64,000 nt of DNA, from the NCBI RefSeq assembly GCF_003918875.1, contig NW_025766747.1:1116001-1180000 (forward strand). Reading direction: 5' to 3'. Below are positions 1 to 64,000 of the stretch, piece after piece. The number at the start of each line of letters is the position of its first letter. The first letter of the stretch is position 1. The translations under genes and the position numbers were made by a program. The stretch is from Haliotis rubra. Taxonomy: Eukaryota. Below the pieces are notes generated by a model. It searched no databases. It saw only the letters and a program-made list of their open reading frames with translations, and had not been told where the DNA came from.

Positions 1-3000
1 CATCACCATTGTATTATACACAGAGCTTCACCGGTATATATACACAGACATCACCAGTGTATAATACACAGAGCATCAACGGTATATATACACAGACATC
101 ACCAGTATATAATACACAGAGCACCAGCAGTGTATATACACAGAGCATCACCAGTGTATTATACACAGACCATCACCAGTATATATACAAAGACATCACC
201 ATTGTATTATACACAGACCATCACCAGTATATATACACAGACATCACCATTGTATAATACACAGACCATCACCAGTATATATACACAGACATCACCAGTG
301 TATTATACACAGACCATCACCAGTATATATACACAGACATCACCATTGTATTATATACAGACCATCACCAGTATATATACACAGACATCACCATTGTATA
401 ATACACAGACCATCACCAGCATATAAACACAGACATCACCATTGTATTATACACAGACCATCACCAGTATATATACACAGACATCACCATTGTATAATAC
501 ACAGACCATCACCAGTATATATACACAGACATCACCATTGTATTATACACAGACCATCACCAGTATATATACACAGACATCACCATTGTCTAAGACACAG
601 ACCATCACCAGTATATATACACAGACATCACCAGTGTATAATACACAGACCATCACCAGTATATATACACAGAGCATCACCAGTGTATTATACACAGACA
701 TCACCATTGTATTATACACAGACCATCACCAGGATATATACACAGACGTCACCATTGTATAAGACACAGACCATCACCAGTATATATACACAGACATCAC
801 CATTGTATTATACACAGAGCTTCACCAGTATATATATACACAGACATCACCGGTGTATATATACACAGAGCATCACCGGTATATATACACAGACATCACC
901 AGTGTATAATACACAGAGCACCACCAGTATATATACACAGACATCACCATTGTATATACACAGAGCATCACCGGTATATATACACAGACATCACCAGTAT
1001 ATAATACACAGAGCACCAGCAGTATATATACACAGAGCATCACCAGTGTATTATATACAGACCATCACCAGTATATATACACAGACATCACCATTGTATA
1101 ATACACAGACCATCACCAGTATATAAACACAGACATCACCATTGTATTATACACAGACCTTCACCAGTATATATACACAGACATCACCATTGTATAATAC
1201 ACAGACCATCACCAGTATATATACACAGACATCACCATTGTATTATATACACAGACCATCACCAGTATATATACACAGACATCACCATTGTCTAAGACAC
1301 AGACCATCACCAGTATATATACACAGACATCACCAGTGTATAATACACAGACCATCACCAGTATATATACACAGAGCATCACCAGTGTATTATACACAGA
1401 CATCACCATTGTATTATACACAGACCATCACCAGGATATATACACAGACGTCACCATTGTATAAGACACAGACCATCACCAGTATATATACACAGACATC
1501 ACCATTGTATTATACACAGAGCTTCACCGGTATATATACACAGACATCACCGGTGTATATACACAGAGCATCACCGGTATATATACACAGACATCACCAG
1601 TGTATAATACACAGAGCACCACCAGTATATATACACAGACATCACCATTGTATATACACAGAGCATCACCGGTATATATACACAGACATCACCAGTATAT
1701 AATACACAGAGCACCAGCAGTATATATACACAGAGCATCACCAGTGTATTATACACAGACCATCACCAGGATATATACACAGACGTCACCATTGTATAAG
1801 ACACAGACCATCACCAGTATATATACACAGACATCACCATTGTATTATACACAGAGCTTCACCGGTATATATACACAGATATCACCAGTGTATATACACA
1901 GAGCTTCACCGGTATATATACACTGACATCACCAGTGTATAATACACAGAGCACCACCAGTATATATACACAGACATCACCATTGTATTATACACAGACC
2001 ATCACCAGTATATATACACAGACATCACCATTGTATTATACACAGGAGCTTCACTGGTATATATACACAGACATCACCGGTGTATATATACACAGAGCAT
2101 CACCGGTATATATACACAGACATCACCAGTGTATAATACACAGAACACCACCAGTATATATACACAGACATCACCAGTGTATATACACAGAGCATCACCG
2201 GTATATATACACAGACATCACCAGTATATAATACACAGAGCACCAGCAGTGTATATACACAGAGCATCACCAGTGTATTATACACAGACCTTCACCAGTA
2301 TATATACACAGACATCACCATTGTATTATACACAGACCATCACCAGTATATATACACAGACATCACCATTGTATAATACGCAGACCATCACCAGTATATA
2401 TACACAGACATCACCAGTGTATTATACACAGACATCACCATTGTATTATACACAGACCATCACCAGGATATATACACAGACGTCACCATTGTATAAGACA
2501 CAGACCATCACCAGTATATATACACAGACATCACCAGTATATAATACACAGAGCACCAGCAGTATATATACACAGAGCATCACCAGTGTATTATACACAG
2601 ACCATCACCAGTATATATACACAGACATCACCATTGTATAATACACAGACCATCACCAGCATATATACACAGACATCACCATTGTATTATACACAGACCA
2701 TCACCAGTATATATACACAGACATCACCATTGTATAATACACAGACCATCACCAGTATATATACACAGACATCACCATTGTATTATACACAGACCATCAC
2801 CAGTATATATACACAGACATCACCATTGTCTAAGACACAGACCATCACCAGTATATATACACAGACATCACCAGTGTATAATACACAGACCATCACCAGT
2901 ATATATACACAGAGCATCACCAGTGTATTATACACAGACATCACCATTGTATTATACACAGACCATCACCAGGATATATACACAGAGACGTCACCATTGT

Positions 3001-6000
3001 ATAAGACACAGACCATCACCAGTATATATACACAGACATCACCATTGTATTATACACAGAGCTTCACCGGTATATATACACAGACATCACCGGTGTATAT
3101 ACACAGAGCATCACCGGTATATATACACAGACATCACCAGTGTATAATACACAGAGCACCACCAGTATATATACACAGACATCACCATTGTATATACACA
3201 GAGCATCACCGGTATATATACACAGACATCACCAGTATATAATACACAGAGCACCAGCAGTATATATACACAGAGCATCACCAGTGTATTATACACAGAC
3301 CATCACCAGGATATATACACAGACGTCACCATTGTATAAGACACAGACCATCACCAGTATATATACACAGACATCACCATTGTATTATACACAGAGCTTC
3401 ACCGGTATATATACACAGACATCACCAGTGTATAATACACAGAGCATCACCGGTATATATACACAGACATCACCAGTGTATAATACACAGAGCACCACCA
3501 GTATATATACACAGACATCACCATTGTATTATACACACAGACCATCACCAGTATATATACACAGACATCACCATTGTATTATACACAGAGCTTCACTGGT
3601 ATATATACACAGACATCACCGGTGTATATACACAGACCATCACCGGTATATATACACAGACATCACCAGTGTATAATACACAGAACATCACCAGTATATA
3701 TACACAGACATCACCAGTGTATATACACAGACCATCACCGGTATATATACACAGACATCACCAGTATATAATACACAGACCATCACCAGTATATATACAC
3801 AGAGCATCACCAGTGTATTATACACAGACCATCACCAGTATATATACACAGACATCACCATTGTATATATACACAGACCATCACCAGTATATATACACAG
3901 ACATCACCATTGTATAATACACAGACCATCACCAGTATATATACACAGAGACATCACCAGTGTATTATACACAGACATCACCATTGTATTATACACAGAC
4001 CATCACCAGGATATATACACAGACATCACCATTGTATAATACACAGACCATCACCAGTATATATACACAGACATCACCATTGTATTATACACAGACCATC
4101 ACCAGTATATATACACACAGACATCACCAGTGTATATACACAGACCATCACCGGTATATATACACAGACATCACCAGTGTATAATACACAGACCATCACC
4201 AGTATATATACACAGACATCACCATTGTATATACACAGAGCATCACCGGTATATATACACAGACATCACCAGTATATAATACACAGAGCACCAGCAGTAT
4301 ATATACACAGAGCATCACCAGTGTATTATACACAGACCATCACCAGGATATATACACAGACGTCACCATTGTATAAGACACAGACCATCACCAGTATATA
4401 TACACAGACATCACCATTGTATTATACACAGAGCTTCACCGGTATATATACACAGATATCACCAGTGTATATACACAGAGCTTCACCGGTATATATACAC
4501 TGACATCACCAGTGTATAATACACAGAGCACCACCAGTATATATACACAGACATCACCATTGTATTATACACAGACCATCACCAGTATATATACACAGAC
4601 ATCACCATTGTATTATACACAGAGCTTCACTGGTATATATACACAGACATCACCGGTGTATATACACAGAGCATCACCGGTATATATACACAGACATCAC
4701 CAGTGTATAATACACAGAACACCACCAGTATATATACACAGACATCACCAGTGTATATACACAGAGCATCACCGGTATATATACACAGACATCACCAGTA
4801 TATAATACACAGAGCACCAGCAGTGTATATACACAGAGCATCACCAGTGTATTATACACAGACCTTCACCAGTATATATACACAGACATCACCATTGTAT
4901 TATACACAGACCATCACCAGTATATATACACAGACATCACCATTGTATAATACACAGACCATCACCAGTATATATACACAGACATCACCAGTGTATTATA
5001 CACAGACCATCACCAGTATATATACACAGACATCACCATTGTATTATACACAGACCATCACCAGTATATATACACAGACATCACCATTGTATAATACACA
5101 GACCATCACCAGCATATATACACAGACATCACCATTGTATTATACACAGACCATCACCAGTATATATACACAGACATCACCATTGTATAATACACAGACC
5201 ATCACCAGTATATATACACAGACATCACCATTGTATTATACACAGACCATCACCAGTATATATACACAGACATCACCATTGTCTAAGACACAGACCATCA
5301 CCAGTATATATACACAGACATCACCAGTGTATAATACACAGACCATCACCAGTATATATACACAGAGCATCACCAGTGTATTATACACAGACATCACCAT
5401 TGTATTATACACAGACCATCACCAGGATATATACACAGACGTCACCATTGTATAAGACACAGACCATCACCAGTATATATACACAGACATCACCATTGTA
5501 TTATACACAGAGCTTCACCGGTATATATACACAGACATCACCAGTGTATATACACAGAGCTTCACCAGTATATATACACAGACATCACCAGTGTATAATA
5601 CACAGAGCACCACCAGTATATATACACAGACATCACCATTGTATTATACACAGACCATCACCAGTATATATACACAGACATCACCAGTGTATAATACACA
5701 GAGCATCACCAGTATATATACACAGACATCACCATTGTATTATACACATCCATCACCAGTATATATACACAGACATCACCATTGTATTATACACAGACCA
5801 TCACCAGTATATATACACAGACATCACCATTGTATAATACACAGACCATCACCAGTATATATACACAGACATCACCAGTGTATAATACACAGACCACCAC
5901 CAGTGTATATACACAGACATCACCAGTGTATTATACACAGACCATCACCAGTATATATACACAGACATCACCATTGTATAATACACAGACCATCACCAGT

Positions 6001-9000
6001 ATATATACACAGACATCACCATTGTATAATACACAGACCATCACCAGTATATATACACAGACATCACCATTGTATTATACACAGACCATCACCAGTATAT
6101 ATACACAGACATCACCATTGTATTATACACAGAGCTTCACCATTATATATACACAGACATCACCACCATATACACAGAGCATCACCGGTATATATACACA
6201 GACATCACCAGTGTATAATACACAGAACATCACCAGTATATATACACAGATATCACCAGTGTATATATACACAGAGCATCACCGGTATATATACACAGAC
6301 ATCACCAGTATATAATACACAGAGCACCAGCAGTGTATATACACAGAGCATCACCAGTGTATTATACACAGACCATCACCAGTATATATACACAGACATC
6401 ACCATTGTATTATACACAGACCATCACCAGTATATATACACAGACATCACCATTGTATAATACACAGACCATCACCAGTATATATACACAGACATCACCA
6501 GTGTATTATACACAGACCATCACCAGTATATATACACAGACATCACCATTGTATTATACACAGACCATCACCAGTATATATACACAGACATCACCATTGT
6601 ATAATACACAGACCATCACCAGCATATATACACAGACATCACCATTGTATTATACACAGACCTTCACCAGTATATATACACAGACATCACCATTGTATAA
6701 TACACAGACCATCACCAGTATATATACACAGACATCACCATTGTATTATACACAGACCATCACCAGTATATATATATACACAGACATCACCATTGTCTAA
6801 GACACAGACCATCACCAGTATATATACACAGACATCACCAGTGTATAATACACCGATGACATCACCAGTATATATACACAGAGCATCACCAGTGTATTAT
6901 ACACAGACATCACCATTGTATTATACACAGACCATCACCAGGATATATACACAGACGTCACCATTGTATAAGACACAGACCATCACCAGTATATATACAC
7001 AGACATCACCATTGTATTATACACAGAGCTTCACCGGTATATATACACAGACATCACCAGTGTATATACACAGAGCATCACCGGTATATATACACAGACA
7101 TCACCAGTGTATAATACACAGACACCACCAGTATATATACACAGACATCACCATTGTATTATACACAGACCATCACCAGTATATATACACAGACATCACC
7201 AGTGTATAATACACAGAGCACCACCAGTATATATACACAGACATCACCATTGTATTATACACAGACCATCACCAGTATATATACACAGACATCACCATTG
7301 TATTATACACAGAGCATCACCAGTATATACACAGATACACCGGATCACCAGTCACAGAGCATCACCGGTATATATACACAGACATCACCAGTGTATAATA
7401 CACAGAGCATCACCAGTATATATACACAGACATCACCAGTGTATATACACAGACCATCACCAGTATATATACACAGAGACATCACCAGTGTATTATACAC
7501 AGACCATCACCAGTATATATACACAGACATCACCATTGTATAATACACAGACCATCACCAGTATATATACACAGACATCACCATTGTATTATACACAGAC
7601 CATCACCAGTATATATACACAGACACAGACCATCACCAGTATATATACACAGACATCACCATTGTATATATACACAGACCATCACCAGTATATATACACA
7701 GACATCACCATTGTATAATACACAGACCATCACCAGTATATACTATACAGACATCACCATTGTATATATACACAGACCATCACCAGTATATATACACAGA
7801 CATATACAGACATCACCAGTGTATAATACACAGACCATCACCAGTATATATACACAGAGCATCACCAGTGTATTATACACAGACATCACCATTGTATTAT
7901 ACACAGACCATCACCAGGATATATACACAGACATCACCATTGTATTATACACAGACCATCACCAGTATATATACACAGACATCACCATTGTATTATACAC
8001 AGACATCACCGGTATATATACACAGATATCACCGGTATATATACACAGAGCATCACCAGTATATATACACAGACATCACCAGTGTATAATACACAGAGCA
8101 TCACCAGTATATATACACACAGACATCACCATTGTATAATACACAGACCATCACCAGTATATATACACAGACATCACCAGTGTATTATACACAGACCATC
8201 ACCAGTATATATACACAGACATCACCATTGTATTATACACAGACCATCACCAGTATATATACACAGACATCACCATTGTATAATACACAGACCATCACCA
8301 GTATATATACACAGACATCACCGGTATATATACACAGACCATCACCAGTGTATATATACACAGAGCATCACCGGTATATATACACAGACATCACCAGTAT
8401 ATATATACACAGACACATCACCAGTATATATATACACAGACATCACCATTGTATTATACACAGACCATCACCAGTATATATACACAGACATCACCATTGT
8501 ATTATACACAGAGCTTCACTGGTATATATACACAGACATCACCGGTGTATATACACAGAGCATCACCGGTATATATACACAGACATCACCAGTGTATAAT
8601 ACACAGAACACCACCAGTATATATACACAGACATCACCAGTGTATATACACAGACCATCACCGGTATATATACACAGACATCACCAGTATATAATACACA
8701 GACCACCACCAGTGTATATACACAGACATCACCAGTGTATATACACAGACCATCACCAGTATATATACACAGACCATCACCAGTATATATACACAGACAT
8801 CACCATTGTATTATACACAGACCATCACCAGTATATATACACAGACATCACCATTGTATATATACACAGACCATCACCAGTATATATACACAGACATCAC
8901 CAGTGTATATACACAGACCATCACCAGTATATATACACAGACATCACCATTGTATATATACACAGACCATCACCAGTATATATACACAGACATCACCAGT

Positions 9001-11293
9001 GTATAATACACAGACCATCACCAGTATATATACATCACCAGTGTATATACACAGACATCACCATTGTATTATACACAGACCATCACCAGTATATATACAA
9101 GACATCACCATTGTATAATACACAGACCATCACCAGTATATATACACAGACATCACCATTGTATTATACACAGACCATCACCATATATATACACAGACAT
9201 CACCAGTGTATAATACACAGACCATCACCAGTATATATACACAGACATCACCATTGTATTATACACAGACCATCACCAGTATATATACACAGACATCACC
9301 ACCATTGTATAATACACAGACCATCACCAGTATATATACACAGACATCACCATTGTATTATGCACACACCAGTTATGTATATCACCACATCACCATTGTA
9401 TATACACAGACATCACCAGTATATACACAGACATCACCAGTGTATAATACACAGACCATCACCATTGTATATATACACAGACATCACCATTGTATATATA
9501 CACAGACATCACCGGTATTATATACACAGACATCACCAGTGTATAATACACAGACCATCACCAGTATATATACACAGACATCACCAGTGTATTATACACA
9601 GACCATCACACCAGTATATATACACAGACATCACCATTGTATTATACACAGACCATCACCAGTATATATACACAGACATCACCATTGTATAATACACAGA
9701 CCATCACCAGTATATATACACAGACATCACCAGTGTATTATACACAGACCATCACCAGTATATATACACAGACATCACCATTGTATTATACACAGACCAT
9801 CACCAGTATATATACACAGACATCACCATTGTATAATACACAGACCATCACCAGTATATATACACAGACATCACCATTGTATTATACACAGACCATCACC
9901 AGTATATATACACAGACCATATTGACATCACCATTGTATAATACACAGACCATCACCAGTATATATACACAGACATCACCATTGTATTATATACACAGAC
10001 CATCACCAGTATATATACACAGACATCACCATTGTCTAAGACACAGACCATCACCAGTATATATACACAGACATCACCAGTGTATAATACACAGACCATC
10101 ACCAGTATATATACACAGAGCATCACCAGTGTATTATACACAGACATCACCATTGTATTATACACAGACCATCACCAGGATATATACACAGACATCACCA
10201 TTGTATTATATGCACAGACCATCACCAGTATATATACACAGACATCACCATTGTATTATACACAGACCATCACCAGTATATATATACAGACATCACCATT
10301 GTATTATACACAGACCATCACCAGTATATATACACAGACATCACCATTGTATTATACACAGACCATCACCAGTATATATACACAGACATCACCATTGTAT
10401 AATACACACACCATCACCAGCATATATACACAGCCATCACCAGTATATAACACACAGAGCACCACCAGTATATATACACAGACATCACCAGTGTATATAC
10501 ACAGACCATCACCAGTATATATACACAGACATCACCAGTGGATAATACACAGACATCACCAGTATATAATACACAGACCATCACCAGTGGATAATACACA
10601 CACCATTACCAGTATATATACACAGACATCACCAGTGGATAATACACAGACCATCACCAGTATATAATACACAGACATCACCATTGTATTATACACAGAC
10701 ATCACCAGTATATATACACAGACATCACCAGTGTATTATACACATACGATTACCAGTATATATACACAGACATCACCAGTGGATAATACACATACGATTA
10801 CCAGTATATATACACAGACATCACCAGTGGATAATACACAGACATCACCAGTATATATACACAGCCATCACCAGTATATAACACACAGAGCACCACCAGT
10901 ATATTTACACAGACATCACCAGTGTATATACACAGACCATCACCAGTATATATACACAGACATCACCAGTGGATAATACACAGACCATTACCAGTATATA
11001 TACACAGACATCACCAGTATATATACACAGACCATCACCAGTATATATACACAGACATCACCAGTATATATACACAGACCATCACCAGTATATATACACA
11101 GACATCACCATTGTATTATACACAGACCATCACCAGTATATATACACTGACCATCACCAGTATATATACACAGACATCACCAGTGTATAATACACAGACC
11201 ATTACCAGTATATATACACAGACCATCACCAGTATATATACACAGACATCACCAGTATATATACACGGACATTGTATTATACAGAGAGCTTCC
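1..11293. repeat. Large satellite array, ~23-25 bp monomer forming a ~48 bp dimer (ACACAGACATCACCATTGTATTATACACAGACCATCACCAGTATATAT); extends beyond the left window edge
   Basis: Continuous tandem repetition from base 1. The last degenerate unit (CATTGTATTATACAGAGAGCTTCC) ends ~11293. All TQTSP/IHRHH ORFs are translations of this repeat. Confidence 0.98.
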
Positions 11294-11300
11294 CAATGGT

Positions 11301-14300
11301 TTAATGAACACAGTCACAGATAGAAGTGTCTCTAGGGAGATGGTCGACACTTGTTCTAGTTGTTGCTTGAGTAAAAATAGTTGTTTCTGTTTATATATAT
11401 GTAGAATAATCGAAATATAATTACACTTACATATACGCTGTACGTTGTGTCGTAAATCTCCTTCCACAGATTTCTCACTCATGTTAGTAAACGATATTCT
11501 ATAGCTGAAACATTGTATAAAGGGATATGTGGTTATGTTCATGCATTGCTGTAATCAATAAATTCGCTTATAATTTTGAGAAAACGTTGTATTGTATCCC
11601 GCTAAACATTTATGAATGTTGCAGGCTGACAACTGCATGGTGACCGTCTGTTAAGTCAGTGTAGCATATAAAATATTACAGTTACGATACAAGTACCATA
11701 GCTTATTTCCCACTTAATCCGCACTTACTTAAGTCCATCTTTTGATACTAAGCATGATCCACCTTTCCGTTTGTCGAATGCCTGAGATATTTTAGTCTGT
11801 AGAGAGTCGGGGTACAGTCTCCACTGACCCGCCCCATCCTGCCACTGCCAGACAACAAGGGCATTGGACATACGTCTAAGTGCTGAAAATAGCAAGAGTC
11901 GTGTCAAATATATCGAGGTTATTGGACATATTAATTGTACTTATTGCATAAATAACATTATCACACCATGATATACATCTTCAAACATGGACATGTTATA
12001 CCACTGCTACTAACACTACTACTGCTGCTCATGAGTATCTAATACCAATACGAATACTCTAGTACTAATACTAATAGGTAGCCTAGTGGTTAAAGGGTTC
12101 GCTCGTCAAGCCGAAGATCCGGGTTCGATTCCCCACATGAATACAATGTGTGAAGCCTCTTTCTGGTATTCCCCGCCGAGCTATTGCTGGAAAATTGCTA
12201 AAAGATGCTTAAAACTAAACTCGCTCACTCACTAATACTAGTAGTGAAACACATACAAACGGTTACTTCAACAGCATGATACATGTCATATCTTACTTCC
12301 AATTGTCGGTGGTTTTGGTGGGTCGGGTTCACGTAAGTGCTCTGGTACAGATGGTTCGGGACCGAACTGATAAGGGTCACTGAAAAGAGTTAAAATAGAC
12401 ATCTATACTCGAGAGTGTTGGTTTATGACATATTTTAATATTTTGATTTGGTTCTTGTTTCGTTCGATTTTTGGCATGGTCACAATTGTACATGGGTAAT
12501 ATCACGTCCATTAAACTACAGAGTGTGAAGAACTATATACAATGTCCAATATTCATGAGTACAACGGGGCACTTCAATTTGCAAATTATTTCCAGTGCAG
12601 AATAAAGACATACTTATAATGAACGTTAACATACCATATGTGTAGTTCAAACACGCCGTCCATGCCATGTTTATAACGTCTTATGTTGCCGTTGTCCCAT
12701 CTGACCTATAACGTAGAAAGGTGTGTGTTGGCCTTGACGCTATTTTGCCTTTGTACAAGTTTTGTTTTAATGTGAGATATGTACGAATACAAAGCAAATG
12801 TGATTAAGCCAAAATGTCCTTTTCACACGTAAGTTGGTGAATTTGGTCAAGTCCGTTTTGGGCCTCATAATGTGGAAGGAATGTCGAAAGAAGCAGTTCT
12901 GTGAAGCCAGGGGTACTGAATAGTACACATACTGGATCATAGCTGAGGATTATATAGATTCAGATTCAGATTCATTTTAATCAGTATTTCGGGCCTAAAG
13001 ACCTATAGTGCAAATACACTTACTACAGTTAAGTGCACGTAGTGGTGGTGACATTTCTTGCATGGAAAACATGTTTTACATAAATTGCAACATCAATGTT
13101 GTGATGAGGATTATATACTTGATCTGCGAGACTGTAAAGAGCGTCTTGGACCAATTGGTCACCTGTACCCTGTAAAGGGTGTTACCTGACTGTCATGTGT
13201 TACCTTGACCTCGGTCTTCCCTCTCTTCCTGATGACGACGCCGGTGCTCCCTTCTCCTCCATCCTCGTCATCAGTGTACCAGTGTGGACCTGCTCAAGTA
13301 GCTCCAGGTTAATACTTACTGCCATAACTATTTGACATAGGTGAATTTCCTATTTCGTTGAATTAAATTGTTATCGTCAATATGCTACAATAAGCTATCA
13401 ATGTATGTCTATAAATGCTTGAATAAGATCCCTTGCTGTCAAATATCTAAAAGACCAATCCAGCTCCAAAAGTTACCTTCTCACGAAGCGTAGACATTTC
13501 TCATTGTGATGAGTAAGCTTTATACTTAACTGCCATTACTCAATATTGCACAAGTAAGGTTTGATGGGATACGTAGATTTGGAAACGTGAAACAAGATCT
13601 ATAGATTATCAGTATAATATATACTTTTCACTCATACCTCTCGTGACTCGGACCCCTATCTGAATGTCATCTGAATCTGGTATGCGGGGTAGACCATCAA
13701 CAAGAATGACGTCATAGTTGTTGTCCTCTCCGTACCTGTACACATTCTGCTCTCCGTTATCCCATTTCACCCAGAGCCATTCTTCCAGACAAAAACAAAG
13801 TCATATGTCAAGGAGGGTTGACAAAACTGACACTTTCGAACATTTATTGTTTGCAATTTAGAAGTAATCGAGACAAATGACTACTTACTATCAAGACGGT
13901 TATGGTTTATGATAGTGCCGGGACCTTCCGTGTCCTGGTTTTTCCACATCCATTCCGGACCTCGCATAACTCTTGATCCGAGAGGGGGAAACATTTTGAT
14001 ATCTTCGTGAATGTCTTCAAAATCATCAGGTTTTCCTTCGGTCTTGTGGGTTTTCATCTTCACGTTGACATCGGCTACAATTTCCCTCTGCAAAATGCAC
14101 AGAATCAGTTAAACGAAGATTTCACATTTTGTGCAGATGGATATAATGTAGAATTATGAAATATTATTCAATTACACCACAGTCTGGGTACGTATCGTAT
14201 GACGGTCTATACAATGGCAAAACCATCTTAATATCCCAAACAGGTATCGATTTCTTACCATTATCCTATAAAGGGCATGTGCCATACATTGGTCTGCAAT

Positions 14301-17300
14301 ATATATGTAATGTAAATAAAATAGATAGTGACTTTACAGATGGTGATGAGTCAGGCCCCACCACAGTTGTCTGGACACTTATCGACTGGATTATTTTGAT
14401 AGGCCACACAAAGGAAAGTAGATATTATAATTCTACACATTATGGCCTAATTATGGATAACTGCTTTTACCTTATCCTCCGGCAATAGATTCGGTAGGAG
14501 GCCTTCAGCCACAGCTTCAACAGCTCCTGATATGTTCTCGTAGTATTCTTTGTCCCGCAGAACGCAGCTGGCCACCTTGCCAATGCCCTCCTGGAACAAG
14601 ACGTCAGCCTACTCAGGTCTCCGTGACAAGGTTTCCTCAATATCAACACATGCGGTATTATTATATAAATACAACAACTTAGTTAACTTTGATCATCTGT
14701 ACATAAACTGTTACCGTGCAGATCAAATGTTTTTGTTAAGTGCAATGATTTATGCGGGAGAGACCATGCAAGTTAAGGTTTACACTGGCTGCTTGTACCT
14801 TACATGTGTAACACCTGTATAAATTTTACCTGTATTCTGTAGTAGCGACATAGCCTTGGAATGTCCTTTTCATCTGCGAGAAATCCATTTCCCAATGTTG
14901 CAAGTGATTTCAAGAAGTCCTAAAATTTAACATAAGACGTCAGTGCTAAAGGAAATCCCTGTCTAGACTATCCTCAGAAACAAATTCCACTTGGTGTAAA
15001 GGGAACGTACATGTGAAGTAATGGATCACTTACAAGTGGTGGCACCAGGTGTTCGCCAAAAGGGAAATGGCATCCCCTTTAAACATATTACAACACTATG
15101 TTTCTGTAACGCTATCCATTCGAACAACAAATGCAAGAATAATATGCCAAGAATGCAGCAAATGCAAGAATAATATGTCATATATGCAATAAGTACTACA
15201 ATGATACCTCATAAATGTAATACATATAACAATGATGTCATGAATGAAACAAATGCTACAACGTTGTTTCATAAATAATAAAGAAGAACAAGGTATACAC
15301 GTACCTTATCAGCATCATCTCCGACTGGAATCCATATTATCGGGTTGGGTGTTTTGCTGGATTTCTTGGACCCAAAGTCAGTGACCAGTCGAATAATAGG
15401 CAGTTTATGCTATGAGACGTAAAGAGCGAGTAAGCATTTTTTACATTGTGTCAGTACGTCTGACGTTCGCAACCAACCCTCATATAAAAGGATTACAGAA
15501 CGTTATAATATTAACTACCAACTGCATTAGTAATTACTAATTCATCAGTAATTGTCCAAAATGACAATTGAATTAGATGACGCTTACCGACATACTCCCC
15601 GGATCATTGTCTGGTCCTGACCACTGAGCTTCATTGGTTGGTCTGCCATCTGTGATAAACAGCACCCTTGGTCGAATCTTGTGACATCCAGCTACGTTTA
15701 CGATTCGCCCTGAAATGACATACCAATGACAGGTCCTTGTTTAACTGAAGTACTCTGAATGACACTGCTGACACAGTGTGTATGTGCGTACAGTGCAATG
15801 CATTACATGTATTGTAGAGGAGCTGTGGTTCTCACCTTTCCCCTGCAATGAAGCCAGGCAAACCATAAGAGCTTCAAAGAAGGGTGATCTTCCAAAAGGT
15901 TGCAGTGAATCTGTAAATAAAAGTGAATGATAAGTTAGATTGTTAGTCAGATCAATTTCAACAAGGCATTAAACAATTTACTGTATTGTGTAATACATTT
16001 GCTTGCTAATATAACTAAGCATGTCACACAACGACGTGTAAGACAAGTTTGAATGGTCGAAGGGAAATGTCTAAATGTAAATTAAAAAGAGATTTTGCTG
16101 CGAAGGTTTCATCCTTACTTCGGTATAGTACACTTCATTTTTTCAACATAAACCCCTAAAACGTCTACGCACTCCTGTGGGAGATGCTCTTGTGTCTGAT
16201 TCCCACTTGTGCAAAAGGTATTTAGAGGCCTGAAAGGTCAACCACAGCAGTCATGACGGCATCACCAGCATCAGTGATGAACTTGGAGAATAGGCGGATG
16301 TTTAATACGTTCATGCATTCTGCAATGGCAAAATAAGGCACTTGCATTGCCAAAGTGAAGAAATACACGTTTAGTGTGTGTTTTCCTGACTTCATATCCT
16401 TGATATTCTCACGCAATTGCATATGCATAATTTTGGATAAAGAAGATTTGATCTCTCGGAGATTGTCCAGTAGTAGAATTCCTTTGCCAGCTGAGGGTAC
16501 AGACTCTGCCTTCTTCAATGGACATTTATTCATTGCTTTGATTGTTGGGTTGTCTCCGGCTGACATGGCTGAACCTTCGTCTCATCTGTGTTATAAGACG
16601 GCGAGCACAACCAGAGTGGATACCTTTATCACTGATAAGTTCTACGACAGTCAGGATCCAACAACAGTGGCTTCCAGCGAGCTGAAACGTCTGTCATGCC
16701 CACAGCATTCCTCAGAAATTCATGTTCTCAATATTTCATCACAGGTACCTACTGCGCTGACAATTTCGAATTTCTCGCGATATGGGTCGTCGTTATACTT
16801 TATCATCAATTTCTTTAGTGATGGCTGTTAAATTATTTCCTGATCTTGGATCATCTTCGAGCCTCTCTCTTCCCGCTTGAACTCCGGTCTCTGCCCCTTA
16901 ACAGTGACATGGTGTCCATAATAAAGACCAAGTTCAGTTGAATATACTTCGATATGATAGCCCGTCAACCATTTTTTGTTTTCATTAACAGAGAAGACCT
17001 GGTCACTTCGATACCTGCAGAAATATGTTCCTTGGGTGTGTACGGGAGTCAGCAAGCAAGCATATGGTATTTCAAGGGTGTATGTTAAGAGTGTACCACA
17101 CATGCTTCGTACTAAGACTCAGAACATTTGAGCCATCCCTTGTAAATGGCATTCATCGTCACCCTTATTGTTTTCAACTTACCTATAGCATCTCGGACTC
17201 TTGTAAAGTCATTTGTAAGATGCTGGATAACACTAGCCTCGCCAGCTATCTTGACCACGGCGACATTTTCTTCAAGACCATATTGCTCTGCTATGTCTTC

Positions 17301-20278
17301 TAAGCCTGAAAATGTTCACTACTTTCACCAAGTTTTCTAACTGAGTAAATGAAGAAATTCTGTGTTGCTGTTAAAAATTCTGGATATATTTGGAAACTGT
17401 TAGAAAGGATGATCCAGTCGACTAAGGCGCCGTATGCAGAGTTGTGTCCCCAGGGCACGCAAGGAAACTATGATCGTTGGTTCGAAAACCCAATAGCCTC
17501 TAACATATTTCGGGGTTTGACAGCACTACACCCATGCATGAGGGTCTAATATTTCCTTCAGCTAGGGATTTCTGAACACTGAGGAAGATTATAATTCATG
17601 AAAATAGTTCAAACATTGCAACTTCATTCAATACACTTCACGTTCTCACCATCTACAAATGAGTGGGCAATCCTTTTCACGTCTTCTATTTTCTCCATCA
17701 TGCTCTCTGATGCATCCAGACATAATATTGTATCCAGCGAATCAGCTCGTGGTGGAACTGGCACTTCTGACATAATGTAAAAATAGCGAATGGGTGTAAA
17801 GATATGGATATGTCATTTATAGGTTACAAACCCGCCTATCCAACTGATGTGAATCATGTCCTGTCACAAATGTTAACAATACATGTTGGTAATACTTTTT
17901 GAAAGCTTTACTATTGTCGCGAATATTTTACTCGTCATCGGAACAACTTTTGAGCCTAAAGAGTCACATGACTTACGACAAACGAACACGTCGGAACTAT
18001 CCGCCATTGTTCTTATTGAATCTAACATGATCTGAATCTGTACATATGAAGATGTAGAGATAAGTCTTCGTGGCAAAAATACACACCATCCATCTTTGCT
18101 CTTTCGACAGCTTCAGTCAGTCTGAGTATCTGTAGATCTTCTTCAGCACCACCACCTCGAGCATGTCTCATCAATGCCATCATACCTTCAGATACGTTGC
18201 CTGTTCAACGAAACAACTTAACAATATCAGTGCTCTGAAAGTCCCCTTTTGGTGTAAAAGATGTTATTAAAGATAAAAATCACATCCATAACCGTTTACA
18301 ACATATGTACCTTCTTTCATTTTAACTGTCGTCCGATCTGGCGAAAACGCAGTGCCCTGGGAGGATCTGAGGCAAAACAATATACATAAAATTTAGTGTG
18401 ATCTGTCAACCATATTATTTATTCGAGGAAAATGGATCTCATCGTCAGTAACATTGGATTTGAGATCAGTATCATTTCGGGCTGTGAACAAGTACATTAA
18501 ATACATTAAAAAAGAAACATGAAAACCAACAAATGTAGAAGATACTTACGTCTCTTGGGATTGGAATGATGGTGATGGTAGTTTCTTGTGATCTGCATCC
18601 GCTTGATCCGAGGAAGGTTGTTTGAGTTCCAGTTTTGGTAAAACATTTGCATATTCACCAACCGCGGCTTCACCCTTGAGACTGATTAACATGAGAAAAT
18701 AGTCATTATTTAAGTAAACATATACATAGAACTTTCTGAAGTACCGAACGGACACCACTCACCTTTCAGCCAGATCTGCTTTACTGACTGGTATTCTTGC
18801 CCCTCCTTGTTGCAAGTTTGGGAGTGGAGATGGATTTGTGTTAGATACTGCAAGCCGAAGCTGTTTCATTTGTGAATCGATAGGCAGACCACGGTCTGGT
18901 ATGGTGTTGGGTGAGGATGGAGATCTCTTCATGGATTCTGTTCGCATCTTCAGATCTTCCTCAATGCCAGCCAGCATGCTTAGGATCTCATTAAGTTCAC
19001 TCTGATCTGCGGATTCAACATCACGTAAATAATTACCTTTGGATATTCACATGCTTTACTTTTATTTCATGTAAGATATGTCCATCCTCATTTGAATGGT
19101 ATAAGGCTGAAACTTACATCACATAATCTACTACAAACATACCAGTATTTCTTCGATTCTCCTGCGACGACCCCCTTGTCATGAAAGTGGACCTCATACT
19201 TGAAGAGGCAAGAGATCTGAAATTTATATTCATACCTGTCATTTCTAAAACATATCTCAACAATAATCTCCACATAAAAGGTGATGGAAAGACCCTGTAC
19301 CTATATAAAAATGTAATAACCATTCCTCAAGAAAGGTTTAACCACTCATTTCCACATTATTACCATGGTAACAATTAAACTAATATGGAAGATTCAGGTG
19401 TGCTTTAACTTATTGTGAGCAGCATAGTATGTCAATGCTAGTATTAATATTGTGTGGAACAGGACAAGACGTTTCATATTGATATAATATTTCATAATTC
19501 CTGCCGGCTTTGTTCCGCAGCAGATGACCAATGCTTTTCAAGGTCCCTTTGAGTTGCCTCGTCCATGTTGTATCTCAGGTGCTCCACATCACCAGTTTCA
19601 AAGATATCCAGTGACACTTCTGGTACAGTTTTTGTACAGTCAAATACCAAGTCTTTGAACATTTTCTCTAGATTAGTCCTCCCTTCTATCATACTTTGCA
19701 GTGAACATTCATCCTGATGAACCACCTCAAAAAGAGTGGACTTTGGAGTGACGGCAACTACCATTGCCTTGTATTCCTTATACACATTTGCAACAAACTT
19801 TCTGCAGTGGTTGAAATTGTCCTCTTCAAGACCTGAACACATTGAGTTTTGGAACGAAGGGGGCAAATATGTTATGCTAAATTGTAGCTTGGTAAATTTT
19901 AGTGTTGCTGACAGATTAAGATCATTCCAGACGAATGTGAGGAGCCTTTGCTTTTGTTCGTGATCTGAAAGGAATAAATGAAAATTGTATATACACCTGT
20001 CATAAATCATTAAAAAATGCAAAGGAATTCCTGTCATGCTTGCCTACTTTTTAGAAGATAAATGTTTTAAAAAAAAACTTGTAACGTGTATGAGCGATTA
20101 ATAGAAACTCTACATTTGGTTCACCTTGTAGACCCACGTCTAGTACATGGATGTCCACTATGGTACAGCACTGCCCAAGTTTCACAAGTCTGTTCCCTTC
20201 CACCTTTCTGAAATGTACCTCTTCTGCGACCAGACTGCCATGACTATGAAGGTGCCCAGAAGCATTTTCTAGAGACAT
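11301..20278 (-). CDS. Paralogue A: multi-exon gene, N-terminal unannotated domain - VWA - 2x MIB/HERC2 - WWE protein
   Basis: Exons 5'->3' (approx.): 20278-20125 (putative ATG MSLEN), 19963-~19505 (N-domain), 19217-19143, 19006-18763, 18675-18549, 18366-18311, 18200-18087, 17860-17828, 17766-17650 (DTILCLDASES MIDAS), 17305-17183 (GLEDIAEQYGLEENVAVV), 15910-15836, 15709-15587 (RVLFITDG), 15409-15305 (PIIWIPVG), 14919-14830, 14590-14471, 14088-13889 (PPLGSRVMRGPEWMWKNQDTEGPGTI, MIB/HERC2 #1), 13782-13638, 13289-13204 (GPHW..DGGEGSTGVV, MIB/HERC2 #2), 12705-12635 (VRWDNG), 12379-12297, 11882-11729 (VWQWQDGAGQWRLY, WWE), 11504-11431, 11365-11301 (TAA). Phases are compatible except for an uncertain donor after the N-domain exon. 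The start codon is uncertain. Confidence 0.85.
12075..12233 (+). mobile_element. tRNA-derived SINE (family 1)
   Basis: A-box-like TAGCCTAGTGG, B-box GGTTCGATTCC, a body shared with the copies at 40530 and 45192, and a (CACT)n tail. Confidence 0.85.
16100..17020 (-). mobile_element. Decayed mariner-type transposase fossil in an intron of gene A
   Basis: Frameshifted fragments match mariner transposase motifs in order: EFKR..LEDDPRSG..TAITKEIDDKV, KKAESVPSAGK(deletion)GILLLD, LRENIK, an HPP(Y)SP-like segment and DAVMTAVVDL. Many stops and deletions; TIRs not resolved. Confidence 0.8.
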
Positions 20279-20631
20279 TTTCTCCGCTGTGGTCACTGTA
20301 GGTCTTTTTCCTGTAATTGATTTGAATATACAATGTGGTCAGTATTTTGTACAGACTGTTCTTCATCTTTCCGTAGTTGAGTACGTGTATCTGCATATTC
20401 CTTGGTGCCGTATCAAGATTATATCACGCTGAATCCTCTATGAACATATTTATGGCTATGTTTACGGCTGTCACAGGACACCGGATGACAAGAAAGCAAA
20501 TGTGTGAATATTGTCTCAGTTCCTTCATATCATGCCTCAACTCAACCCCAGACCCCTTTAATAACCACATGGGCCAAAGGATCGCATGGAGTATGATATA
20601 TAAACTGACATAACCCTATCACATACCATAG

Positions 20632-20900
20632 CATCAGAATGTAATGCACTTTCACCGACATGTCAATGTAATGCACTTTCACCGACATGTCAATGTAATG
20701 CACTTTCACCGACATGTCAATGTAATGCACTTTCACCTATATGTCAGTGATATGCACTTTCACCTTCATGTCAATGTAACGCACTTCACCTACATGTCAC
20801 GGTAATGCACTTTCACCTTCATGTCAATGTTATGCACTTTCACCTTCATGTCAATGCTATGCACAATCACCTACATGTCAATGTAATGCACTTTCACCTC
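20632..20900. repeat. 27-bp minisatellite (ATGTCAATGTAATGCACTTTCACCGAC)
   Basis: About 10 tandem copies; gives the MSVKVHYID and HFHLHVNVM pseudo-ORFs. Confidence 0.9.
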
Positions 20901-21615
20901 TTTCAAAAGCAAGGCATGTTATTCCAGTTTCTTTCCAGCTTGCATGATATGCATCACCATTTAAAATCCGTTGATACGTTATGTTTTACCGGAATGAGGT
21001 GTGATACGGATCTAGTTATAACACTCCATGTGATGGGGACGTATCTGTGTTGCCTGTATGGCGCATGCAAAATGTCTCCAGTCATTGATAAATATATGAT
21101 AGTTATAGTTTGGCCTCTCTGTGGAACGTATTACATAGTGAGACTAGATATTCAGAATAACAAAATGAATGTTTTCGCAATGGCTACGAATCTCGACAGT
21201 GATATACGCATACTTGTTGACGAATAAAGAGTCGGTTACCTCCCTTGCACTAGCCAAGCACACACAAGACCGTCATAGATACGTCTTTCTACAAATCACG
21301 TCCTGGGTAAGTGGTATTAATACATTTCTTCGTGGATAATTTCCTATAGTTTCATTTACGAATTGGTCATGGCCATCTGTAGGTCATGAACCTTCTTTAT
21401 ACTTTGAATATTGTGAATAGGACCATTGTGCTATTACAAGTAGGATATGACTCTGGCCCTATCATGTCCGAACACACTTTGTAATAGTTTCATATTATTC
21501 GTATTATTCCAAGTAGAGGTTTAAAAGCAATATCTACTCACAGTTTTTAAGGTGAAGGTTGTAATTCCTACAGCGAAGTAATGTAGCAATCAGGAGGATA
21601 TCATCCACCACTAAC

Positions 21616-21637
21616 GGGAAATCCCCACCTATAAATA
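21616..21637 (+). promoter_or_regulatory. NF-kB/Rel-type site (GGGAAATCCCC) immediately followed by a TATA box (TATAAATA), between divergent genes A and B
   Basis: Motifs are seen directly at 21616-21626 and 21630-21637. A plus-strand donor CAG|GTAAGT at 21937 is a candidate first exon of B, and a minus-strand donor GAG|GTAACC near 21240 is a candidate first exon of A. Confidence 0.55.
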
Positions 21638-22162
21638 TCTGTCCCTTGAGAGTGAGTTGGCGAAGTGCCAGAAACACGTGATCGAGAAATCAACAACGCA
21701 CGGTATGCTTTGACCTATTTCTTTCTCCAAAATACGTCGAAGTGTCACTGATATCGTTTCGTGAACAGATCGGTGAAAAGAGTCGAGCTGACCTATCGAC
21801 AGCGAGAGACACAATACGTGCTGTAATACACCACAATGGGAGCACATGAGCAGTGATAGCTGAGTCCTCTCGTACATTTGTGTAATATTGGGAGAGTTGC
21901 GTCCCTTCATCCATACATACGTTTCGACTTTTCCAGGTAAGTCAAATTGAAACGTGCTTAAGAGAAATTAATAGTGCCTTGATCTCTGACTCATTGTCTT
22001 TTGGGACATGAAGAAATATATTAGTCAGCTTTCTACATGCAAAGTCTTGTTTCTGAAGCCAATGTACAATTAGTTACAAAGATTTGTATTTTCTTTGATA
22101 GGGAACTTAGTACTATGCATTTTACAGAGAAGCCCAGTACAAATGACATTTAGTCTTATATA

Positions 22163-22346
22163 CAGGGACAGATCCAGGATTTTGGACATGGGGGTTGCAC
22201 ATCAATCATGAAGTAGAAAGGTTAGGAGGAAATGGTCCTCAGGGAAATGTTTTCGGGAAGAAGGGGGCGGGGGGTTGGTGCATGCACAGACACATCATCA
22301 TCATCATCATCACCACCAACAACAACAACAACTGGGTCCGCCCCTG
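22163..22346. mobile_element. Short MITE-like element with an internal (CAT)n(CAA)n microsatellite
   Basis: Imperfect terminal inverted repeats CAGGGACAGATCCA / TGGGTCCGCCCCTG. Confidence 0.55.
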
Positions 22347-23409
22347 ATGTATGGTGGTATGGGATGTAATCATGTCGGACACTATTCATGTGGACATATA
22401 ACGTACTGGTTTATGATGCGTGCTATCTGCATTGAAGGTCGGTCTGTGTATGTAGTTGTATGTACAGTTAAAAACTATCGCTGTAACAGCAGCCATGCAT
22501 GTGTGCTGGAGGTGTTGGGTTATCAGTTCCCAACATGACTGAACTGATAACTAGAATAACAGTTTCAAAGTTGATATTTGAGCGTTGATGTGATACTTCA
22601 GTGTTGACTGTTCGGCTAGCTCTCCACCATTTCAGTAAGTGCTCTGATGTAATATATATCCCGTGGGTGTTAATGCACGGAGTTGGTTCACGTACTGAAC
22701 ACATTCCAGATGGGAGTCGGGTGGACAGGTTTCATTGAGCAGCAGAATATATACACCGACAGCATCTTTGGGCTGTCTACAAACCACCAACTAATACCAA
22801 ACAACATAATACTTGATAGTACATGCGTTCTGGCATAACTTATATAAAGAATTATTTCAAATGTAACTTATGTTAATGCATGATCTTGTACTGTTGATAT
22901 ATTTTAGGTATGTCAGTATTAAGGGATTTTTTCTCTGGAAATGATTCAAGTGATTCAGGTGATTTACTCTATCAAAGAAAGTGTTTTTCATTTAGACCTA
23001 AAAGTCGCACACATGACACAGTGCGGGGATGATGTGTAACGACTGAAGAGGGAACTCCGGAATTAATGTCAGGTTCCTCTGGATCCCCATCTGTACACAT
23101 GGAGGGGTGCTGTGACATAACTATAACCAGGCACTTATGGAAGTTCCTGGAAGATGGGCATAACCGTTCAGGTAATGGTGGGCTGGATAGGTAGACTTTT
23201 TTCTCACGACAGGAAGTGGGGGAAGGGCATGTCAGGAGACAACTCCCGACCCTCATGAATAGAATAAATATAACACTGTGACCAACACCAACATACAATA
23301 ACTTAAATAGTATTTCAGTTAGTTTATAAAAGACGTTTATATTCACTATGGAATCAGTATATGTCAAGAACAACAAATATACTCCAAAGTCGTTACTGGA
23401 TGTGGATGC

Positions 23410-23500
23410 TGAAGTGAGTGAGTTTGGTTTTAAGCCGCTTTTAGCAATTCCAGCAATATCACGTCGGGGGGCACCAGAAATGAGCTTGGCACATTCATGT
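23410..23500 (-). mobile_element. 3' fragment of SINE family 1
   Basis: GTGAGTGAGTTTGGTTTTAAGCCGCTTTTAGCAATTCCAGCAATATCACG is the reverse complement of the SINE 3' end and tail. Confidence 0.75.
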
Positions 23501-23571
23501 TGAATCAAACAAAACATATGCAATAGATACAAAGTATCGTACAGCTGCTTATACAGCATTCCTTGTTTTAG

Positions 23572-26500
23572 AGAGATGCCCCGCCGTGGCCTTTATCCGC
23601 TGTGACTGGGCGGATGGCGGGAGCAAGAACCGTTCTGTCACACATACTACACGATGGAAGCTTCATGTCTGTGCACCGGACACTCAACAAACCGATGAAA
23701 GTGATGTTTTTCGACTTTTAGGGAGTGACACCTTTACCCACCTGCATCATTTTACAGATAGGTTGTGGAAGGAACATGACACTGAACTGACTCATATTGA
23801 AAGAGGTTTGATATTCGCATGTCAACACAGACAGTATTCTGAGGAAAAGATGGATGGATTCAAGCGAAACATATTGGCGTCCTTTCAACATCTCATCAAT
23901 ACACCCTCCACACACAGGAACTATGCTGTGTCGCTAGAATTGTATGTTGTCTTAATCGGCATATGAAAACAGACTAACAATGAAATGTAATGTTATGGTC
24001 AAATTCACAATAGCGCTCAAAACAGTAAACATATTGATTAAATGAGTTATCTGTTTTTACCTATGGGGCGTCAGAACTCAACTGCTTCGTGTGTATATTC
24101 AAATCAAAATATGAGACAAGCATGATAATGTTTCAAACAGTTATAGTTACTGTTAATCACATCCCTGTCCATGATTCAGGCTTGAAGAAAAGAGCGGCTA
24201 TGACAACGGCGGCAGAACGTCAACGTTATCAGGTATGTCCGGTTGCACGCTCTCAGTGTAATGTAAATAATTGTCATCAGGTACATAATCTATAGTTTCA
24301 TGTTCTGCTTTCAGTCACCCGTAACGGAATGTTTCCCATTCTTGTCTCAAAACATGCATCTATTTCCACAGACACACAGCTAGAGCTACAAAGGATTGAA
24401 GACCGACTTCAAGAACGAATGTCTTGCGAACTTAGAAACATGGAAAACCTTGTCCGCACTCTGATTCAGACAAATCAAACTTATATGGAAGGAGAGGTCC
24501 GGAACATTGCACTGGCTGTACGTTCAGAACCAGATGAACGTGACGCAATACAAGTGTCCACTGAAGGGGTTGCCAGTGTACATGGACACGTCCTTGAAGC
24601 CGATGAACGTGACGCAATACAAGTGTCCACTGAAGGGGTTGCCAGTGTACATGGACACGTCCTTGAAGCCGATGAACGTGACGCAACACCGTTGTCCACT
24701 GAAGGGGTTGCCAGTGTACATGGACACGTCCTTGAAGCCGATAAACGTGACGCAACACCGGTGTCCACTGAAGGGGTTTCTAATGTCCAAGGACACGTTC
24801 CTGAAACAGATGCAGGAGCACCACCGAAGGGAGACCCTGCCAGGTCCGGGGGCACCAGTGTTAACGATCAGCGGGAGTCACCAGTTCCTGAAACTACAGA
24901 TAGGTAGGTATAAAAATGACGAACAGTATGAGATGTTTAATAGAAAAAATGTGATGTGTTCAGATGATTGCTATTACATCAGAACCTGTTCCTTGAAGCA
25001 GGTTTACCATTAATGGGTTAAACTTCACAAATTCTCGTTCAACAAAAGTGAATGATTTGAATATCTGATTTATATCCGCAGCTATCGAGACAACAGAGCT
25101 GAGGGAGGTAACGACAACGGGTTAGAAGAAATGCCTGGTTCTCGTGACGTGGATCAAAACATTGTACCAACGACAGGCCTTGATGATACATTGGAGACAC
25201 ATACATCATGGCTGAGGTATTTAGTACGTCATGAGAAACCTAGATGTTAACATATGCTCTCCGCCGGATACTGCTTTCTCGCAAATGTTTCAAAGTATTT
25301 ACATGTACTTTTGATAAACTCACAAAATATACCATCTGATCATAATGTGAAATATAGTTGCGGGCAACGATGAGGTCTCCTTGGCTTTACTTTCTATCTA
25401 TTGTATCTGAGGGCTAGATATCATCGTCCAAAACGGAGCCAGAACACATGTTTCAACAGGTGAGCGGATCTTCCAAATACAGCCGGGGTCACGGGGGTCA
25501 TGTACTTTTTTAAGAAGTTCCGGAGAAGAAATAGTTCCCTCTTTAAAAGGCTGTATCTCAGTTGTTCTTGGGTCTACGTTCAAAACAATTAGTGTTCTGG
25601 AATCACCAGGACATCATCTACCATACTGGCAGAATGGCAGAATTTGCACATTTTGGGAGCAAACTACTCAGAAAAACTGAAAACAAAAATAACTGCCAAA
25701 CGGTACGTTTTAGCGACTTGACCTGTCCAGGCAAAATTGTTGGGTATTCGATTGTGCATCTGTGCAAGAAATTTGGAAGTGTTGGAACAATTAGTTCTTG
25801 AAATATTTGCTGTCAAACGTTAAAAGTTTGGAATTAATTTTGAATTATCACCCTTTTGCTATTGGGCCAAGAGCCTAGAGATTTTTAAGGGGGAATATCT
25901 ACACCTCGGTGCGCATCTGTGTGATTTTTTGTAAGTGATTCGGAGCATTGGCTTAGGAGTTATGTTTGGTACAAAAATCGGCGGAATAATAAATAATAAT
26001 AATAATCCGAACGATTACAATAGGTCTCCTGCCCAGAGGCAAGGAGCCCTAATTAACCGAATATTGATTATTGCCTTTCATTAATGTAAATAGTGTATAA
26101 ACATCAACTATTTTCATGCAAGATAACTTCCTTGATCATGTATTTTATAACTGGGATTTTCCTGGCTGGGATTTTCCTGGGATTAACGTTGACCTTCCGG
26201 CTCTCTGTATGACATACTTAGATACAGCTGTATGACATACTTAGATACAGCTAGTGTTTGCTAGACATTAGGTGCCGCACTGAGGGAAATTGTATTGATT
26301 GTCAAACCTTGTTGTTTCAGTTCGGAGAATATCCAGCAAATGTCACCAAGCGAAATAATAAGCAGTAAGAACGTCACATTCTCTCATAGTTTTATTTTAC
26401 TGCGTTACAGTGTAACCTGTGCCCGGTTTCAGTAAAGTACATTAATGACTGTTTACATGGACTTGTATAATTTATATAATAATATATGATATTTTACACA

Positions 26501-29500
26501 TCTGGACACAATGATACAGTTGTTTGAAGAATACCTCTGAGGAGTTAATGTTCACCTTTTAAGCATGTGTGAGGTTCTTATTGTTTAGAGAACTATTATG
26601 AAGCCCAACAACTGCTAACAGCTCTGACCATAAATCTCGACGGATGGAAAAGGTTGACAGAGGCAACTGCACTGGCCCTGGAAGCTGGTATGCATTTCTT
26701 CATTCATATATATTTGTGTGGTTGTAGATATATATATACTAAGCAGCAAAAGAAACGTCAGTTTGGAATTTTCCTTCGCAGAAACGGATAACTGTAAACT
26801 CATTTAATGTTTTGATTGTATATTTTTGACAACATCTTCAACTTTACCTGAGCAAAGACATTCCTTCCCAAACTCAGAATGGAACCCAGGAAATGGTCTC
26901 AGAAACGCAACATGATCTCGGAGATGGTACGGTGTTCTCCATGCTGCACGTGCTGTTCACAAGACCAGCCCTATAAAATGCACCCCAAAACCTGGTTGAA
27001 CATTACAACGCCAGCAGGATGCCGCGACTCACGACAGCTCAGAGGAACCAGGCGCTAGGAAGACTTGAAGCTGGCCACACTGCACAAGCCGTTGCCAATC
27101 ACTTCCAGGTCACCGTTCGGACCATCTACAGGCTGCAGCAACGTTTCCGGGCCACCGACACCTCAAATGATCGCCTCCCGTACTGGCAGACCAAGGGTGA
27201 CCACAAGACGACAAGACCGCCATGTTGTGCGACAGCATGTACAGAATCCCTTCATGCAGGCATCCGAAACAGCATGCCAGACAGTGGGAACACACGGAAG
27301 ACCAGTCAGTACTGATACAGTACGCCGACGTCTTAACAGCTGGAGCCTCCATTGCCGTGGACCTTACCGTGGACCTATCCTCACCCCTCGTCATCGGCGT
27401 GAACGTCTAAAGTTTGCCCTACAACACCAAAACTGGTGATACAGGCAGTGGAGAACTGTTCTGTTCACGGATGAGAGTCGGTACTGCGTATCAACTGAGT
27501 CTCATGGGGAGGTGCAAGCATCATGGTATGGGGTGGAATAGGCCTGAACCAGAGAGTGGGCCCTGTGGTGTTACAGAACCTTGGTCCAGGGAGAGGAGGC
27601 GGCATCACAGCGGTGCGCTACATCGACCAAGCTCTCAGACCCCACGTCATACCACATTTCGCAAGTCACTGGAACAACATTTTCCAGTATGATAACGCCC
27701 GGGCCCACGCCCCAGAGCTACACGGGACTTCCTTCAGCAGAACGGTGTCAACATTATGCAGTGGTCAGCCCTTAGTCCTGATTTAAACCCAATTGAACAT
27801 CTTTGGGATGAAATTCAGAGGAGACTGAATAATGTCATACCAAGGCCGAACACACCCGATTTATTGTGCCAGGCCTTTCTCAGAGTGTGGTTCCAGGTGC
27901 CAATGGCCTTCATCAATGGATTGGTGCACTCCATGCATACACGCTGTGCTGCAGTTATTGCCGCTCGTGGTGGTCACACTAGATACTGAAGTCAAGGGTC
28001 TCAATGGGCTGCAAACGTTCACGTAATGACTTGAAATTGTGCTGAGTCATTCATTGATGTGTCAGGATATTGTACACAAAAGATGTTTTTGATCTGCTTA
28101 TTATGTCCATTTCTGTAATGATTTGATTACAGTGCCTATCTAATTTTGAATTCATACTGACGTTTTTCTTGCTGCTGAGTATATATGTACTGATTCACCC
28201 TTTGCTAAGGATCAAATCTATGATGTGGGGTCTAATTTGGTTTAAATATCTAAGCTTATTGTAAGCATGGATCCTAGGTTTCAGTATGCCATTTCATCTT
28301 GTGGATCCCATACCTGCTATTGACAGGTGTTGTGTTCTTGTCAATGACTCGTTCCATGATTTGCAAAATGGTTGATTGGTGCCACGAAAACCATTTTTAT
28401 GGTTACTCGTGTATACAGTGCATAAGGTTAGAATAAAGTGACTTTTTGCCTAAAGAGGGGTTACGATATTTTTATTTTCCCAGTTTTAAATGGATACAAT
28501 TTCAAATTATAAATCTACGTTTAATTAAAGTTGTTAATTTCTGTGATCCTTAGCAAAGTGTGAGTAGTATATATTCATGATCTCCTTTGTTGTGTCTAAA
28601 ATAATATATTGCGATTTGCGCTCCTTATTATTGTGTCATTTCATAGTATATATATTTGCAGTATTTGGATATCACGCAAGTTAACATAGCGGTATCATTG
28701 ACGTTTTCATCCTATTTATCAGAGTAGGATATGGTTAATTGCGTTTATATCATCTATGGCGTGGTTCCCTTGATCGACGAACATTTGTAACACTTTATTC
28801 ATTTTACTCAAAGCCCATCCCACACCTCCAAGAACTAATTCAGCCGTCACCGTGCTGTGTGTCGATGTTTCCGAAAGTATTGGAGAAAAAGGCCTGAGAG
28901 AAATGAAGCAGACGGTCAACAGGTTTATCGATGGTACGGACACACTTCAATTCTACAGCATCTATGTCATAAATTGCACAATAGTATGTACGTGCATCTA
29001 AAGGTATTTAACAGACACCAACTCCTCACACTATCTTGATTAGATTGATTGTTCTACTAGATTCGACCTCAAAGTTACTTACAGATTGAATACACCAAGC
29101 AGGACTTAATTCTGACTAATAGCTTTCATGATGTTCTGACCAGAACAGAAACAATCAGAAGCCTCATTCTGACTACTATGTGCAATGTTATAACAAACAG
29201 AAATCTCATTTTGACTACTAGGTGCAATGCTATTATAGCAACAGAAATCTCATTCTCACTACTAGGTGCAAAGTTAAAACAAACAGAAATTTCACTGTGA
29301 CCACTAGGTGCAATGTTATAACAACAGAAATCTCATTCTCACTACTAGGTGCAAAGTTATAGCAAACAGAAATCTCACTGTGACTACTAGGTGCAATGTT
29401 CTAACAACAGAAATCTCATTCTCACTACTAGGTGCAAAGTTATAACAAACAAATCTCACTGTGACTACAAGGTGCAATGTTATAACAACAGAAATCTCAT

Positions 29501-32500
29501 TCTGACTACTAGGTACAAAGTTATAACAAACATAAATCTCATTCTCACTACTAGGTGCAATGTTATAACAACAGAAATCTCATTCTGACTACTAGATGCA
29601 ATGTTATGACAAACAGAAATCTCATTGTGACTGCTAGGTTCAATGTCATACCAAACAGAAACCTCATTCTGACTACTAAATGCAGTGTTATAACAAAGGG
29701 GATCTCGTTGCGAGTAATAGACTGACTGATATTCATTATGACTAACAGACAAATCAAACAGGACCTGATTGTGACAAAAGGGATGTTTTGCTATACAGAT
29801 TCTCATCTGACTTACTCTGTGTTGCAGGCATAGAGACAATGGCTGAACAGCAGGGTCTGGAGGAGAACATCGGCTTGGTGGCCATGGGCGGGGATGTCAC
29901 GGTGATGCAGGATATCACAAATGACTATGGAAGGGTCAGGGACGCAATAGGTAGACCGGTAGTTAAGGGATGAATGCTGTAACAGTCACGTTTGTGGTGC
30001 CTGTGGTCTGAATTCAACATGCTAATGAATTCTCTGTTGACAGGTTTTTGTTTCATTGTTTTCCAATGTCCAGCTGTGAATCAATACAGTTTCGTCATTT
30101 TGAACATATTTTGCTTTGTAGATGACTTGGTTCTGCGAGGGGCGAGTCCCATATTCGAAGCTATTGTTGTTTCCGTGGCATCAATCAAGAACAGAGGTAA
30201 GCATTGCCTCGTACAAATCTCCGGGCGGCCACAAGCTTGCCCAGTCTCTCCAATTATGAATAATGAAGAAAAAGGTCTAAAAGTCTGAAGAAAACGAATT
30301 TTCATAAAATTGTCAATTTATCTGTCAATTACTGTTATTTACATACTTTTGGTGATTAAAAGCCAGCCTCATGTAGAAATGTCCCGATTTCAAGCGTAAA
30401 TGTGGTAGCAGACGATGTTTACCTTCGATACGGAAGTACGCTATTGCAGCTGCGCAGAATTACCGGACGCGCGGAATTACTAGACTCGCTTGTAGTAGCT
30501 GATGTTACAGTATATTTACCTGATAAGAAGTAATGACCAGTTTAGCGTTGACATACCTGTTGTTATAATAATTTACCTGATTAGAAGTAATGATTACTTT
30601 AGCGTTGTAGTACCTGCTTTTACAGTTTATTTACCTGATAAGAGGTAATGACCAGTTTAGCGTTGTAGTACCTGCTCTTACAGTTTATTTACCTGATGAG
30701 AAGTAATGACCTGTTTAGTGCTGAGGTACCTGCTGTTACAGTTTATTTACCTGATGAGAAGTAATGACCTGTTTAGTGCTGAGGTACCTGCTGTTACAGT
30801 TTATTTACCTGATGAGAAGTAATGACCTGTTTAGTGCTGAGGTACCTGCTGTTACAGTTTATTTACCTGGTGAAAAGTAATGACCTGTTTAGTGCTGAGG
30901 TACCTGCTGTTACAGTTTATTTACCTGATGAGAAGTAATGACCTGTTTAGTGCTGAGGTACCTGCTGTTACAGTTTATTTACCTGGTGAAAAGTAATGAC
31001 CTGTTTAGCGCTGAAGTACCTGCTGATACAGTTTATTTACCTGGTGAAAAGTAATAACCAGTTTAACGCTGCACTACATGTTGTTACACTTTATTCTGAT
31101 TGTGTCCCACAGCTGGTATTCTCCGTATTGGCGGAATTCACAAAGTCAAGCCAAGGATTATTTTCTTCACGGATGGTTTTGCAACCAGTGAAGATCACCC
31201 CGATGGACCAGACTCTGTTATCAATGATTCAAATGTATGCTTTGTTATTCTTTCACATATCATCTATCAAAGGACAGATGCAATAGTTGACTGGAAGGGT
31301 CATAGAAATTACACATAACCTCGCTATATACCTGTTACATAATGTATGTACATGTGTTTGTAATCTTAACCCTGATATGGTGTTTGAATAAATATAGAGT
31401 AATTTGTATAAGTGTACAACAATTATTAAAATGAAACATAAAAATGAGAATTGTTTTAATTGTATTTCTACCAATATAAATCCCGGACACCTGTGTTACT
31501 AGTTGAAGGTCCAGATTATCCGTCTAACAACCATGTTGGCACGAGAGAAGAGTGACACGGATCCACTGATATGGGTGCCAGTGGGAAACGCTGATACGGT
31601 ATTGAACTATTATTGATAATCTGTATAACATTTTGTTACATACATTATGCAAATAAATATGTTATAAGGACATTAAACACAAGTAACGAATGTTGTTATT
31701 TGTATATTTAATAAATGTATCATTTTCAGACGTTTCTGTCCTCGTTGGCGAAACTGGGAAACCAAGAATTGGTCGAAGGGAAGGACATTCACAGTCTGTG
31801 TAGCCGTTACAGGTTACAGGTAAATATACTATATAATAGCTTTTACCGTTGAATAGATAGATGTTGCGTCCTTCTAGTGAGACAGTCCAATTCGTAAACA
31901 TTATCTCGACAAAAATCTGTTGTTTATATAAATGGTTATATGTCAAATTGCACCGCAACTTTGTTAGGTGTTGAACATTTACACTATTATTGAGGATAGG
32001 CCAAATATATTTAACTTCGCTTTTCAAAGTACATTACTACTCTCTATTAATCAACACTTAACTCTGTTATAGGATACGATCGCAAAAATCTACTTATGCT
32101 TGGAGAAGAGCTTTTCTAAAGACAGAGAAAGAACAGAACGCAACATCGAAGCAGTAGCTGAAGCCTTCATGGGTGACATGACTCACGAAGAAAAGGTGAC
32201 ATCATACCTCAAACATCAAGTTGGGAAACCATTATTCGAATATATACGTTGTCCTTCACCTTCCATCACTTGTCATCAATGTGTGAATTGTAACTGTTTT
32301 CATATTATATCTGAATGTAGCCGATACACACCAGGTTCGAAAGGCGTGGTATATTGCACATTTATTTCCAATTGCACAGGTGAGTGTAACAACTATCTAT
32401 TAGATATTTGATAAGTGTCTTTTAGCAAAACCCTGTTTGAACTTGTATTCGTGAGAGGTGACTAGCGGGAACGGGTGGACATGTTTGCTGACACAGTTGG

Positions 32501-35140
32501 TGCATATCTTTGCATTTAAAATGTCAAGATCGATGTTCATGATGTCAATCACTGCATTATCTTGTACTGACTAGATTACTTACAAGCCACCGTCATATAG
32601 CTGGACGGTGTCGTGGGTGGCGTTAAACAAAATATAAATGCAAAGAATCCCTTCTGAAAGAGACTCTATTTTGAAAGTGTTTGTCAGGAATGAAACAAGT
32701 GAAGAGTTGATGCCATTGTGCATAATTTTTAGATGTACGTTGTTTTAGGTTTTCGTAATCAAAGCAGTGACGGAAAAGATAGAAAAGAAAGATGGCATAC
32801 TACCAGATGATGGTCCCAGCGATTATGACAATGTCCTCGAACGAGAGGGGTTACCTCCACTTGGGTCCAGGGTGATACGAGGACCGGACTGGAAGTATGG
32901 AGACCAGGATGTGGAAGGGCCTGGAACCGTTGTCAATCATGCAAATGATCATCGTGAGAAACATTTATTACTTGGGGCAAGATACGCTCACCTCTTTCCC
33001 AATATCTGGCATCATCATTATTTGATAGTGATTCATAAACACATGATTGAATCTGTTTTCAGTAGTTTAGTAGGATTTCTGTCGCTGTTGAGCGTTTTGT
33101 AGGACAATAACGTTCATGAACAAGTATATATAGTAATGTTGTTATACTTTGTAGTTTATAACGATTCAGATCATATAACGATTTATAACGATTCATATGT
33201 TTGTATAAAGTCAGCCTGGTCAGGTACATCATCTATCATACACCACTGACAAAACGCAAATTCCAACAATGAGACTATTCCAGAAGAAGTAATGGTGTAT
33301 TATTTACTTTTTGTCAGAGTTTTTGTGGGTACGTTGGGATCTGTACGACAGCAACTGCAGGTACAGATATGGGTATGAAGAACAGTTCGATGTTCTTCTA
33401 GTCGACCAGTCACGACGCCTGGCCGCAAATGAGCTGATTGAGATTGGTGTCAAGGTCAAAAGGGGTATGTCATATATGACTTCCGTTGTTCATGTCTTAG
33501 TATGTTATAATACTTTTTGGATTTGTCGAAAATACTCCTGATGCAGAACTGGCCGCAACATAAGACGTTAAACACACGGCCGATAATGTACAGACAGTAT
33601 TAATGCCTTGATATTGGTGGAGTATTCTCAGTGTCATAAGTCGCCCGGATTCAGCCATTTACAAATGATGGAGGAGTCCTCGGTGATGTACAGCTGACAG
33701 CCACTGTTATACATTGTATCCTATTTCCAGGAACTGACTGGTCATATGGAAACCAAGATGGTGGTCCTGGCGGCCGTGGGATGGTGATACGAAAACGGAA
33801 GGATGGGAGAGTGAAAGTAAAATACAACATTTATTAATGATACAATGTTTTCGAATTATCTCACACATTTAAACATGGGTTCGTATAACTCTCTCAAAAC
33901 CCCCCCAAATGATAATATCGTATACTGAAAGAAAACTTTCCAGGATTCGACAATTATGTACTTATACACTTTCAGGTGAGATGGGACAACGGCCACATCA
34001 ACTCCTACAATTTTGGATCCCATGGGGAATTTGATCTCGAAATCAGGTAAGACTCAGCATAAATACTTGTTTTAGCGTCTATAATCTAACATGTCAACAC
34101 CAACCTTTGTCGATTATTTCCCGTAACAGATTTCAAAGGGCTGAAAAGGCTAAATGAGTGATAAGTGATGAAAATCAGATCATTGGATGACATATATTTA
34201 GTGATGACATGCGTTCACGAAAATATGCGTCATTCACCTTGAAGTTATCACAGTAGCCACACAAGGAGGTGCAACTAATAGATTAAGCTCAGATCATTGT
34301 CTCTGTTCTCTTCTTATCCCTTACATGTTATCATTCTTTTCAGTTCTGAAGAAGACGAATTATCTGCTGTTATAGCAGCGTCCTTGGAAGAAACAGCATC
34401 TCCTTCTAGAGTCCCAGGTGAGTTGTGAATATTTGATCATGTGAACTGAGTGTTTTATAGTGATATTTGGGTCTTCAAAACAAGTGTTTTTTATAGATGA
34501 AGAAGTCAAGGGAACCCTGCAGACAGAGGACAGACCACACATAGTCTGGCAATGGAGAGACGATAGTGGCGTCTGGAGACTGTACACACATAAGCAGATA
34601 GAAAAATTGGAGAGGGATTACAGCCGGACAAGTGCCAGGACTTGCGTTCTTCAGAAAGGGGATCAGAGGTAAATATGTGGTCACTGCACATTACACACTG
34701 TAAAGGATGTTGTAAAGATGTATTCAATAATTGTTAGTACTAACCCACATGCTCAACCATTTCGTAAACTCACCTTTAGGCATCATGTAAATGTGTGCAT
34801 ACCTTTTTGTGAATAACACAGTTAATGAGCTAATATACATCTGTAGTGTAATTTTCATTTTCAGCTTTCGTATCACATTCAAAGAACCCATGTCACAGAA
34901 GTCATCCAACGATGGGAGAAGATATGATGTTCAAAGACTCGGTGAGCAGTTTTATTCCATGGAAGAAGTATTAGACAAATAGCTCATAGAATGGTTTCTA
35001 TTCCCTGATAACTGTTTTTATTTCATGATTTACATTTCTGTGCAGCTGTGAGTACCAAGGACCTGGACCAGCTCATCTCCCAAACATCAGCTGTAGAAGA
35101 CGTGGGATGGATGTGGGCGGACAAGGAATATGTACAGTAG
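23572..35140 (+). CDS. Paralogue B: multi-exon gene, N-terminal unannotated domain - VWA - 2x MIB/HERC2 - UIM-like - WWE protein (start exon upstream, ~23060-23190, uncertain)
   Basis: Exons (approx.): 23572-23941 (N-domain), 24180-24231, 24372-24903 (coiled coil plus 23-aa repeats), 25082-25216, 26321-26364, 26589-26686, 28814-28933 (TVLCVDVSES), 29828-29950, 30122-30196, 31113-31234 (RIIFFTDG), 31504-31599, 31730-31818, 32073-32195, 32749-32954 (LPPLGSRVIRGPDWKYGDQD), 33318-33464, 33732-33816, 33976-34046, 34344-34417, 34497-34668 (VWQWRDDSGVWRLY), 34865-34941, 35046-35140 (TAG). Splice phases are consistent throughout. Confidence 0.88.
24531..24800 (+). repeat. Coding 69-bp tandem repeat (23 aa, DERDAIQVSTEGVASVHGHVLEA, ~4 copies) in gene B
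   Basis: In-frame near-identical repeats inside exon 24372-24903. Confidence 0.9.
25366..26053 (+). mobile_element. Non-autonomous element, Helentron/HINE-like
   Basis: A 5' AGGTCTCCT motif recurs near the 3' end, followed by a GC-rich hairpin (AGGTCTCCTGCCCAGAGGCAAGGAGCCCT) and preceded by an (AAT)n tract. The classification is inference. Confidence 0.45.
26739..28179 (+). mobile_element. Tc1-family (DD34E) transposon, defective, in an intron of gene B
   Basis: About 30-bp TIRs (CTAAGCAGCAAAAGAAACGTCAG / CTGACGTTTTTCTTGCTGCTGAG) flanked by TA. Transposase fragments MPRLTTAQRNQALGRL, GRPRVTT, FTDESRY, MVWGGI, FQYDNARAH, SPDLNPIEHLW, GGHTRY, with frameshifts, a stop at ~27437 and an internal deletion. 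Confidence 0.93.
29160..29700. repeat. ~41-42 bp intronic minisatellite (AACAGAAATCTCATTCTGACTACTAGGTGCAATGTTATAAC)
   Basis: About 13 tandem copies. Confidence 0.9.
30495..31070. repeat. 58-bp intronic minisatellite (TTTACCTGATGAGAAGTAATGACCTGTTTAGTGCTGAGGTACCTGCTGTTACAGTTTA)
   Basis: About 10 tandem copies, homogeneous in the centre and diverged at the edges. Confidence 0.92.
32430..32635 (+). mobile_element. SINE family 2 fragment
   Basis: Shares GATCGATG(C/T)TCATG...CCGTCATATAGCTGG...GGCGTTAAACAA with copies at ~42795-43320, 44650-44760, 37930-38100 (minus) and 47975-48050 (minus). Confidence 0.6.
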
Positions 35141-35626
35141 TGGCTGTATTCATACTGAATACGTCCATATCGTGACGTGGGATGGATGTGGGCGGACGAG
35201 GAATATGTACAGTAGTGGCTGTATTCATACTGAGTACGTCCATATCGTGACGTGGGATGGATGTGGGCGGACAAGGATTATGTACAGTAGTGGCTGTATT
35301 CATACTGAGTACGTCCACATCGTGACGTGGGATGGATGTGGGCGGACAAGGAATATGTACAGTAGTGGCTGTATTCATACTGAGTACGTCCATATCGTGA
35401 CGTGGGATGGATGTGGGCGGACAAGGATTATGTACAGTAGTGGCTGTATTCATACTGAGTACGTCCATATCGTGACGTGGGATGGATGTGGGCGGACAAG
35501 GATTATGTACAGTAGTGGCTGTATTCATACTGAGTACGTCCATATCGTGACGTGGGATGGATGTGGGCGGACAAGGATTATGTACAGTAGTGGCTGTATT
35601 CATACTGAGTACGTCCATATCGTGAA
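35101..35626. repeat. 75-bp minisatellite x7; the first copy contains the last codons and stop of gene B
   Basis: Unit starts CGTGGGATGGATGTGGGCGGACAAGG at 35101, 35176, 35251, 35326, 35401, 35476 and 35551. Confidence 0.95.
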
Positions 35627-35729
35627 CTAAACAGTAGCTCTATACTGTTAAACTGTACATGAGGTGACACAGTTGCTGTATGCAGACTGGATACGTACAT
35701 ACCCGGAATTTTACTCTAGCTGTGTACCG

Positions 35730-36836
35730 ACTGGATACCTACATGGTCTGGTGTACAGTAGCTGTATACTGATAACATACGTACATGGTCTGATGTACTG
35801 TAGCTGTGTACTGATTGAGTACGTACATGGTCTGGGGAATAGTAGATGTATACTGATTGGGTACGTACATGGTCTGATGGACAGTAGCTGTATACTGATT
35901 GGGTACGAACATGGTCTGATGTACAGTAGCTGTATACAGATTGGGTACGTACATGGTCTTATGTACAGTAGATGTGTACTGATTGGATGCGTACATGGTC
36001 TGATGGACAGTAGCTGTATACTGATTGGGTACGTACATGGTCTTATGTACAGTCGATGTGTACTGATTGGGTACCTACATGGTCTGAGGTACAGTAGCTG
36101 TGTACTGATTGGATACGTGCAGGGTCTGAGGTACAATAGCTGTATACTGATTGGATACCTACATGGTCTGAGGTACAGTAGCTGTGTACTGATTGGATAC
36201 GTGCAGGGTGTGAGGTACAATAGCTGTATACTGATTGGATACCTACATGGTCTGATGTACAGTAGATGTGTACTGATTGGATGCGTACATGGTCTGATGG
36301 ACAGTAGCTGTATACTGATTGGGTACGTACATGGTCTGATGTACAGTAGCTGTATACTGATTGGGTACGTACATGGTCTGATGTACAGTAGCTGTGTACT
36401 GATTGGTTACCTACATGGTCTGAGGTACAGTAGCTGTGTACTGATTGGATGCGTACATGGTCTGATGGACAGTAGATGTATACTGATTGGGTACGTACAT
36501 GGTCTTATGTACAGTAGCTGTGTACTGATTGGGTACGCACATTGTCTGATGTACAGTAGCTGTGTACTGATTGGATGCGTACATGGTCTGATGGACAGTA
36601 GCTGTATACTGATTGGGTACGTACATGGTCTGAGGTACAATAGCTGTATACTGATTGGATACCTACATGGTCTTATGTACAGTAGATGTGTACTGATTGG
36701 GTACGTACATGGTCTGAGGTACAATAGCTGTATACTGATTGGGTACGTACATGGTCTTATGTGCAGTAGATGTGTACTGATTGGATGCGTACATGGTCTG
36801 ATGGACAGTTGCTGTATACTGATTGGGTACGTACAT
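35730..36836. repeat. 42-bp satellite (GTACAGTAGCTGTATACTGATTGGGTACGTACATGGTCTGAT)
   Basis: About 26 tandem copies; explains the 449-aa YSSCILIGYVHGLM ORF. Confidence 0.95.
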
Positions 36837-37044
36837 CCAATTGTACAGTGCTGTCTTTGTAAACGTGGTGAAATGAACAGCAGTTGTATACACACTGACC
36901 CTGTTCATGTTCTGAACATATATTTGTATACTGACTGTATTTGTACATTTGTCATCATCCTTGGGTTCTTTTTGCATATGAATAAACACGGATATTATCG
37001 ACGGAGGTTCTAGGGACATTATCACAGAAAAGAAAACGAGGTGT

Positions 37045-37113
37045 GCGAGATTCGAACATGAGTCTTGAGCGTGACAAGCTAACGCTTTAACCCCTAAGCT
37101 ATCCCTTGCCCCC
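37045..37113 (-). mobile_element. tRNA-head fragment of SINE family 1
   Basis: The reverse complement reads GGGGCAAGGGATAGCTTAGGGGTTAAAGCGTTAGCTTGTCACGCTCAAGACTCATGTTCGAATCTC. Confidence 0.65.
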
Positions 37114-37540
37114 AAGACCAACTTAGATGTGTATGTACAGGGAGACATCCCCTGGGGATATTGTGTTACTTAGTGTCCAATGTTGAGCTGTTGATTTTTG
37201 TTCGAATTAATTATGTTTAATCAATCAGATCCTTTGGCTTTTGAGAATTCATGTGTCTCAAATATTTCATTAATTCCACTTATTGTAATCACTTCGATAG
37301 CATTCATAATGAGTTCACATGTGACGCCAATTGAAAGTAACGACATAAAACTATAATGGAGTTGGAATGCCTGTAGCGAACATACACAAACCACAGCACA
37401 ATAAAGGGCAATATATATTTTATTGTCATTGTGTAAACCACACTAATGAGCATCAATCTTCATATTGTAGCGTACAGAGAAGCGGAAACTGATATAAAAC
37501 CACAAACATTCGTCGGAACCATAAAGTAGCATCTTTATTA

Positions 37541-37680
37541 CTTATGGATGATCAACTTCTTTATGTTAACAATCGCGACATTCTTATACCGTTTTGGAGA
37601 ATGCTTGAAAACATGCTTGAAAACTGTATAAGAATCTATAACGAAACGTCGTCATTGTTAAGAAGTTGATCATCCATAAG
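37541..37680. mobile_element. 140-bp fold-back MITE
   Basis: Perfect 21-bp terminal inverted repeat CTTATGGATGATCAACTTCTT / AAGAAGTTGATCATCCATAAG, plus an inner TTCTTATAC / GTATAAGAA pair. Confidence 0.75.
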
Positions 37681-38450
37681 GTTTTGCAATCTCTAATTTT
37701 ATAACTGTAGGGTACACCAACCTCCCAATTCTCACTTCCATGTCAAATGTCATTCAGTGAGTAATATTTACAATTTTGTTTTTTCCCCAATCCAGGAAAC
37801 AATTTCTTGAACTCACAAGGAGAATTTTATTGAAAACATATCAAGCATAGACCTCAAACAGAAACGTTTCAGGTCATATAGACAACATTTACACTTGGTC
37901 GCAAGTTTGATTAACGTTCAGTGCCGTACTCAGCTACATATATTCCTTCTATGTGACGGTGATGTGTGAAACACCCGAGTGTGGACTGTACAATCCACTG
38001 GCTGTCATCAGCAGATCTACCCACTTAATATATCAACGAGCCTGATCAGCATCGCCTCTTAAGACAATCGCGGATTAAAGAAAACAGCTTATCCGGACTT
38101 TCACGCGTTTCTGATGCGTGTGGATATATACCGTAACGTTATTTGAGTGATTTTTAAAAGAGGAATTGTGATTTCCGGTAATTATATTACGATGCTATTA
38201 TTATGGAATTGCAACTGCTGACTTGAATCAACATAACGAAAGGCAGAGCAAACGATACTGATCGATGTCTTGACAGACGCCCCACTCCACTTAACCTCTT
38301 CCCATCATAAATACTTCTCTACTTATGTTCACATTTTCATTATACTACTGCAGCACAATCTAATGTCAAAATGATGCCTCTGGGGAATTTCCCCAAGACT
38401 TTGGGCACTTCATATCAGATGTTCGGATCGTGCATGTTCTGTTATATGAT

Positions 38451-41400
38451 TCATTTGTCTGAAATGAAGAACACATTAGGAATAAGTGATCGGGTATAGG
38501 GCTGCTTTGAACAGTATTATAGTCACATCGAATATATATGAAATGAAAGTCCAAAGTGATCAAAAGTATAACTTTAGGAATCTACATTACAAAGTATTAT
38601 TTGAAAATAAAAACCTGCTGTTGCTACTGCTAGTTATTTATGAATTATTATGTTTTATAACGCATACAATGTGTACTTTGCACTATAACGGGAGGATTCA
38701 GGATGATAAAAATCTTACCCGCATATCGTTTTCTGATATGTGCTGTGGTCTTGTTGGTCACTGCCCTCTCGGTGTTTGTTTTGAAGGAAACTCTGAAGCT
38801 TTAAGGAACATGGACACAAAGATGATGGGGTAATGGCATGTTGCTCAAGAACATAATAAAACAGGATTGATCTTCATGACACTTAGAGCTATTGGTGGAA
38901 ATATATTTCCCAGTAGGTTTTACCGAGAAACGTATTGTACTTAACTTACATTATGCATTTTCCTGATGCATAATAAAACATGTTGTGTATTGGGTTTCGT
39001 TTGTATTATAAATCGGTGATTATAGATTCCATGTGTGTTTACTTGTTGAATACCTTTCACCATTTCTTGTCAGGAGACATGAACCAGTTTTCCGTTTCTC
39101 ATACTCCTTCTTCAGCTTGCTGTCTTCCTCCTCCGAGTAATTGTGCCATGTGGTCCCATCATCACTTCTCTGCCACACGTATTGCGCACCCGGTTTATCT
39201 TCATCCCTTCCGTTTGCTGAAATATTTTGACGTTAAAACTACCGCTCTCATTTTTGGCTCTCCTATATTCAGGACCTAATCAATAATATTCAGTGCTAGA
39301 AAAACAAACTTGCATGTCTTAATATGACCAGCTGACTTACACAATTTCTCGTTATTCAAATCACGACCCCCTATCATGCCCACCACCCCTACTCAAGTTT
39401 AATCCACGGTTGACACTGACACAATCGTAAAATGATATTAAGATGTGTTTCTTTTAAGCAAAAGTACTTCTATTCGCATATAAAGACCTTGCTTTTAATG
39501 GATCAAGTCGTTTACAAGCCCCTTGGGAGCTTGGTAGTAGCATTAATGCCATTCCTACAGTCGTTACTTCAACAAACACGACCAAATGACCTCGTCATAT
39601 TACACATGACACAGACAGCTTAGCGTTTTATATCTGACCCATTTTCTCTCATGACAGTTCGCAGGGTTAAGTCGTTACACCAAGAAAGGTTTTCACAGTT
39701 TTACTCCGGCATGACAAACTTTAGGTGCCCTCGCCATTAGCACGTGTGTGGTGCTTATGAACGCTTGATAAACGAGCGTGCTTCTCAAGAAATGACAAAT
39801 GTTATATGCTGTGACCAAAGACTGCTTACATTGTCCAGTGGAACACAGAGAACCGTTCGTTTCCGGAACCTGCACTGTCTGGCATGAGAATGGGTCTCTG
39901 AAAGTATGATTTTACAAGTCAGTGTTATCAAAAGAACACATAATCTATTAGTCGGTTCACAAACAGCAGTGTGAGTAAGCTGAAACCAATTGTTGTCCCT
40001 ATGACCCGACCCATGATTCCCTACCTTAGCTTCAGTTCGAATGTATTGTTTTCTCCATAGTTGTAGTTAAACGTATCTCCATTTTCCCAACGAACCTGGA
40101 GATAACAAAAACGAATACCGGTCACTCCTTGTTTGATGAAAGAACAGAATATCGAAACTGAACATGACATGTATTTGTTGGATCCAGATATTTATCCATA
40201 TATTTATTAATGGCGTGGGGGTTACCTTCACTTTGTGGCCACGCTTACGTATGACGGTGCCTAAACTTCCGGGTCCACCATCTTGATCTTGATAGGCGTC
40301 CAACCAGTGCGGCCCTGAAGCAGTTGTATTGTTATTGTATTATTGCTTTTCTCGATATAAAAGAGAAACAGGAATTAACGTCGAATTCAAAATTATTGCA
40401 GAGAGGAATGAGTCAGTTAAACAGTGACCCAGGCAGAACCATATTCTGACTGCAAGCTAACAAGTCTTTGTTTTACCCCTTCATGCCTACTACCAGGCAA
40501 AGTAACATAAATTCCTATTCATTGATCGAGGGACGGTGGGGTCGCCTTGTGGTTAAAGGGTCCGTTGTTCACGTTGAGGACCCGGGTTCGATTCCCCACA
40601 TGGGTACAACGTGTGATGCCCATTTCAGGTGTCCCCCGCCGTGGTATTGCGGGAATATTGCAAAAAGGGAGTAAAATCATACACACTCACTCATAGATCT
40701 AGTCACTGTCTGGTGTTCTAGCAACTAGTCCATTGAGGAGGTCGAAAATACGAATATCGAAATGGTCTCGCTTGGTGCACCTGCTACATACCTCTTTCTA
40801 CTTGGACACCGATTGTGATTTGACTATGCTCCACAACACGCGGTAGATAGTCTGCTATCAGGACATCAAAGGCACTTTCCTCGCCGTACCTGTACACATT
40901 TCTGCCTCCATTGTCCCACTTGACCCATAGAGAATCTGCAAATATGACAAATATATTGTAAATTACATGATTTTACAGTAAGGAAGTTATTACCGATTCT
41001 TTGAAACGACCTCAAAGAATCCAACGATATATATAAAATATGTCAAACTCCCTTACCTGTCTCATGTAGCGCCGGTATTCCACTGATATGTACTCGGGTT
41101 ATTTTCACATTCACATTCTTATTCACATTCACATATAACTAAACACGCCTAAATAATGGGCGGAAACGTAAAAAAATAGATGCATTCAGTAATATGCGCA
41201 CCTGCTGATTGTCCGTGGTTGATGACAGTCCCCGGGCCGTCAGCGTCTTGATTCCCCCACTTCCAGTCAGGACCCCGTTCTACCCTTGTTCCAAGAGGGG
41301 GAAGATTGCCGTATTCAATGGCGTTGCTGAAGTCGTCTGTAGCACCTAAGTCAACCTCCACACTGCAGAGTTGTTCTCTAACAATGGCTTCAACCTCGTC

Positions 41401-44400
41401 CTTGAAAAATACAAATACAGGTATTAGTTTCACAGCTACCTTGAAAGTAGTTTTCCATATTTCACGGTAACATTACAAAGATTGCAGTGAAAGATGGAAA
41501 TTGTTACCTTCTCTTCCGTTGTTACATCATGAGTTATGGCATCAATGATGACATCGAGTTTGTGGTGGAACTCGGCGGGATCAATATCTTCACTTCTCAC
41601 ACAGGCGAGGACACTGCTGCTTAGCCGCTGTGAACCGAACACACAAAATGTCAGCCCGTGATGAAATATATCTCACGGACCTAACATCCGATTTCCAGAA
41701 GTAGTTCCAGTAGTTTATGAGTGTATCGACTACGTTTGTTGCTGCAAGGTGGTTAATCTATGTTGAGTAGTGTAATCTTATTCATCTAATCAACCAACAA
41801 TTGTCTTCAACACCTTGTCAGATTGCTTGTTTATTCATATTACCAACCCTTCTTGTCGTAATCATCGACTTACCCTGATGTGCTGGTATCTACTGAGTCT
41901 TTTCATGTCTGTCTTTTCCACAAATTCGCCTTTACAAATTGTCGAAAGGGATTCTAGGAAACTCTGCAATATTAAGAGCATATACATGCATCACAGTGTG
42001 AATATTATCACGGTAGACGAATTCAGTCATGACTGTACAGTATCCTATTAAAAATAATACAGGTAGGGTACATTGATCTCTCATACAGTTGTCTTCCATG
42101 GGGATAAAACAACAACCTAAACAATGTTTAAAGGGATGACAGAAAGTAAAAGTCTTACCTTATCCGCATTCCCTACCGGAATCCACACGATGGGTCCGGC
42201 CACAGCACATTTGAAGCCATCATGTCCTAGGTCATTGACTGAGGATATCACACATAGCTTGGCCTATCGTGAACAAACATAAATGTAATCACGATATGGT
42301 AATTGTTTCAACAATTTCTGTCTTAAAATGTTAGCTTTAAAAGATAATAGCAGTGATATGGTCTTGTAGGATGCATTTAAGCGCCTAATGAGCCATGCTC
42401 AGTCACCTGAACTAAAAGACTGTTTAGTTATTTATACAACATATAACCAAAATGTGAAATGTATACCTGCTCACATGGACGCGTTCCGTCTTCCATGTGT
42501 ACCTCGCCTTCGACCGTAGCTAAACCATCAGTGATGAAAATTATTCTTGGAGTCGTTTTTATCCCGCCAAAATTGCAAATTCCGCCTTAAAAGAACATAA
42601 AAGCTAAATACATCGTTGTTCAGTGTCGTTTAGACCGGATAACAATACTTCATGTGTATGTTCTTGTGTTAGTCGATGACAAGATTAAAGCAAACTAATG
42701 AGTTTTCGTAGGTCTATACATGATCCTAACATGAAGAACGTACATACAACTGCTTGTACGTTCATGTGGAGTGTAGCATTAGAATTAATCTGCAACAACC
42801 CATGCTTGTCATAGGATGCGACTGACGGGGTCGGGTGGTCAGACTCACTGACTTGGTTGACACATAGATGATAAAATTACAAATATGATACATATTTTTT
42901 ACTTTTATCAACGAGTGTTGACATAATTGGTATCAGTAGACACGAGGGTGAGATTCCATTTATCATCAAAAATCACTCTTCTTTACTTTTCAATGAAAAT
43001 GTACATCTCTGAACACTGTACATGTACTACCATTAGACTTACAGTGCAGAGATGTCATGGCATTGTGACGTCATCAAGGTCATGACCTCATAGCATTGTC
43101 AGGGCTTTGCACAAATCTACTGTCAAAACCATATCCCCTAGGAGATATCTTATGATCTCACACAAGTAATATGTCCTGTGGAACATGGTTTTGGATGATA
43201 AATGTCACTGTGTCCCACTCACATAGATCGGTGCCCATGATGTCGATTACTAGATCACCATTTCCAGACCCCCTCCGTATATCTGGAATATTGCTGCTGG
43301 TGGCGTTAAACAACAAACACACCAACAAAACTGGGGGAGTACATACCATTCCTTGCACCAATTCATACATACGGACAGGAACATGTCGATGCCGTACATG
43401 CCATTCCTTGCACCAATTCATACATACGGACAGGAACATGTACAATGCCGCTCTTAGTGGATGCTTGTTGATCATTGGGAGACTAGCACTTCACCTACCC
43501 CTGACAAGACAAGACAAGGCTACGACGAGACCTTGGAGAAGAGGAGTTGTCCCATGTGCTTCCAGTCCATCTTTAAGTAAAGCAAACGATGCGATGCCAC
43601 TAAGGACAAGCGTAGAGGTTATAAAATCACATTGAATGTAAATATACTAAATTATGACCTCAATGACGAGAAACGTTATCAGTGTTACTTGTTACATGAC
43701 ACGCTAAATGACAGCAGGGTGCAAAGTATTTAATTGCGTGCTGTATTATATTTGGCTGTGTTGAGATTATGTTGCCGTTTTCGTTTGTTCTATTTTATGT
43801 GATAAACCATACCCCATTAACATATCGTATTGACGTCCACGTACCTATACAGTCACGCAACGATTCATAGTCATTTGTCAGGTGATGGGCAATTCTTGCT
43901 GTGCCCCCAAACGTAACCAGAGCCACATTTTCCTCAATGGAGTGTTCTTCTGCTATGTCCTCAATTCCTGTTTCAAAACATACAAGATTTAGACGATTTG
44001 GACACTTACCTGTTATAAATACTATGTCATAAAGACATGAAATCTCATAATCGATTCTTATATGTATTCATATATGACTACATTTGCTTTAAAGATGCCG
44101 GGGATGAGTTTTCTGTTGATAAATTCCCATCACCTCAAAACGTCTGTATACATACCATCGATGAGTTCTCGGGCAGTTTTCTTCAGTTCTATCAGTGCAT
44201 CCCCCCTCATACTGCCGGACGTGTCGAGACAAAGAACGGTGTCTAACCCTAGAGCTTTAGGAATGCCTTCAGAATCACCTGCTGCAATGAACATTGGACG
44301 ACATAGACGACTTGTGCAGCTCAGTGAAAATTAATGTAAAACAGTTCGGATACACAATAGAAAATACTGTTGGAGAAATAGCCACGCAAAGTATCACTTT

Positions 44401-47400
44401 AAAAAATCATCAGGTATTACAATGAGATGTAATAGCTATTTCATCACAAATATTCAGTGAATAAACTAGGATGAATATTAGGGACACCCCGCAATGTAGA
44501 AGTCGGCCTACTCGGTACCTACAATATCTGTTTCATGTTCCGTTAGCATTGATGCAGACACGAAATCCTGGTTTCCATATACCAAATGCCATACTGAAAT
44601 CGTTCGTCGTAACGTTCTTCTTGTACACCTTTCTCAGCCCATTGCAAATTCCACCCGTAGATCGATGCTCATGCACTTGATTGTCTGGTCCAGACTCGAT
44701 TATTTATCGACCATATAGTTTGAATATTGCTGAGTGCGGCGTAAAACCTAACTCACTCATGTTGCAAACTCTGCGAAATTCTGAGGTCGACAGCCAACCA
44801 TTCCACCAACATCATCTTTGAGACATGGCTGGCTATGACAATGCTATGACAATACTGTAACAATGCTATGACAATGCTGTGACAATGCTATGACAATACT
44901 GTATGACAATGCTATGACAATGCTGTAACAATGCTATGACAATGTAACTGCTGACAATGCTATGACAATACTGTAACAATGCTATGACAATGCTGTGACA
45001 ATGGAATGACAATGCTATTCTCACCTGCGTCAGACAGTCGAGTGCAGCATGACGTATGTCGTCATCCCGGAACCATAACCTACATTCTGACCGACGTACT
45101 TGGCAAAAATGACGAACTCGGGATGAAAAGTGTAAACCTCCATTCCTCAAAAACATGGTGTATCCCAAATGTAGGTGTTGATGACCTCCACAGGGGGCGG
45201 GGGCGTAGCCTAGTGGTTAAAGCCTTCGCTCGCTACGCCGAAGGCCGGGTTCGATTCCCCATAAGGTTACAATGTGTGAAGCCTAATTCTTGTGTGCCGC
45301 GCCGTGATATTGCTGTAACATTGCTAAAAGCGGTGTAAACCATACTCACACACTAACGTTGATGACCATCGACTTGATGTGCCAACTGTTGTCAAAGGCG
45401 CCTGGGTAACACAATCACTCTTTTCTATGGAAGAGCTTCTATACCCATTCATTGTAACCAAATAAACTATGCGAGATCAGTAACCAGGATGTATCACCGT
45501 GGACTGCTTCATATTACATTTGTAATTTGCAAATTTTAACCAGTAAGGTAATTTCATTCTTATTGCTGGAATGACAGGAGTTCACTAAATTATATATTAG
45601 ATCCAAACATAAACACGATACCACACATAAGCTTAGAATAATGTATTACATACTTTACATCACTGACATGAGAAAAATAAGGATTTCCTGAAAAATGAAG
45701 TTTAAAATAAGAGCATGTTTTGACACATACCGCTGGTTATTGCCTCTTCATATGCACCCATCATTCCATCCAAAACACTAGTTGCACCAGGAATGTTTTC
45801 AAGGATACTCCGATATTCTGTCATCTGTCGCATACTCTCCAAGAAAGAATCCGTGACAGCTCTCCCTTCCTTAGTCACGCCAGTGTCAAACCTTCCCCTG
45901 GATATAATTAAAAACTGAAGTTCATGATATCCAGGATATGCTATGACCCGCATGCAATAAAGAAGTCACCGACGAAAACAAACGTCGATAATTTACACAT
46001 TAATGCTCTCACATTATACACAAATTATGTGACAGTTATTATCTCATTGTACACACCCCTTGGCCAGTTTCGACAGCGTCTCCCTGTTGTCCCGTCTCAT
46101 TGTGACTAGCATACTCTTTAAGTCTGTAACATCAGGTACATTCACAGATGCCAGTCTCCCCATTCCTTGACAAAGCAGTTCAGAACTGGAATTTCTCCCA
46201 TGGGGTTGTCTCTTAGCACGGTGTTCAACGTTTGACGGTTCCTTGGGACTGTTTTCAGCTGAAGTGTCTTTCGCAAAATTATCCTTTTCTGGTTGCTTTT
46301 TCAAACCATCCTCTTTCCCTACTGATGATATATGTGTCTGTGCATTTGTAGTGAGCCTGTCTGCTAATTCAGGCTCTGGTTCCGTGTTTGTAGCCCTAAG
46401 ATTGCATTGTGCAAGGTCTGATGTTACACCATGCTGTTGGGAGCTGGCACATCTGTCAAGATTCGACAATTCCTCCTGATTACTTGTGTCTTTGGTGAAT
46501 TCATTTTCGTGGTCGTTGTCTGCTGATAAAGTTCCAATGTGTATGATGCTTCTCATTCCACCTGGGTAGACAGAACCAGAACTCATGTCTCTAGCACTAA
46601 AATCCAGACCAGTAACGATGTCCTGTTTTGTTACACTGCCATCCACTGCGGTACAGCTGGCTTCACTCCCTTCAAGAGCCATCTCCTCAACGGATGGCGT
46701 GCTACCTTCGATATAGTCTAAGACACGTATTAATGTAGCTTTAATGTTCTTGATTTGTTCCCTATGAGCAACATCATGCTCTGTCAAGAGTTCTCTCTGG
46801 CTTGATATTTCTTCCTCTATCAATGCAAACCTTTCATGAAGCGGTTGTTGTTGTACCGATTGAGTACCCGGAGTACTACAGAATAAGACATATATTGATA
46901 TAAGTACACCACGTGAGTACTACAGAATAAGACATATATTGATATAAGTACACCACGTGAGTACTACAGAATAAGAAATATATTGATATAAGAACAACAC
47001 GTGCAAAACGCCATTCATATCAACCTTATTTGATGCAAAATTGTACATGTTGTCTTGAAAAGTAGTATTACTTGTTAAATGTAACATTTATAACTATATG
47101 AAGTAGATGTAGATTCTTTGATATAGTGAGTATTCAAACATGTCAGCCACTGCATGGCGTGGTTAGGTACTTAAATACAGTCACGTGTTTGAACATGTTT
47201 CTGCAGTGAAAAACCATTCTATTGACCCGAGGAGCATGGTGGCTAGGTCGTCACTGGCGCTCACAATAGACGTGTAATGTTGCAATGGTTTCACCTAACC
47301 GGTGAACATTTCAGGTGCACAGAGCGGATTGAACATCACGCTGATATAAATGGCATACTGGTCCGATGGTCAGTAAACTCAACTCATCCACTCACAATAA

Positions 47401-47846
47401 TACTTCACCTTTTGGTTCGTCTATCAAATCTTTCTCCACTCTGGTTGAAACTGTGAAAGAATGTGGTACAGGGCACTGTGTACTGTCCATCTGATTTCAG
47501 TGCTACGTTGATGTCTGACTTCAATGACACGCAGCTACATACAAACTTTCTTAGCAGTCTGAAAAATTCATCTGATCTCTCGGGAAATGGTGTTCTTCTC
47601 GGATGCCGGAAAGTAAAATGTAGAGGCGGGGATCTCACTGCAACCAGTCTAACGTTAATTGTTTCATAAACTTCACTGACAAAAGAGTACAGATGTTTCT
47701 TTTCCTGAATGACTCGTCTGCAGAATTCGTCTTCAACAGAACTGTTGTCTTTCGTTGGTTTTAACTCAACTGTTGACGTCACCGCTTCCTCAGGCTCTTC
47801 CCAGTGCAGACATGCTAGTAGTTCCCCTGTTGTGAAGGAAATCACT
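38451..47846 (-). CDS. Paralogue C: multi-exon gene, N-terminal unannotated domain - VWA - 2x MIB/HERC2 - WWE protein (start exon probably ~48050-48080, uncertain)
   Basis: Exons (approx.): 47846-47409 (N-domain), 46875-46057, 45898-45731, 44280-44156 (DTVLCLDTSGS), 43967-43845, 43570-43500 (GTTP), 42585-42467 (RIIFITDG), 42263-42159, 41963-41874, 41627-41508, 41400-41202 (LPPLGTRVERGPDWKWGNQDADGPGTV), 40935-40791, 40314-40226, 40095-40025, 39897-39830, 39216-39054 (YVWQRSDDGTTWHNY, WWE), 38788-38719, tentative terminal exon 38458-38451. Confidence 0.85.
40530..40693 (+). mobile_element. tRNA-derived SINE (family 1)
   Basis: GGGGTCGCCTTGTGGTTAAAGGG...GGTTCGATTCCCCACATGGGTACAA...CACTCACTCA, matching the 12075 copy. 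Confidence 0.85.
42795..43325 (+). mobile_element. SINE family 2 sequence interrupted by an unrelated ~290-bp insertion
   Basis: A SINE 5' part (CAACCCATGCTTGTCATAGGATGCGACT...TTGGTTGACACAT, to ~42865) and a 3' part (~43200-43320, ...GGAATATTGCTG...GGCGTTAAACAACAAAC) flank a different AT-rich segment. Confidence 0.5.
44833..45016. repeat. 11-bp microsatellite-like repeat (CTATGACAATG)
   Basis: About 16 degenerate copies. Confidence 0.9.
45192..45356 (+). mobile_element. tRNA-derived SINE (family 1)
   Basis: GGGGCGGGGGCGTAGCCTAGTGGTTAAAGCCTTCGCTCG...GGTTCGATTCCCC...TTGCTAAAAGCGGTGTAAACC. Confidence 0.85.
46871..47002. repeat. 44-bp x3 tandem repeat spanning a splice acceptor of gene C
   Basis: GAGTACTACAGAATAAGACATATATTGATATAAGTACACCACGT at 46871, 46915 and 46959. 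Confidence 0.9.
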
Positions 47847-49234
47847 GGAGAATATATGCAACAAATAGTCGAGTTTGCAGAAACATGCAAAAACAGGAAG
47901 GGTGGTGATTGTTATAAAAGTCCCATTATATAACAAACTGTCAATTAGAGGACATGTATAACACTATTCGTGTGTTGTTTGTTTATTGGTTAGCGCCGCA
48001 CTCAGCAATATTCCAGCAATATGGAGGCTGTCTATAAATAATCGACACTATATGCATTGTGCATCACGTTGACAGCCATTTCCCATTAGTACCTGTAGTT
48101 TTAAATATTTTCTTTCTTGTTTACACAGCACAACAACGATAGCTGATTAATTCTCATACGTTTCAGTAATGTATTTCTTAATTTCTTAAGCTTTTTCACT
48201 ACAAAGGTTTACAGTTTAACACGTCAGTACTGAATACTATTTTCAATAGCATGACTGTGCACATGCTTATCGCACATTTGAATTAGAAAGGTCAGCTTAT
48301 CATCAGTTAGGCACACATAAAAGAACCCACTCGACAAAACTGCAATTCGTTATTTATGGTAACAGCTGCATGCACGGTCTAAAAATATTTATTTGAAAAA
48401 GTGGAACCGGATCGGAAAACAAGCAGCATGTTGCTGATCTGAATACCGCTCCGAGATGCAAATACAAAACAAAATAACTATAGTTTTCTGCGTATAACAT
48501 TTAAACTACTTGTGTCGGAAAGTAATATAGAGTGCTACAACACAAATGTGGCTGGCAATACAATGAAAGAATGCCATTGGATAGATTCTAATATTTCAGG
48601 ATTATCATTAGTAGATCCATTTGAGTAGCCGAATAGGAATTAATAATCAAGTCATATCCCTTAGCATAAAGGTACATTCTAGTTCTTATACCATTGCATG
48701 TGCTTGAGATACACTAATATAATCTGTGTTGCTATGCGTGTGTTACATGTGTTAGTGATAGGGACATATAAGGACAAATATGTAGATCTGCAAGAAACAT
48801 TGACATATTTTGGTTGCTTTCATTTGCAGACAAATACAGTACGTTCCTGCACGGTAACAATAGAGGAATGTGTTTACTAATCACACACTTGTCATGTACT
48901 ACATATGCACTATAATATAGACATTATTCTTTTCAAATATAGTCGGTTATTAGTGCAGGTTTATAATCATGATCAACATATTTTATCAGTGACCTACTGC
49001 CACAGAAACAAGAAATTATGTTGCCCAAACTTCATGATATAAGACTCATTCAGTAAATATAACAAATGTGTATTGATTGACTAATTTTCATTTGGTGGAA
49101 AATGACCGTAAATCTCATCATCTTTCCACATCAAGTAATTTCCGTCATACATGTTAGTCACAGAATCTCATACAGTGTCAGTGTGTGTGCCCTTCAGTCC
49201 TCACTTTCATTTTGAGATATGATCAGGAAGTATA

Positions 49235-51300
49235 TGAGTATAATGTGTTTACAGGAGTAAGAGTTAAATGTGTTTACACGTGCAAGAGCATAATGTGTAT
49301 ACAGGAGTAAGTGTATGATGTGTTTACAGGAGTAAGAGTTAAATGTGTTTACACGTGCAAGAGCATAATGTGTTTACAGGAGTAAATGTATGATGTGTTT
49401 ACAGGAGTAAGAGTTAAATGTGTTTACACGTGCAAGAGCATAATGTGTTTACAGGAGTTAGTGTATGATGTGTTTACAGGAGTAAGAGTTAAATGTGTTT
49501 ACACGTGCAAGAGCATAATGTGTATACAGGAGTAAGTGTATGATGTATTTACAGGAGTAAGAGTTAAATGTGTTTACACGTGCAAGAGCATAATGTGTTT
49601 ACAGGAGTAAGTGTATGATGTGTTTACAGGAGTAAGAGTTAAATGTGTTTACACGTGCAAGAGCATAATGTGTTTACAGGAGTAAGTGTATGATGTGTTT
49701 ACAGGAGTAAGAGTTAAATGTGTTTACACGTGCAAGAGCATAATGTGTTTACAGGAGTAAGTGTATGATGTGTTTACAGGAGTAAGAGTTAAATGTGTTT
49801 ACACGTGCAAGAGCATAATGTGTTTACAGGAGTAAGTGTATGATGTGTTTACAGGAGCAAGAGCACAATGTGTTTACAGGAGTAAGTGTATGATGTGTTT
49901 ACAGGAGTAAGAGTTAAATGTGTTTACACGTGCAAGAGCATAATGTGTTTACAGGAGTAAGTGTATGATGTGTTTACAGGAGTAAGAGTTAAATGTGTTT
50001 ACACGTGCAAGAGCATAATGTGTTTACAGGAGTAAGTGTATGATGTGTTTACAGGAGTAAGAGTTAAATGTGTTTACACGTGCAAAGAGCATAATGTGTT
50101 TACAGGAGTTAGTGTATGATGTGTTTACAGGAGTAAGAGTTAAATGTGTTTACACGTGCAAGAGCATAATGTGTATACAGGAGTAAGTGTATGATGTATT
50201 TACAGGAGTAAGAGTTAAATGTGTTTACACGTGCAAGAGCATAATGTGTTTACAGGAGTAAATGTATGATGTGTTTACAGGAGTAAGAGTTAAATGTGTT
50301 TACACGTGCAAGAGCATAATGTGTATACAGGAGTAAGTGTATGATGTGTTTACAGGAGTAAGAGTTAAATGTGTTTACACGTGCAAGAGCATAATGTGTT
50401 TACAGGAGTAAGTGTATGATGTGTTTACAGGAGTAAGAGTTAAATGTGTTTACACGTGCAAGAGCATAATGTGTTTACAGGAGTAAGTGTATGATGTGTT
50501 TACAGGAGTAAGAGTTAAATGTGTTTACACGTGCAAGAGCATAATGTGTTTACAGGAGTAAGTGTATGATGTGTTTACAGGAGTAAGAGTTAAATGTGTT
50601 TACACGTGCAAGAGCATAATGTGTATACAGGAGTAAGTGTATGATGTGTTTACAGGAGTAAGAGTTAAATGTGTTTACACGTGCAAGAGCATAATGTGTT
50701 TACAGGAGTAAATGTATGATGTGTTTACAGGAGTAAGAGTTAAATGTGTTTACACGTGCAAGAGCATAATGTGTTTACAGGAGTAAGTGTATGATGTGTT
50801 TACAGGAGTAAGAGTTAAATGTGTTTACACGTGCAAGAGCATAATGTGTTTACAGGAGTAAATGTATGATGTGTTTACAGGAGTAAGAGTTAAATGTGTT
50901 TACACGTGCAAGAGCATAATGTGTTTACAGGAGTAAGTGTATGATGTGTTTACAGGAGTAAGAGTTAAATGTGTTTACACGTGCAAGAGCATAATGTGTT
51001 TACAGGAGTAAGAGTTAAATGTGTTTACAGGAGTAAGAATATGATGTCTTTACACGAATGAGAGTATACTGTGTGTAGGAGTAAGAGTTAAAATTTACAC
51101 GAGTAAAGTAAAAATATAATGTCTTTACACGAGTAAGAGTTAAATGTGTTTACAGGAGCAAGAGTATGTTGTGTTTACAATGGTAAGAGCTAAATGTGGT
51201 TACACGAGTAAGAGTTAAATGTGCTTACATGAGTAAGAGTTAATTGTGTTTACACGGATAAAAGTAAAATGTGTTTACACGAGTAAGAGTTGAATGTGCT
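49235..51300. repeat. Satellite with a 25-bp monomer organised as a 75-bp trimer higher-order repeat
   Basis: TGTGTTTACAGGAGTAAGTGTATGA / TGTGTTTACAGGAGTAAGAGTTAAA / TGTGTTTACACGTGCAAGAGCATAA. The GTGCAAGAGC marker recurs every 75 bp; monomers degenerate after ~51030. Confidence 0.97.
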
Positions 51301-52379
51301 TATATACATACACAATACCTGAATGGATGGAAGACCTATGGCGTGTACGAACCTGTTTGACCTGTGCCTCGCTCAAGAAAACACTCGTTAAAGAATACAT
51401 CCACTACAACATGTGAGGGGTCATCTGTAATCACCTGTCCATTGAGGGTGCATCGAATATGTAGGTCTCCCATGGCAATCTACAAACAATCATTTGTGAC
51501 AAAATAATACAATCGTAAGGTTATAATTAAGTATAAGTACCATATGGGGGCAGACACTGTTATCATTCTTTATTCAATATAACTGCAGATGCTGTAGAAA
51601 TAGAAGCATAAACATATATGAATATGCATGTAGTTGTACTAGCCCTTGTGCTTGTGCGAGAAGCCCCGACTTACTATCATGTGATCAACTGAGCAAGTCG
51701 TTGTCATGTTACTAAATATAGATTTAGGCGACACTGGTACCGAGCTTATCAAACATGTGATTGTTACTTTAAAATCGATATGTTTGCCTATCAAGGAACA
51801 AGGATAGAAGGCGTACTTATCTGCACGTATTCATTCAGTTTGCAGTCTTCCAACACACTTGCCAGTGGTACTTATATCCTCGATCTTGCTAAATATAGAC
51901 ATGACATGGCGTACATGACCTGATCACCCACACGGCAGATATCTGTATACAACTAACTTGCCAGTGGGTTACGTCCCCTTAGTTGAATATCACAGGATCA
52001 CTCGGCTCGAACTGTTCAATATCCACTCAAGTGTCAGCTTGTGTATGTTGGTAATGAAATTCAAGATCTATGTTCACCAAGGTATTGCCAAGGACGCGTG
52101 TGGTTCCTACATTTGATTTCTGACTTATAAATGTGTTTGCAAAGCATACATACTGGTTCATTGTTTTGTTTCAATAGTCACAATTCATACAAGTATAATC
52201 TTTTGTATAACAACGACCTCCCATTAGAGAGATTATCAATATGACAACTGATATTTTATCATACAAATTGCTTCATTCAAGTCACAGAGTCAATAAGTAA
52301 ATATGACTCTACATATATTCTTAATATCACCAGCTTATAAGGTACTGACAGGTGTATGGGCTGAGAATCTTCCTTCCAC

Positions 52380-54672
52380 AACACTGTGGTTTACTACCAA
52401 GTCTACTGGTTGTGTCTCCCGTCTAGGACACCGTGGTTTACTACCAAGTCTACTGGCTGTGTCTCCCGTCTAGGACACTGTGGTTTACTACCAAGTCTAC
52501 TTGCTGTGTCTATCGTCTAGGACACTGTGGTTTACTACCAAGTGTACTGACTGTGTTTCCCGTCTAGGACACTGTGGTTTACTACCAAGTGTACTGACTG
52601 TGTCTCCCGTCTAGGACACTGTGGTTTACTACCAAGTCTACTGGCTGTGTCTCCCGTCTAGGACACTTCGGTTTACTACCAAGTGTACTGGCTGTGTCTC
52701 CCGTCTATGACACTGTGGTTTACTACCAAATGTACTGGTTGTGTTTCCCGTCTAGGACACTGTGGTCTAGGACTACCAAAGTGTACTGTGTCTCCCGTCT
52801 AGTTTACTACCAGGTGTACTGACTGTGTTTCCCGTCTAGGACACCGTGGTTTACTACCAAGTGTACTGGCTGTGTCTCCCGTCTATGACACTGTGGTTTA
52901 CTACCAAGTGTACTGGCTGTGTTTCCCGTCTATGACACCGTGGTTTACTACCAAGTGTACTGGCTGTGTTTCCCGTCTAGGACACCGTGGTTTACTACCA
53001 AGTGTACTGGCTGTGTTTCCTGTTTAGGACACTGTGGTTTACTACCAAGTGCACTGGCTGTGTTTCCCGTCTAGGACACTGTGGTTTACTATCAAGTGTA
53101 CTGGCTGTGTCTCCCGTCTATGACACCGTGGTTTACTACCAAGTGTACTGGCTGTGTCTCCCGTCTAGGACACTGTGGTTTACTACCAAGTGTACTGGCT
53201 GTGTTTCCCGTCTAGGACACAGTGGTTTACTACCAAGTGTACTGACTGTGTCTCCCGTCTGCCACTGTGTCTCCCGTCTGCCACACACCGTGATTTACTA
53301 CCAAGTGTACTGTCTGTGTCTCCCGTCTGCCACACTGTGCTTTACTGCCAGGTGTACTGTCTGTGTCTCCCGTCTGCCACACTGTGATTTACTACCAAGT
53401 GTACTGTCTGTGTCTCCCGTCTGCCACACTGTGATTTACTACCAAGTGTACTGTCTGTGTCTCCCGTCTGCCACACTGTGCTTTACTGCCAGGTGTACTG
53501 TCTGTGTCTCCCGTCTGCCACACTGTGCTTTACTGCCAAGTGTACTGTCTGTGTCTCCCGTCTGCCACACTGTGATTTACTACCAAGTGTACTGTCTGTG
53601 TCTCCCGTCTTTACTGTGGTTTACTAGGTGTACTGTCTGTGTCTCCCCGTCTGCCACACTGTGCTTTACTGCCAGGTGTACTGTCTGTGTCTCCCGTCTG
53701 CCACACTGTGTGTCTGTTTACTGCCAGGTGTACTGTCTGTGTCTCCCGTCTGCCACACTGTGCTCCCAAGTGTACTACTGTCTGTGTCTCCCGTCTGCCA
53801 CACTGTGATTTACTGCCAGGTGTACTGTCTGTGTCTCCCGTCTGCCACACTGTGCTTTACTGCCAGGTGTACTGTCTGTGTCTCCCGTCTGCCACACTGT
53901 GCTTTACTGCCAGGTGTACTGTCTGTGTCTCCCGTCTGCCACACTGTGCTTTACTGCCAGGTGTACTGTCTGTGTCTCCCGTCTGCCACACTGTGCTTTA
54001 CTGCCAGGTGTACTGTCTGTGTCTCCCGTCTGCCACACTGTGCTTTACTGCCAGGTGTACTGTCTGTGTCTCCCGTCTGCCACACTGTGCTTTACTGCCA
54101 GGTGTACTGCCGTCTGTGTCTCCCGTCTGCCACACTGTGCTTTACTGCCAGGTGTACTGTCTGTGTCTCCCGTCTGCCACACTGTGCTTTACTGCCAGGT
54201 GTACTGTCTGTGTCTCCCGTCTGCCACACTGTGCTTTACTGCCAGGTGTACTGTCTGTGTCTCCCGTCTGCCACACTGTGCTTTACTGCCAGGTGTACTG
54301 TCTGTGTCTCCCGTCTGCCACACTGTGCTTTACTGCCAGGTGTACTGTCTGTGTCTCCCGTCTGCCACACTGTGCTTTACTGCCAGGTGTACTGTCTGTG
54401 TCTCCCGTCTGCCACACTGTCTGCCAAACTGTGATTTACTGCCAGGTGTACTGTCTGTCTCCCATCTGCCACACTGTGCTTTACTGCCAGGTGTACTGTC
54501 TGTGTCTCCCGTCTGCCACACTGTGCTTTACTGCCAGGTGTACTGTCTGTGTCTCCCGTCTGCCACACTGTGCTTTACTGCCAGGTGTACTGTCTGTGTC
54601 TCCCGTCTGCCAAACTGTGATTTACTGCCAGGTGTACTGTCTGTCTCCCATCTGCCACATTGTGATTTACTA
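52380..54672. repeat. 47-bp satellite with two adjacent subfamilies
   Basis: GACACTGTGGTTTACTACCAAGTGTACTGGCTGTGTCTCCCGTCTAG (to ~53250), then CACACTGTGCTTTACTGCCAGGTGTACTGTCTGTGTCTCCCGTCTGC. Confidence 0.97.
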
Positions 54673-55719
54673 TCATGCTTCGATGAACAAATATAACGCA
54701 AGAAGTAAGCCAATATTTATTCTCTATGAACATCTCTCATACCAAACAAAATAATACGTGCATATGCAAGTTAAAATTATACATAAATTGAAAAATACCG
54801 GCTTTCCTATGACAGTTCTATAAACATTTAGCATGTAGGAACGAACCAGAAATACTTCATGTAAGAACACCAATGATAAGATAGTGACAGTGAAGAACTA
54901 GTGAGTGAATGGGGTTTAGCGCTGTTGTAAACAGTATTCCACTTATATTACTGAGTGACAACATGATGTGAAGGACAGCCGAAGTTATGAAGGTTTCATA
55001 GGTTTACAACTTCGGTGAAACCCACTGGTATGGTCCATGGTTTAGACAGGTGTAGAAATATAACCAGGGGGACCGAGATTGGAACCTTGATCATAATGGC
55101 CCTTATAAATGTTTTAGAAGATAACTAACAACGCAAGCCTTGCAAGTGTTATGACTTTCAAGAAGCATGGAATAAACAAGTAGTTTCTTTATCCTTACTG
55201 ATTTCTTTAGTGACGGATTCGAAATTAAATGTCATCTTCGTAATCATAAAACCTTAGTAAAATGTTCATGTAGTTCACGTACTGTATTACTAACGACTAC
55301 TAAGCAGACCTCGCCTGGGAATTACACCTGTATACCTGTCTGGCATACACATTGCACATCATCAGTGCATGCGTTGGTAAACTATCATATCAATACATGA
55401 TTTAAACTTTATATCTGAATAGATTTTGGAATCAATATTATAACGCCAAATATCTTAATGAGTTCTTAACTGTTTATGTACCAGTTCACAAGACAGCATG
55501 ACCATTTTGTCAAGACCAAATATACCATCATTTCAGAGATCATCGTCTTAACCTTTTTAATTCTTAAAGTTTTCGTGCTTATATTCATGGCATCGTGTCG
55601 ATTTAAATTTTGACATGTTCATCATCTCACAAGTTTGTATTTTTAATGAAAATACTGAACTAGAAACATTGAAATATATCCTTGAGTCCAGGGAGTGAAG
55701 CCGTAACATTTGCACATCT

Positions 55720-58700
55720 CTAGTCCTTCTGATTTACACCTGCAAAAGGAGGTACAATATCATCGACTGAAGTTTTGTACCATTACTCAAAATACTTCAT
55801 TCTTCCAAGTAGAAATATGCATGTATCAACCGTTTTGGGGGGTAGACGTCCAGCTCTTAGAACATTTACAGCTCTTAGTTGTGCCTTGTCAAAGCAATAA
55901 AAGTGGATTTTTCAGAGTCGATTGACACTCTGCGTATCTAACGAATATAATAAAAACTGTGATCCACTCACGTATTCTTCTTACTCTTCGCTTCGAGGTA
56001 CCATCAATTCTCTTTTCGTGCCAGTCCTTGAAGAGTACTCTAAAACTGTAAGATATTTATAAACAATGACACTGTCAAATAAACGAAGAATTGTGTGTTT
56101 TTTATAGAAAATCGAGAAATGATTTTCCTAAATATGTTTTTTAGACCATACTATTATTATACATACATCTTGTGTTCAATACTAGACACACTATCTGTAA
56201 TACCTCTTCTTCTTCTGGCGATGAAGACACTCAGTGCCAGCCATAATACCGTGCAAGGCTTTCAACAAATACATTGGCAACACATACATCTTTGAAGTAT
56301 CTATCTTCGCAAATAACTGCAATATCCTGAAAATTGCTCATCCCGTTTCTTATTATTTGTTTTCAAACCTGCATTCTAAAGCGTTCTTTCACAACATACA
56401 TACACCCTACTCAAGTAGCCTTAAGTTGTTATTACCTTGTGTTGTCTCTCTGTATCACACACGATCCTGTGGGGCGTCTCAGGTATTCCTTCTCCAGTTT
56501 GTGCATCTCCCGGTCTCCATACAACCGCCATTCATCTGACCCAGCCTCCCACTGCCACGCCCACTGTCCTACACCTGGTGCTTCTGCAGCAGCTGTTTAT
56601 AAGAGATGAAACAGTCTTACGTTTACATCAGAAAGATTAAAAAAAACATTAACATGGTTAAGACAAAGCTTCTCAGAAACACCAAAAAGTAATTTTAAAA
56701 AGTATTAAGTTATTCACATCATGTATTTAACATTTGTTTTATGTAGATATCAATCTGCAAATATCCTTAAACATTTAAGTGGTTATGGCAATGCATCATT
56801 TACCGTCATCTGGTAACGCTTGTCCAGGAGCGGCATCAGTTTCAAAGGAATTCATTTCAGTCTGAGTAAGCTCCATCAAACACTCGGCAGGATCTCTGGT
56901 CAGATAGACAGAAACATATACAGTATTTTGTGTCCAATATATCCGTCGTTTGTGTGAACACATTAGTTTTACTTTTACAGTTACATCAATGAACATGTGA
57001 ACCGGTAGAGAATATTGTTTGAGAAATTGACACATTTCAAACATACGGAGGTCTTCTTGTACCTGATAGACAAATCCAACTTGTCACCCTTCCCAAATCT
57101 GTATTCGTTGATGTGACCGTTTCGATTCCATCGGACCTACATAAGAGTTTATTTCATTCATTATTATACAAGTTTATAGATGTGCACAGGCAGAAATGTA
57201 AACCAAAATAGTTCTTATGTTCCCATACATTTCAACAATTGCAATTACCGCTAAAACGCTTCTCTATATCTATTTACAACACTGTTACCTTTACTTTGCC
57301 CCGGTTGTTTTTGCGGATGACAACCCCTATGCCCCCTTTGCCTCCATCCTGGTCCAAATATTTGTCCTTCCAGTCCGAACCTGTGGTTAGACATTTGTGT
57401 GTGTTAATTGTTTCAAGCTCATAGTAGTACACGTGACTAAGCTTAGCTTATCTTAACGTCACAGAACAATACAATATTGCTACAATACCGATGGTCCCTA
57501 TTACCAATGTGAAAACAGATGCTAATGAACCTGCATCTAATAACTTGGTACACTCAAACACAACTATGTGAAACATGCTTGTTTCGAAGTAAAATTTTAT
57601 CCTTCGGATCACTCGAAGCAATTGCTAATGTCCGTCCGACCTCGACACAGATGTGTATGACTGTGTATATTATGCTTATTGTGTTATTAAAAGCCTTTCA
57701 CCTTGTGAAACTTCAAAGAGTAAGGATTAAACTGTGTAAACATTGACGCTTATTGTATATGGAAATACCATAGGGGATATTCGATCAGGACATGACACCA
57801 TACACAAGACGTATATTAAGATGATCTTTCTTTTCAGGTCACATGTTTAAGGATACGGACGTGCATATGTAATGTTCCATGTTCATGAGAAACCTAACGT
57901 ATTTCTTTACCTCGTGTCACCTCACAGCCGATCTCTATCACCAGTTCCGATGGAGTTATCCTTGGTTGGTCGTGCACTACGATCACATCCCTTGCGTTCT
58001 GATAACCATACCGATATTGCTGACACTCGCCATTGTCCCATGCAACCCATAGCAGCTCTGTTACAATAAAGATACATACTATCACAACTTTCAAATATGA
58101 AATGGAGCAAAATCGTAATTTTTTTAATTTTTACTATGCAATATCAAAACCTAAACAATGGAATGGATAATATTGTATTGCCTTAAATTACTCTGATATT
58201 ATATTCATGAAAGAGATTCACTTTTGTCATCGTCGTCTCCTTCAGTGTGATTGATGACTGTCCCTGGACCCTGTGAGTCCTGGTTTCCCCATTTCCACTG
58301 TGGACCACGGACAACTCGAGACCCAAGCCGGGGCAGGCTCTCATCTTTGAATTCCACCACGTTTCGAAAATTTTGGGTAAGAATCTCCGTAGAAAAGGCA
58401 TGACTGGCAAGTCTCTGTTCGATCTTTTCTTCAATTGCAGTAACAACAGTTTCCTGAACAAATAAGTAAAGTATAGACACGTACATCTGCTATCATAAGA
58501 CAATTGTTAAAGGCACAATGTCACACATTTTCGACAATAGTTTGGCTTTATTATATATATTGGGGCATATGCACTCACTTTAGCTTCATATTGACGCAAT
58601 AAAAGACTTAATATCCCTTACGACTTGAAATCGATAATTGCAACTTTGAAGCGACCAGAGAACACTTGCCATATATGGAATGTAAACAAATGCTGGAACT

Positions 58701-61700
58701 TTTTAATGTACGTACGTACTTTTTGGAATAAATTATATGGTAGCTTCCCTGAGGACTGATAGTTAGTATTCCTGAGAGAAATATATTTTTTTAGAGAAGT
58801 GTGTATGATATATTGCCTTCAAATGCATGTTCAGATAAAAGTAATCAATTGTATAATTATTCGACAAACTGACCTTGTCATCAGTGTCCAAATGTTTGTC
58901 AATTCCGTTTACTACGGCAACAATGTCATCAGAATCAACTTCGGTTTCCTCCTCAGATATAATCTTTTTCTTGATGACCGCATAAGATTGTCCAATAAGA
59001 ATCTGCAAGTAAGTATTGAGTGTTATACATATGAGTACATCTTCATAATACCAATTGCTTACATTGAAAATTTACAGGATATGGCTTGTAACTTGTGTGG
59101 GTTAATAGACTGAGGCAGGACAATTCACCAACAGGTGTAAGACATGGTGGCTTCTTGGACAAGTATATATCATTATACTGCAAGAAATACCTGAATACGC
59201 TGATACTTGCAAAGATCACCAACATCTTCACGTTCTACAAGCACGCCGTTATCCATGCTTCCCAAAGTCTCCAGAAAATCCTGAAAATTCCGTATAATAT
59301 CTAATTAATGAGACGATACAAATCTTTAACTGATTTACTACGGTACCCTTTTTGTGTGAGGAATTAAAGCAAATTTACAAGTATTGAGGCATATGTTTAC
59401 ATTGTAAACACAAAAGTAAACCAAAAGGTCCACACACTGTTTTTGTGTCTGCACTCACTGACATTGAGTACGGGTACAGCAGTGAAGTGTCATCAGCCGG
59501 CCGTTTCGGCTGTCTCTCATGGTAGCATCTTGAACTGCTCATTTGTGACGTCATTTGGAATTTACGTCACAATATGATTTGAATGATGTCATCACAGCTG
59601 ACGACGTGACAATACAATGGTGTGAGCGATGTTTGTATGTATTAATACGCAGCGAATTTCCGGGAATCGAATACCATTTGATCACGTTTTTCAACCAATC
59701 AGATTAAAGAACACAGTCACTTTGGGTTTACAATTTGCATTAGTTCAAAAGGTAAAACAAACATATATTAACTGTACCCTGTTTGTGTTGCCAATAGGAA
59801 CCCACACAAACGGATTGGGGAATGCGGTCTCACTTTTCCTTTCACCGAATTCTTCCATCAGTCTGACAACCCGACGTTCTTCCTGTACAACAAGACAGAT
59901 TAATTGTTATCACGTTTTGGTTTTCAATCAACTGAGTCCAAAATATACACAAAGGGGACAAAACCCGCATTCACAAATCTCTGCTAAGCAATAGTTTTTA
60001 AATACCTACAACACCTGTGCTTGGTTCAGTCTTCTTGAAGATGTCGTTGTAAACAGTTGCTTGTAAAAGGCATAAATGAAGTACTAAATGGTTTGGATAG
60101 CCTCATGAATTTACCGCATGTATCCACTCGGATCCTTGAAATATGGACTGAGACTCACACTCTCCATATCCCCAACGTGATCAGTACTTCCAAGTTCATC
60201 AGCAGTACTTCCATCCGTAATGACGATTACTCTGGGTTGAACTCGATGAACACCCTTTATGTCAAGATCACCACCTGCATATAGAATTATTATATACTGA
60301 AAGGCAAAAGAAATGTCGTAATATTGGAAATGTCATTTAAGTATCAATTGAACATTTGAACCTATTTTTTCAAAATAATACGCCACTGAAATGCAGTACC
60401 GACTTTCATCAGAGAAGATAACCCCTCTCCATTGTCCCCCACGACAGTTTTGCCGCTGTTGTGTCCACTTGGATACGTTCCCGGCGATGACGTTGGGTGA
60501 ATATGGGTCTCCTGGCAGGACATCGACAAAACAGGTTCCTGGCTTGGAGACGTCGCCGAATGGTAGGTCACTGACTGGTCGCTGGTGGTTTCCTATGGTC
60601 ACCCACGCTGTTTCTCTGCCCCTTGCGAATAGGTTTTTAAACGTGTTGATGGACGATATGACGGTCCTGGCGACGTGTAGTTACACGGGGTTGACCACTA
60701 CGTGGACGGTCATCAGTGCTGCTGGTGGCGTTGTATCGCATTCTAAGACGTTCTATCGTTCGTACGCTGCAACTGAAGTCATTAGCAATGACTCGAGCAT
60801 GTTGACCAGCGTGCAGACGTCCAATAGCTTGCTGTGGTTGATCTCTCGTTAACCTAGTCATAGCTGCTGTGATCAGAAAACAAGTGAACGGTTGCCGTTC
60901 AAGCCGGCAATTTATTCCTGAATGCATTTCAATGTTGTGTTTGTTGGAACTTTTCCCTCTCCAAAAACACAAAAACATTTCTAACTTCAATCTCAAACAA
61001 TACTTTATTGGGCAATACAGGCTATACGACCACGATTCATGTTTCCTCAAACTTGACTTCGGTGTATATTAAAAAAAATAGGTTCAAATACTCCATTGAT
61101 ACTCAAATGTCATTTCTAATATCATGACGTTTCTTTTGCCTTTCAGTTTATCTACAAACAGGGTTTGTTGGAGTTAGCATATAATGTTAACGTTGGACGC
61201 CAGTCCGTACCATTGCATAAGAAAGACTCCAGTGTTGTAAAAGGAAAAGTGAAAGCAACCTACCTCTTCCCAGTATGGCACAAAGGCAGACTAGAAGTGT
61301 TTCGAACATCCAAGAGCGTCCACCAATGTGTAAGTTCTCTGGAAAGGTGAAATTGCATTAAACGTTGAGCTTTGTAGACCTAATCAGAATGGAAGATTAG
61401 TTCATTCTTTGTTAATATGATCATGTGAATAAATCAGTTCTTTATATTGCCCGTTTTTTTGTTTTGTAGGAGAGAAACTGACTAACCTATAACAGCCCTG
61501 AGACTTGAGTAGTCATTACTAAGGTGATGAACGATGCGGGCGGGGCCTCCACAGGACACGATGGCAACGTTCTCCTCCATCTCATACTCAGCAGCAGCAT
61601 CTTCAACTCCTGAACATACACAAGTCACACAGATTTAAGTAAAGGAATATTTCATAACGTGTAGAATATTAAGGCGAAACTTTGTTGTGGAGTTCTTGCC

Positions 61701-64000
61701 TTGAGTCTAGAAACACGCGTGAACTGTTTATTCAGCAAGATTGTGGCTACTCACCGTCTATAAAACTATATGCGGTTTCCTTCATCTTTTTAATTCCTCG
61801 CTCGCTCATTGTGCTCGACGTGTCCAGACACAAGATTGTATGGAGGCCCCTGGCAGTTGGAGGCATAGGAACATCTATATACCGAAACCAAACACAGAGA
61901 ATTTAGTTATAGAGACATACCACCAACTGTCACTTTGTCAAATAATTTTTAGATCAAACAAGAAATTATTGCAGCACTTTCAATGCCTACCATCCTTCAT
62001 TGCAGATTCCACGGTGGCTACCAATCTCTGAACCCCAGCTGAAGTTCCTTGGACACCATAGCGACTGAGGAAACTTCGTGCCTTACCTAAGAATTTAAAA
62101 ACATTTTAATTAATTGCAATAAGGTTTTTTTAAGCTCCTAAAGCATTAGTAACATACTTTGTTGAATATGAGATAAACTACATATCATTCTAATGATCGT
62201 AATGGTGATGAAATAGCCTTATTGTGAACGGCGGATTATACTGGTAGAGTAGAATATGCCAACCCTATTAGAGAACACCTAGTGTCGTCACTGATTTTCG
62301 GTGATCTATTCATCTAATTTTCGTCTATCATGCTAAAATGGTATCTGTTTCGTCGGACGATTGAGACTGATTATTCCCAGTGGTTGAGGAGTGATATTGT
62401 TCAATCACGGCTTCATGAAAGGCATGCATCTCTAACACTGCATGGAATATGTCAATTGTCATTAGAATGAAAACGATTTTACCTACCGCCGGTGCTGCCA
62501 TCTAGTACCGATGAATGCAAAGTCTCCACGGGTAAACTGGATCGACAAAACGTTCAGAAAATTAAGACTGAACACAACAAACGCTAAACACAAAATAATC
62601 GAATTACATACATAATATGGTGCCCTACATACAACAAAAACATTTTCAGAAGACCCAACAGTGTTGTTTTGCAAAAGTAAATGCTTTGATGATGATGTTA
62701 GATTGAAAATACATTGAAAAAATGTAAGGCACCCTACCCAGGAGGATCATCTTCGGAGCGACTGTCCAGTTCTAGGCAAGTTTCATTTCTTGTAGTGACG
62801 GATGGTGAATGGTCTTTTCTAGCATCCTCCCCGGACAGCGTTGATTTGAAGACAGACTGGTGTTCGGGATACGTATCTTTCATCTCCTCAGTGGAGGAAT
62901 AGTTAGCAGGTTCTTCATCGTCAGAAAAGCAGTTATCATTATGAGACACTTCCGACGTCGTGGATGGGGTGGTAAAAGAGTTCTCCCGTTGGGATTGCTC
63001 CATCCCTGACTTTCCTTCAAACGAACCGGGCATTATTTGCTCTTCTTCAGACCCTGTGTCCACTTCCTGTTGCTCAAAGCCTAAGTTCGTGATGCTATCA
63101 TTACCAGTTTCTGCCGTGTGCCCGGTAGTGCCATGGAGAGAAACCAGCGTATCATGCTGGCATCCTCTAGTTTCATCAGAGATACCAGCACTCCTTCCAT
63201 TGTGAGTTTTGTCGACCAACTGATGAACAGAGTGAGCCAGCTGCTCGACTGAGTGCCTTAGCTCCTCGTTGAATGCCTTCTGCTCATCAAACCGTTTTCT
63301 AACATCGATCTTTTGACGATGTATATTTTCCTCCAATAAGCCGAAACGAACATCAATCTCAGAATCTAAAAGTAGATTACCTCCTGTCATTGTCATGTGA
63401 AGACTAATACAGTTACCAGGCGAGACAGTTACCTGGTTAGTTATATAATACATTCAGTACAAGTTCTAAGATTTCTTACCGTTGTGTGAAGTGTCCAGAT
63501 TCTGTGACCCTCCCGATTTGGAACTGTTTGAACAAAAGTAAATCATGAATTAAAGAAACATCAATGCAACAGCTTTCGTTAGTTATCATCTACATATAGT
63601 AACAAAGCACAAAAAGACGTGGAGACGAAGTGATCAGGCAGTTAACTTTTAACAGCATTTATCAATAAATGAATATTAACAGCAAACTCATCTATTCTGA
63701 ATACAAGAAGAGGTATAATGTACTTACCTTGTGTCCCCCTCTCGCACAATCATGACAGGCACATCTTCACTCTCAGTCTCCGATCCATATATGGTCATGG
63801 TAAATTCCATATCTTCAGCTACGAAATCCTGCTCTTGGTCCTGTACATGCAGAGTAAGATCAAGTGAAATATTTGTGTTTGTGGACTCTGAAAACGCACA
63901 CTTCAAGATATTTTCCAGCTCACCAACACGAGATGCTAAGTTGTCAAAACCGCCAGAACTGCGATGAAGGAGTTCTAGAGCAAATGGTTGACTTTGTACT
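55720..64000 (-). CDS. Paralogue D (5' end outside the window): N-terminal unannotated domain - VWA - 2x MIB/HERC2 - WWE protein
   Basis: Exons (approx.): >64000-63729, 63523-63480, 63384-62738, 62536-62487, 62086-61991, possible microexon 61932-61921, 61874-61755 (HTILCLDTSST), 61609-61487, 61338-61264, 60275-60159 (RVIVITDG), 59882-59778, 59280-59191, 59002-58874, 58453-58222 (LPRLGSRVVRGPQWKWGNQDSQGPGTV), 58058-57911, 57380-57289, 57136-57063, 56896-56804, 56590-56436 (WAWQWEAGSDEWRLY, WWE), 56045-55972, 55739-55720 (TAG, tentative). Confidence 0.86.
59401..59734. mobile_element. MITE in an intron of gene D
   Basis: Terminal inverted repeat ATTGTAAACACAAAAGT / ACTTTGGGTTTACAAT with internal TGACGTCA-type motifs. 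Confidence 0.6.
60297..61146 (-). mobile_element. Internally deleted Tc1-family transposon in an intron of gene D
   Basis: About 80-bp imperfect TIRs (CTGAAAGGCAAAAGAAATGTC...GAACCTATTTTTT / AAAAAATAGGTTC...GACGTTTCTTTTGCCTTTCAG). Transposase N-terminus MTRLTRDQPQQAIGRLHAG...PRSGQPRVTTRRQDRH, truncated after FSDESRYCIS. Confidence 0.92.

What the first reader, a model, noticed from the sequence alone, without database searches (positions are those of the whole stretch)
11301..64000. Four-gene tandem family with an unusual non-catalytic architecture: novel N-domain - VWA - 2x MIB/HERC2 - WWE
Seen: four diverged paralogues share exon structure and intron phases and carry VWA (DxSxS, TDG), two MIB/HERC2 repeats (G.RV.RGP.W.W..QD..GPGTV; V.WDNG..N.YRYG) and a terminal WWE. 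Each ends within ~30 aa of the WWE, with no RING, HECT, PARP or macrodomain. Established: MIB/HERC2 is the substrate-binding module of Mind bomb/HERC2-type E3 ligases; WWE occurs in Deltex, RNF146 and PARPs and can bind iso-ADP-ribose; intracellular VWA domains scaffold complexes such as Rpn10. I do not recognise this combination in any characterised protein. Inference: a lineage-expanded family of ubiquitin/ADP-ribose signalling adaptors, sensors or decoys, plausibly immune given local duplication and fast divergence. This is the best candidate for an undescribed system in the window.
Basis: partly seen in the sequence, partly recalled or inferred. Interest (0 to 1): 0.85.

Follow-up and report, generated by a model that had tools for sequence, protein, structure and literature searches.

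The report
Abalone VWA-MIB-WWE adaptor gene array
The window holds four intact genes from a roughly 20-copy tandem array in blacklip abalone that encode large enzyme-free scaffold proteins (N-terminal adaptor-like domain, VWA, two MIB/HERC2, WWE); the family has never been studied, brachiopod relatives were already catalogued among predicted apoptosis/immunity adaptors, and its function is still untested.

Summary
The window is Haliotis rubra, contig C1857:1116001-1180000. Its four genes (A = LOC124280418, B = LOC124280417, C = LOC124280415, and D) match RefSeq "uncharacterized" proteins residue for residue. From the VWA domain onward all four share the same intron phases. Each scores above Pfam cut-offs for VWA, two MIB/HERC2 and WWE, and each ends 6-32 aa after the WWE. 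None has a RING, HECT, PARP or macro domain. Spliced RNA contigs confirm 13 introns of gene B and run past its stop codon.

- The four genes belong to about 20 copies spread over roughly 400 kb.
- Genes A, B and C have 1:1 orthologues in other Haliotis species, so the duplications are old.
- The MIDAS metal site is invariant in 64 relatives.
- The adenine-binding glutamine of the WWE is Glu in A, C and D and Gln only in B.
- The N-domain is an RRM/ferredoxin-like fold.
- Homologous Lingula proteins are listed in a supplement of Kaur et al. 2021 as CARD+TRADD-N+coiled-coil+vWA+MIB+MIB+WWE.

The likeliest reading is non-catalytic apoptosis/immunity adaptors; that part is inferred, at about 0.5. 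The scan found the same cluster on a neighbouring window (s1-347352). I class it as a new variant of a known kind, of moderate interest.

The parts
11432..20278 (-). Gene A (LOC124280418, protein P0075, 951 aa): 21 coding exons in the window. The last exon (19 aa plus stop) lies about 2.2 kb before the window start.
   Evidence: Exact protein-to-genome mapping with GT-AG/GC-AG introns. Last exon found in L008. Name.
19505..20278 (-). Gene A N-domain exons (aa 1-204; domain aa 35-174)
   Evidence: jackhmmer E 1.6e-35; alignment A1
14830..17766 (-). Gene A VWA exons (aa 412-622), MIDAS DASES...GRSP...TDG
   Evidence: Pfam VWA_2 42.7 bits against a cut-off of 27; alignment
12635..14087 (-). Gene A exons for the two MIB/HERC2 domains (aa 663-828)
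   Evidence: Pfam MIB_HERC2 79.2 bits, 2 stretches
11432..11882 (-). Gene A WWE exons (aa 857-932); Glu at the adenine-binding Gln position
   Evidence: Pfam WWE 35.9 bits; alignments
23066..35140 (+). Gene B (LOC124280417; P0151 1004 aa, P0001 971 aa): 22 coding exons, stop TAG at 35138-35140. Exon 26589-26687 is skipped in isoform X3.
   Evidence: Thirteen spliced joints in RNA contigs of 4 runs, which continue past the stop.
23066..23941 (+). Gene B N-domain exons (aa 1-158)
   Evidence: AF2 model with pLDDT 84 and pTM 0.82, RRM/ferredoxin-like core; jackhmmer
28814..31819 (+). Gene B VWA exons (aa 447-655), MIDAS DVSES...GASP...TDG
   Evidence: Pfam VWA_2 52.5 bits; AF2 plus Foldseek to the Rpn10 and BatB VWA domains
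32749..34046 (+). Gene B exons for the two MIB/HERC2 domains (aa 697-865)
   Evidence: Pfam 86.3 bits; PDB MIB1 2.1e-13, HECTD1 1.5e-11
34497..35137 (+). Gene B WWE exons (aa 891-973) and 31-aa tail exon; Gln retained at the adenine-binding position
   Evidence: Pfam WWE 35.4 bits
38451..51473 (-). Gene C (LOC124280415, P0032, 1032 aa): 19 coding exons. The last one (38458..38451) carries 2 codons plus TGA.
47409..51473 (-). Gene C N-domain exons (51473..51353 and 47826..47409), separated by an intron that holds a 75-bp repeat array
   Evidence: jackhmmer 3.9e-19
41874..44278 (-). Gene C VWA exons (aa 509-719), MIDAS DTSGS...GTTP...TDG
   Evidence: Pfam VWA_2 53 bits
40025..41400 (-). Gene C exons for the two MIB/HERC2 domains (aa 760-926)
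   Evidence: Pfam 86.6 bits
38720..39216 (-). Gene C WWE exons (aa 950-1030); Glu at the Gln position
   Evidence: Pfam WWE 30.9 bits
55720..63999 (-). Gene D (P0037, 1058 aa): aa 148-1058 in 20 exons, stop TAG at 55722..55720; aa 1-147 lie beyond the window end
63728..63999 (-). Gene D, C-terminal part of the N-domain exon (domain aa 66-195)
   Evidence: jackhmmer 6.7e-26
59191..61874 (-). Gene D VWA exons (aa 511-720), MIDAS DTSST...GRSW...TDG
   Evidence: Pfam VWA_2 30.4 bits
57063..58453 (-). Gene D exons for the two MIB/HERC2 domains (aa 764-944)
   Evidence: Pfam 86.1 bits
55972..56592 (-). Gene D WWE exons (aa 976-1052); Glu at the Gln position
   Evidence: Pfam WWE 30.8 bits

Best explanation
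The four genes are intact members of a tandem array of about 20 copies in Haliotis rubra, and at least gene B is transcribed. They encode cytosolic proteins with no enzyme domain. Each protein has, in order:
- an N-terminal RRM/ferredoxin-like domain of about 140 aa;
- a helical (coiled-coil-like) segment;
- a long, fast-changing disordered linker;
- a VWA domain with an invariant MIDAS metal site;
- a helical linker;
- two MIB/HERC2 (SH3-like, peptide-binding) domains;
- a terminal WWE.

Shown: gene structure, domain content, the lack of any catalytic domain, family size and spread, and homology to Lingula proteins whose N-terminus is CARD+TRADD-N.

Inferred: they act as multivalent adaptors in apoptosis or innate-immune signalling. 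The C-terminal VWA-MIB-MIB-WWE block would bind a target or a modification: an acidic ligand through MIDAS, a peptide motif through MIB, and a nucleotide-like ligand through the WWE, canonically only in gene B. The N-terminal domain plus helix would recruit or oligomerise downstream partners, as Death-fold and TRADD-N adaptors do. The N-domain is probably a strongly diverged TRADD-N-type module, but this is not proven.
For: Gene models, splice sites and identical intron phases.
Pfam domains above cut-off and nothing else.
Spliced RNA contigs of gene B that pass the stop codon.
MIDAS D-x-S-x-S...S/T...D invariant in 64 relatives.
VWA model nearest to the Rpn10 and BatB VWA domains, and MIB part matching the MIB1 MZM module.
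N-domain found in 28 or more cluster representatives, with a confident RRM-like model that has a kinked first helix.
About 20 MIB-exon copies at C1857:918k-1322k.
1:1 orthologues across Haliotis species.
Lingula homologues carry CARD (Pfam 27.2 bits).
Kaur et al. [quoted passage not shown]
A 'GSL[IVL]F' turn between beta2 and beta3 occurs in several mollusc N-domains and matches the Lingula TRADD-N 'GSLIF'.
Against: There are no functional or pathogen-challenge data.
The adenine-binding Gln of the WWE is Glu in A, C and D and in 41 of 64 relatives, so ADP-ribose reading may be lost or altered.
No Death-fold domain occurs in the abalone proteins.
The N-domain shows no significant link to TRADD-N: Pfam PF09034 gives no hit, hhalign probability is 0.1-0.3%, jackhmmer finds nothing, and TRADD is not among the top structural matches.
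Structured domains are well conserved between orthologues, which does not look like an arms race.
RNA evidence covers gene B only, from one study.
Confidence: 0.5

Rival explanations
1. The proteins are substrate-recognition or bridging subunits for separately encoded ubiquitin ligases in housekeeping or developmental signalling (Notch/Deltex/Mind-bomb-like or proteasome-linked), with no role in immunity.
For: MIB/HERC2 domains are nearest to those of MIB1 and HECTD1. The WWE is nearest to DTX1 and TRIP12. The VWA is nearest to Rpn10. A UIM-like helix is conserved in the gene B orthologue group. Structured domains are well conserved between orthologues.
Against: A 20-copy tandem expansion limited to molluscs and brachiopods is unusual for core developmental machinery. 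The brachiopod homologues carry CARD+TRADD-N. No ligase gene lies within the window.
Confidence: 0.22
2. The proteins are decoys or dominant-negative regulators that soak up ligands of Mind bomb, Deltex or PAR-dependent ligases, or are guarded targets of pathogen effectors.
For: They carry binding modules but no catalytic domain. There are many diverged copies. The WWE pocket residue varies between Q, E, M, A and others.
Against: The strictly conserved MIDAS site and the conserved N-domain plus helix suggest an active output end rather than a passive sink. There is no direct evidence.
Confidence: 0.1
3. The N-domain is a palm-type (GGDEF or nucleotide-cyclase-like) enzyme that makes a signalling nucleotide, so the proteins would be catalytic after all.
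Confidence: 0.03
4. The loci are decaying or mis-annotated copies without function.
For: Introns are rich in satellites and transposon fragments. Only gene B has RNA support here.
Against: All four reading frames are intact across 19-22 exons with canonical splice sites. Motifs are invariant. Orthologues are retained in four Haliotis species. Spliced transcripts of gene B exist.
Confidence: 0.03

Closest known systems
[quoted passage not shown] 4-source data 1
   Same: The VWA-MIB-MIB-WWE block is homologous (P0128 E 3.9e-54, P0216 4.1e-42). The order is the same: N-terminal alpha+beta domain, helical segment, VWA, two MIB, terminal WWE. Neither has a catalytic domain, both are lineage-expanded, and neither has been studied experimentally.
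   Different: The abalone proteins lack the CARD. Their N-domain is not recognisably TRADD-N by sequence or profile. The gastropod copies are not in that catalogue, and the paper states that non-bivalve molluscs have only the NCOA6 orthologue.
Mind bomb E3 ligases (MIB1/MIB2)
   Same: Both carry two MIB/HERC2 domains of the same Pfam family, and MIB1 is the nearest solved sequence relative. One oyster family member is auto-named 'E3 ubiquitin-protein ligase MIB2' (K1Q222).
   Different: There is no ZZ finger between the MIB domains and no REP/SH3_15, ankyrin repeats or RING fingers, so these proteins are not ligases.
Deltex (DTX1/2/4), TRIP12 and RNF146 WWE-containing PAR-dependent E3 ligases
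   Same: The WWE profile matches DTX1 (3e-17), TRIP12 (5.7e-10) and RNF146 (2.9e-4), with invariant Trp residues.
   Different: There is a single WWE at the C-terminus and no RING, DTC or HECT domain. The glutamine that bonds the adenine ring in all solved complexes (PMC11269756) is Glu in A, C and D.
Rpn10/S5a proteasomal ubiquitin receptor (VWA + UIM)
   Same: The Rpn10 VWA is the top structural neighbour of the VWA domain (TM by target 0.69-0.71). The gene B orthologue group has a UIM-like acidic helix, EEDELSAVIAASLEE.
   Different: Sequence identity is only 17-21%. The UIM score is 12.2 bits against a cut-off of 21, and the motif is absent in A, C and D. Rpn10 has no MIB or WWE.

Membership tests
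VWA domain with MIDAS | Pfam VWA_2/VWA match above the gathering score | tested here: met
   VWA_2 scores of 30.4-53 bits against a cut-off of 27 in all four proteins
VWA domain with MIDAS | MIDAS residues D-x-S-x-S, a Thr/Ser and an Asp (TDG) | tested here: met
   D 64/64, S 64/64, S 61/64 (T 2, D 1), S/T 64/64, D 64/64 in alignment A3. Gene D has DTSST.
VWA domain with MIDAS | Metal-dependent ligand binding | not testable with these tools
   Needs biochemistry
MIB/HERC2 domain | Pfam PF06701 match, two copies | tested here: met
   79-87 bits, two stretches each; PDB MIB1 and HECTD1 matches
Mind bomb E3 ligase | ZZ finger between the MIB domains, ankyrin repeats, C-terminal RING fingers | tested here: not met
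   No such Pfam hit even at E<=1
WWE domain | Pfam PF02825 match with conserved Trp residues | tested here: met
   30.8-35.9 bits against a cut-off of 21.1; W14 and W23 invariant
WWE domain as ADP-ribose/PAR reader | Conserved Gln that hydrogen-bonds the adenine ring (PMC11269756) | tested here: not met
   Gln in gene B only; Glu in A, C and D. Across the family: E 41, Q 8, other residues or gaps 15, of 64.
WWE domain as ADP-ribose/PAR reader | Measured binding of ADPr, iso-ADPr or PAR | not testable with these tools
   Needs ITC, FP or NMR
PAR-dependent E3 ligases (Deltex, RNF146, TRIP12, HUWE1) and PARPs | RING/DTC, HECT, PARP catalytic or macro domain in the same polypeptide | tested here: not met
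   None found by Pfam. Stop codons lie 6-32 aa after the WWE. Gene B transcripts pass the stop.
TRADD-N (DEDD2-clade) expansion proteins of Kaur et al. 2021 | Homology to catalogued members | tested here: met
   P0128 = XP_013388646.1 and P0216 = XP_013421821.1 are listed in the supplement and align over VWA-MIB-WWE
TRADD-N (DEDD2-clade) expansion proteins of Kaur et al. 2021 | A recognisable TRADD-N domain | tested here: not met
   No PF09034 hit on the proteins or on the N-domain exons. hmmsearch and jackhmmer find nothing. hhalign probability is 0.1-0.3%.
TRADD-N (DEDD2-clade) expansion proteins of Kaur et al. 2021 | RRM-like two-layer fold with kinked helices and a 'uS' motif in the beta2-beta3 turn | tested here: inconclusive
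   The AF2 model has beta-alpha(kinked)-beta-beta-alpha-beta. GS or GC occurs in the turn in about 7 of 23 sequences, and Pro in most others, including C and D. TRADD is not in the top 50 structural matches.
TRADD-N (DEDD2-clade) expansion proteins of Kaur et al. 2021 | Adjacent Death-fold domain (CARD or DED) | tested here: not met
   Absent in the abalone proteins; present in Lingula
Rpn10-type ubiquitin receptor | UIM after the VWA | tested here: not met
   Only gene B has a sub-threshold match, 12.2 bits against 21

The most novel reading that the evidence does not exclude
The abalone array encodes a mollusc-specific class of intracellular sensors. A new kind of N-terminal signalling domain (not TRADD-N) would be coupled to a MIDAS-VWA/MIB/WWE recognition block. 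The re-tuned WWE pocket (Glu in place of Gln) would read a ligand other than ADP-ribose, for example a pathogen- or damage-derived nucleotide. The roughly 20 diverged copies would give a repertoire of specificities. On this reading, the N-domain-like exons found at about 20 other genomic sites would mark further families that use the same output module.
Probability: 0.15. Interest if true: 0.75.

Novelty: new variant of a known kind. Interest (0 to 1): 0.42.

Why it matters
Molluscs have no adaptive immunity, and abalone farming suffers from herpesvirus and Vibrio disease. Large arrays of adaptor-like genes that are kept intact are therefore candidates for lineage-specific immune or cell-death wiring. 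This family pairs three interaction modules that are normally attached to ubiquitin ligases or PARPs, yet carries no enzyme of its own. It keeps a strictly conserved metal site and places an unclassified domain where brachiopod relatives have CARD+TRADD-N. That makes several questions directly testable: what MIB/HERC2 and WWE domains do outside ligases, whether a Glu-type WWE still reads ADP-ribose, and whether TRADD-N-type adaptors exist in gastropods, where they were reported absent. The finding is moderate rather than striking. The genes are already predicted in RefSeq, the core architecture is tabulated in a 2021 supplement, and the function is still only inferred.

Tried and rejected
- Dimer prediction for the gene B N-domain plus helix (aa 1-235, two copies) gave no verdict (score 0.02). 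It is not evidence either way.
- Pfam TRADD_N against the proteins and the whole genome in six frames gave no hit on the N-domain exons.
- hmmsearch, jackhmmer and hhalign between the mollusc N-domain and the Lingula TRADD-N region were all non-significant.
- NCBIfam and PADLOC scans of the VWA plus linker gave only generic VWA or chance hits. There is therefore no link to the bacterial vWA-MoxR systems.
- Paper searches for the domain combination and for 14 gene or protein identifiers found nothing. Mentions of 'MIB2' in oyster papers cannot be tied to this family.
- I tried to resolve the architecture of N-domain-like exons outside the arrays. No VWA or WWE lies within 10-20 kb of them, and only transposon ORFs were recognised.
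- The 449-aa ORF at 35664-37013 is a product of a 42-bp tandem repeat, not a gene.
- The mussel fusion P0202 (VWA-MIB-kinase-RNase 2-5A) and the pearl-oyster fusion P0218 (MIB-WWE-Arf) may be merged gene models, so I did not rely on them.

Full report
**What is in the window.** The first 11,272 bases are a 24-bp satellite. The rest holds four multi-exon genes. Self-comparison of all six-frame segments gave four collinear sets of conserved exons: A on the minus strand at 11.4-20.3 kb, B on the plus strand at 23.1-35.1 kb, C on the minus strand at 38.5-51.5 kb, and D on the minus strand from 55.7 kb to the window end.

I searched the MIB exon of gene B against 1.84 billion representative proteins. 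This returned 333 hits. Four of them (P0075, P0151/P0001, P0032, P0037) map back to genes A-D with 100% amino-acid identity. They are Haliotis rubra RefSeq models named "uncharacterized protein" LOC124280418, LOC124280417 and LOC124280415; no name is shown for the fourth. The window is G000:C1857:1116001-1180000.

**Gene models.** Exact protein-to-genome mapping gives 21, 22, 19 and 20 in-window coding exons for A, B, C and D. Every intron is GT-AG except one GC-AG. From the first VWA exon onward the intron phases are the same in all four genes: 1,1,1,0,0,0,0,1,1,0,2,1,2.

- Gene B ends at TAG 35138-35140 and gene D at TAG 55722-55720.
- Gene C ends in an 8-nt last coding piece at 38458-38451.
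- Gene A's last 19 codons lie 2.2 kb before the window start. Its final intron of about 13.7 kb is almost entirely the 24-bp satellite.
- Gene D's first 147 residues lie beyond the window end.

**Domains.** Pfam gives VWA_2 (and VWA in B, C and D), two MIB_HERC2 stretches and a WWE, all above gathering scores in all four proteins. Nothing else appears even at E<=1: no RING, HECT, ZZ, ankyrin, PARP or macro domain. The tails after the WWE are 20, 32, 6 and 7 residues.

Between paralogues, identity is 46-59% in the MIB domains, 37-48% in the VWA, 26-37% in the WWE, 14-20% in the N-domain and 12-30% in the linkers.

**Expression.** Four runs of one study, labelled RNA by guess, hold contigs that cover about 16% of the sampled words of 29-35 kb, which is close to the exon share. 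Laid on 29200-35199, they show 13 joints. These coincide with the model's introns, allowing for the stated alignment slack. One joint lies 5 nt off the GT-AG pair but skips the same length.

The contigs run through the stop codon. Their loose 3' end resumes at 35626, directly after a 75-bp repeat array. This fits repeat collapse or copy-number difference and is not splicing to further coding exons.

**Family size and spread.** The gene B MIB exon finds 24 places in the genome. Twenty are on C1857 between 918 kb and 1,322 kb at roughly 20-kb spacing, and they include exactly one hit per window gene. Three are on C225 and one on C1312. Some of the small contigs may be alternative haplotypes. WWE-exon and N-domain searches trace the same array.

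Named relatives with the same Pfam set come from:
- Haliotis: H. rubra, H. rufescens, H. asinina and H. cracherodii;
- other gastropods: Littorina, Batillaria, Nucella, Babylonia and Pomacea;
- bivalves: Saccostrea, Crassostrea/Magallana, Ostrea, Argopecten, Solemya, Dreissena, Mytilus, Mercenaria, Potamilus and Sinanodonta;
- the brachiopod Lingula.

All are "uncharacterized" or "hypothetical", apart from one oyster entry auto-named MIB2.

A maximum-likelihood tree of 64 C-terminal halves shows 1:1 orthologues for three of the window genes:
- A with an H. rufescens protein;
- B with H. asinina (90% identity) and H. cracherodii (82%);
- C with H. asinina (86%) and H. cracherodii.

Most Haliotis copies form one clade, apart from the caenogastropod clade. 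The array therefore predates the Haliotis radiation. Between orthologues, the VWA and MIB domains are 77-92% identical, the N-domain 62-81%, and the disordered region 49-66% with indels.

**The N-domain.** jackhmmer from gene B residues 1-165 recovers the domain in 36 of the proteins held, including all four window proteins. Only one Trp and one His are nearly invariant.

The genome holds 43 N-domain-like exons. About 19 lie away from any MIB exon, and I could not resolve what follows them.

**Link to published work.** Pfam finds a CARD in Lingula P0128. The supplement of Kaur, Iyer, Burroughs and Aravind 2021 (PMC8195603, Fig. [quoted passage not shown] It places them within the DEDD2-clade TRADD-N expansions of marine invertebrates, which the authors predict act in apoptosis and antiviral immunity. 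The main text does not discuss this architecture. It also says that molluscs other than bivalves have only the NCOA6 orthologue.

The abalone N-domain sits in the same place, in front of a helical segment and the VWA, and has the same fold class. In about seven of 23 sequences it carries a GS or GC turn between beta2 and beta3, which is the position of the TRADD-N "uS" motif. Several read GSL[IVL]F, like the Lingula GSLIF.

Every sequence test nevertheless failed. Pfam TRADD_N gave no hit. hmmsearch and jackhmmer gave none. hhalign aligned the equivalent hairpin and following elements at a probability of only 0.1-0.3%. I therefore treat "diverged TRADD-N" as a lead at about even odds, not as a finding.

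**Binding sites.** The MIDAS residues are invariant or conservatively replaced in 64 relatives, which argues for a working metal-dependent binding face.

A 591-residue model of VWA through WWE has pLDDT 86.7. Its nearest solved neighbours are the Rpn10 and BatB VWA domains and the MIB1 MZM module.

The family WWE profile matches DTX1, TRIP12, PARP11, ZAP and RNF146. In all solved WWE-ligand complexes a conserved glutamine makes two hydrogen bonds to the adenine ring (PMC11269756). At that aligned position gene B has Gln, while A, C and D have Glu. Across 64 relatives the count is E 41, Q 8 and other residues or gaps 15. Canonical ADP-ribose reading is thus plausible for B and doubtful for the rest.

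**How it most likely works.** Shown: these are real, intact, enzyme-free multi-domain proteins in a large old array.

Inferred: they act as adaptors. The VWA-MIB-MIB-WWE block would bind a target or mark, and the N-terminal domain plus helix would pass the signal on by recruitment or oligomerisation. The support for this is the CARD+TRADD-N ends of the brachiopod homologues and the expansion pattern. I put this at about 0.5. The main rival is a role as bridging subunits for ubiquitin ligases outside immunity (about 0.2). A dimer prediction for the N-terminal part gave no verdict.

**Novelty and score.** The genes are already predicted in RefSeq. The same cluster was reported by this scan on a neighbouring window with the same reading (s1-347352). 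The core architecture is tabulated for Lingula in a 2021 supplement.

New here:
- the full anatomy of four genes and the size of the array;
- the orthology pattern across Haliotis;
- the invariant MIDAS site;
- the Gln-to-Glu change in the WWE;
- the fold of the N-domain and its unresolved relation to TRADD-N;
- the N-domain-like exons elsewhere in the genome.

I rate it a new variant of a known kind, with interest 0.42.

Noticed in passing
window 1-11272 (continues about 2 kb before the window start; L008 from about position 8000): A 24-bp satellite (unit CATCACCAGTATATATACACAGA) has about 469 copies in the window and strong strand skew. The array totals about 13.3 kb and fills almost the whole last intron of gene A, so the annotated transcript must be spliced across it.
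   Followed up: partly
window 35099-35625: A 75-bp tandem repeat (7 copies, 98% alike) begins inside gene B's last exon. It repeats the last 13 codons plus the stop and the start of the 3' UTR. RNA contigs jump from 35175 to 35626, which could be collapse by the assembler or a copy-number difference.
   Followed up: partly
window 35717-36836: A 42-bp tandem repeat (about 27 copies) creates the 449-aa ORF at 35664-37013, which is not a gene.
   Followed up: yes
window 24533-24812: A 69-bp coding tandem repeat (4.1 copies) in gene B exon 4 encodes 23-aa repeats (EADERDA..STEGVASVHGHVL) within the disordered linker. This region is where orthologues differ most, including by indels.
   Followed up: partly
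window 26977-27538 (+) and 60336-61068 (-): Frameshifted Tc1/mariner-type transposase fragments (Pfam HTH_Tnp_Tc3_2, 53 bits) lie in introns of genes B and D and are 52-81% alike at protein level over short stretches.
   Followed up: partly
window 49242-51289, 52381-54671, 29150-29697, 30495-31095, 20638-20899: There are further long tandem arrays: a 75-bp unit in gene C's first intron, 47-bp units between genes C and D, and 42/83-bp and 58-bp units in introns of gene B. The locus is unusually rich in minisatellites.
   Followed up: no
window 34344-34417 (gene B aa 866-890): A UIM-like acidic helix, EEDELSAVIAASLEE (Pfam UIM 12.2 bits, below the cut-off of 21), lies between MIB2 and the WWE. 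It is conserved in the gene B orthologues of H. asinina and H. cracherodii and is absent from the sister clade and from A, C and D.
   Followed up: partly
G000 contigs C64, C2469, C2077, C2664, C1488, C2335, C494 and others (loci L009-L014): About 19 N-domain-like exons (E 1e-8 to 8e-3) lie outside the MIB-containing arrays. Some form their own tandem series, for example four on C2469 and three on C64. No VWA or WWE lies within 10-20 kb downstream, so the domain may serve other gene families.
   Followed up: partly
protein P0202 (Potamilus streckersoni) and P0218 (Pinctada imbricata): Two relatives have an enzyme end. One is VWA plus three MIB followed by a protein kinase and an RNase 2-5A (IRE1/RNase L-type) domain. 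The other is MIB-WWE followed by an Arf GTPase. They could be real fusions or merged gene models.
   Followed up: no
window 26589-26687: An alternative 33-aa exon of gene B is present in isoforms X1/X2 and skipped in X3. It encodes a conserved helical hairpin just before the VWA, and this hairpin is present in most relatives.
   Followed up: partly

What the first reader, a model, noticed from the sequence alone, without database searches (positions are those of the whole stretch)
19573..19963. Conserved unannotated N-terminal domain, encoded by one exon, shared by all four paralogues
Seen by manual alignment. A: NFNHCRKFVANVYKEYKAMVVAVTPKSTLFEVVHQ...NLEKMFKDLV...EVSLDI. B (23572-23941): TFTHLHHFTDRLWKEHDTELTHIERGLIFACQHRQ...NILASFQHLI...AVSLEL. 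C (47409-47846): KKHLYSFVSEVYETINVRLVAVRSPPLHFTFRH...FFRLLRKFV...INVALK. D (63729-64000, partial): VQSQPFALELLHRS...ELENILKCAF...NISLDL. The shared pattern is H..F...(Y/W), a beta hairpin ending in H, a helix, then (V/I)SL(D/E). It is far more diverged than the VWA/MIB region. Inference: a small alpha/beta domain, possibly a remote TRADD-N-like fold, acting as the variable sensor or oligomerisation module.
Basis: partly seen in the sequence, partly recalled or inferred. Interest (0 to 1): 0.75.

Follow-up and report, generated by a model that had tools for sequence, protein, structure and literature searches.

The report
Divergent TRADD-N-like domain in abalone genes
The four abalone genes do share a real, fast-evolving N-terminal domain that standard databases miss, and it is most likely a very diverged copy of the TRADD-N adaptor domain used in animal cell-death and immune signalling, in a protein layout already published for a brachiopod.

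Summary
The window is Haliotis rubra DNA. It holds four paralogues (A-D) of a tandem family. The layout is N-domain, coiled coil, VWA, two MIB/HERC2 domains, then WWE.

**Observation:** the shared N-terminal domain is real. A profile built without A-D or their orthologues scores the exons at 75 (A), 52 (B), 59 (C) and 23 (D) bits; shuffled copies reach 7 at most. No Pfam family matches.

- A's exon is about 19505-19964, and spliced transcript contigs contain it.
- C's exon starts at 47826.
- The domain is not encoded by one exon. Its first three strands lie in the preceding ATG exon, across a phase-1 intron shared by A, B and C.

**Fold:** AlphaFold (core pLDDT above 90) gives three N-terminal strands plus an RRM-like beta-alpha-beta-beta-alpha-beta core, with invariant Trp and His.

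**TRADD-N relationship:**
- Solved TRADD-N matches only as well as other RRM-like folds (Z 4.7; best Z 6.8).
- Language-model neighbours are TRADD-like_N clusters (score 0.93).
- A Gly-Ser/Cys beta2-beta3 turn survives in 12 of 42 members.
- Kaur et al. 2021 list Lingula proteins with TRADD-N in the same layout.

**Verdict:** probably a diverged TRADD-N-like adaptor, which makes it a new variant of a known kind. The scan noted this gene cluster before, 122 kb upstream.

The parts
19505..19964 (-). Gene A (P0001, LOC124280418), second coding exon. It encodes residues 52-205: the last N-terminal extension strand with the invariant Trp64, the RRM-like core with the invariant His134 (core ends near 19603), and a low-confidence helical tail.
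   Evidence: Spliced contigs of runs X1-X3 cover 19507-19964 and join it to 20125-20309. The skipped DNA has CT..AC ends, which is GT..AG on the minus strand. The DNA run X5 lacks the joint. The acceptor reads tttcag|AT. The 3' junction as laid (19507/19218) is non-canonical; shifting it 2 nt gives a GC-AG intron at 19217-19504 and the same protein. The exon maps to P0001.
20125..20309 (-). Gene A, first coding exon (ATG at 20278; 51 codons plus 1 nt). It encodes the first predicted strands of the domain ('EEVHFRK...CCTIVDIHV').
   Evidence: It is present in the spliced contigs. The donor reads AAG|gtgaac. It is 100% identical to P0001 residues 1-51. It scores 21.6 bits with the leave-out family profile, against 6-7 for shuffles. 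AF2 places strands at model residues 17-21 and 35-44.
23572..23941 (+). Gene B (P0002, LOC124280417), N-domain core exon.
   Evidence: It is 100% identical to P0002 residues 36-159. The acceptor reads ttttag|AG and the donor TT|gtatgt. It scores 52.1 bits with the leave-out profile.
23066..23171 (+). Gene B, first coding stretch (ATG at 23066). A phase-1 donor precedes the core exon.
   Evidence: It matches P0002 residues 1-35 at 100%. The donor reads CAG|gtaatg. Transcript contigs join B's 5' exon (up to 21936) to about 22996, upstream of this ATG.
47409..47826 (-). Gene C (P0003, LOC124280415), N-domain core exon.
   Evidence: It is 100% identical to P0003 residues 40-179. The acceptor reads acaacag|GG and the donor AAG|gtgaag. 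It scores 59.0 bits with the leave-out profile.
51353..51473 (-). Gene C, first coding exon (ATG at 51473; 40 codons plus 1 nt). It carries 'LHIRC...VVVDVFF'.
   Evidence: It matches P0003 residues 1-41 at 100%. The donor reads CAG|gttcgt, phase 1. It scores 15.4 bits with the leave-out profile.
63728..64000 (-). Gene D (P0004), 3' part of the N-domain core exon, from the beta2-beta3 hairpin onward. It is cut by the window end.
   Evidence: It is 100% identical to P0004 residues 148-237. The donor reads AAG|gtaagt. It scores 23.3 bits with the leave-out profile. Full-length P0004 was found at E = 4.4e-13 in the large search.

Best explanation
The finding is the core exon of a roughly 155-170-residue N-terminal domain. 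The domain defines a tandemly expanded gastropod gene family, with at least 13 loci in Haliotis rubra. The family layout is N-domain, coiled coil, variable linker, VWA with a conserved DxS(x)S MIDAS signature, two MIB/HERC2 domains, then WWE.

The domain is encoded by two exons split by a conserved phase-1 intron. It folds as three N-terminal beta-strands added to an RRM-like (ferredoxin-like) beta1-alpha1-beta2-beta3-alpha2-beta4 sandwich. One Trp and one His are invariant.

It is most probably a strongly diverged member or offshoot of the TRADD-N superfamily (DEDD2-like clade), and has diverged beyond the reach of the Pfam models.

Inferred mechanism, not shown:
- As in TRADD, the sheet face and the beta2-beta3 turn act as an adaptor surface that recruits a signalling partner, such as a TRAF-type MATH-domain protein.
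- The coiled coil oligomerises the protein.
- The VWA, MIB and WWE domains engage ligands or ADP-ribose marks.
- Together these make an enzyme-free immune or cell-death scaffold whose adaptor end diversifies between paralogues.
For: **The domain is real.**
- Large-search hits share one architecture.
- Leave-out profile scores are 23-75 bits against 7 or less for shuffles.
- An iterated profile reaches Nucella, Littorina, Babylonia and Batillaria proteins at the same position, just before the coiled coil and VWA.
- It is under purifying selection. For A against its H. rufescens orthologue, pN/pS is 0.114/0.323 in the domain and 0.069/0.321 in the VWA-to-WWE region.
- It is transcribed and spliced.

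**Fold.**
- AF2 with 42 sequences gives mean pLDDT 80.8, with core blocks at 89-98 and pTM 0.78.
- The model superimposes on the Atlas model of a 955-aa family representative that carries the same three domains (TM 0.66-0.67, 158-165 residues, rmsd 3.3 A).
- Every top PDB match is RRM-like (Z 6.8 to 4.5). TRADD-N 1f2h_A scores Z 4.7 over 102-109 residues.

**TRADD-N link.**
- By language-model features, the N-domain of P0007 has TRADD-like_N clusters as its best named neighbours (0.93; 210 and 209 of 256 features; 15 of 30 hits). TRADD, DEDD and NCOA6 clusters follow further down.
- For P0012, a TRADD-like_N cluster ranks third, and two more appear among the structural neighbours (TM by target 0.59). 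Another appears for A's own model.
- A G-[S/C] pair sits in the beta2-beta3 turn in 12 of 42 members, including non-Haliotis ones. That is where TRADD-N has its 'uS' motif (PMC8195603).
- Alpha2 is kinked.
- Kaur et al. [quoted passage not shown]
Against: - No member matches Pfam TRADD_N, TRADD-like_N or NCOA6_TRADD-N, even at E up to 10. The family profile finds no TRADD chain in the PDB.
- Structural similarity to solved TRADD-N is no better than to IS200 transposases, xRRM/eRRM, ACT or Pop5.
- TRADD-like_N clusters were absent from the Atlas shape list for the better model.
- The 'uS' motif, described as strongly conserved in TRADD-N, is missing in 30 of 42 members; most of those have a Pro there instead.
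- The family's own invariant His has no counterpart in the published TRADD-N alignment, by eye.
- The language-model scores were not calibrated for parts of proteins.
- The mollusc TRADD-like_N cluster might itself contain fragments of this family.
- I could not align the Lingula proteins, so the architectural parallel rests on the paper's table.
- No partner or function was tested.
Confidence: 0.68

Rival explanations
1. It is an RRM-like domain of independent origin. In the gastropod lineage it occupies, or has displaced, the slot held by TRADD-N in brachiopod relatives. The resemblance to TRADD-N is only that of a very common fold.
For: There is no HMM match to any TRADD model. TRADD-N ranks 22nd and 30th among PDB matches at Z 4.7. 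The uS motif is mostly absent and the family has its own Trp/His signature. The extra N-terminal strands are not part of TRADD-N.
Against: Language-model neighbours are specifically TRADD-like_N, TRADD, DEDD and NCOA6 clusters, not other RRM-like families. TRADD-like_N clusters recur among Atlas structural neighbours. The downstream architecture is the same as in Lingula TRADD-N proteins. G-S/C is retained at the turn in a third of members, including the caenogastropod and unassigned (Logan) members.
Confidence: 0.2
2. It is an ACT-like small-ligand-binding sensor. The invariant His and Trp would form a ligand or metal site that regulates the VWA-MIB-WWE module.
For: ACT-domain structures are among the matches (1u8s Z 5.2-5.6, 3p96 Z 4.8-5.2, 1zpv Z 4.6). 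TRADD-N itself is described as structurally related to ACT (PMC8195603). In a domain averaging 16-23% identity, only His134 is invariant, and Trp64 nearly so (41 of 42).
Against: There is no Pfam ACT match. The Z scores are generic. I could not inspect the model coordinates, so whether His and Trp lie together is unknown. Both could simply be core-packing residues.
Confidence: 0.08
3. It is a nucleic-acid-handling RRM or HUH-type domain, because the best PDB matches are IS200/IS608 TnpA and xRRM/eRRM.
For: The top VIA matches are 2ec2_A at Z 6.0-6.8, 2vhg_A at Z 5.5-5.9, and LARP7 xRRM and hnRNPR eRRM at Z 5.5-6.3.
Against: There is no HUH motif. Only one His is invariant, and the residue two positions before it is usually Phe and otherwise mostly hydrophobic, with no member carrying a second His there. 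There is no Pfam RRM_1 or Y1_Tnp match; xRRM matched once, at E = 0.19. All Z values are below 8, which the tool flags as a common arrangement.
Confidence: 0.03

Closest known systems
TRADD-N superfamily, DEDD2-like clade (Pfam PF20694 TRADD-like_N, PF09034 TRADD_N; Kaur, Iyer, Burroughs & Aravind, eLife 2021, PMC8195603), in particular the Lingula anatina proteins XP_013388646.1 and XP_013417662.1
   Same: Both have an RRM-like two-layer alpha+beta sandwich with a kinked alpha2. A tiny-residue-Ser/Cys turn lies between beta2 and beta3 in a third of members. Both sit N-terminal to coiled coil + vWA + 2x MIB_HERC2 + WWE. Both show a lineage-specific tandem expansion in a slow-moving or sessile marine invertebrate. 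The nearest language-model neighbours are TRADD-like_N clusters.
   Different: There is no HMM-level match to any TRADD model. The uS motif is lost in most members. Three extra N-terminal strands are encoded by a separate exon. The family has its own invariant Trp and His. A-C have no detectable CARD or DED in front. The paper reports no such expansion in gastropods.
Human TRADD N-terminal domain (PDB 1F2H, 1F3V)
   Same: The core topology is the same; 102-109 residues superimpose at 3.5-3.7 A, Z 4.7.
   Different: Identity is 5-6%. The score is no better than for unrelated RRM-like folds. [quoted passage not shown] TRAF2-MATH binding is shown for TRADD and only inferred here.
Generic RRM-like / ferredoxin-like domains (IS200 TnpA, xRRM/eRRM, ACT, Pop5, ABM/NIPSNAP)
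   Same: They give the best raw structural scores (Z up to 6.8; Atlas TM 0.40-0.48).
   Different: The domain has none of their signature motifs or Pfam matches. The contexts are entirely different.

Membership tests
TRADD-N superfamily (PF09034 / PF20694 / PF13820) | RRM-like beta1-alpha1-beta2-beta3-alpha2-beta4 two-layer sandwich with a four-stranded antiparallel sheet | tested here: met
   The AF2 model has E70-79, H85-112, E114-120, E125-130, H133-158 and E163-171, with core pLDDT blocks of 89-98. All top PDB matches are RRM-like. Three additional N-terminal strands are present.
TRADD-N superfamily (PF09034 / PF20694 / PF13820) | Kinking of both alpha-helices | tested here: inconclusive
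   Alpha2 is broken at residue 142 (H133-141 / H143-158). Alpha1 is one continuous 28-residue helix by DSSP. The coordinates could not be inspected.
TRADD-N superfamily (PF09034 / PF20694 / PF13820) | Strongly conserved 'uS' motif (tiny residue, usually Gly, then Ser or Cys) in the beta2-beta3 turn | tested here: inconclusive
   G-[S/C] occurs in 12 of 42 members, including the Nucella protein (P0035) and two Logan-derived proteins of unassigned species (P0031, P0034). About half of the members have a Gly in the turn, and 17 have a Pro there instead. A has P-K-S-T. The motif is present but not strongly conserved.
TRADD-N superfamily (PF09034 / PF20694 / PF13820) | Significant sequence match to the family models | tested here: not met
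   hmmscan of the 4, 16 and 42 domain sequences against Pfam-A at E up to 10 lists no TRADD model. The A3 and A4 profiles find no TRADD chain in the PDB. The profile-profile test could not be run.
TRADD-N superfamily (PF09034 / PF20694 / PF13820) | Closer in structure or features to TRADD-N domains than to other RRM-like folds | tested here: inconclusive
   In the PDB the answer is no: 1f2h_A scores Z 4.7 against a best of 6.8. By Atlas features the answer is yes: TRADD-like_N clusters score 0.93 and take 15 of 30 hits, and one ranks third at 0.83. By Atlas shape, TRADD-like_N clusters appear in two of three lists, not.
TRADD-N superfamily (PF09034 / PF20694 / PF13820) | Architectural context of invertebrate expansions: an N-terminal adaptor region followed by variable regions, including vWA | tested here: met
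   All full-length members are N-domain, coiled coil, VWA, 2x MIB_HERC2, WWE. The paper's table gives the same order for Lingula with TRADDN-DEDD2 in that slot. The Lingula sequences themselves were not aligned here.
TRADD-N superfamily (PF09034 / PF20694 / PF13820) | Binding of a partner such as the TRAF MATH domain through the sheet face and the turn serine | not testable with these tools
   This needs interaction assays or complex modelling with Haliotis TRAFs.
HUH (Y1) transposase / nuclease | His-hydrophobic-His motif on beta3 and a catalytic Tyr | tested here: not met
   There is a single invariant His at the end of beta3. The residue two positions before it is usually Phe and never His. 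There is no PF01797 match.
Canonical RRM | RNP1/RNP2 motifs and a match to RRM models | tested here: not met
   There is no RRM_1 match in 42 members. xRRM matched once, at E = 0.19.

The most novel reading that the evidence does not exclude
The domain is not a TRADD-N descendant. It would be a new gastropod-specific RRM-like module that has displaced TRADD-N in an otherwise conserved lophotrochozoan scaffold. It would use its invariant His/Trp pair and the extra three-strand extension for a different job, such as ligand sensing or self-association. That would be a documented case of adaptor-domain displacement within an immune gene expansion.
Probability: 0.15. Interest if true: 0.6.

Novelty: new variant of a known kind. 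Interest (0 to 1): 0.42.

Why it matters
TRADD-N domains are adaptors that link death-fold signalling to TRAF-type ubiquitin ligases. Their large, architecturally diverse expansions in marine invertebrates have been proposed as an innate-immunity repertoire.

The published survey reports expansions in bivalves, brachiopods, cnidarians and others. It reports no gastropod expansion.

If the abalone domain is a TRADD-N derivative:
- Abalones and several caenogastropods carry a hidden expansion that current Pfam models miss. RefSeq calls these proteins 'uncharacterized'.
- The family alignment built here could seed a model that annotates them.
- The enzyme-free VWA-MIB-WWE proteins would gain a testable role, as scaffolds coupling ADP-ribose or ligand recognition to TRAF-like signalling. 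Abalone is a farmed animal that suffers from viral and bacterial disease.

The result is incremental for specialists. The architecture is already tabulated for Lingula.

Tried and rejected
- **Pairwise BLASTP of the four exon translations.** It gave only weak hits (best E = 0.003 in pairwise space), which was not enough alone.
- **Atlas feature search with A's exon alone.** It gave no usable hit.
- **Word-index search with the full-length alignment A2.** It returned only 4 proteins because the candidate list saturated. The same search with the domain alignment A4 returned only one fragment. Both blanks are uninformative.
- **Foldseek against the PDB.** Nothing came below E = 0.001.
- **Pfam scan of the 150-370-residue N-terminal extensions of the longer family members.** I was looking for CARD or DED, as in Lingula, and found nothing.
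- **Crassostrea and Dreissena relatives (P0059, P0060).** They lack the N-domain in the isoforms retrieved, so they could not serve as bridges.
- **Profile-profile test against TRADD-N.** I read the published TRADD-N alignment but did not retype it into tools, so this test was not run.
- **HUH nuclease and RNA-binding RRM readings.** Rejected on missing motifs.
- **'Chance similarity'.** Rejected on the leave-out profile scores.
Full report
**What is there.** The window is from the blacklip abalone, Haliotis rubra. The translated gene models match RefSeq proteins named only 'uncharacterized protein'.
- Gene A is P0001 (LOC124280418, 951 aa, minus strand).
- Gene B is P0002 (971 aa, plus strand, head to head with A).
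- Gene C is P0003 (1032 aa, minus strand).
- Gene D is P0004 (1058 aa, minus strand, running off the window end).

All four proteins, and every other full-length relative found, have one layout. There is an unannotated N-terminal part of about 150-200 residues, a variable linker, VWA_2/VWA, two MIB_HERC2 domains and a WWE domain. The VWA keeps a DxS(x)S MIDAS-type signature. No RING, HECT or other catalytic domain is present.

- A profile of the four segments searched against 1.84 billion representative proteins found 15 proteins and nothing else. All are Haliotis. The full-length ones share the architecture and the short ones are fragments.
- Searching with the C-terminal module brought in 44 relatives from Haliotis spp., Nucella, Littorina, Babylonia and Batillaria. 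It also brought in, more distantly, Crassostrea and Dreissena.
- An iterated profile finds the N-domain in nearly all gastropod members, always just before the coiled coil and VWA.
- I built a control profile from 44 members after removing A-D and everything at least 40% identical to them. It scores A's exon at 75.1 bits, C's at 59.0, B's at 52.1 and the partial D exon at 23.3. The best of 250 shuffles per exon scores 6-7 bits.
- Pfam matches nothing in the domain.
Identity among A-D is 16% in the domain against 39% in the VWA-to-WWE region.
- It is nevertheless under purifying selection. Between A and its syntenic H. rufescens orthologue (locus L001), pN/pS is 0.114/0.323 in the domain and 0.069/0.321 in the VWA-to-WWE region.

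**Exons and transcripts.** Contigs of three runs (X1-X3, one study, recorded only as 'RNA?') lie on gene A as a spliced product. They cover 20125-20309, 19507-19964, 19146-19218, 18763-19007 and further exons. Most of the skipped stretches (six of the nine gene A joints) end in CT..AC, which is GT..AG on the minus strand. A DNA run of the same organism (X5) lacks every one of these joints.

The exon is longer than reported. It reaches 19507 as laid. That junction is non-canonical, but a 2-nt shift gives a GC-AG intron at 19217-19504 and the same protein. C's is 47409-47826, and D's ends at 63728.

The claim 'encoded by one exon' fails. In A, B and C the preceding exon holds the start codon and 35-51 residues. 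In most family members this stretch carries a conserved 'hHFR...G....VVDh....L' pattern. These short exons score 21.6 bits (A) and 15.4 bits (C) on their own with the leave-out profile. The intron between the two exons is phase 1 and falls at the same alignment position in all three genes.

**Fold.** AlphaFold2 was run on A's residues 5-193 with the 42-sequence alignment A4. It gives mean pLDDT 80.8 and pTM 0.78, the five models agree (76.7-80.8), and the core blocks are at 89-98. An earlier 16-sequence run gave the same topology. The elements are:
- strands at 17-21, 35-44 and 53-61, the last ending in the near-invariant Trp;
- beta1 at 70-79;
- a long alpha1 at 85-112;
- a beta2-beta3 hairpin at 114-120 and 125-130, ending in the invariant His;
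- alpha2, broken at residue 142 (133-141 and 143-158);
- beta4 at 163-171.

This is an RRM-like (ferredoxin-like) sandwich with an N-terminal sheet extension. The model superimposes on the ESM Atlas model of another family member (TM 0.66-0.67, 158-165 residues, 3.3 A).

Foldseek finds nothing below E = 0.001 in the PDB. An exhaustive VIA-align search gives only RRM-like folds: IS200/IS608 TnpA (Z 6.0-6.8), LARP7 xRRM, hnRNPR/SYNCRIP eRRM, Pop5 and ACT domains. TRADD-N (1f2h_A) scores Z 4.7 over 102-109 residues, at rank 22 and 30. Structure alone therefore gives the fold class. It does not single out TRADD-N.

**Evidence that it is a TRADD-N relative.** Four further lines bear on this.
1. Protein-language-model features were searched among named Atlas clusters. 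For the N-domain of paralogue P0007, a member without the Gly-Ser turn, the best hits are a cnidarian and a mollusc TRADD-like_N cluster (0.93; 210 and 209 of 256 features). Fifteen of the 30 hits belong to that set. TRADD_N, TRADD, DEDD and NCOA6 clusters follow further down. For P0012 a TRADD-like_N cluster ranks third among all clusters (0.83).
2. TRADD-like_N clusters appear among the Atlas structural neighbours of A's first model (TM 0.46/0.51) and of the Atlas model of P0012 (TM 0.42/0.59 and 0.44/0.29). They do not appear in the list for the better model.
3. Kaur et al. 2021 describe TRADD-N as an RRM-like sandwich with kinked helices and a strongly conserved tiny-residue-Ser/Cys motif in the beta2-beta3 turn. 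That turn contacts TRAF2 in the TRADD complex. In this family G-[S/C] occupies the turn in 12 of 42 members, including P0035 (Nucella) and the unassigned P0031 and P0034. Most of the others have a Pro there.
4. [quoted passage not shown] That is the abalone layout, with TRADD-N in the slot of the unannotated domain.

Several points count against membership. No Pfam TRADD model matches any member. The family profile finds no TRADD chain in the PDB. The invariant His has no counterpart in the published TRADD-N alignment, by eye. I could not run a profile-profile comparison, because no TRADD-N sequence was available by reference.

I put homology to the TRADD-N superfamily at roughly 0.7-0.8. Because the signature motif is not conserved and the model match fails, I file the domain as a diverged variant that works like TRADD-N, not as a proven member.

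**Likely mechanism (inferred).** By analogy with TRADD and the 'adaptor plus variable region' logic of invertebrate TRADD-N expansions (PMC8195603), the N-domain would present a sheet and turn surface that recruits a signalling partner such as a TRAF-type MATH protein. The conserved coiled coil that follows ('RF..hEEEhSEQR') would oligomerise the protein. The VWA MIDAS, MIB/HERC2 and WWE domains would bind protein ligands and ADP-ribose marks. The strong divergence between paralogues, together with purifying selection within an orthologue pair, fits paralogue-specific partners better than a freely evolving sensor.

**Shown versus not shown.** The following are shown:
- the domain and its two-exon structure;
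- transcription and splicing of A;
- the fold class;
- the family distribution.

Not shown are any interaction, any oligomerisation, and any immune role.

**Novelty.** The scan already noted this gene cluster 122 kb upstream (s1-347352) and called the N-terminal domain new and the family mollusc-only. This report adds the fold, the probable TRADD-N identity and the published brachiopod counterpart. The paper reports TRADD-N expansions in bivalves, brachiopods and other groups. It lists only single NCOA6 and DEDD2-type proteins for other molluscs, so a gastropod expansion hidden from Pfam is a modest extension, not a surprise.

Noticed in passing
window 1-11272: An 11.3-kb tandem array of a 24-bp unit (about 469 copies, 82% matches) with strong strand asymmetry (GC skew about -0.4, AT skew about +0.27). 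It lies directly beyond the 3' end of gene A. In H. rufescens the syntenic position holds another 1061-aa paralogue instead.
   Followed up: partly
window 21541-21936: Transcript contigs place gene A's 5' exon (joined from 20309 to 21541) and gene B's 5' exon (21691-21936, spliced on to about 22996) only about 110-150 bp apart on opposite strands. This fits a shared bidirectional promoter, as another first-stage note (s1-325427) proposed.
   Followed up: partly
window 19217-19504: The intron after A's N-domain exon has no GT-AG placement. As laid, the junction is 19507/19218. A 2-nt shift gives a GC-AG intron and the same protein. The transcripts also differ from the window at about 3% of positions, so they come from another haplotype or individual.
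   Followed up: partly
window 24533-24812: Gene B's linker exon contains 4.1 tandem copies of a 69-bp (23-aa) unit in frame ('ADERDAIQVSTEGVASVHGHVLE...'). The linkers of the four paralogues are unrelated in sequence.
   Followed up: no
window 49242-51289; 52381-54671; 35099-36836; 29150-29697; 30495-31095: There are many long minisatellite arrays (units of 42-83 bp) inside introns and between the paralogues. They include a 2-kb array in gene C's first coding intron and a 2.3-kb array between C and D.
   Followed up: no
proteins P0026-P0029, P0032, P0036, P0041, P0042, P0047, P0048: Some family members carry 150-370 extra residues in front of the N-domain, with no Pfam match. In the Lingula counterparts a CARD sits there, so a diverged death-fold domain may be hidden in these extensions.
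   Followed up: partly
protein P0015 (LOC124280406, 402 aa), same H. rubra contig: This is a short paralogue with only the N-domain and coiled-coil region and no VWA-MIB-WWE. It may be a truncated gene, a pseudogene or a stand-alone adaptor.
   Followed up: no
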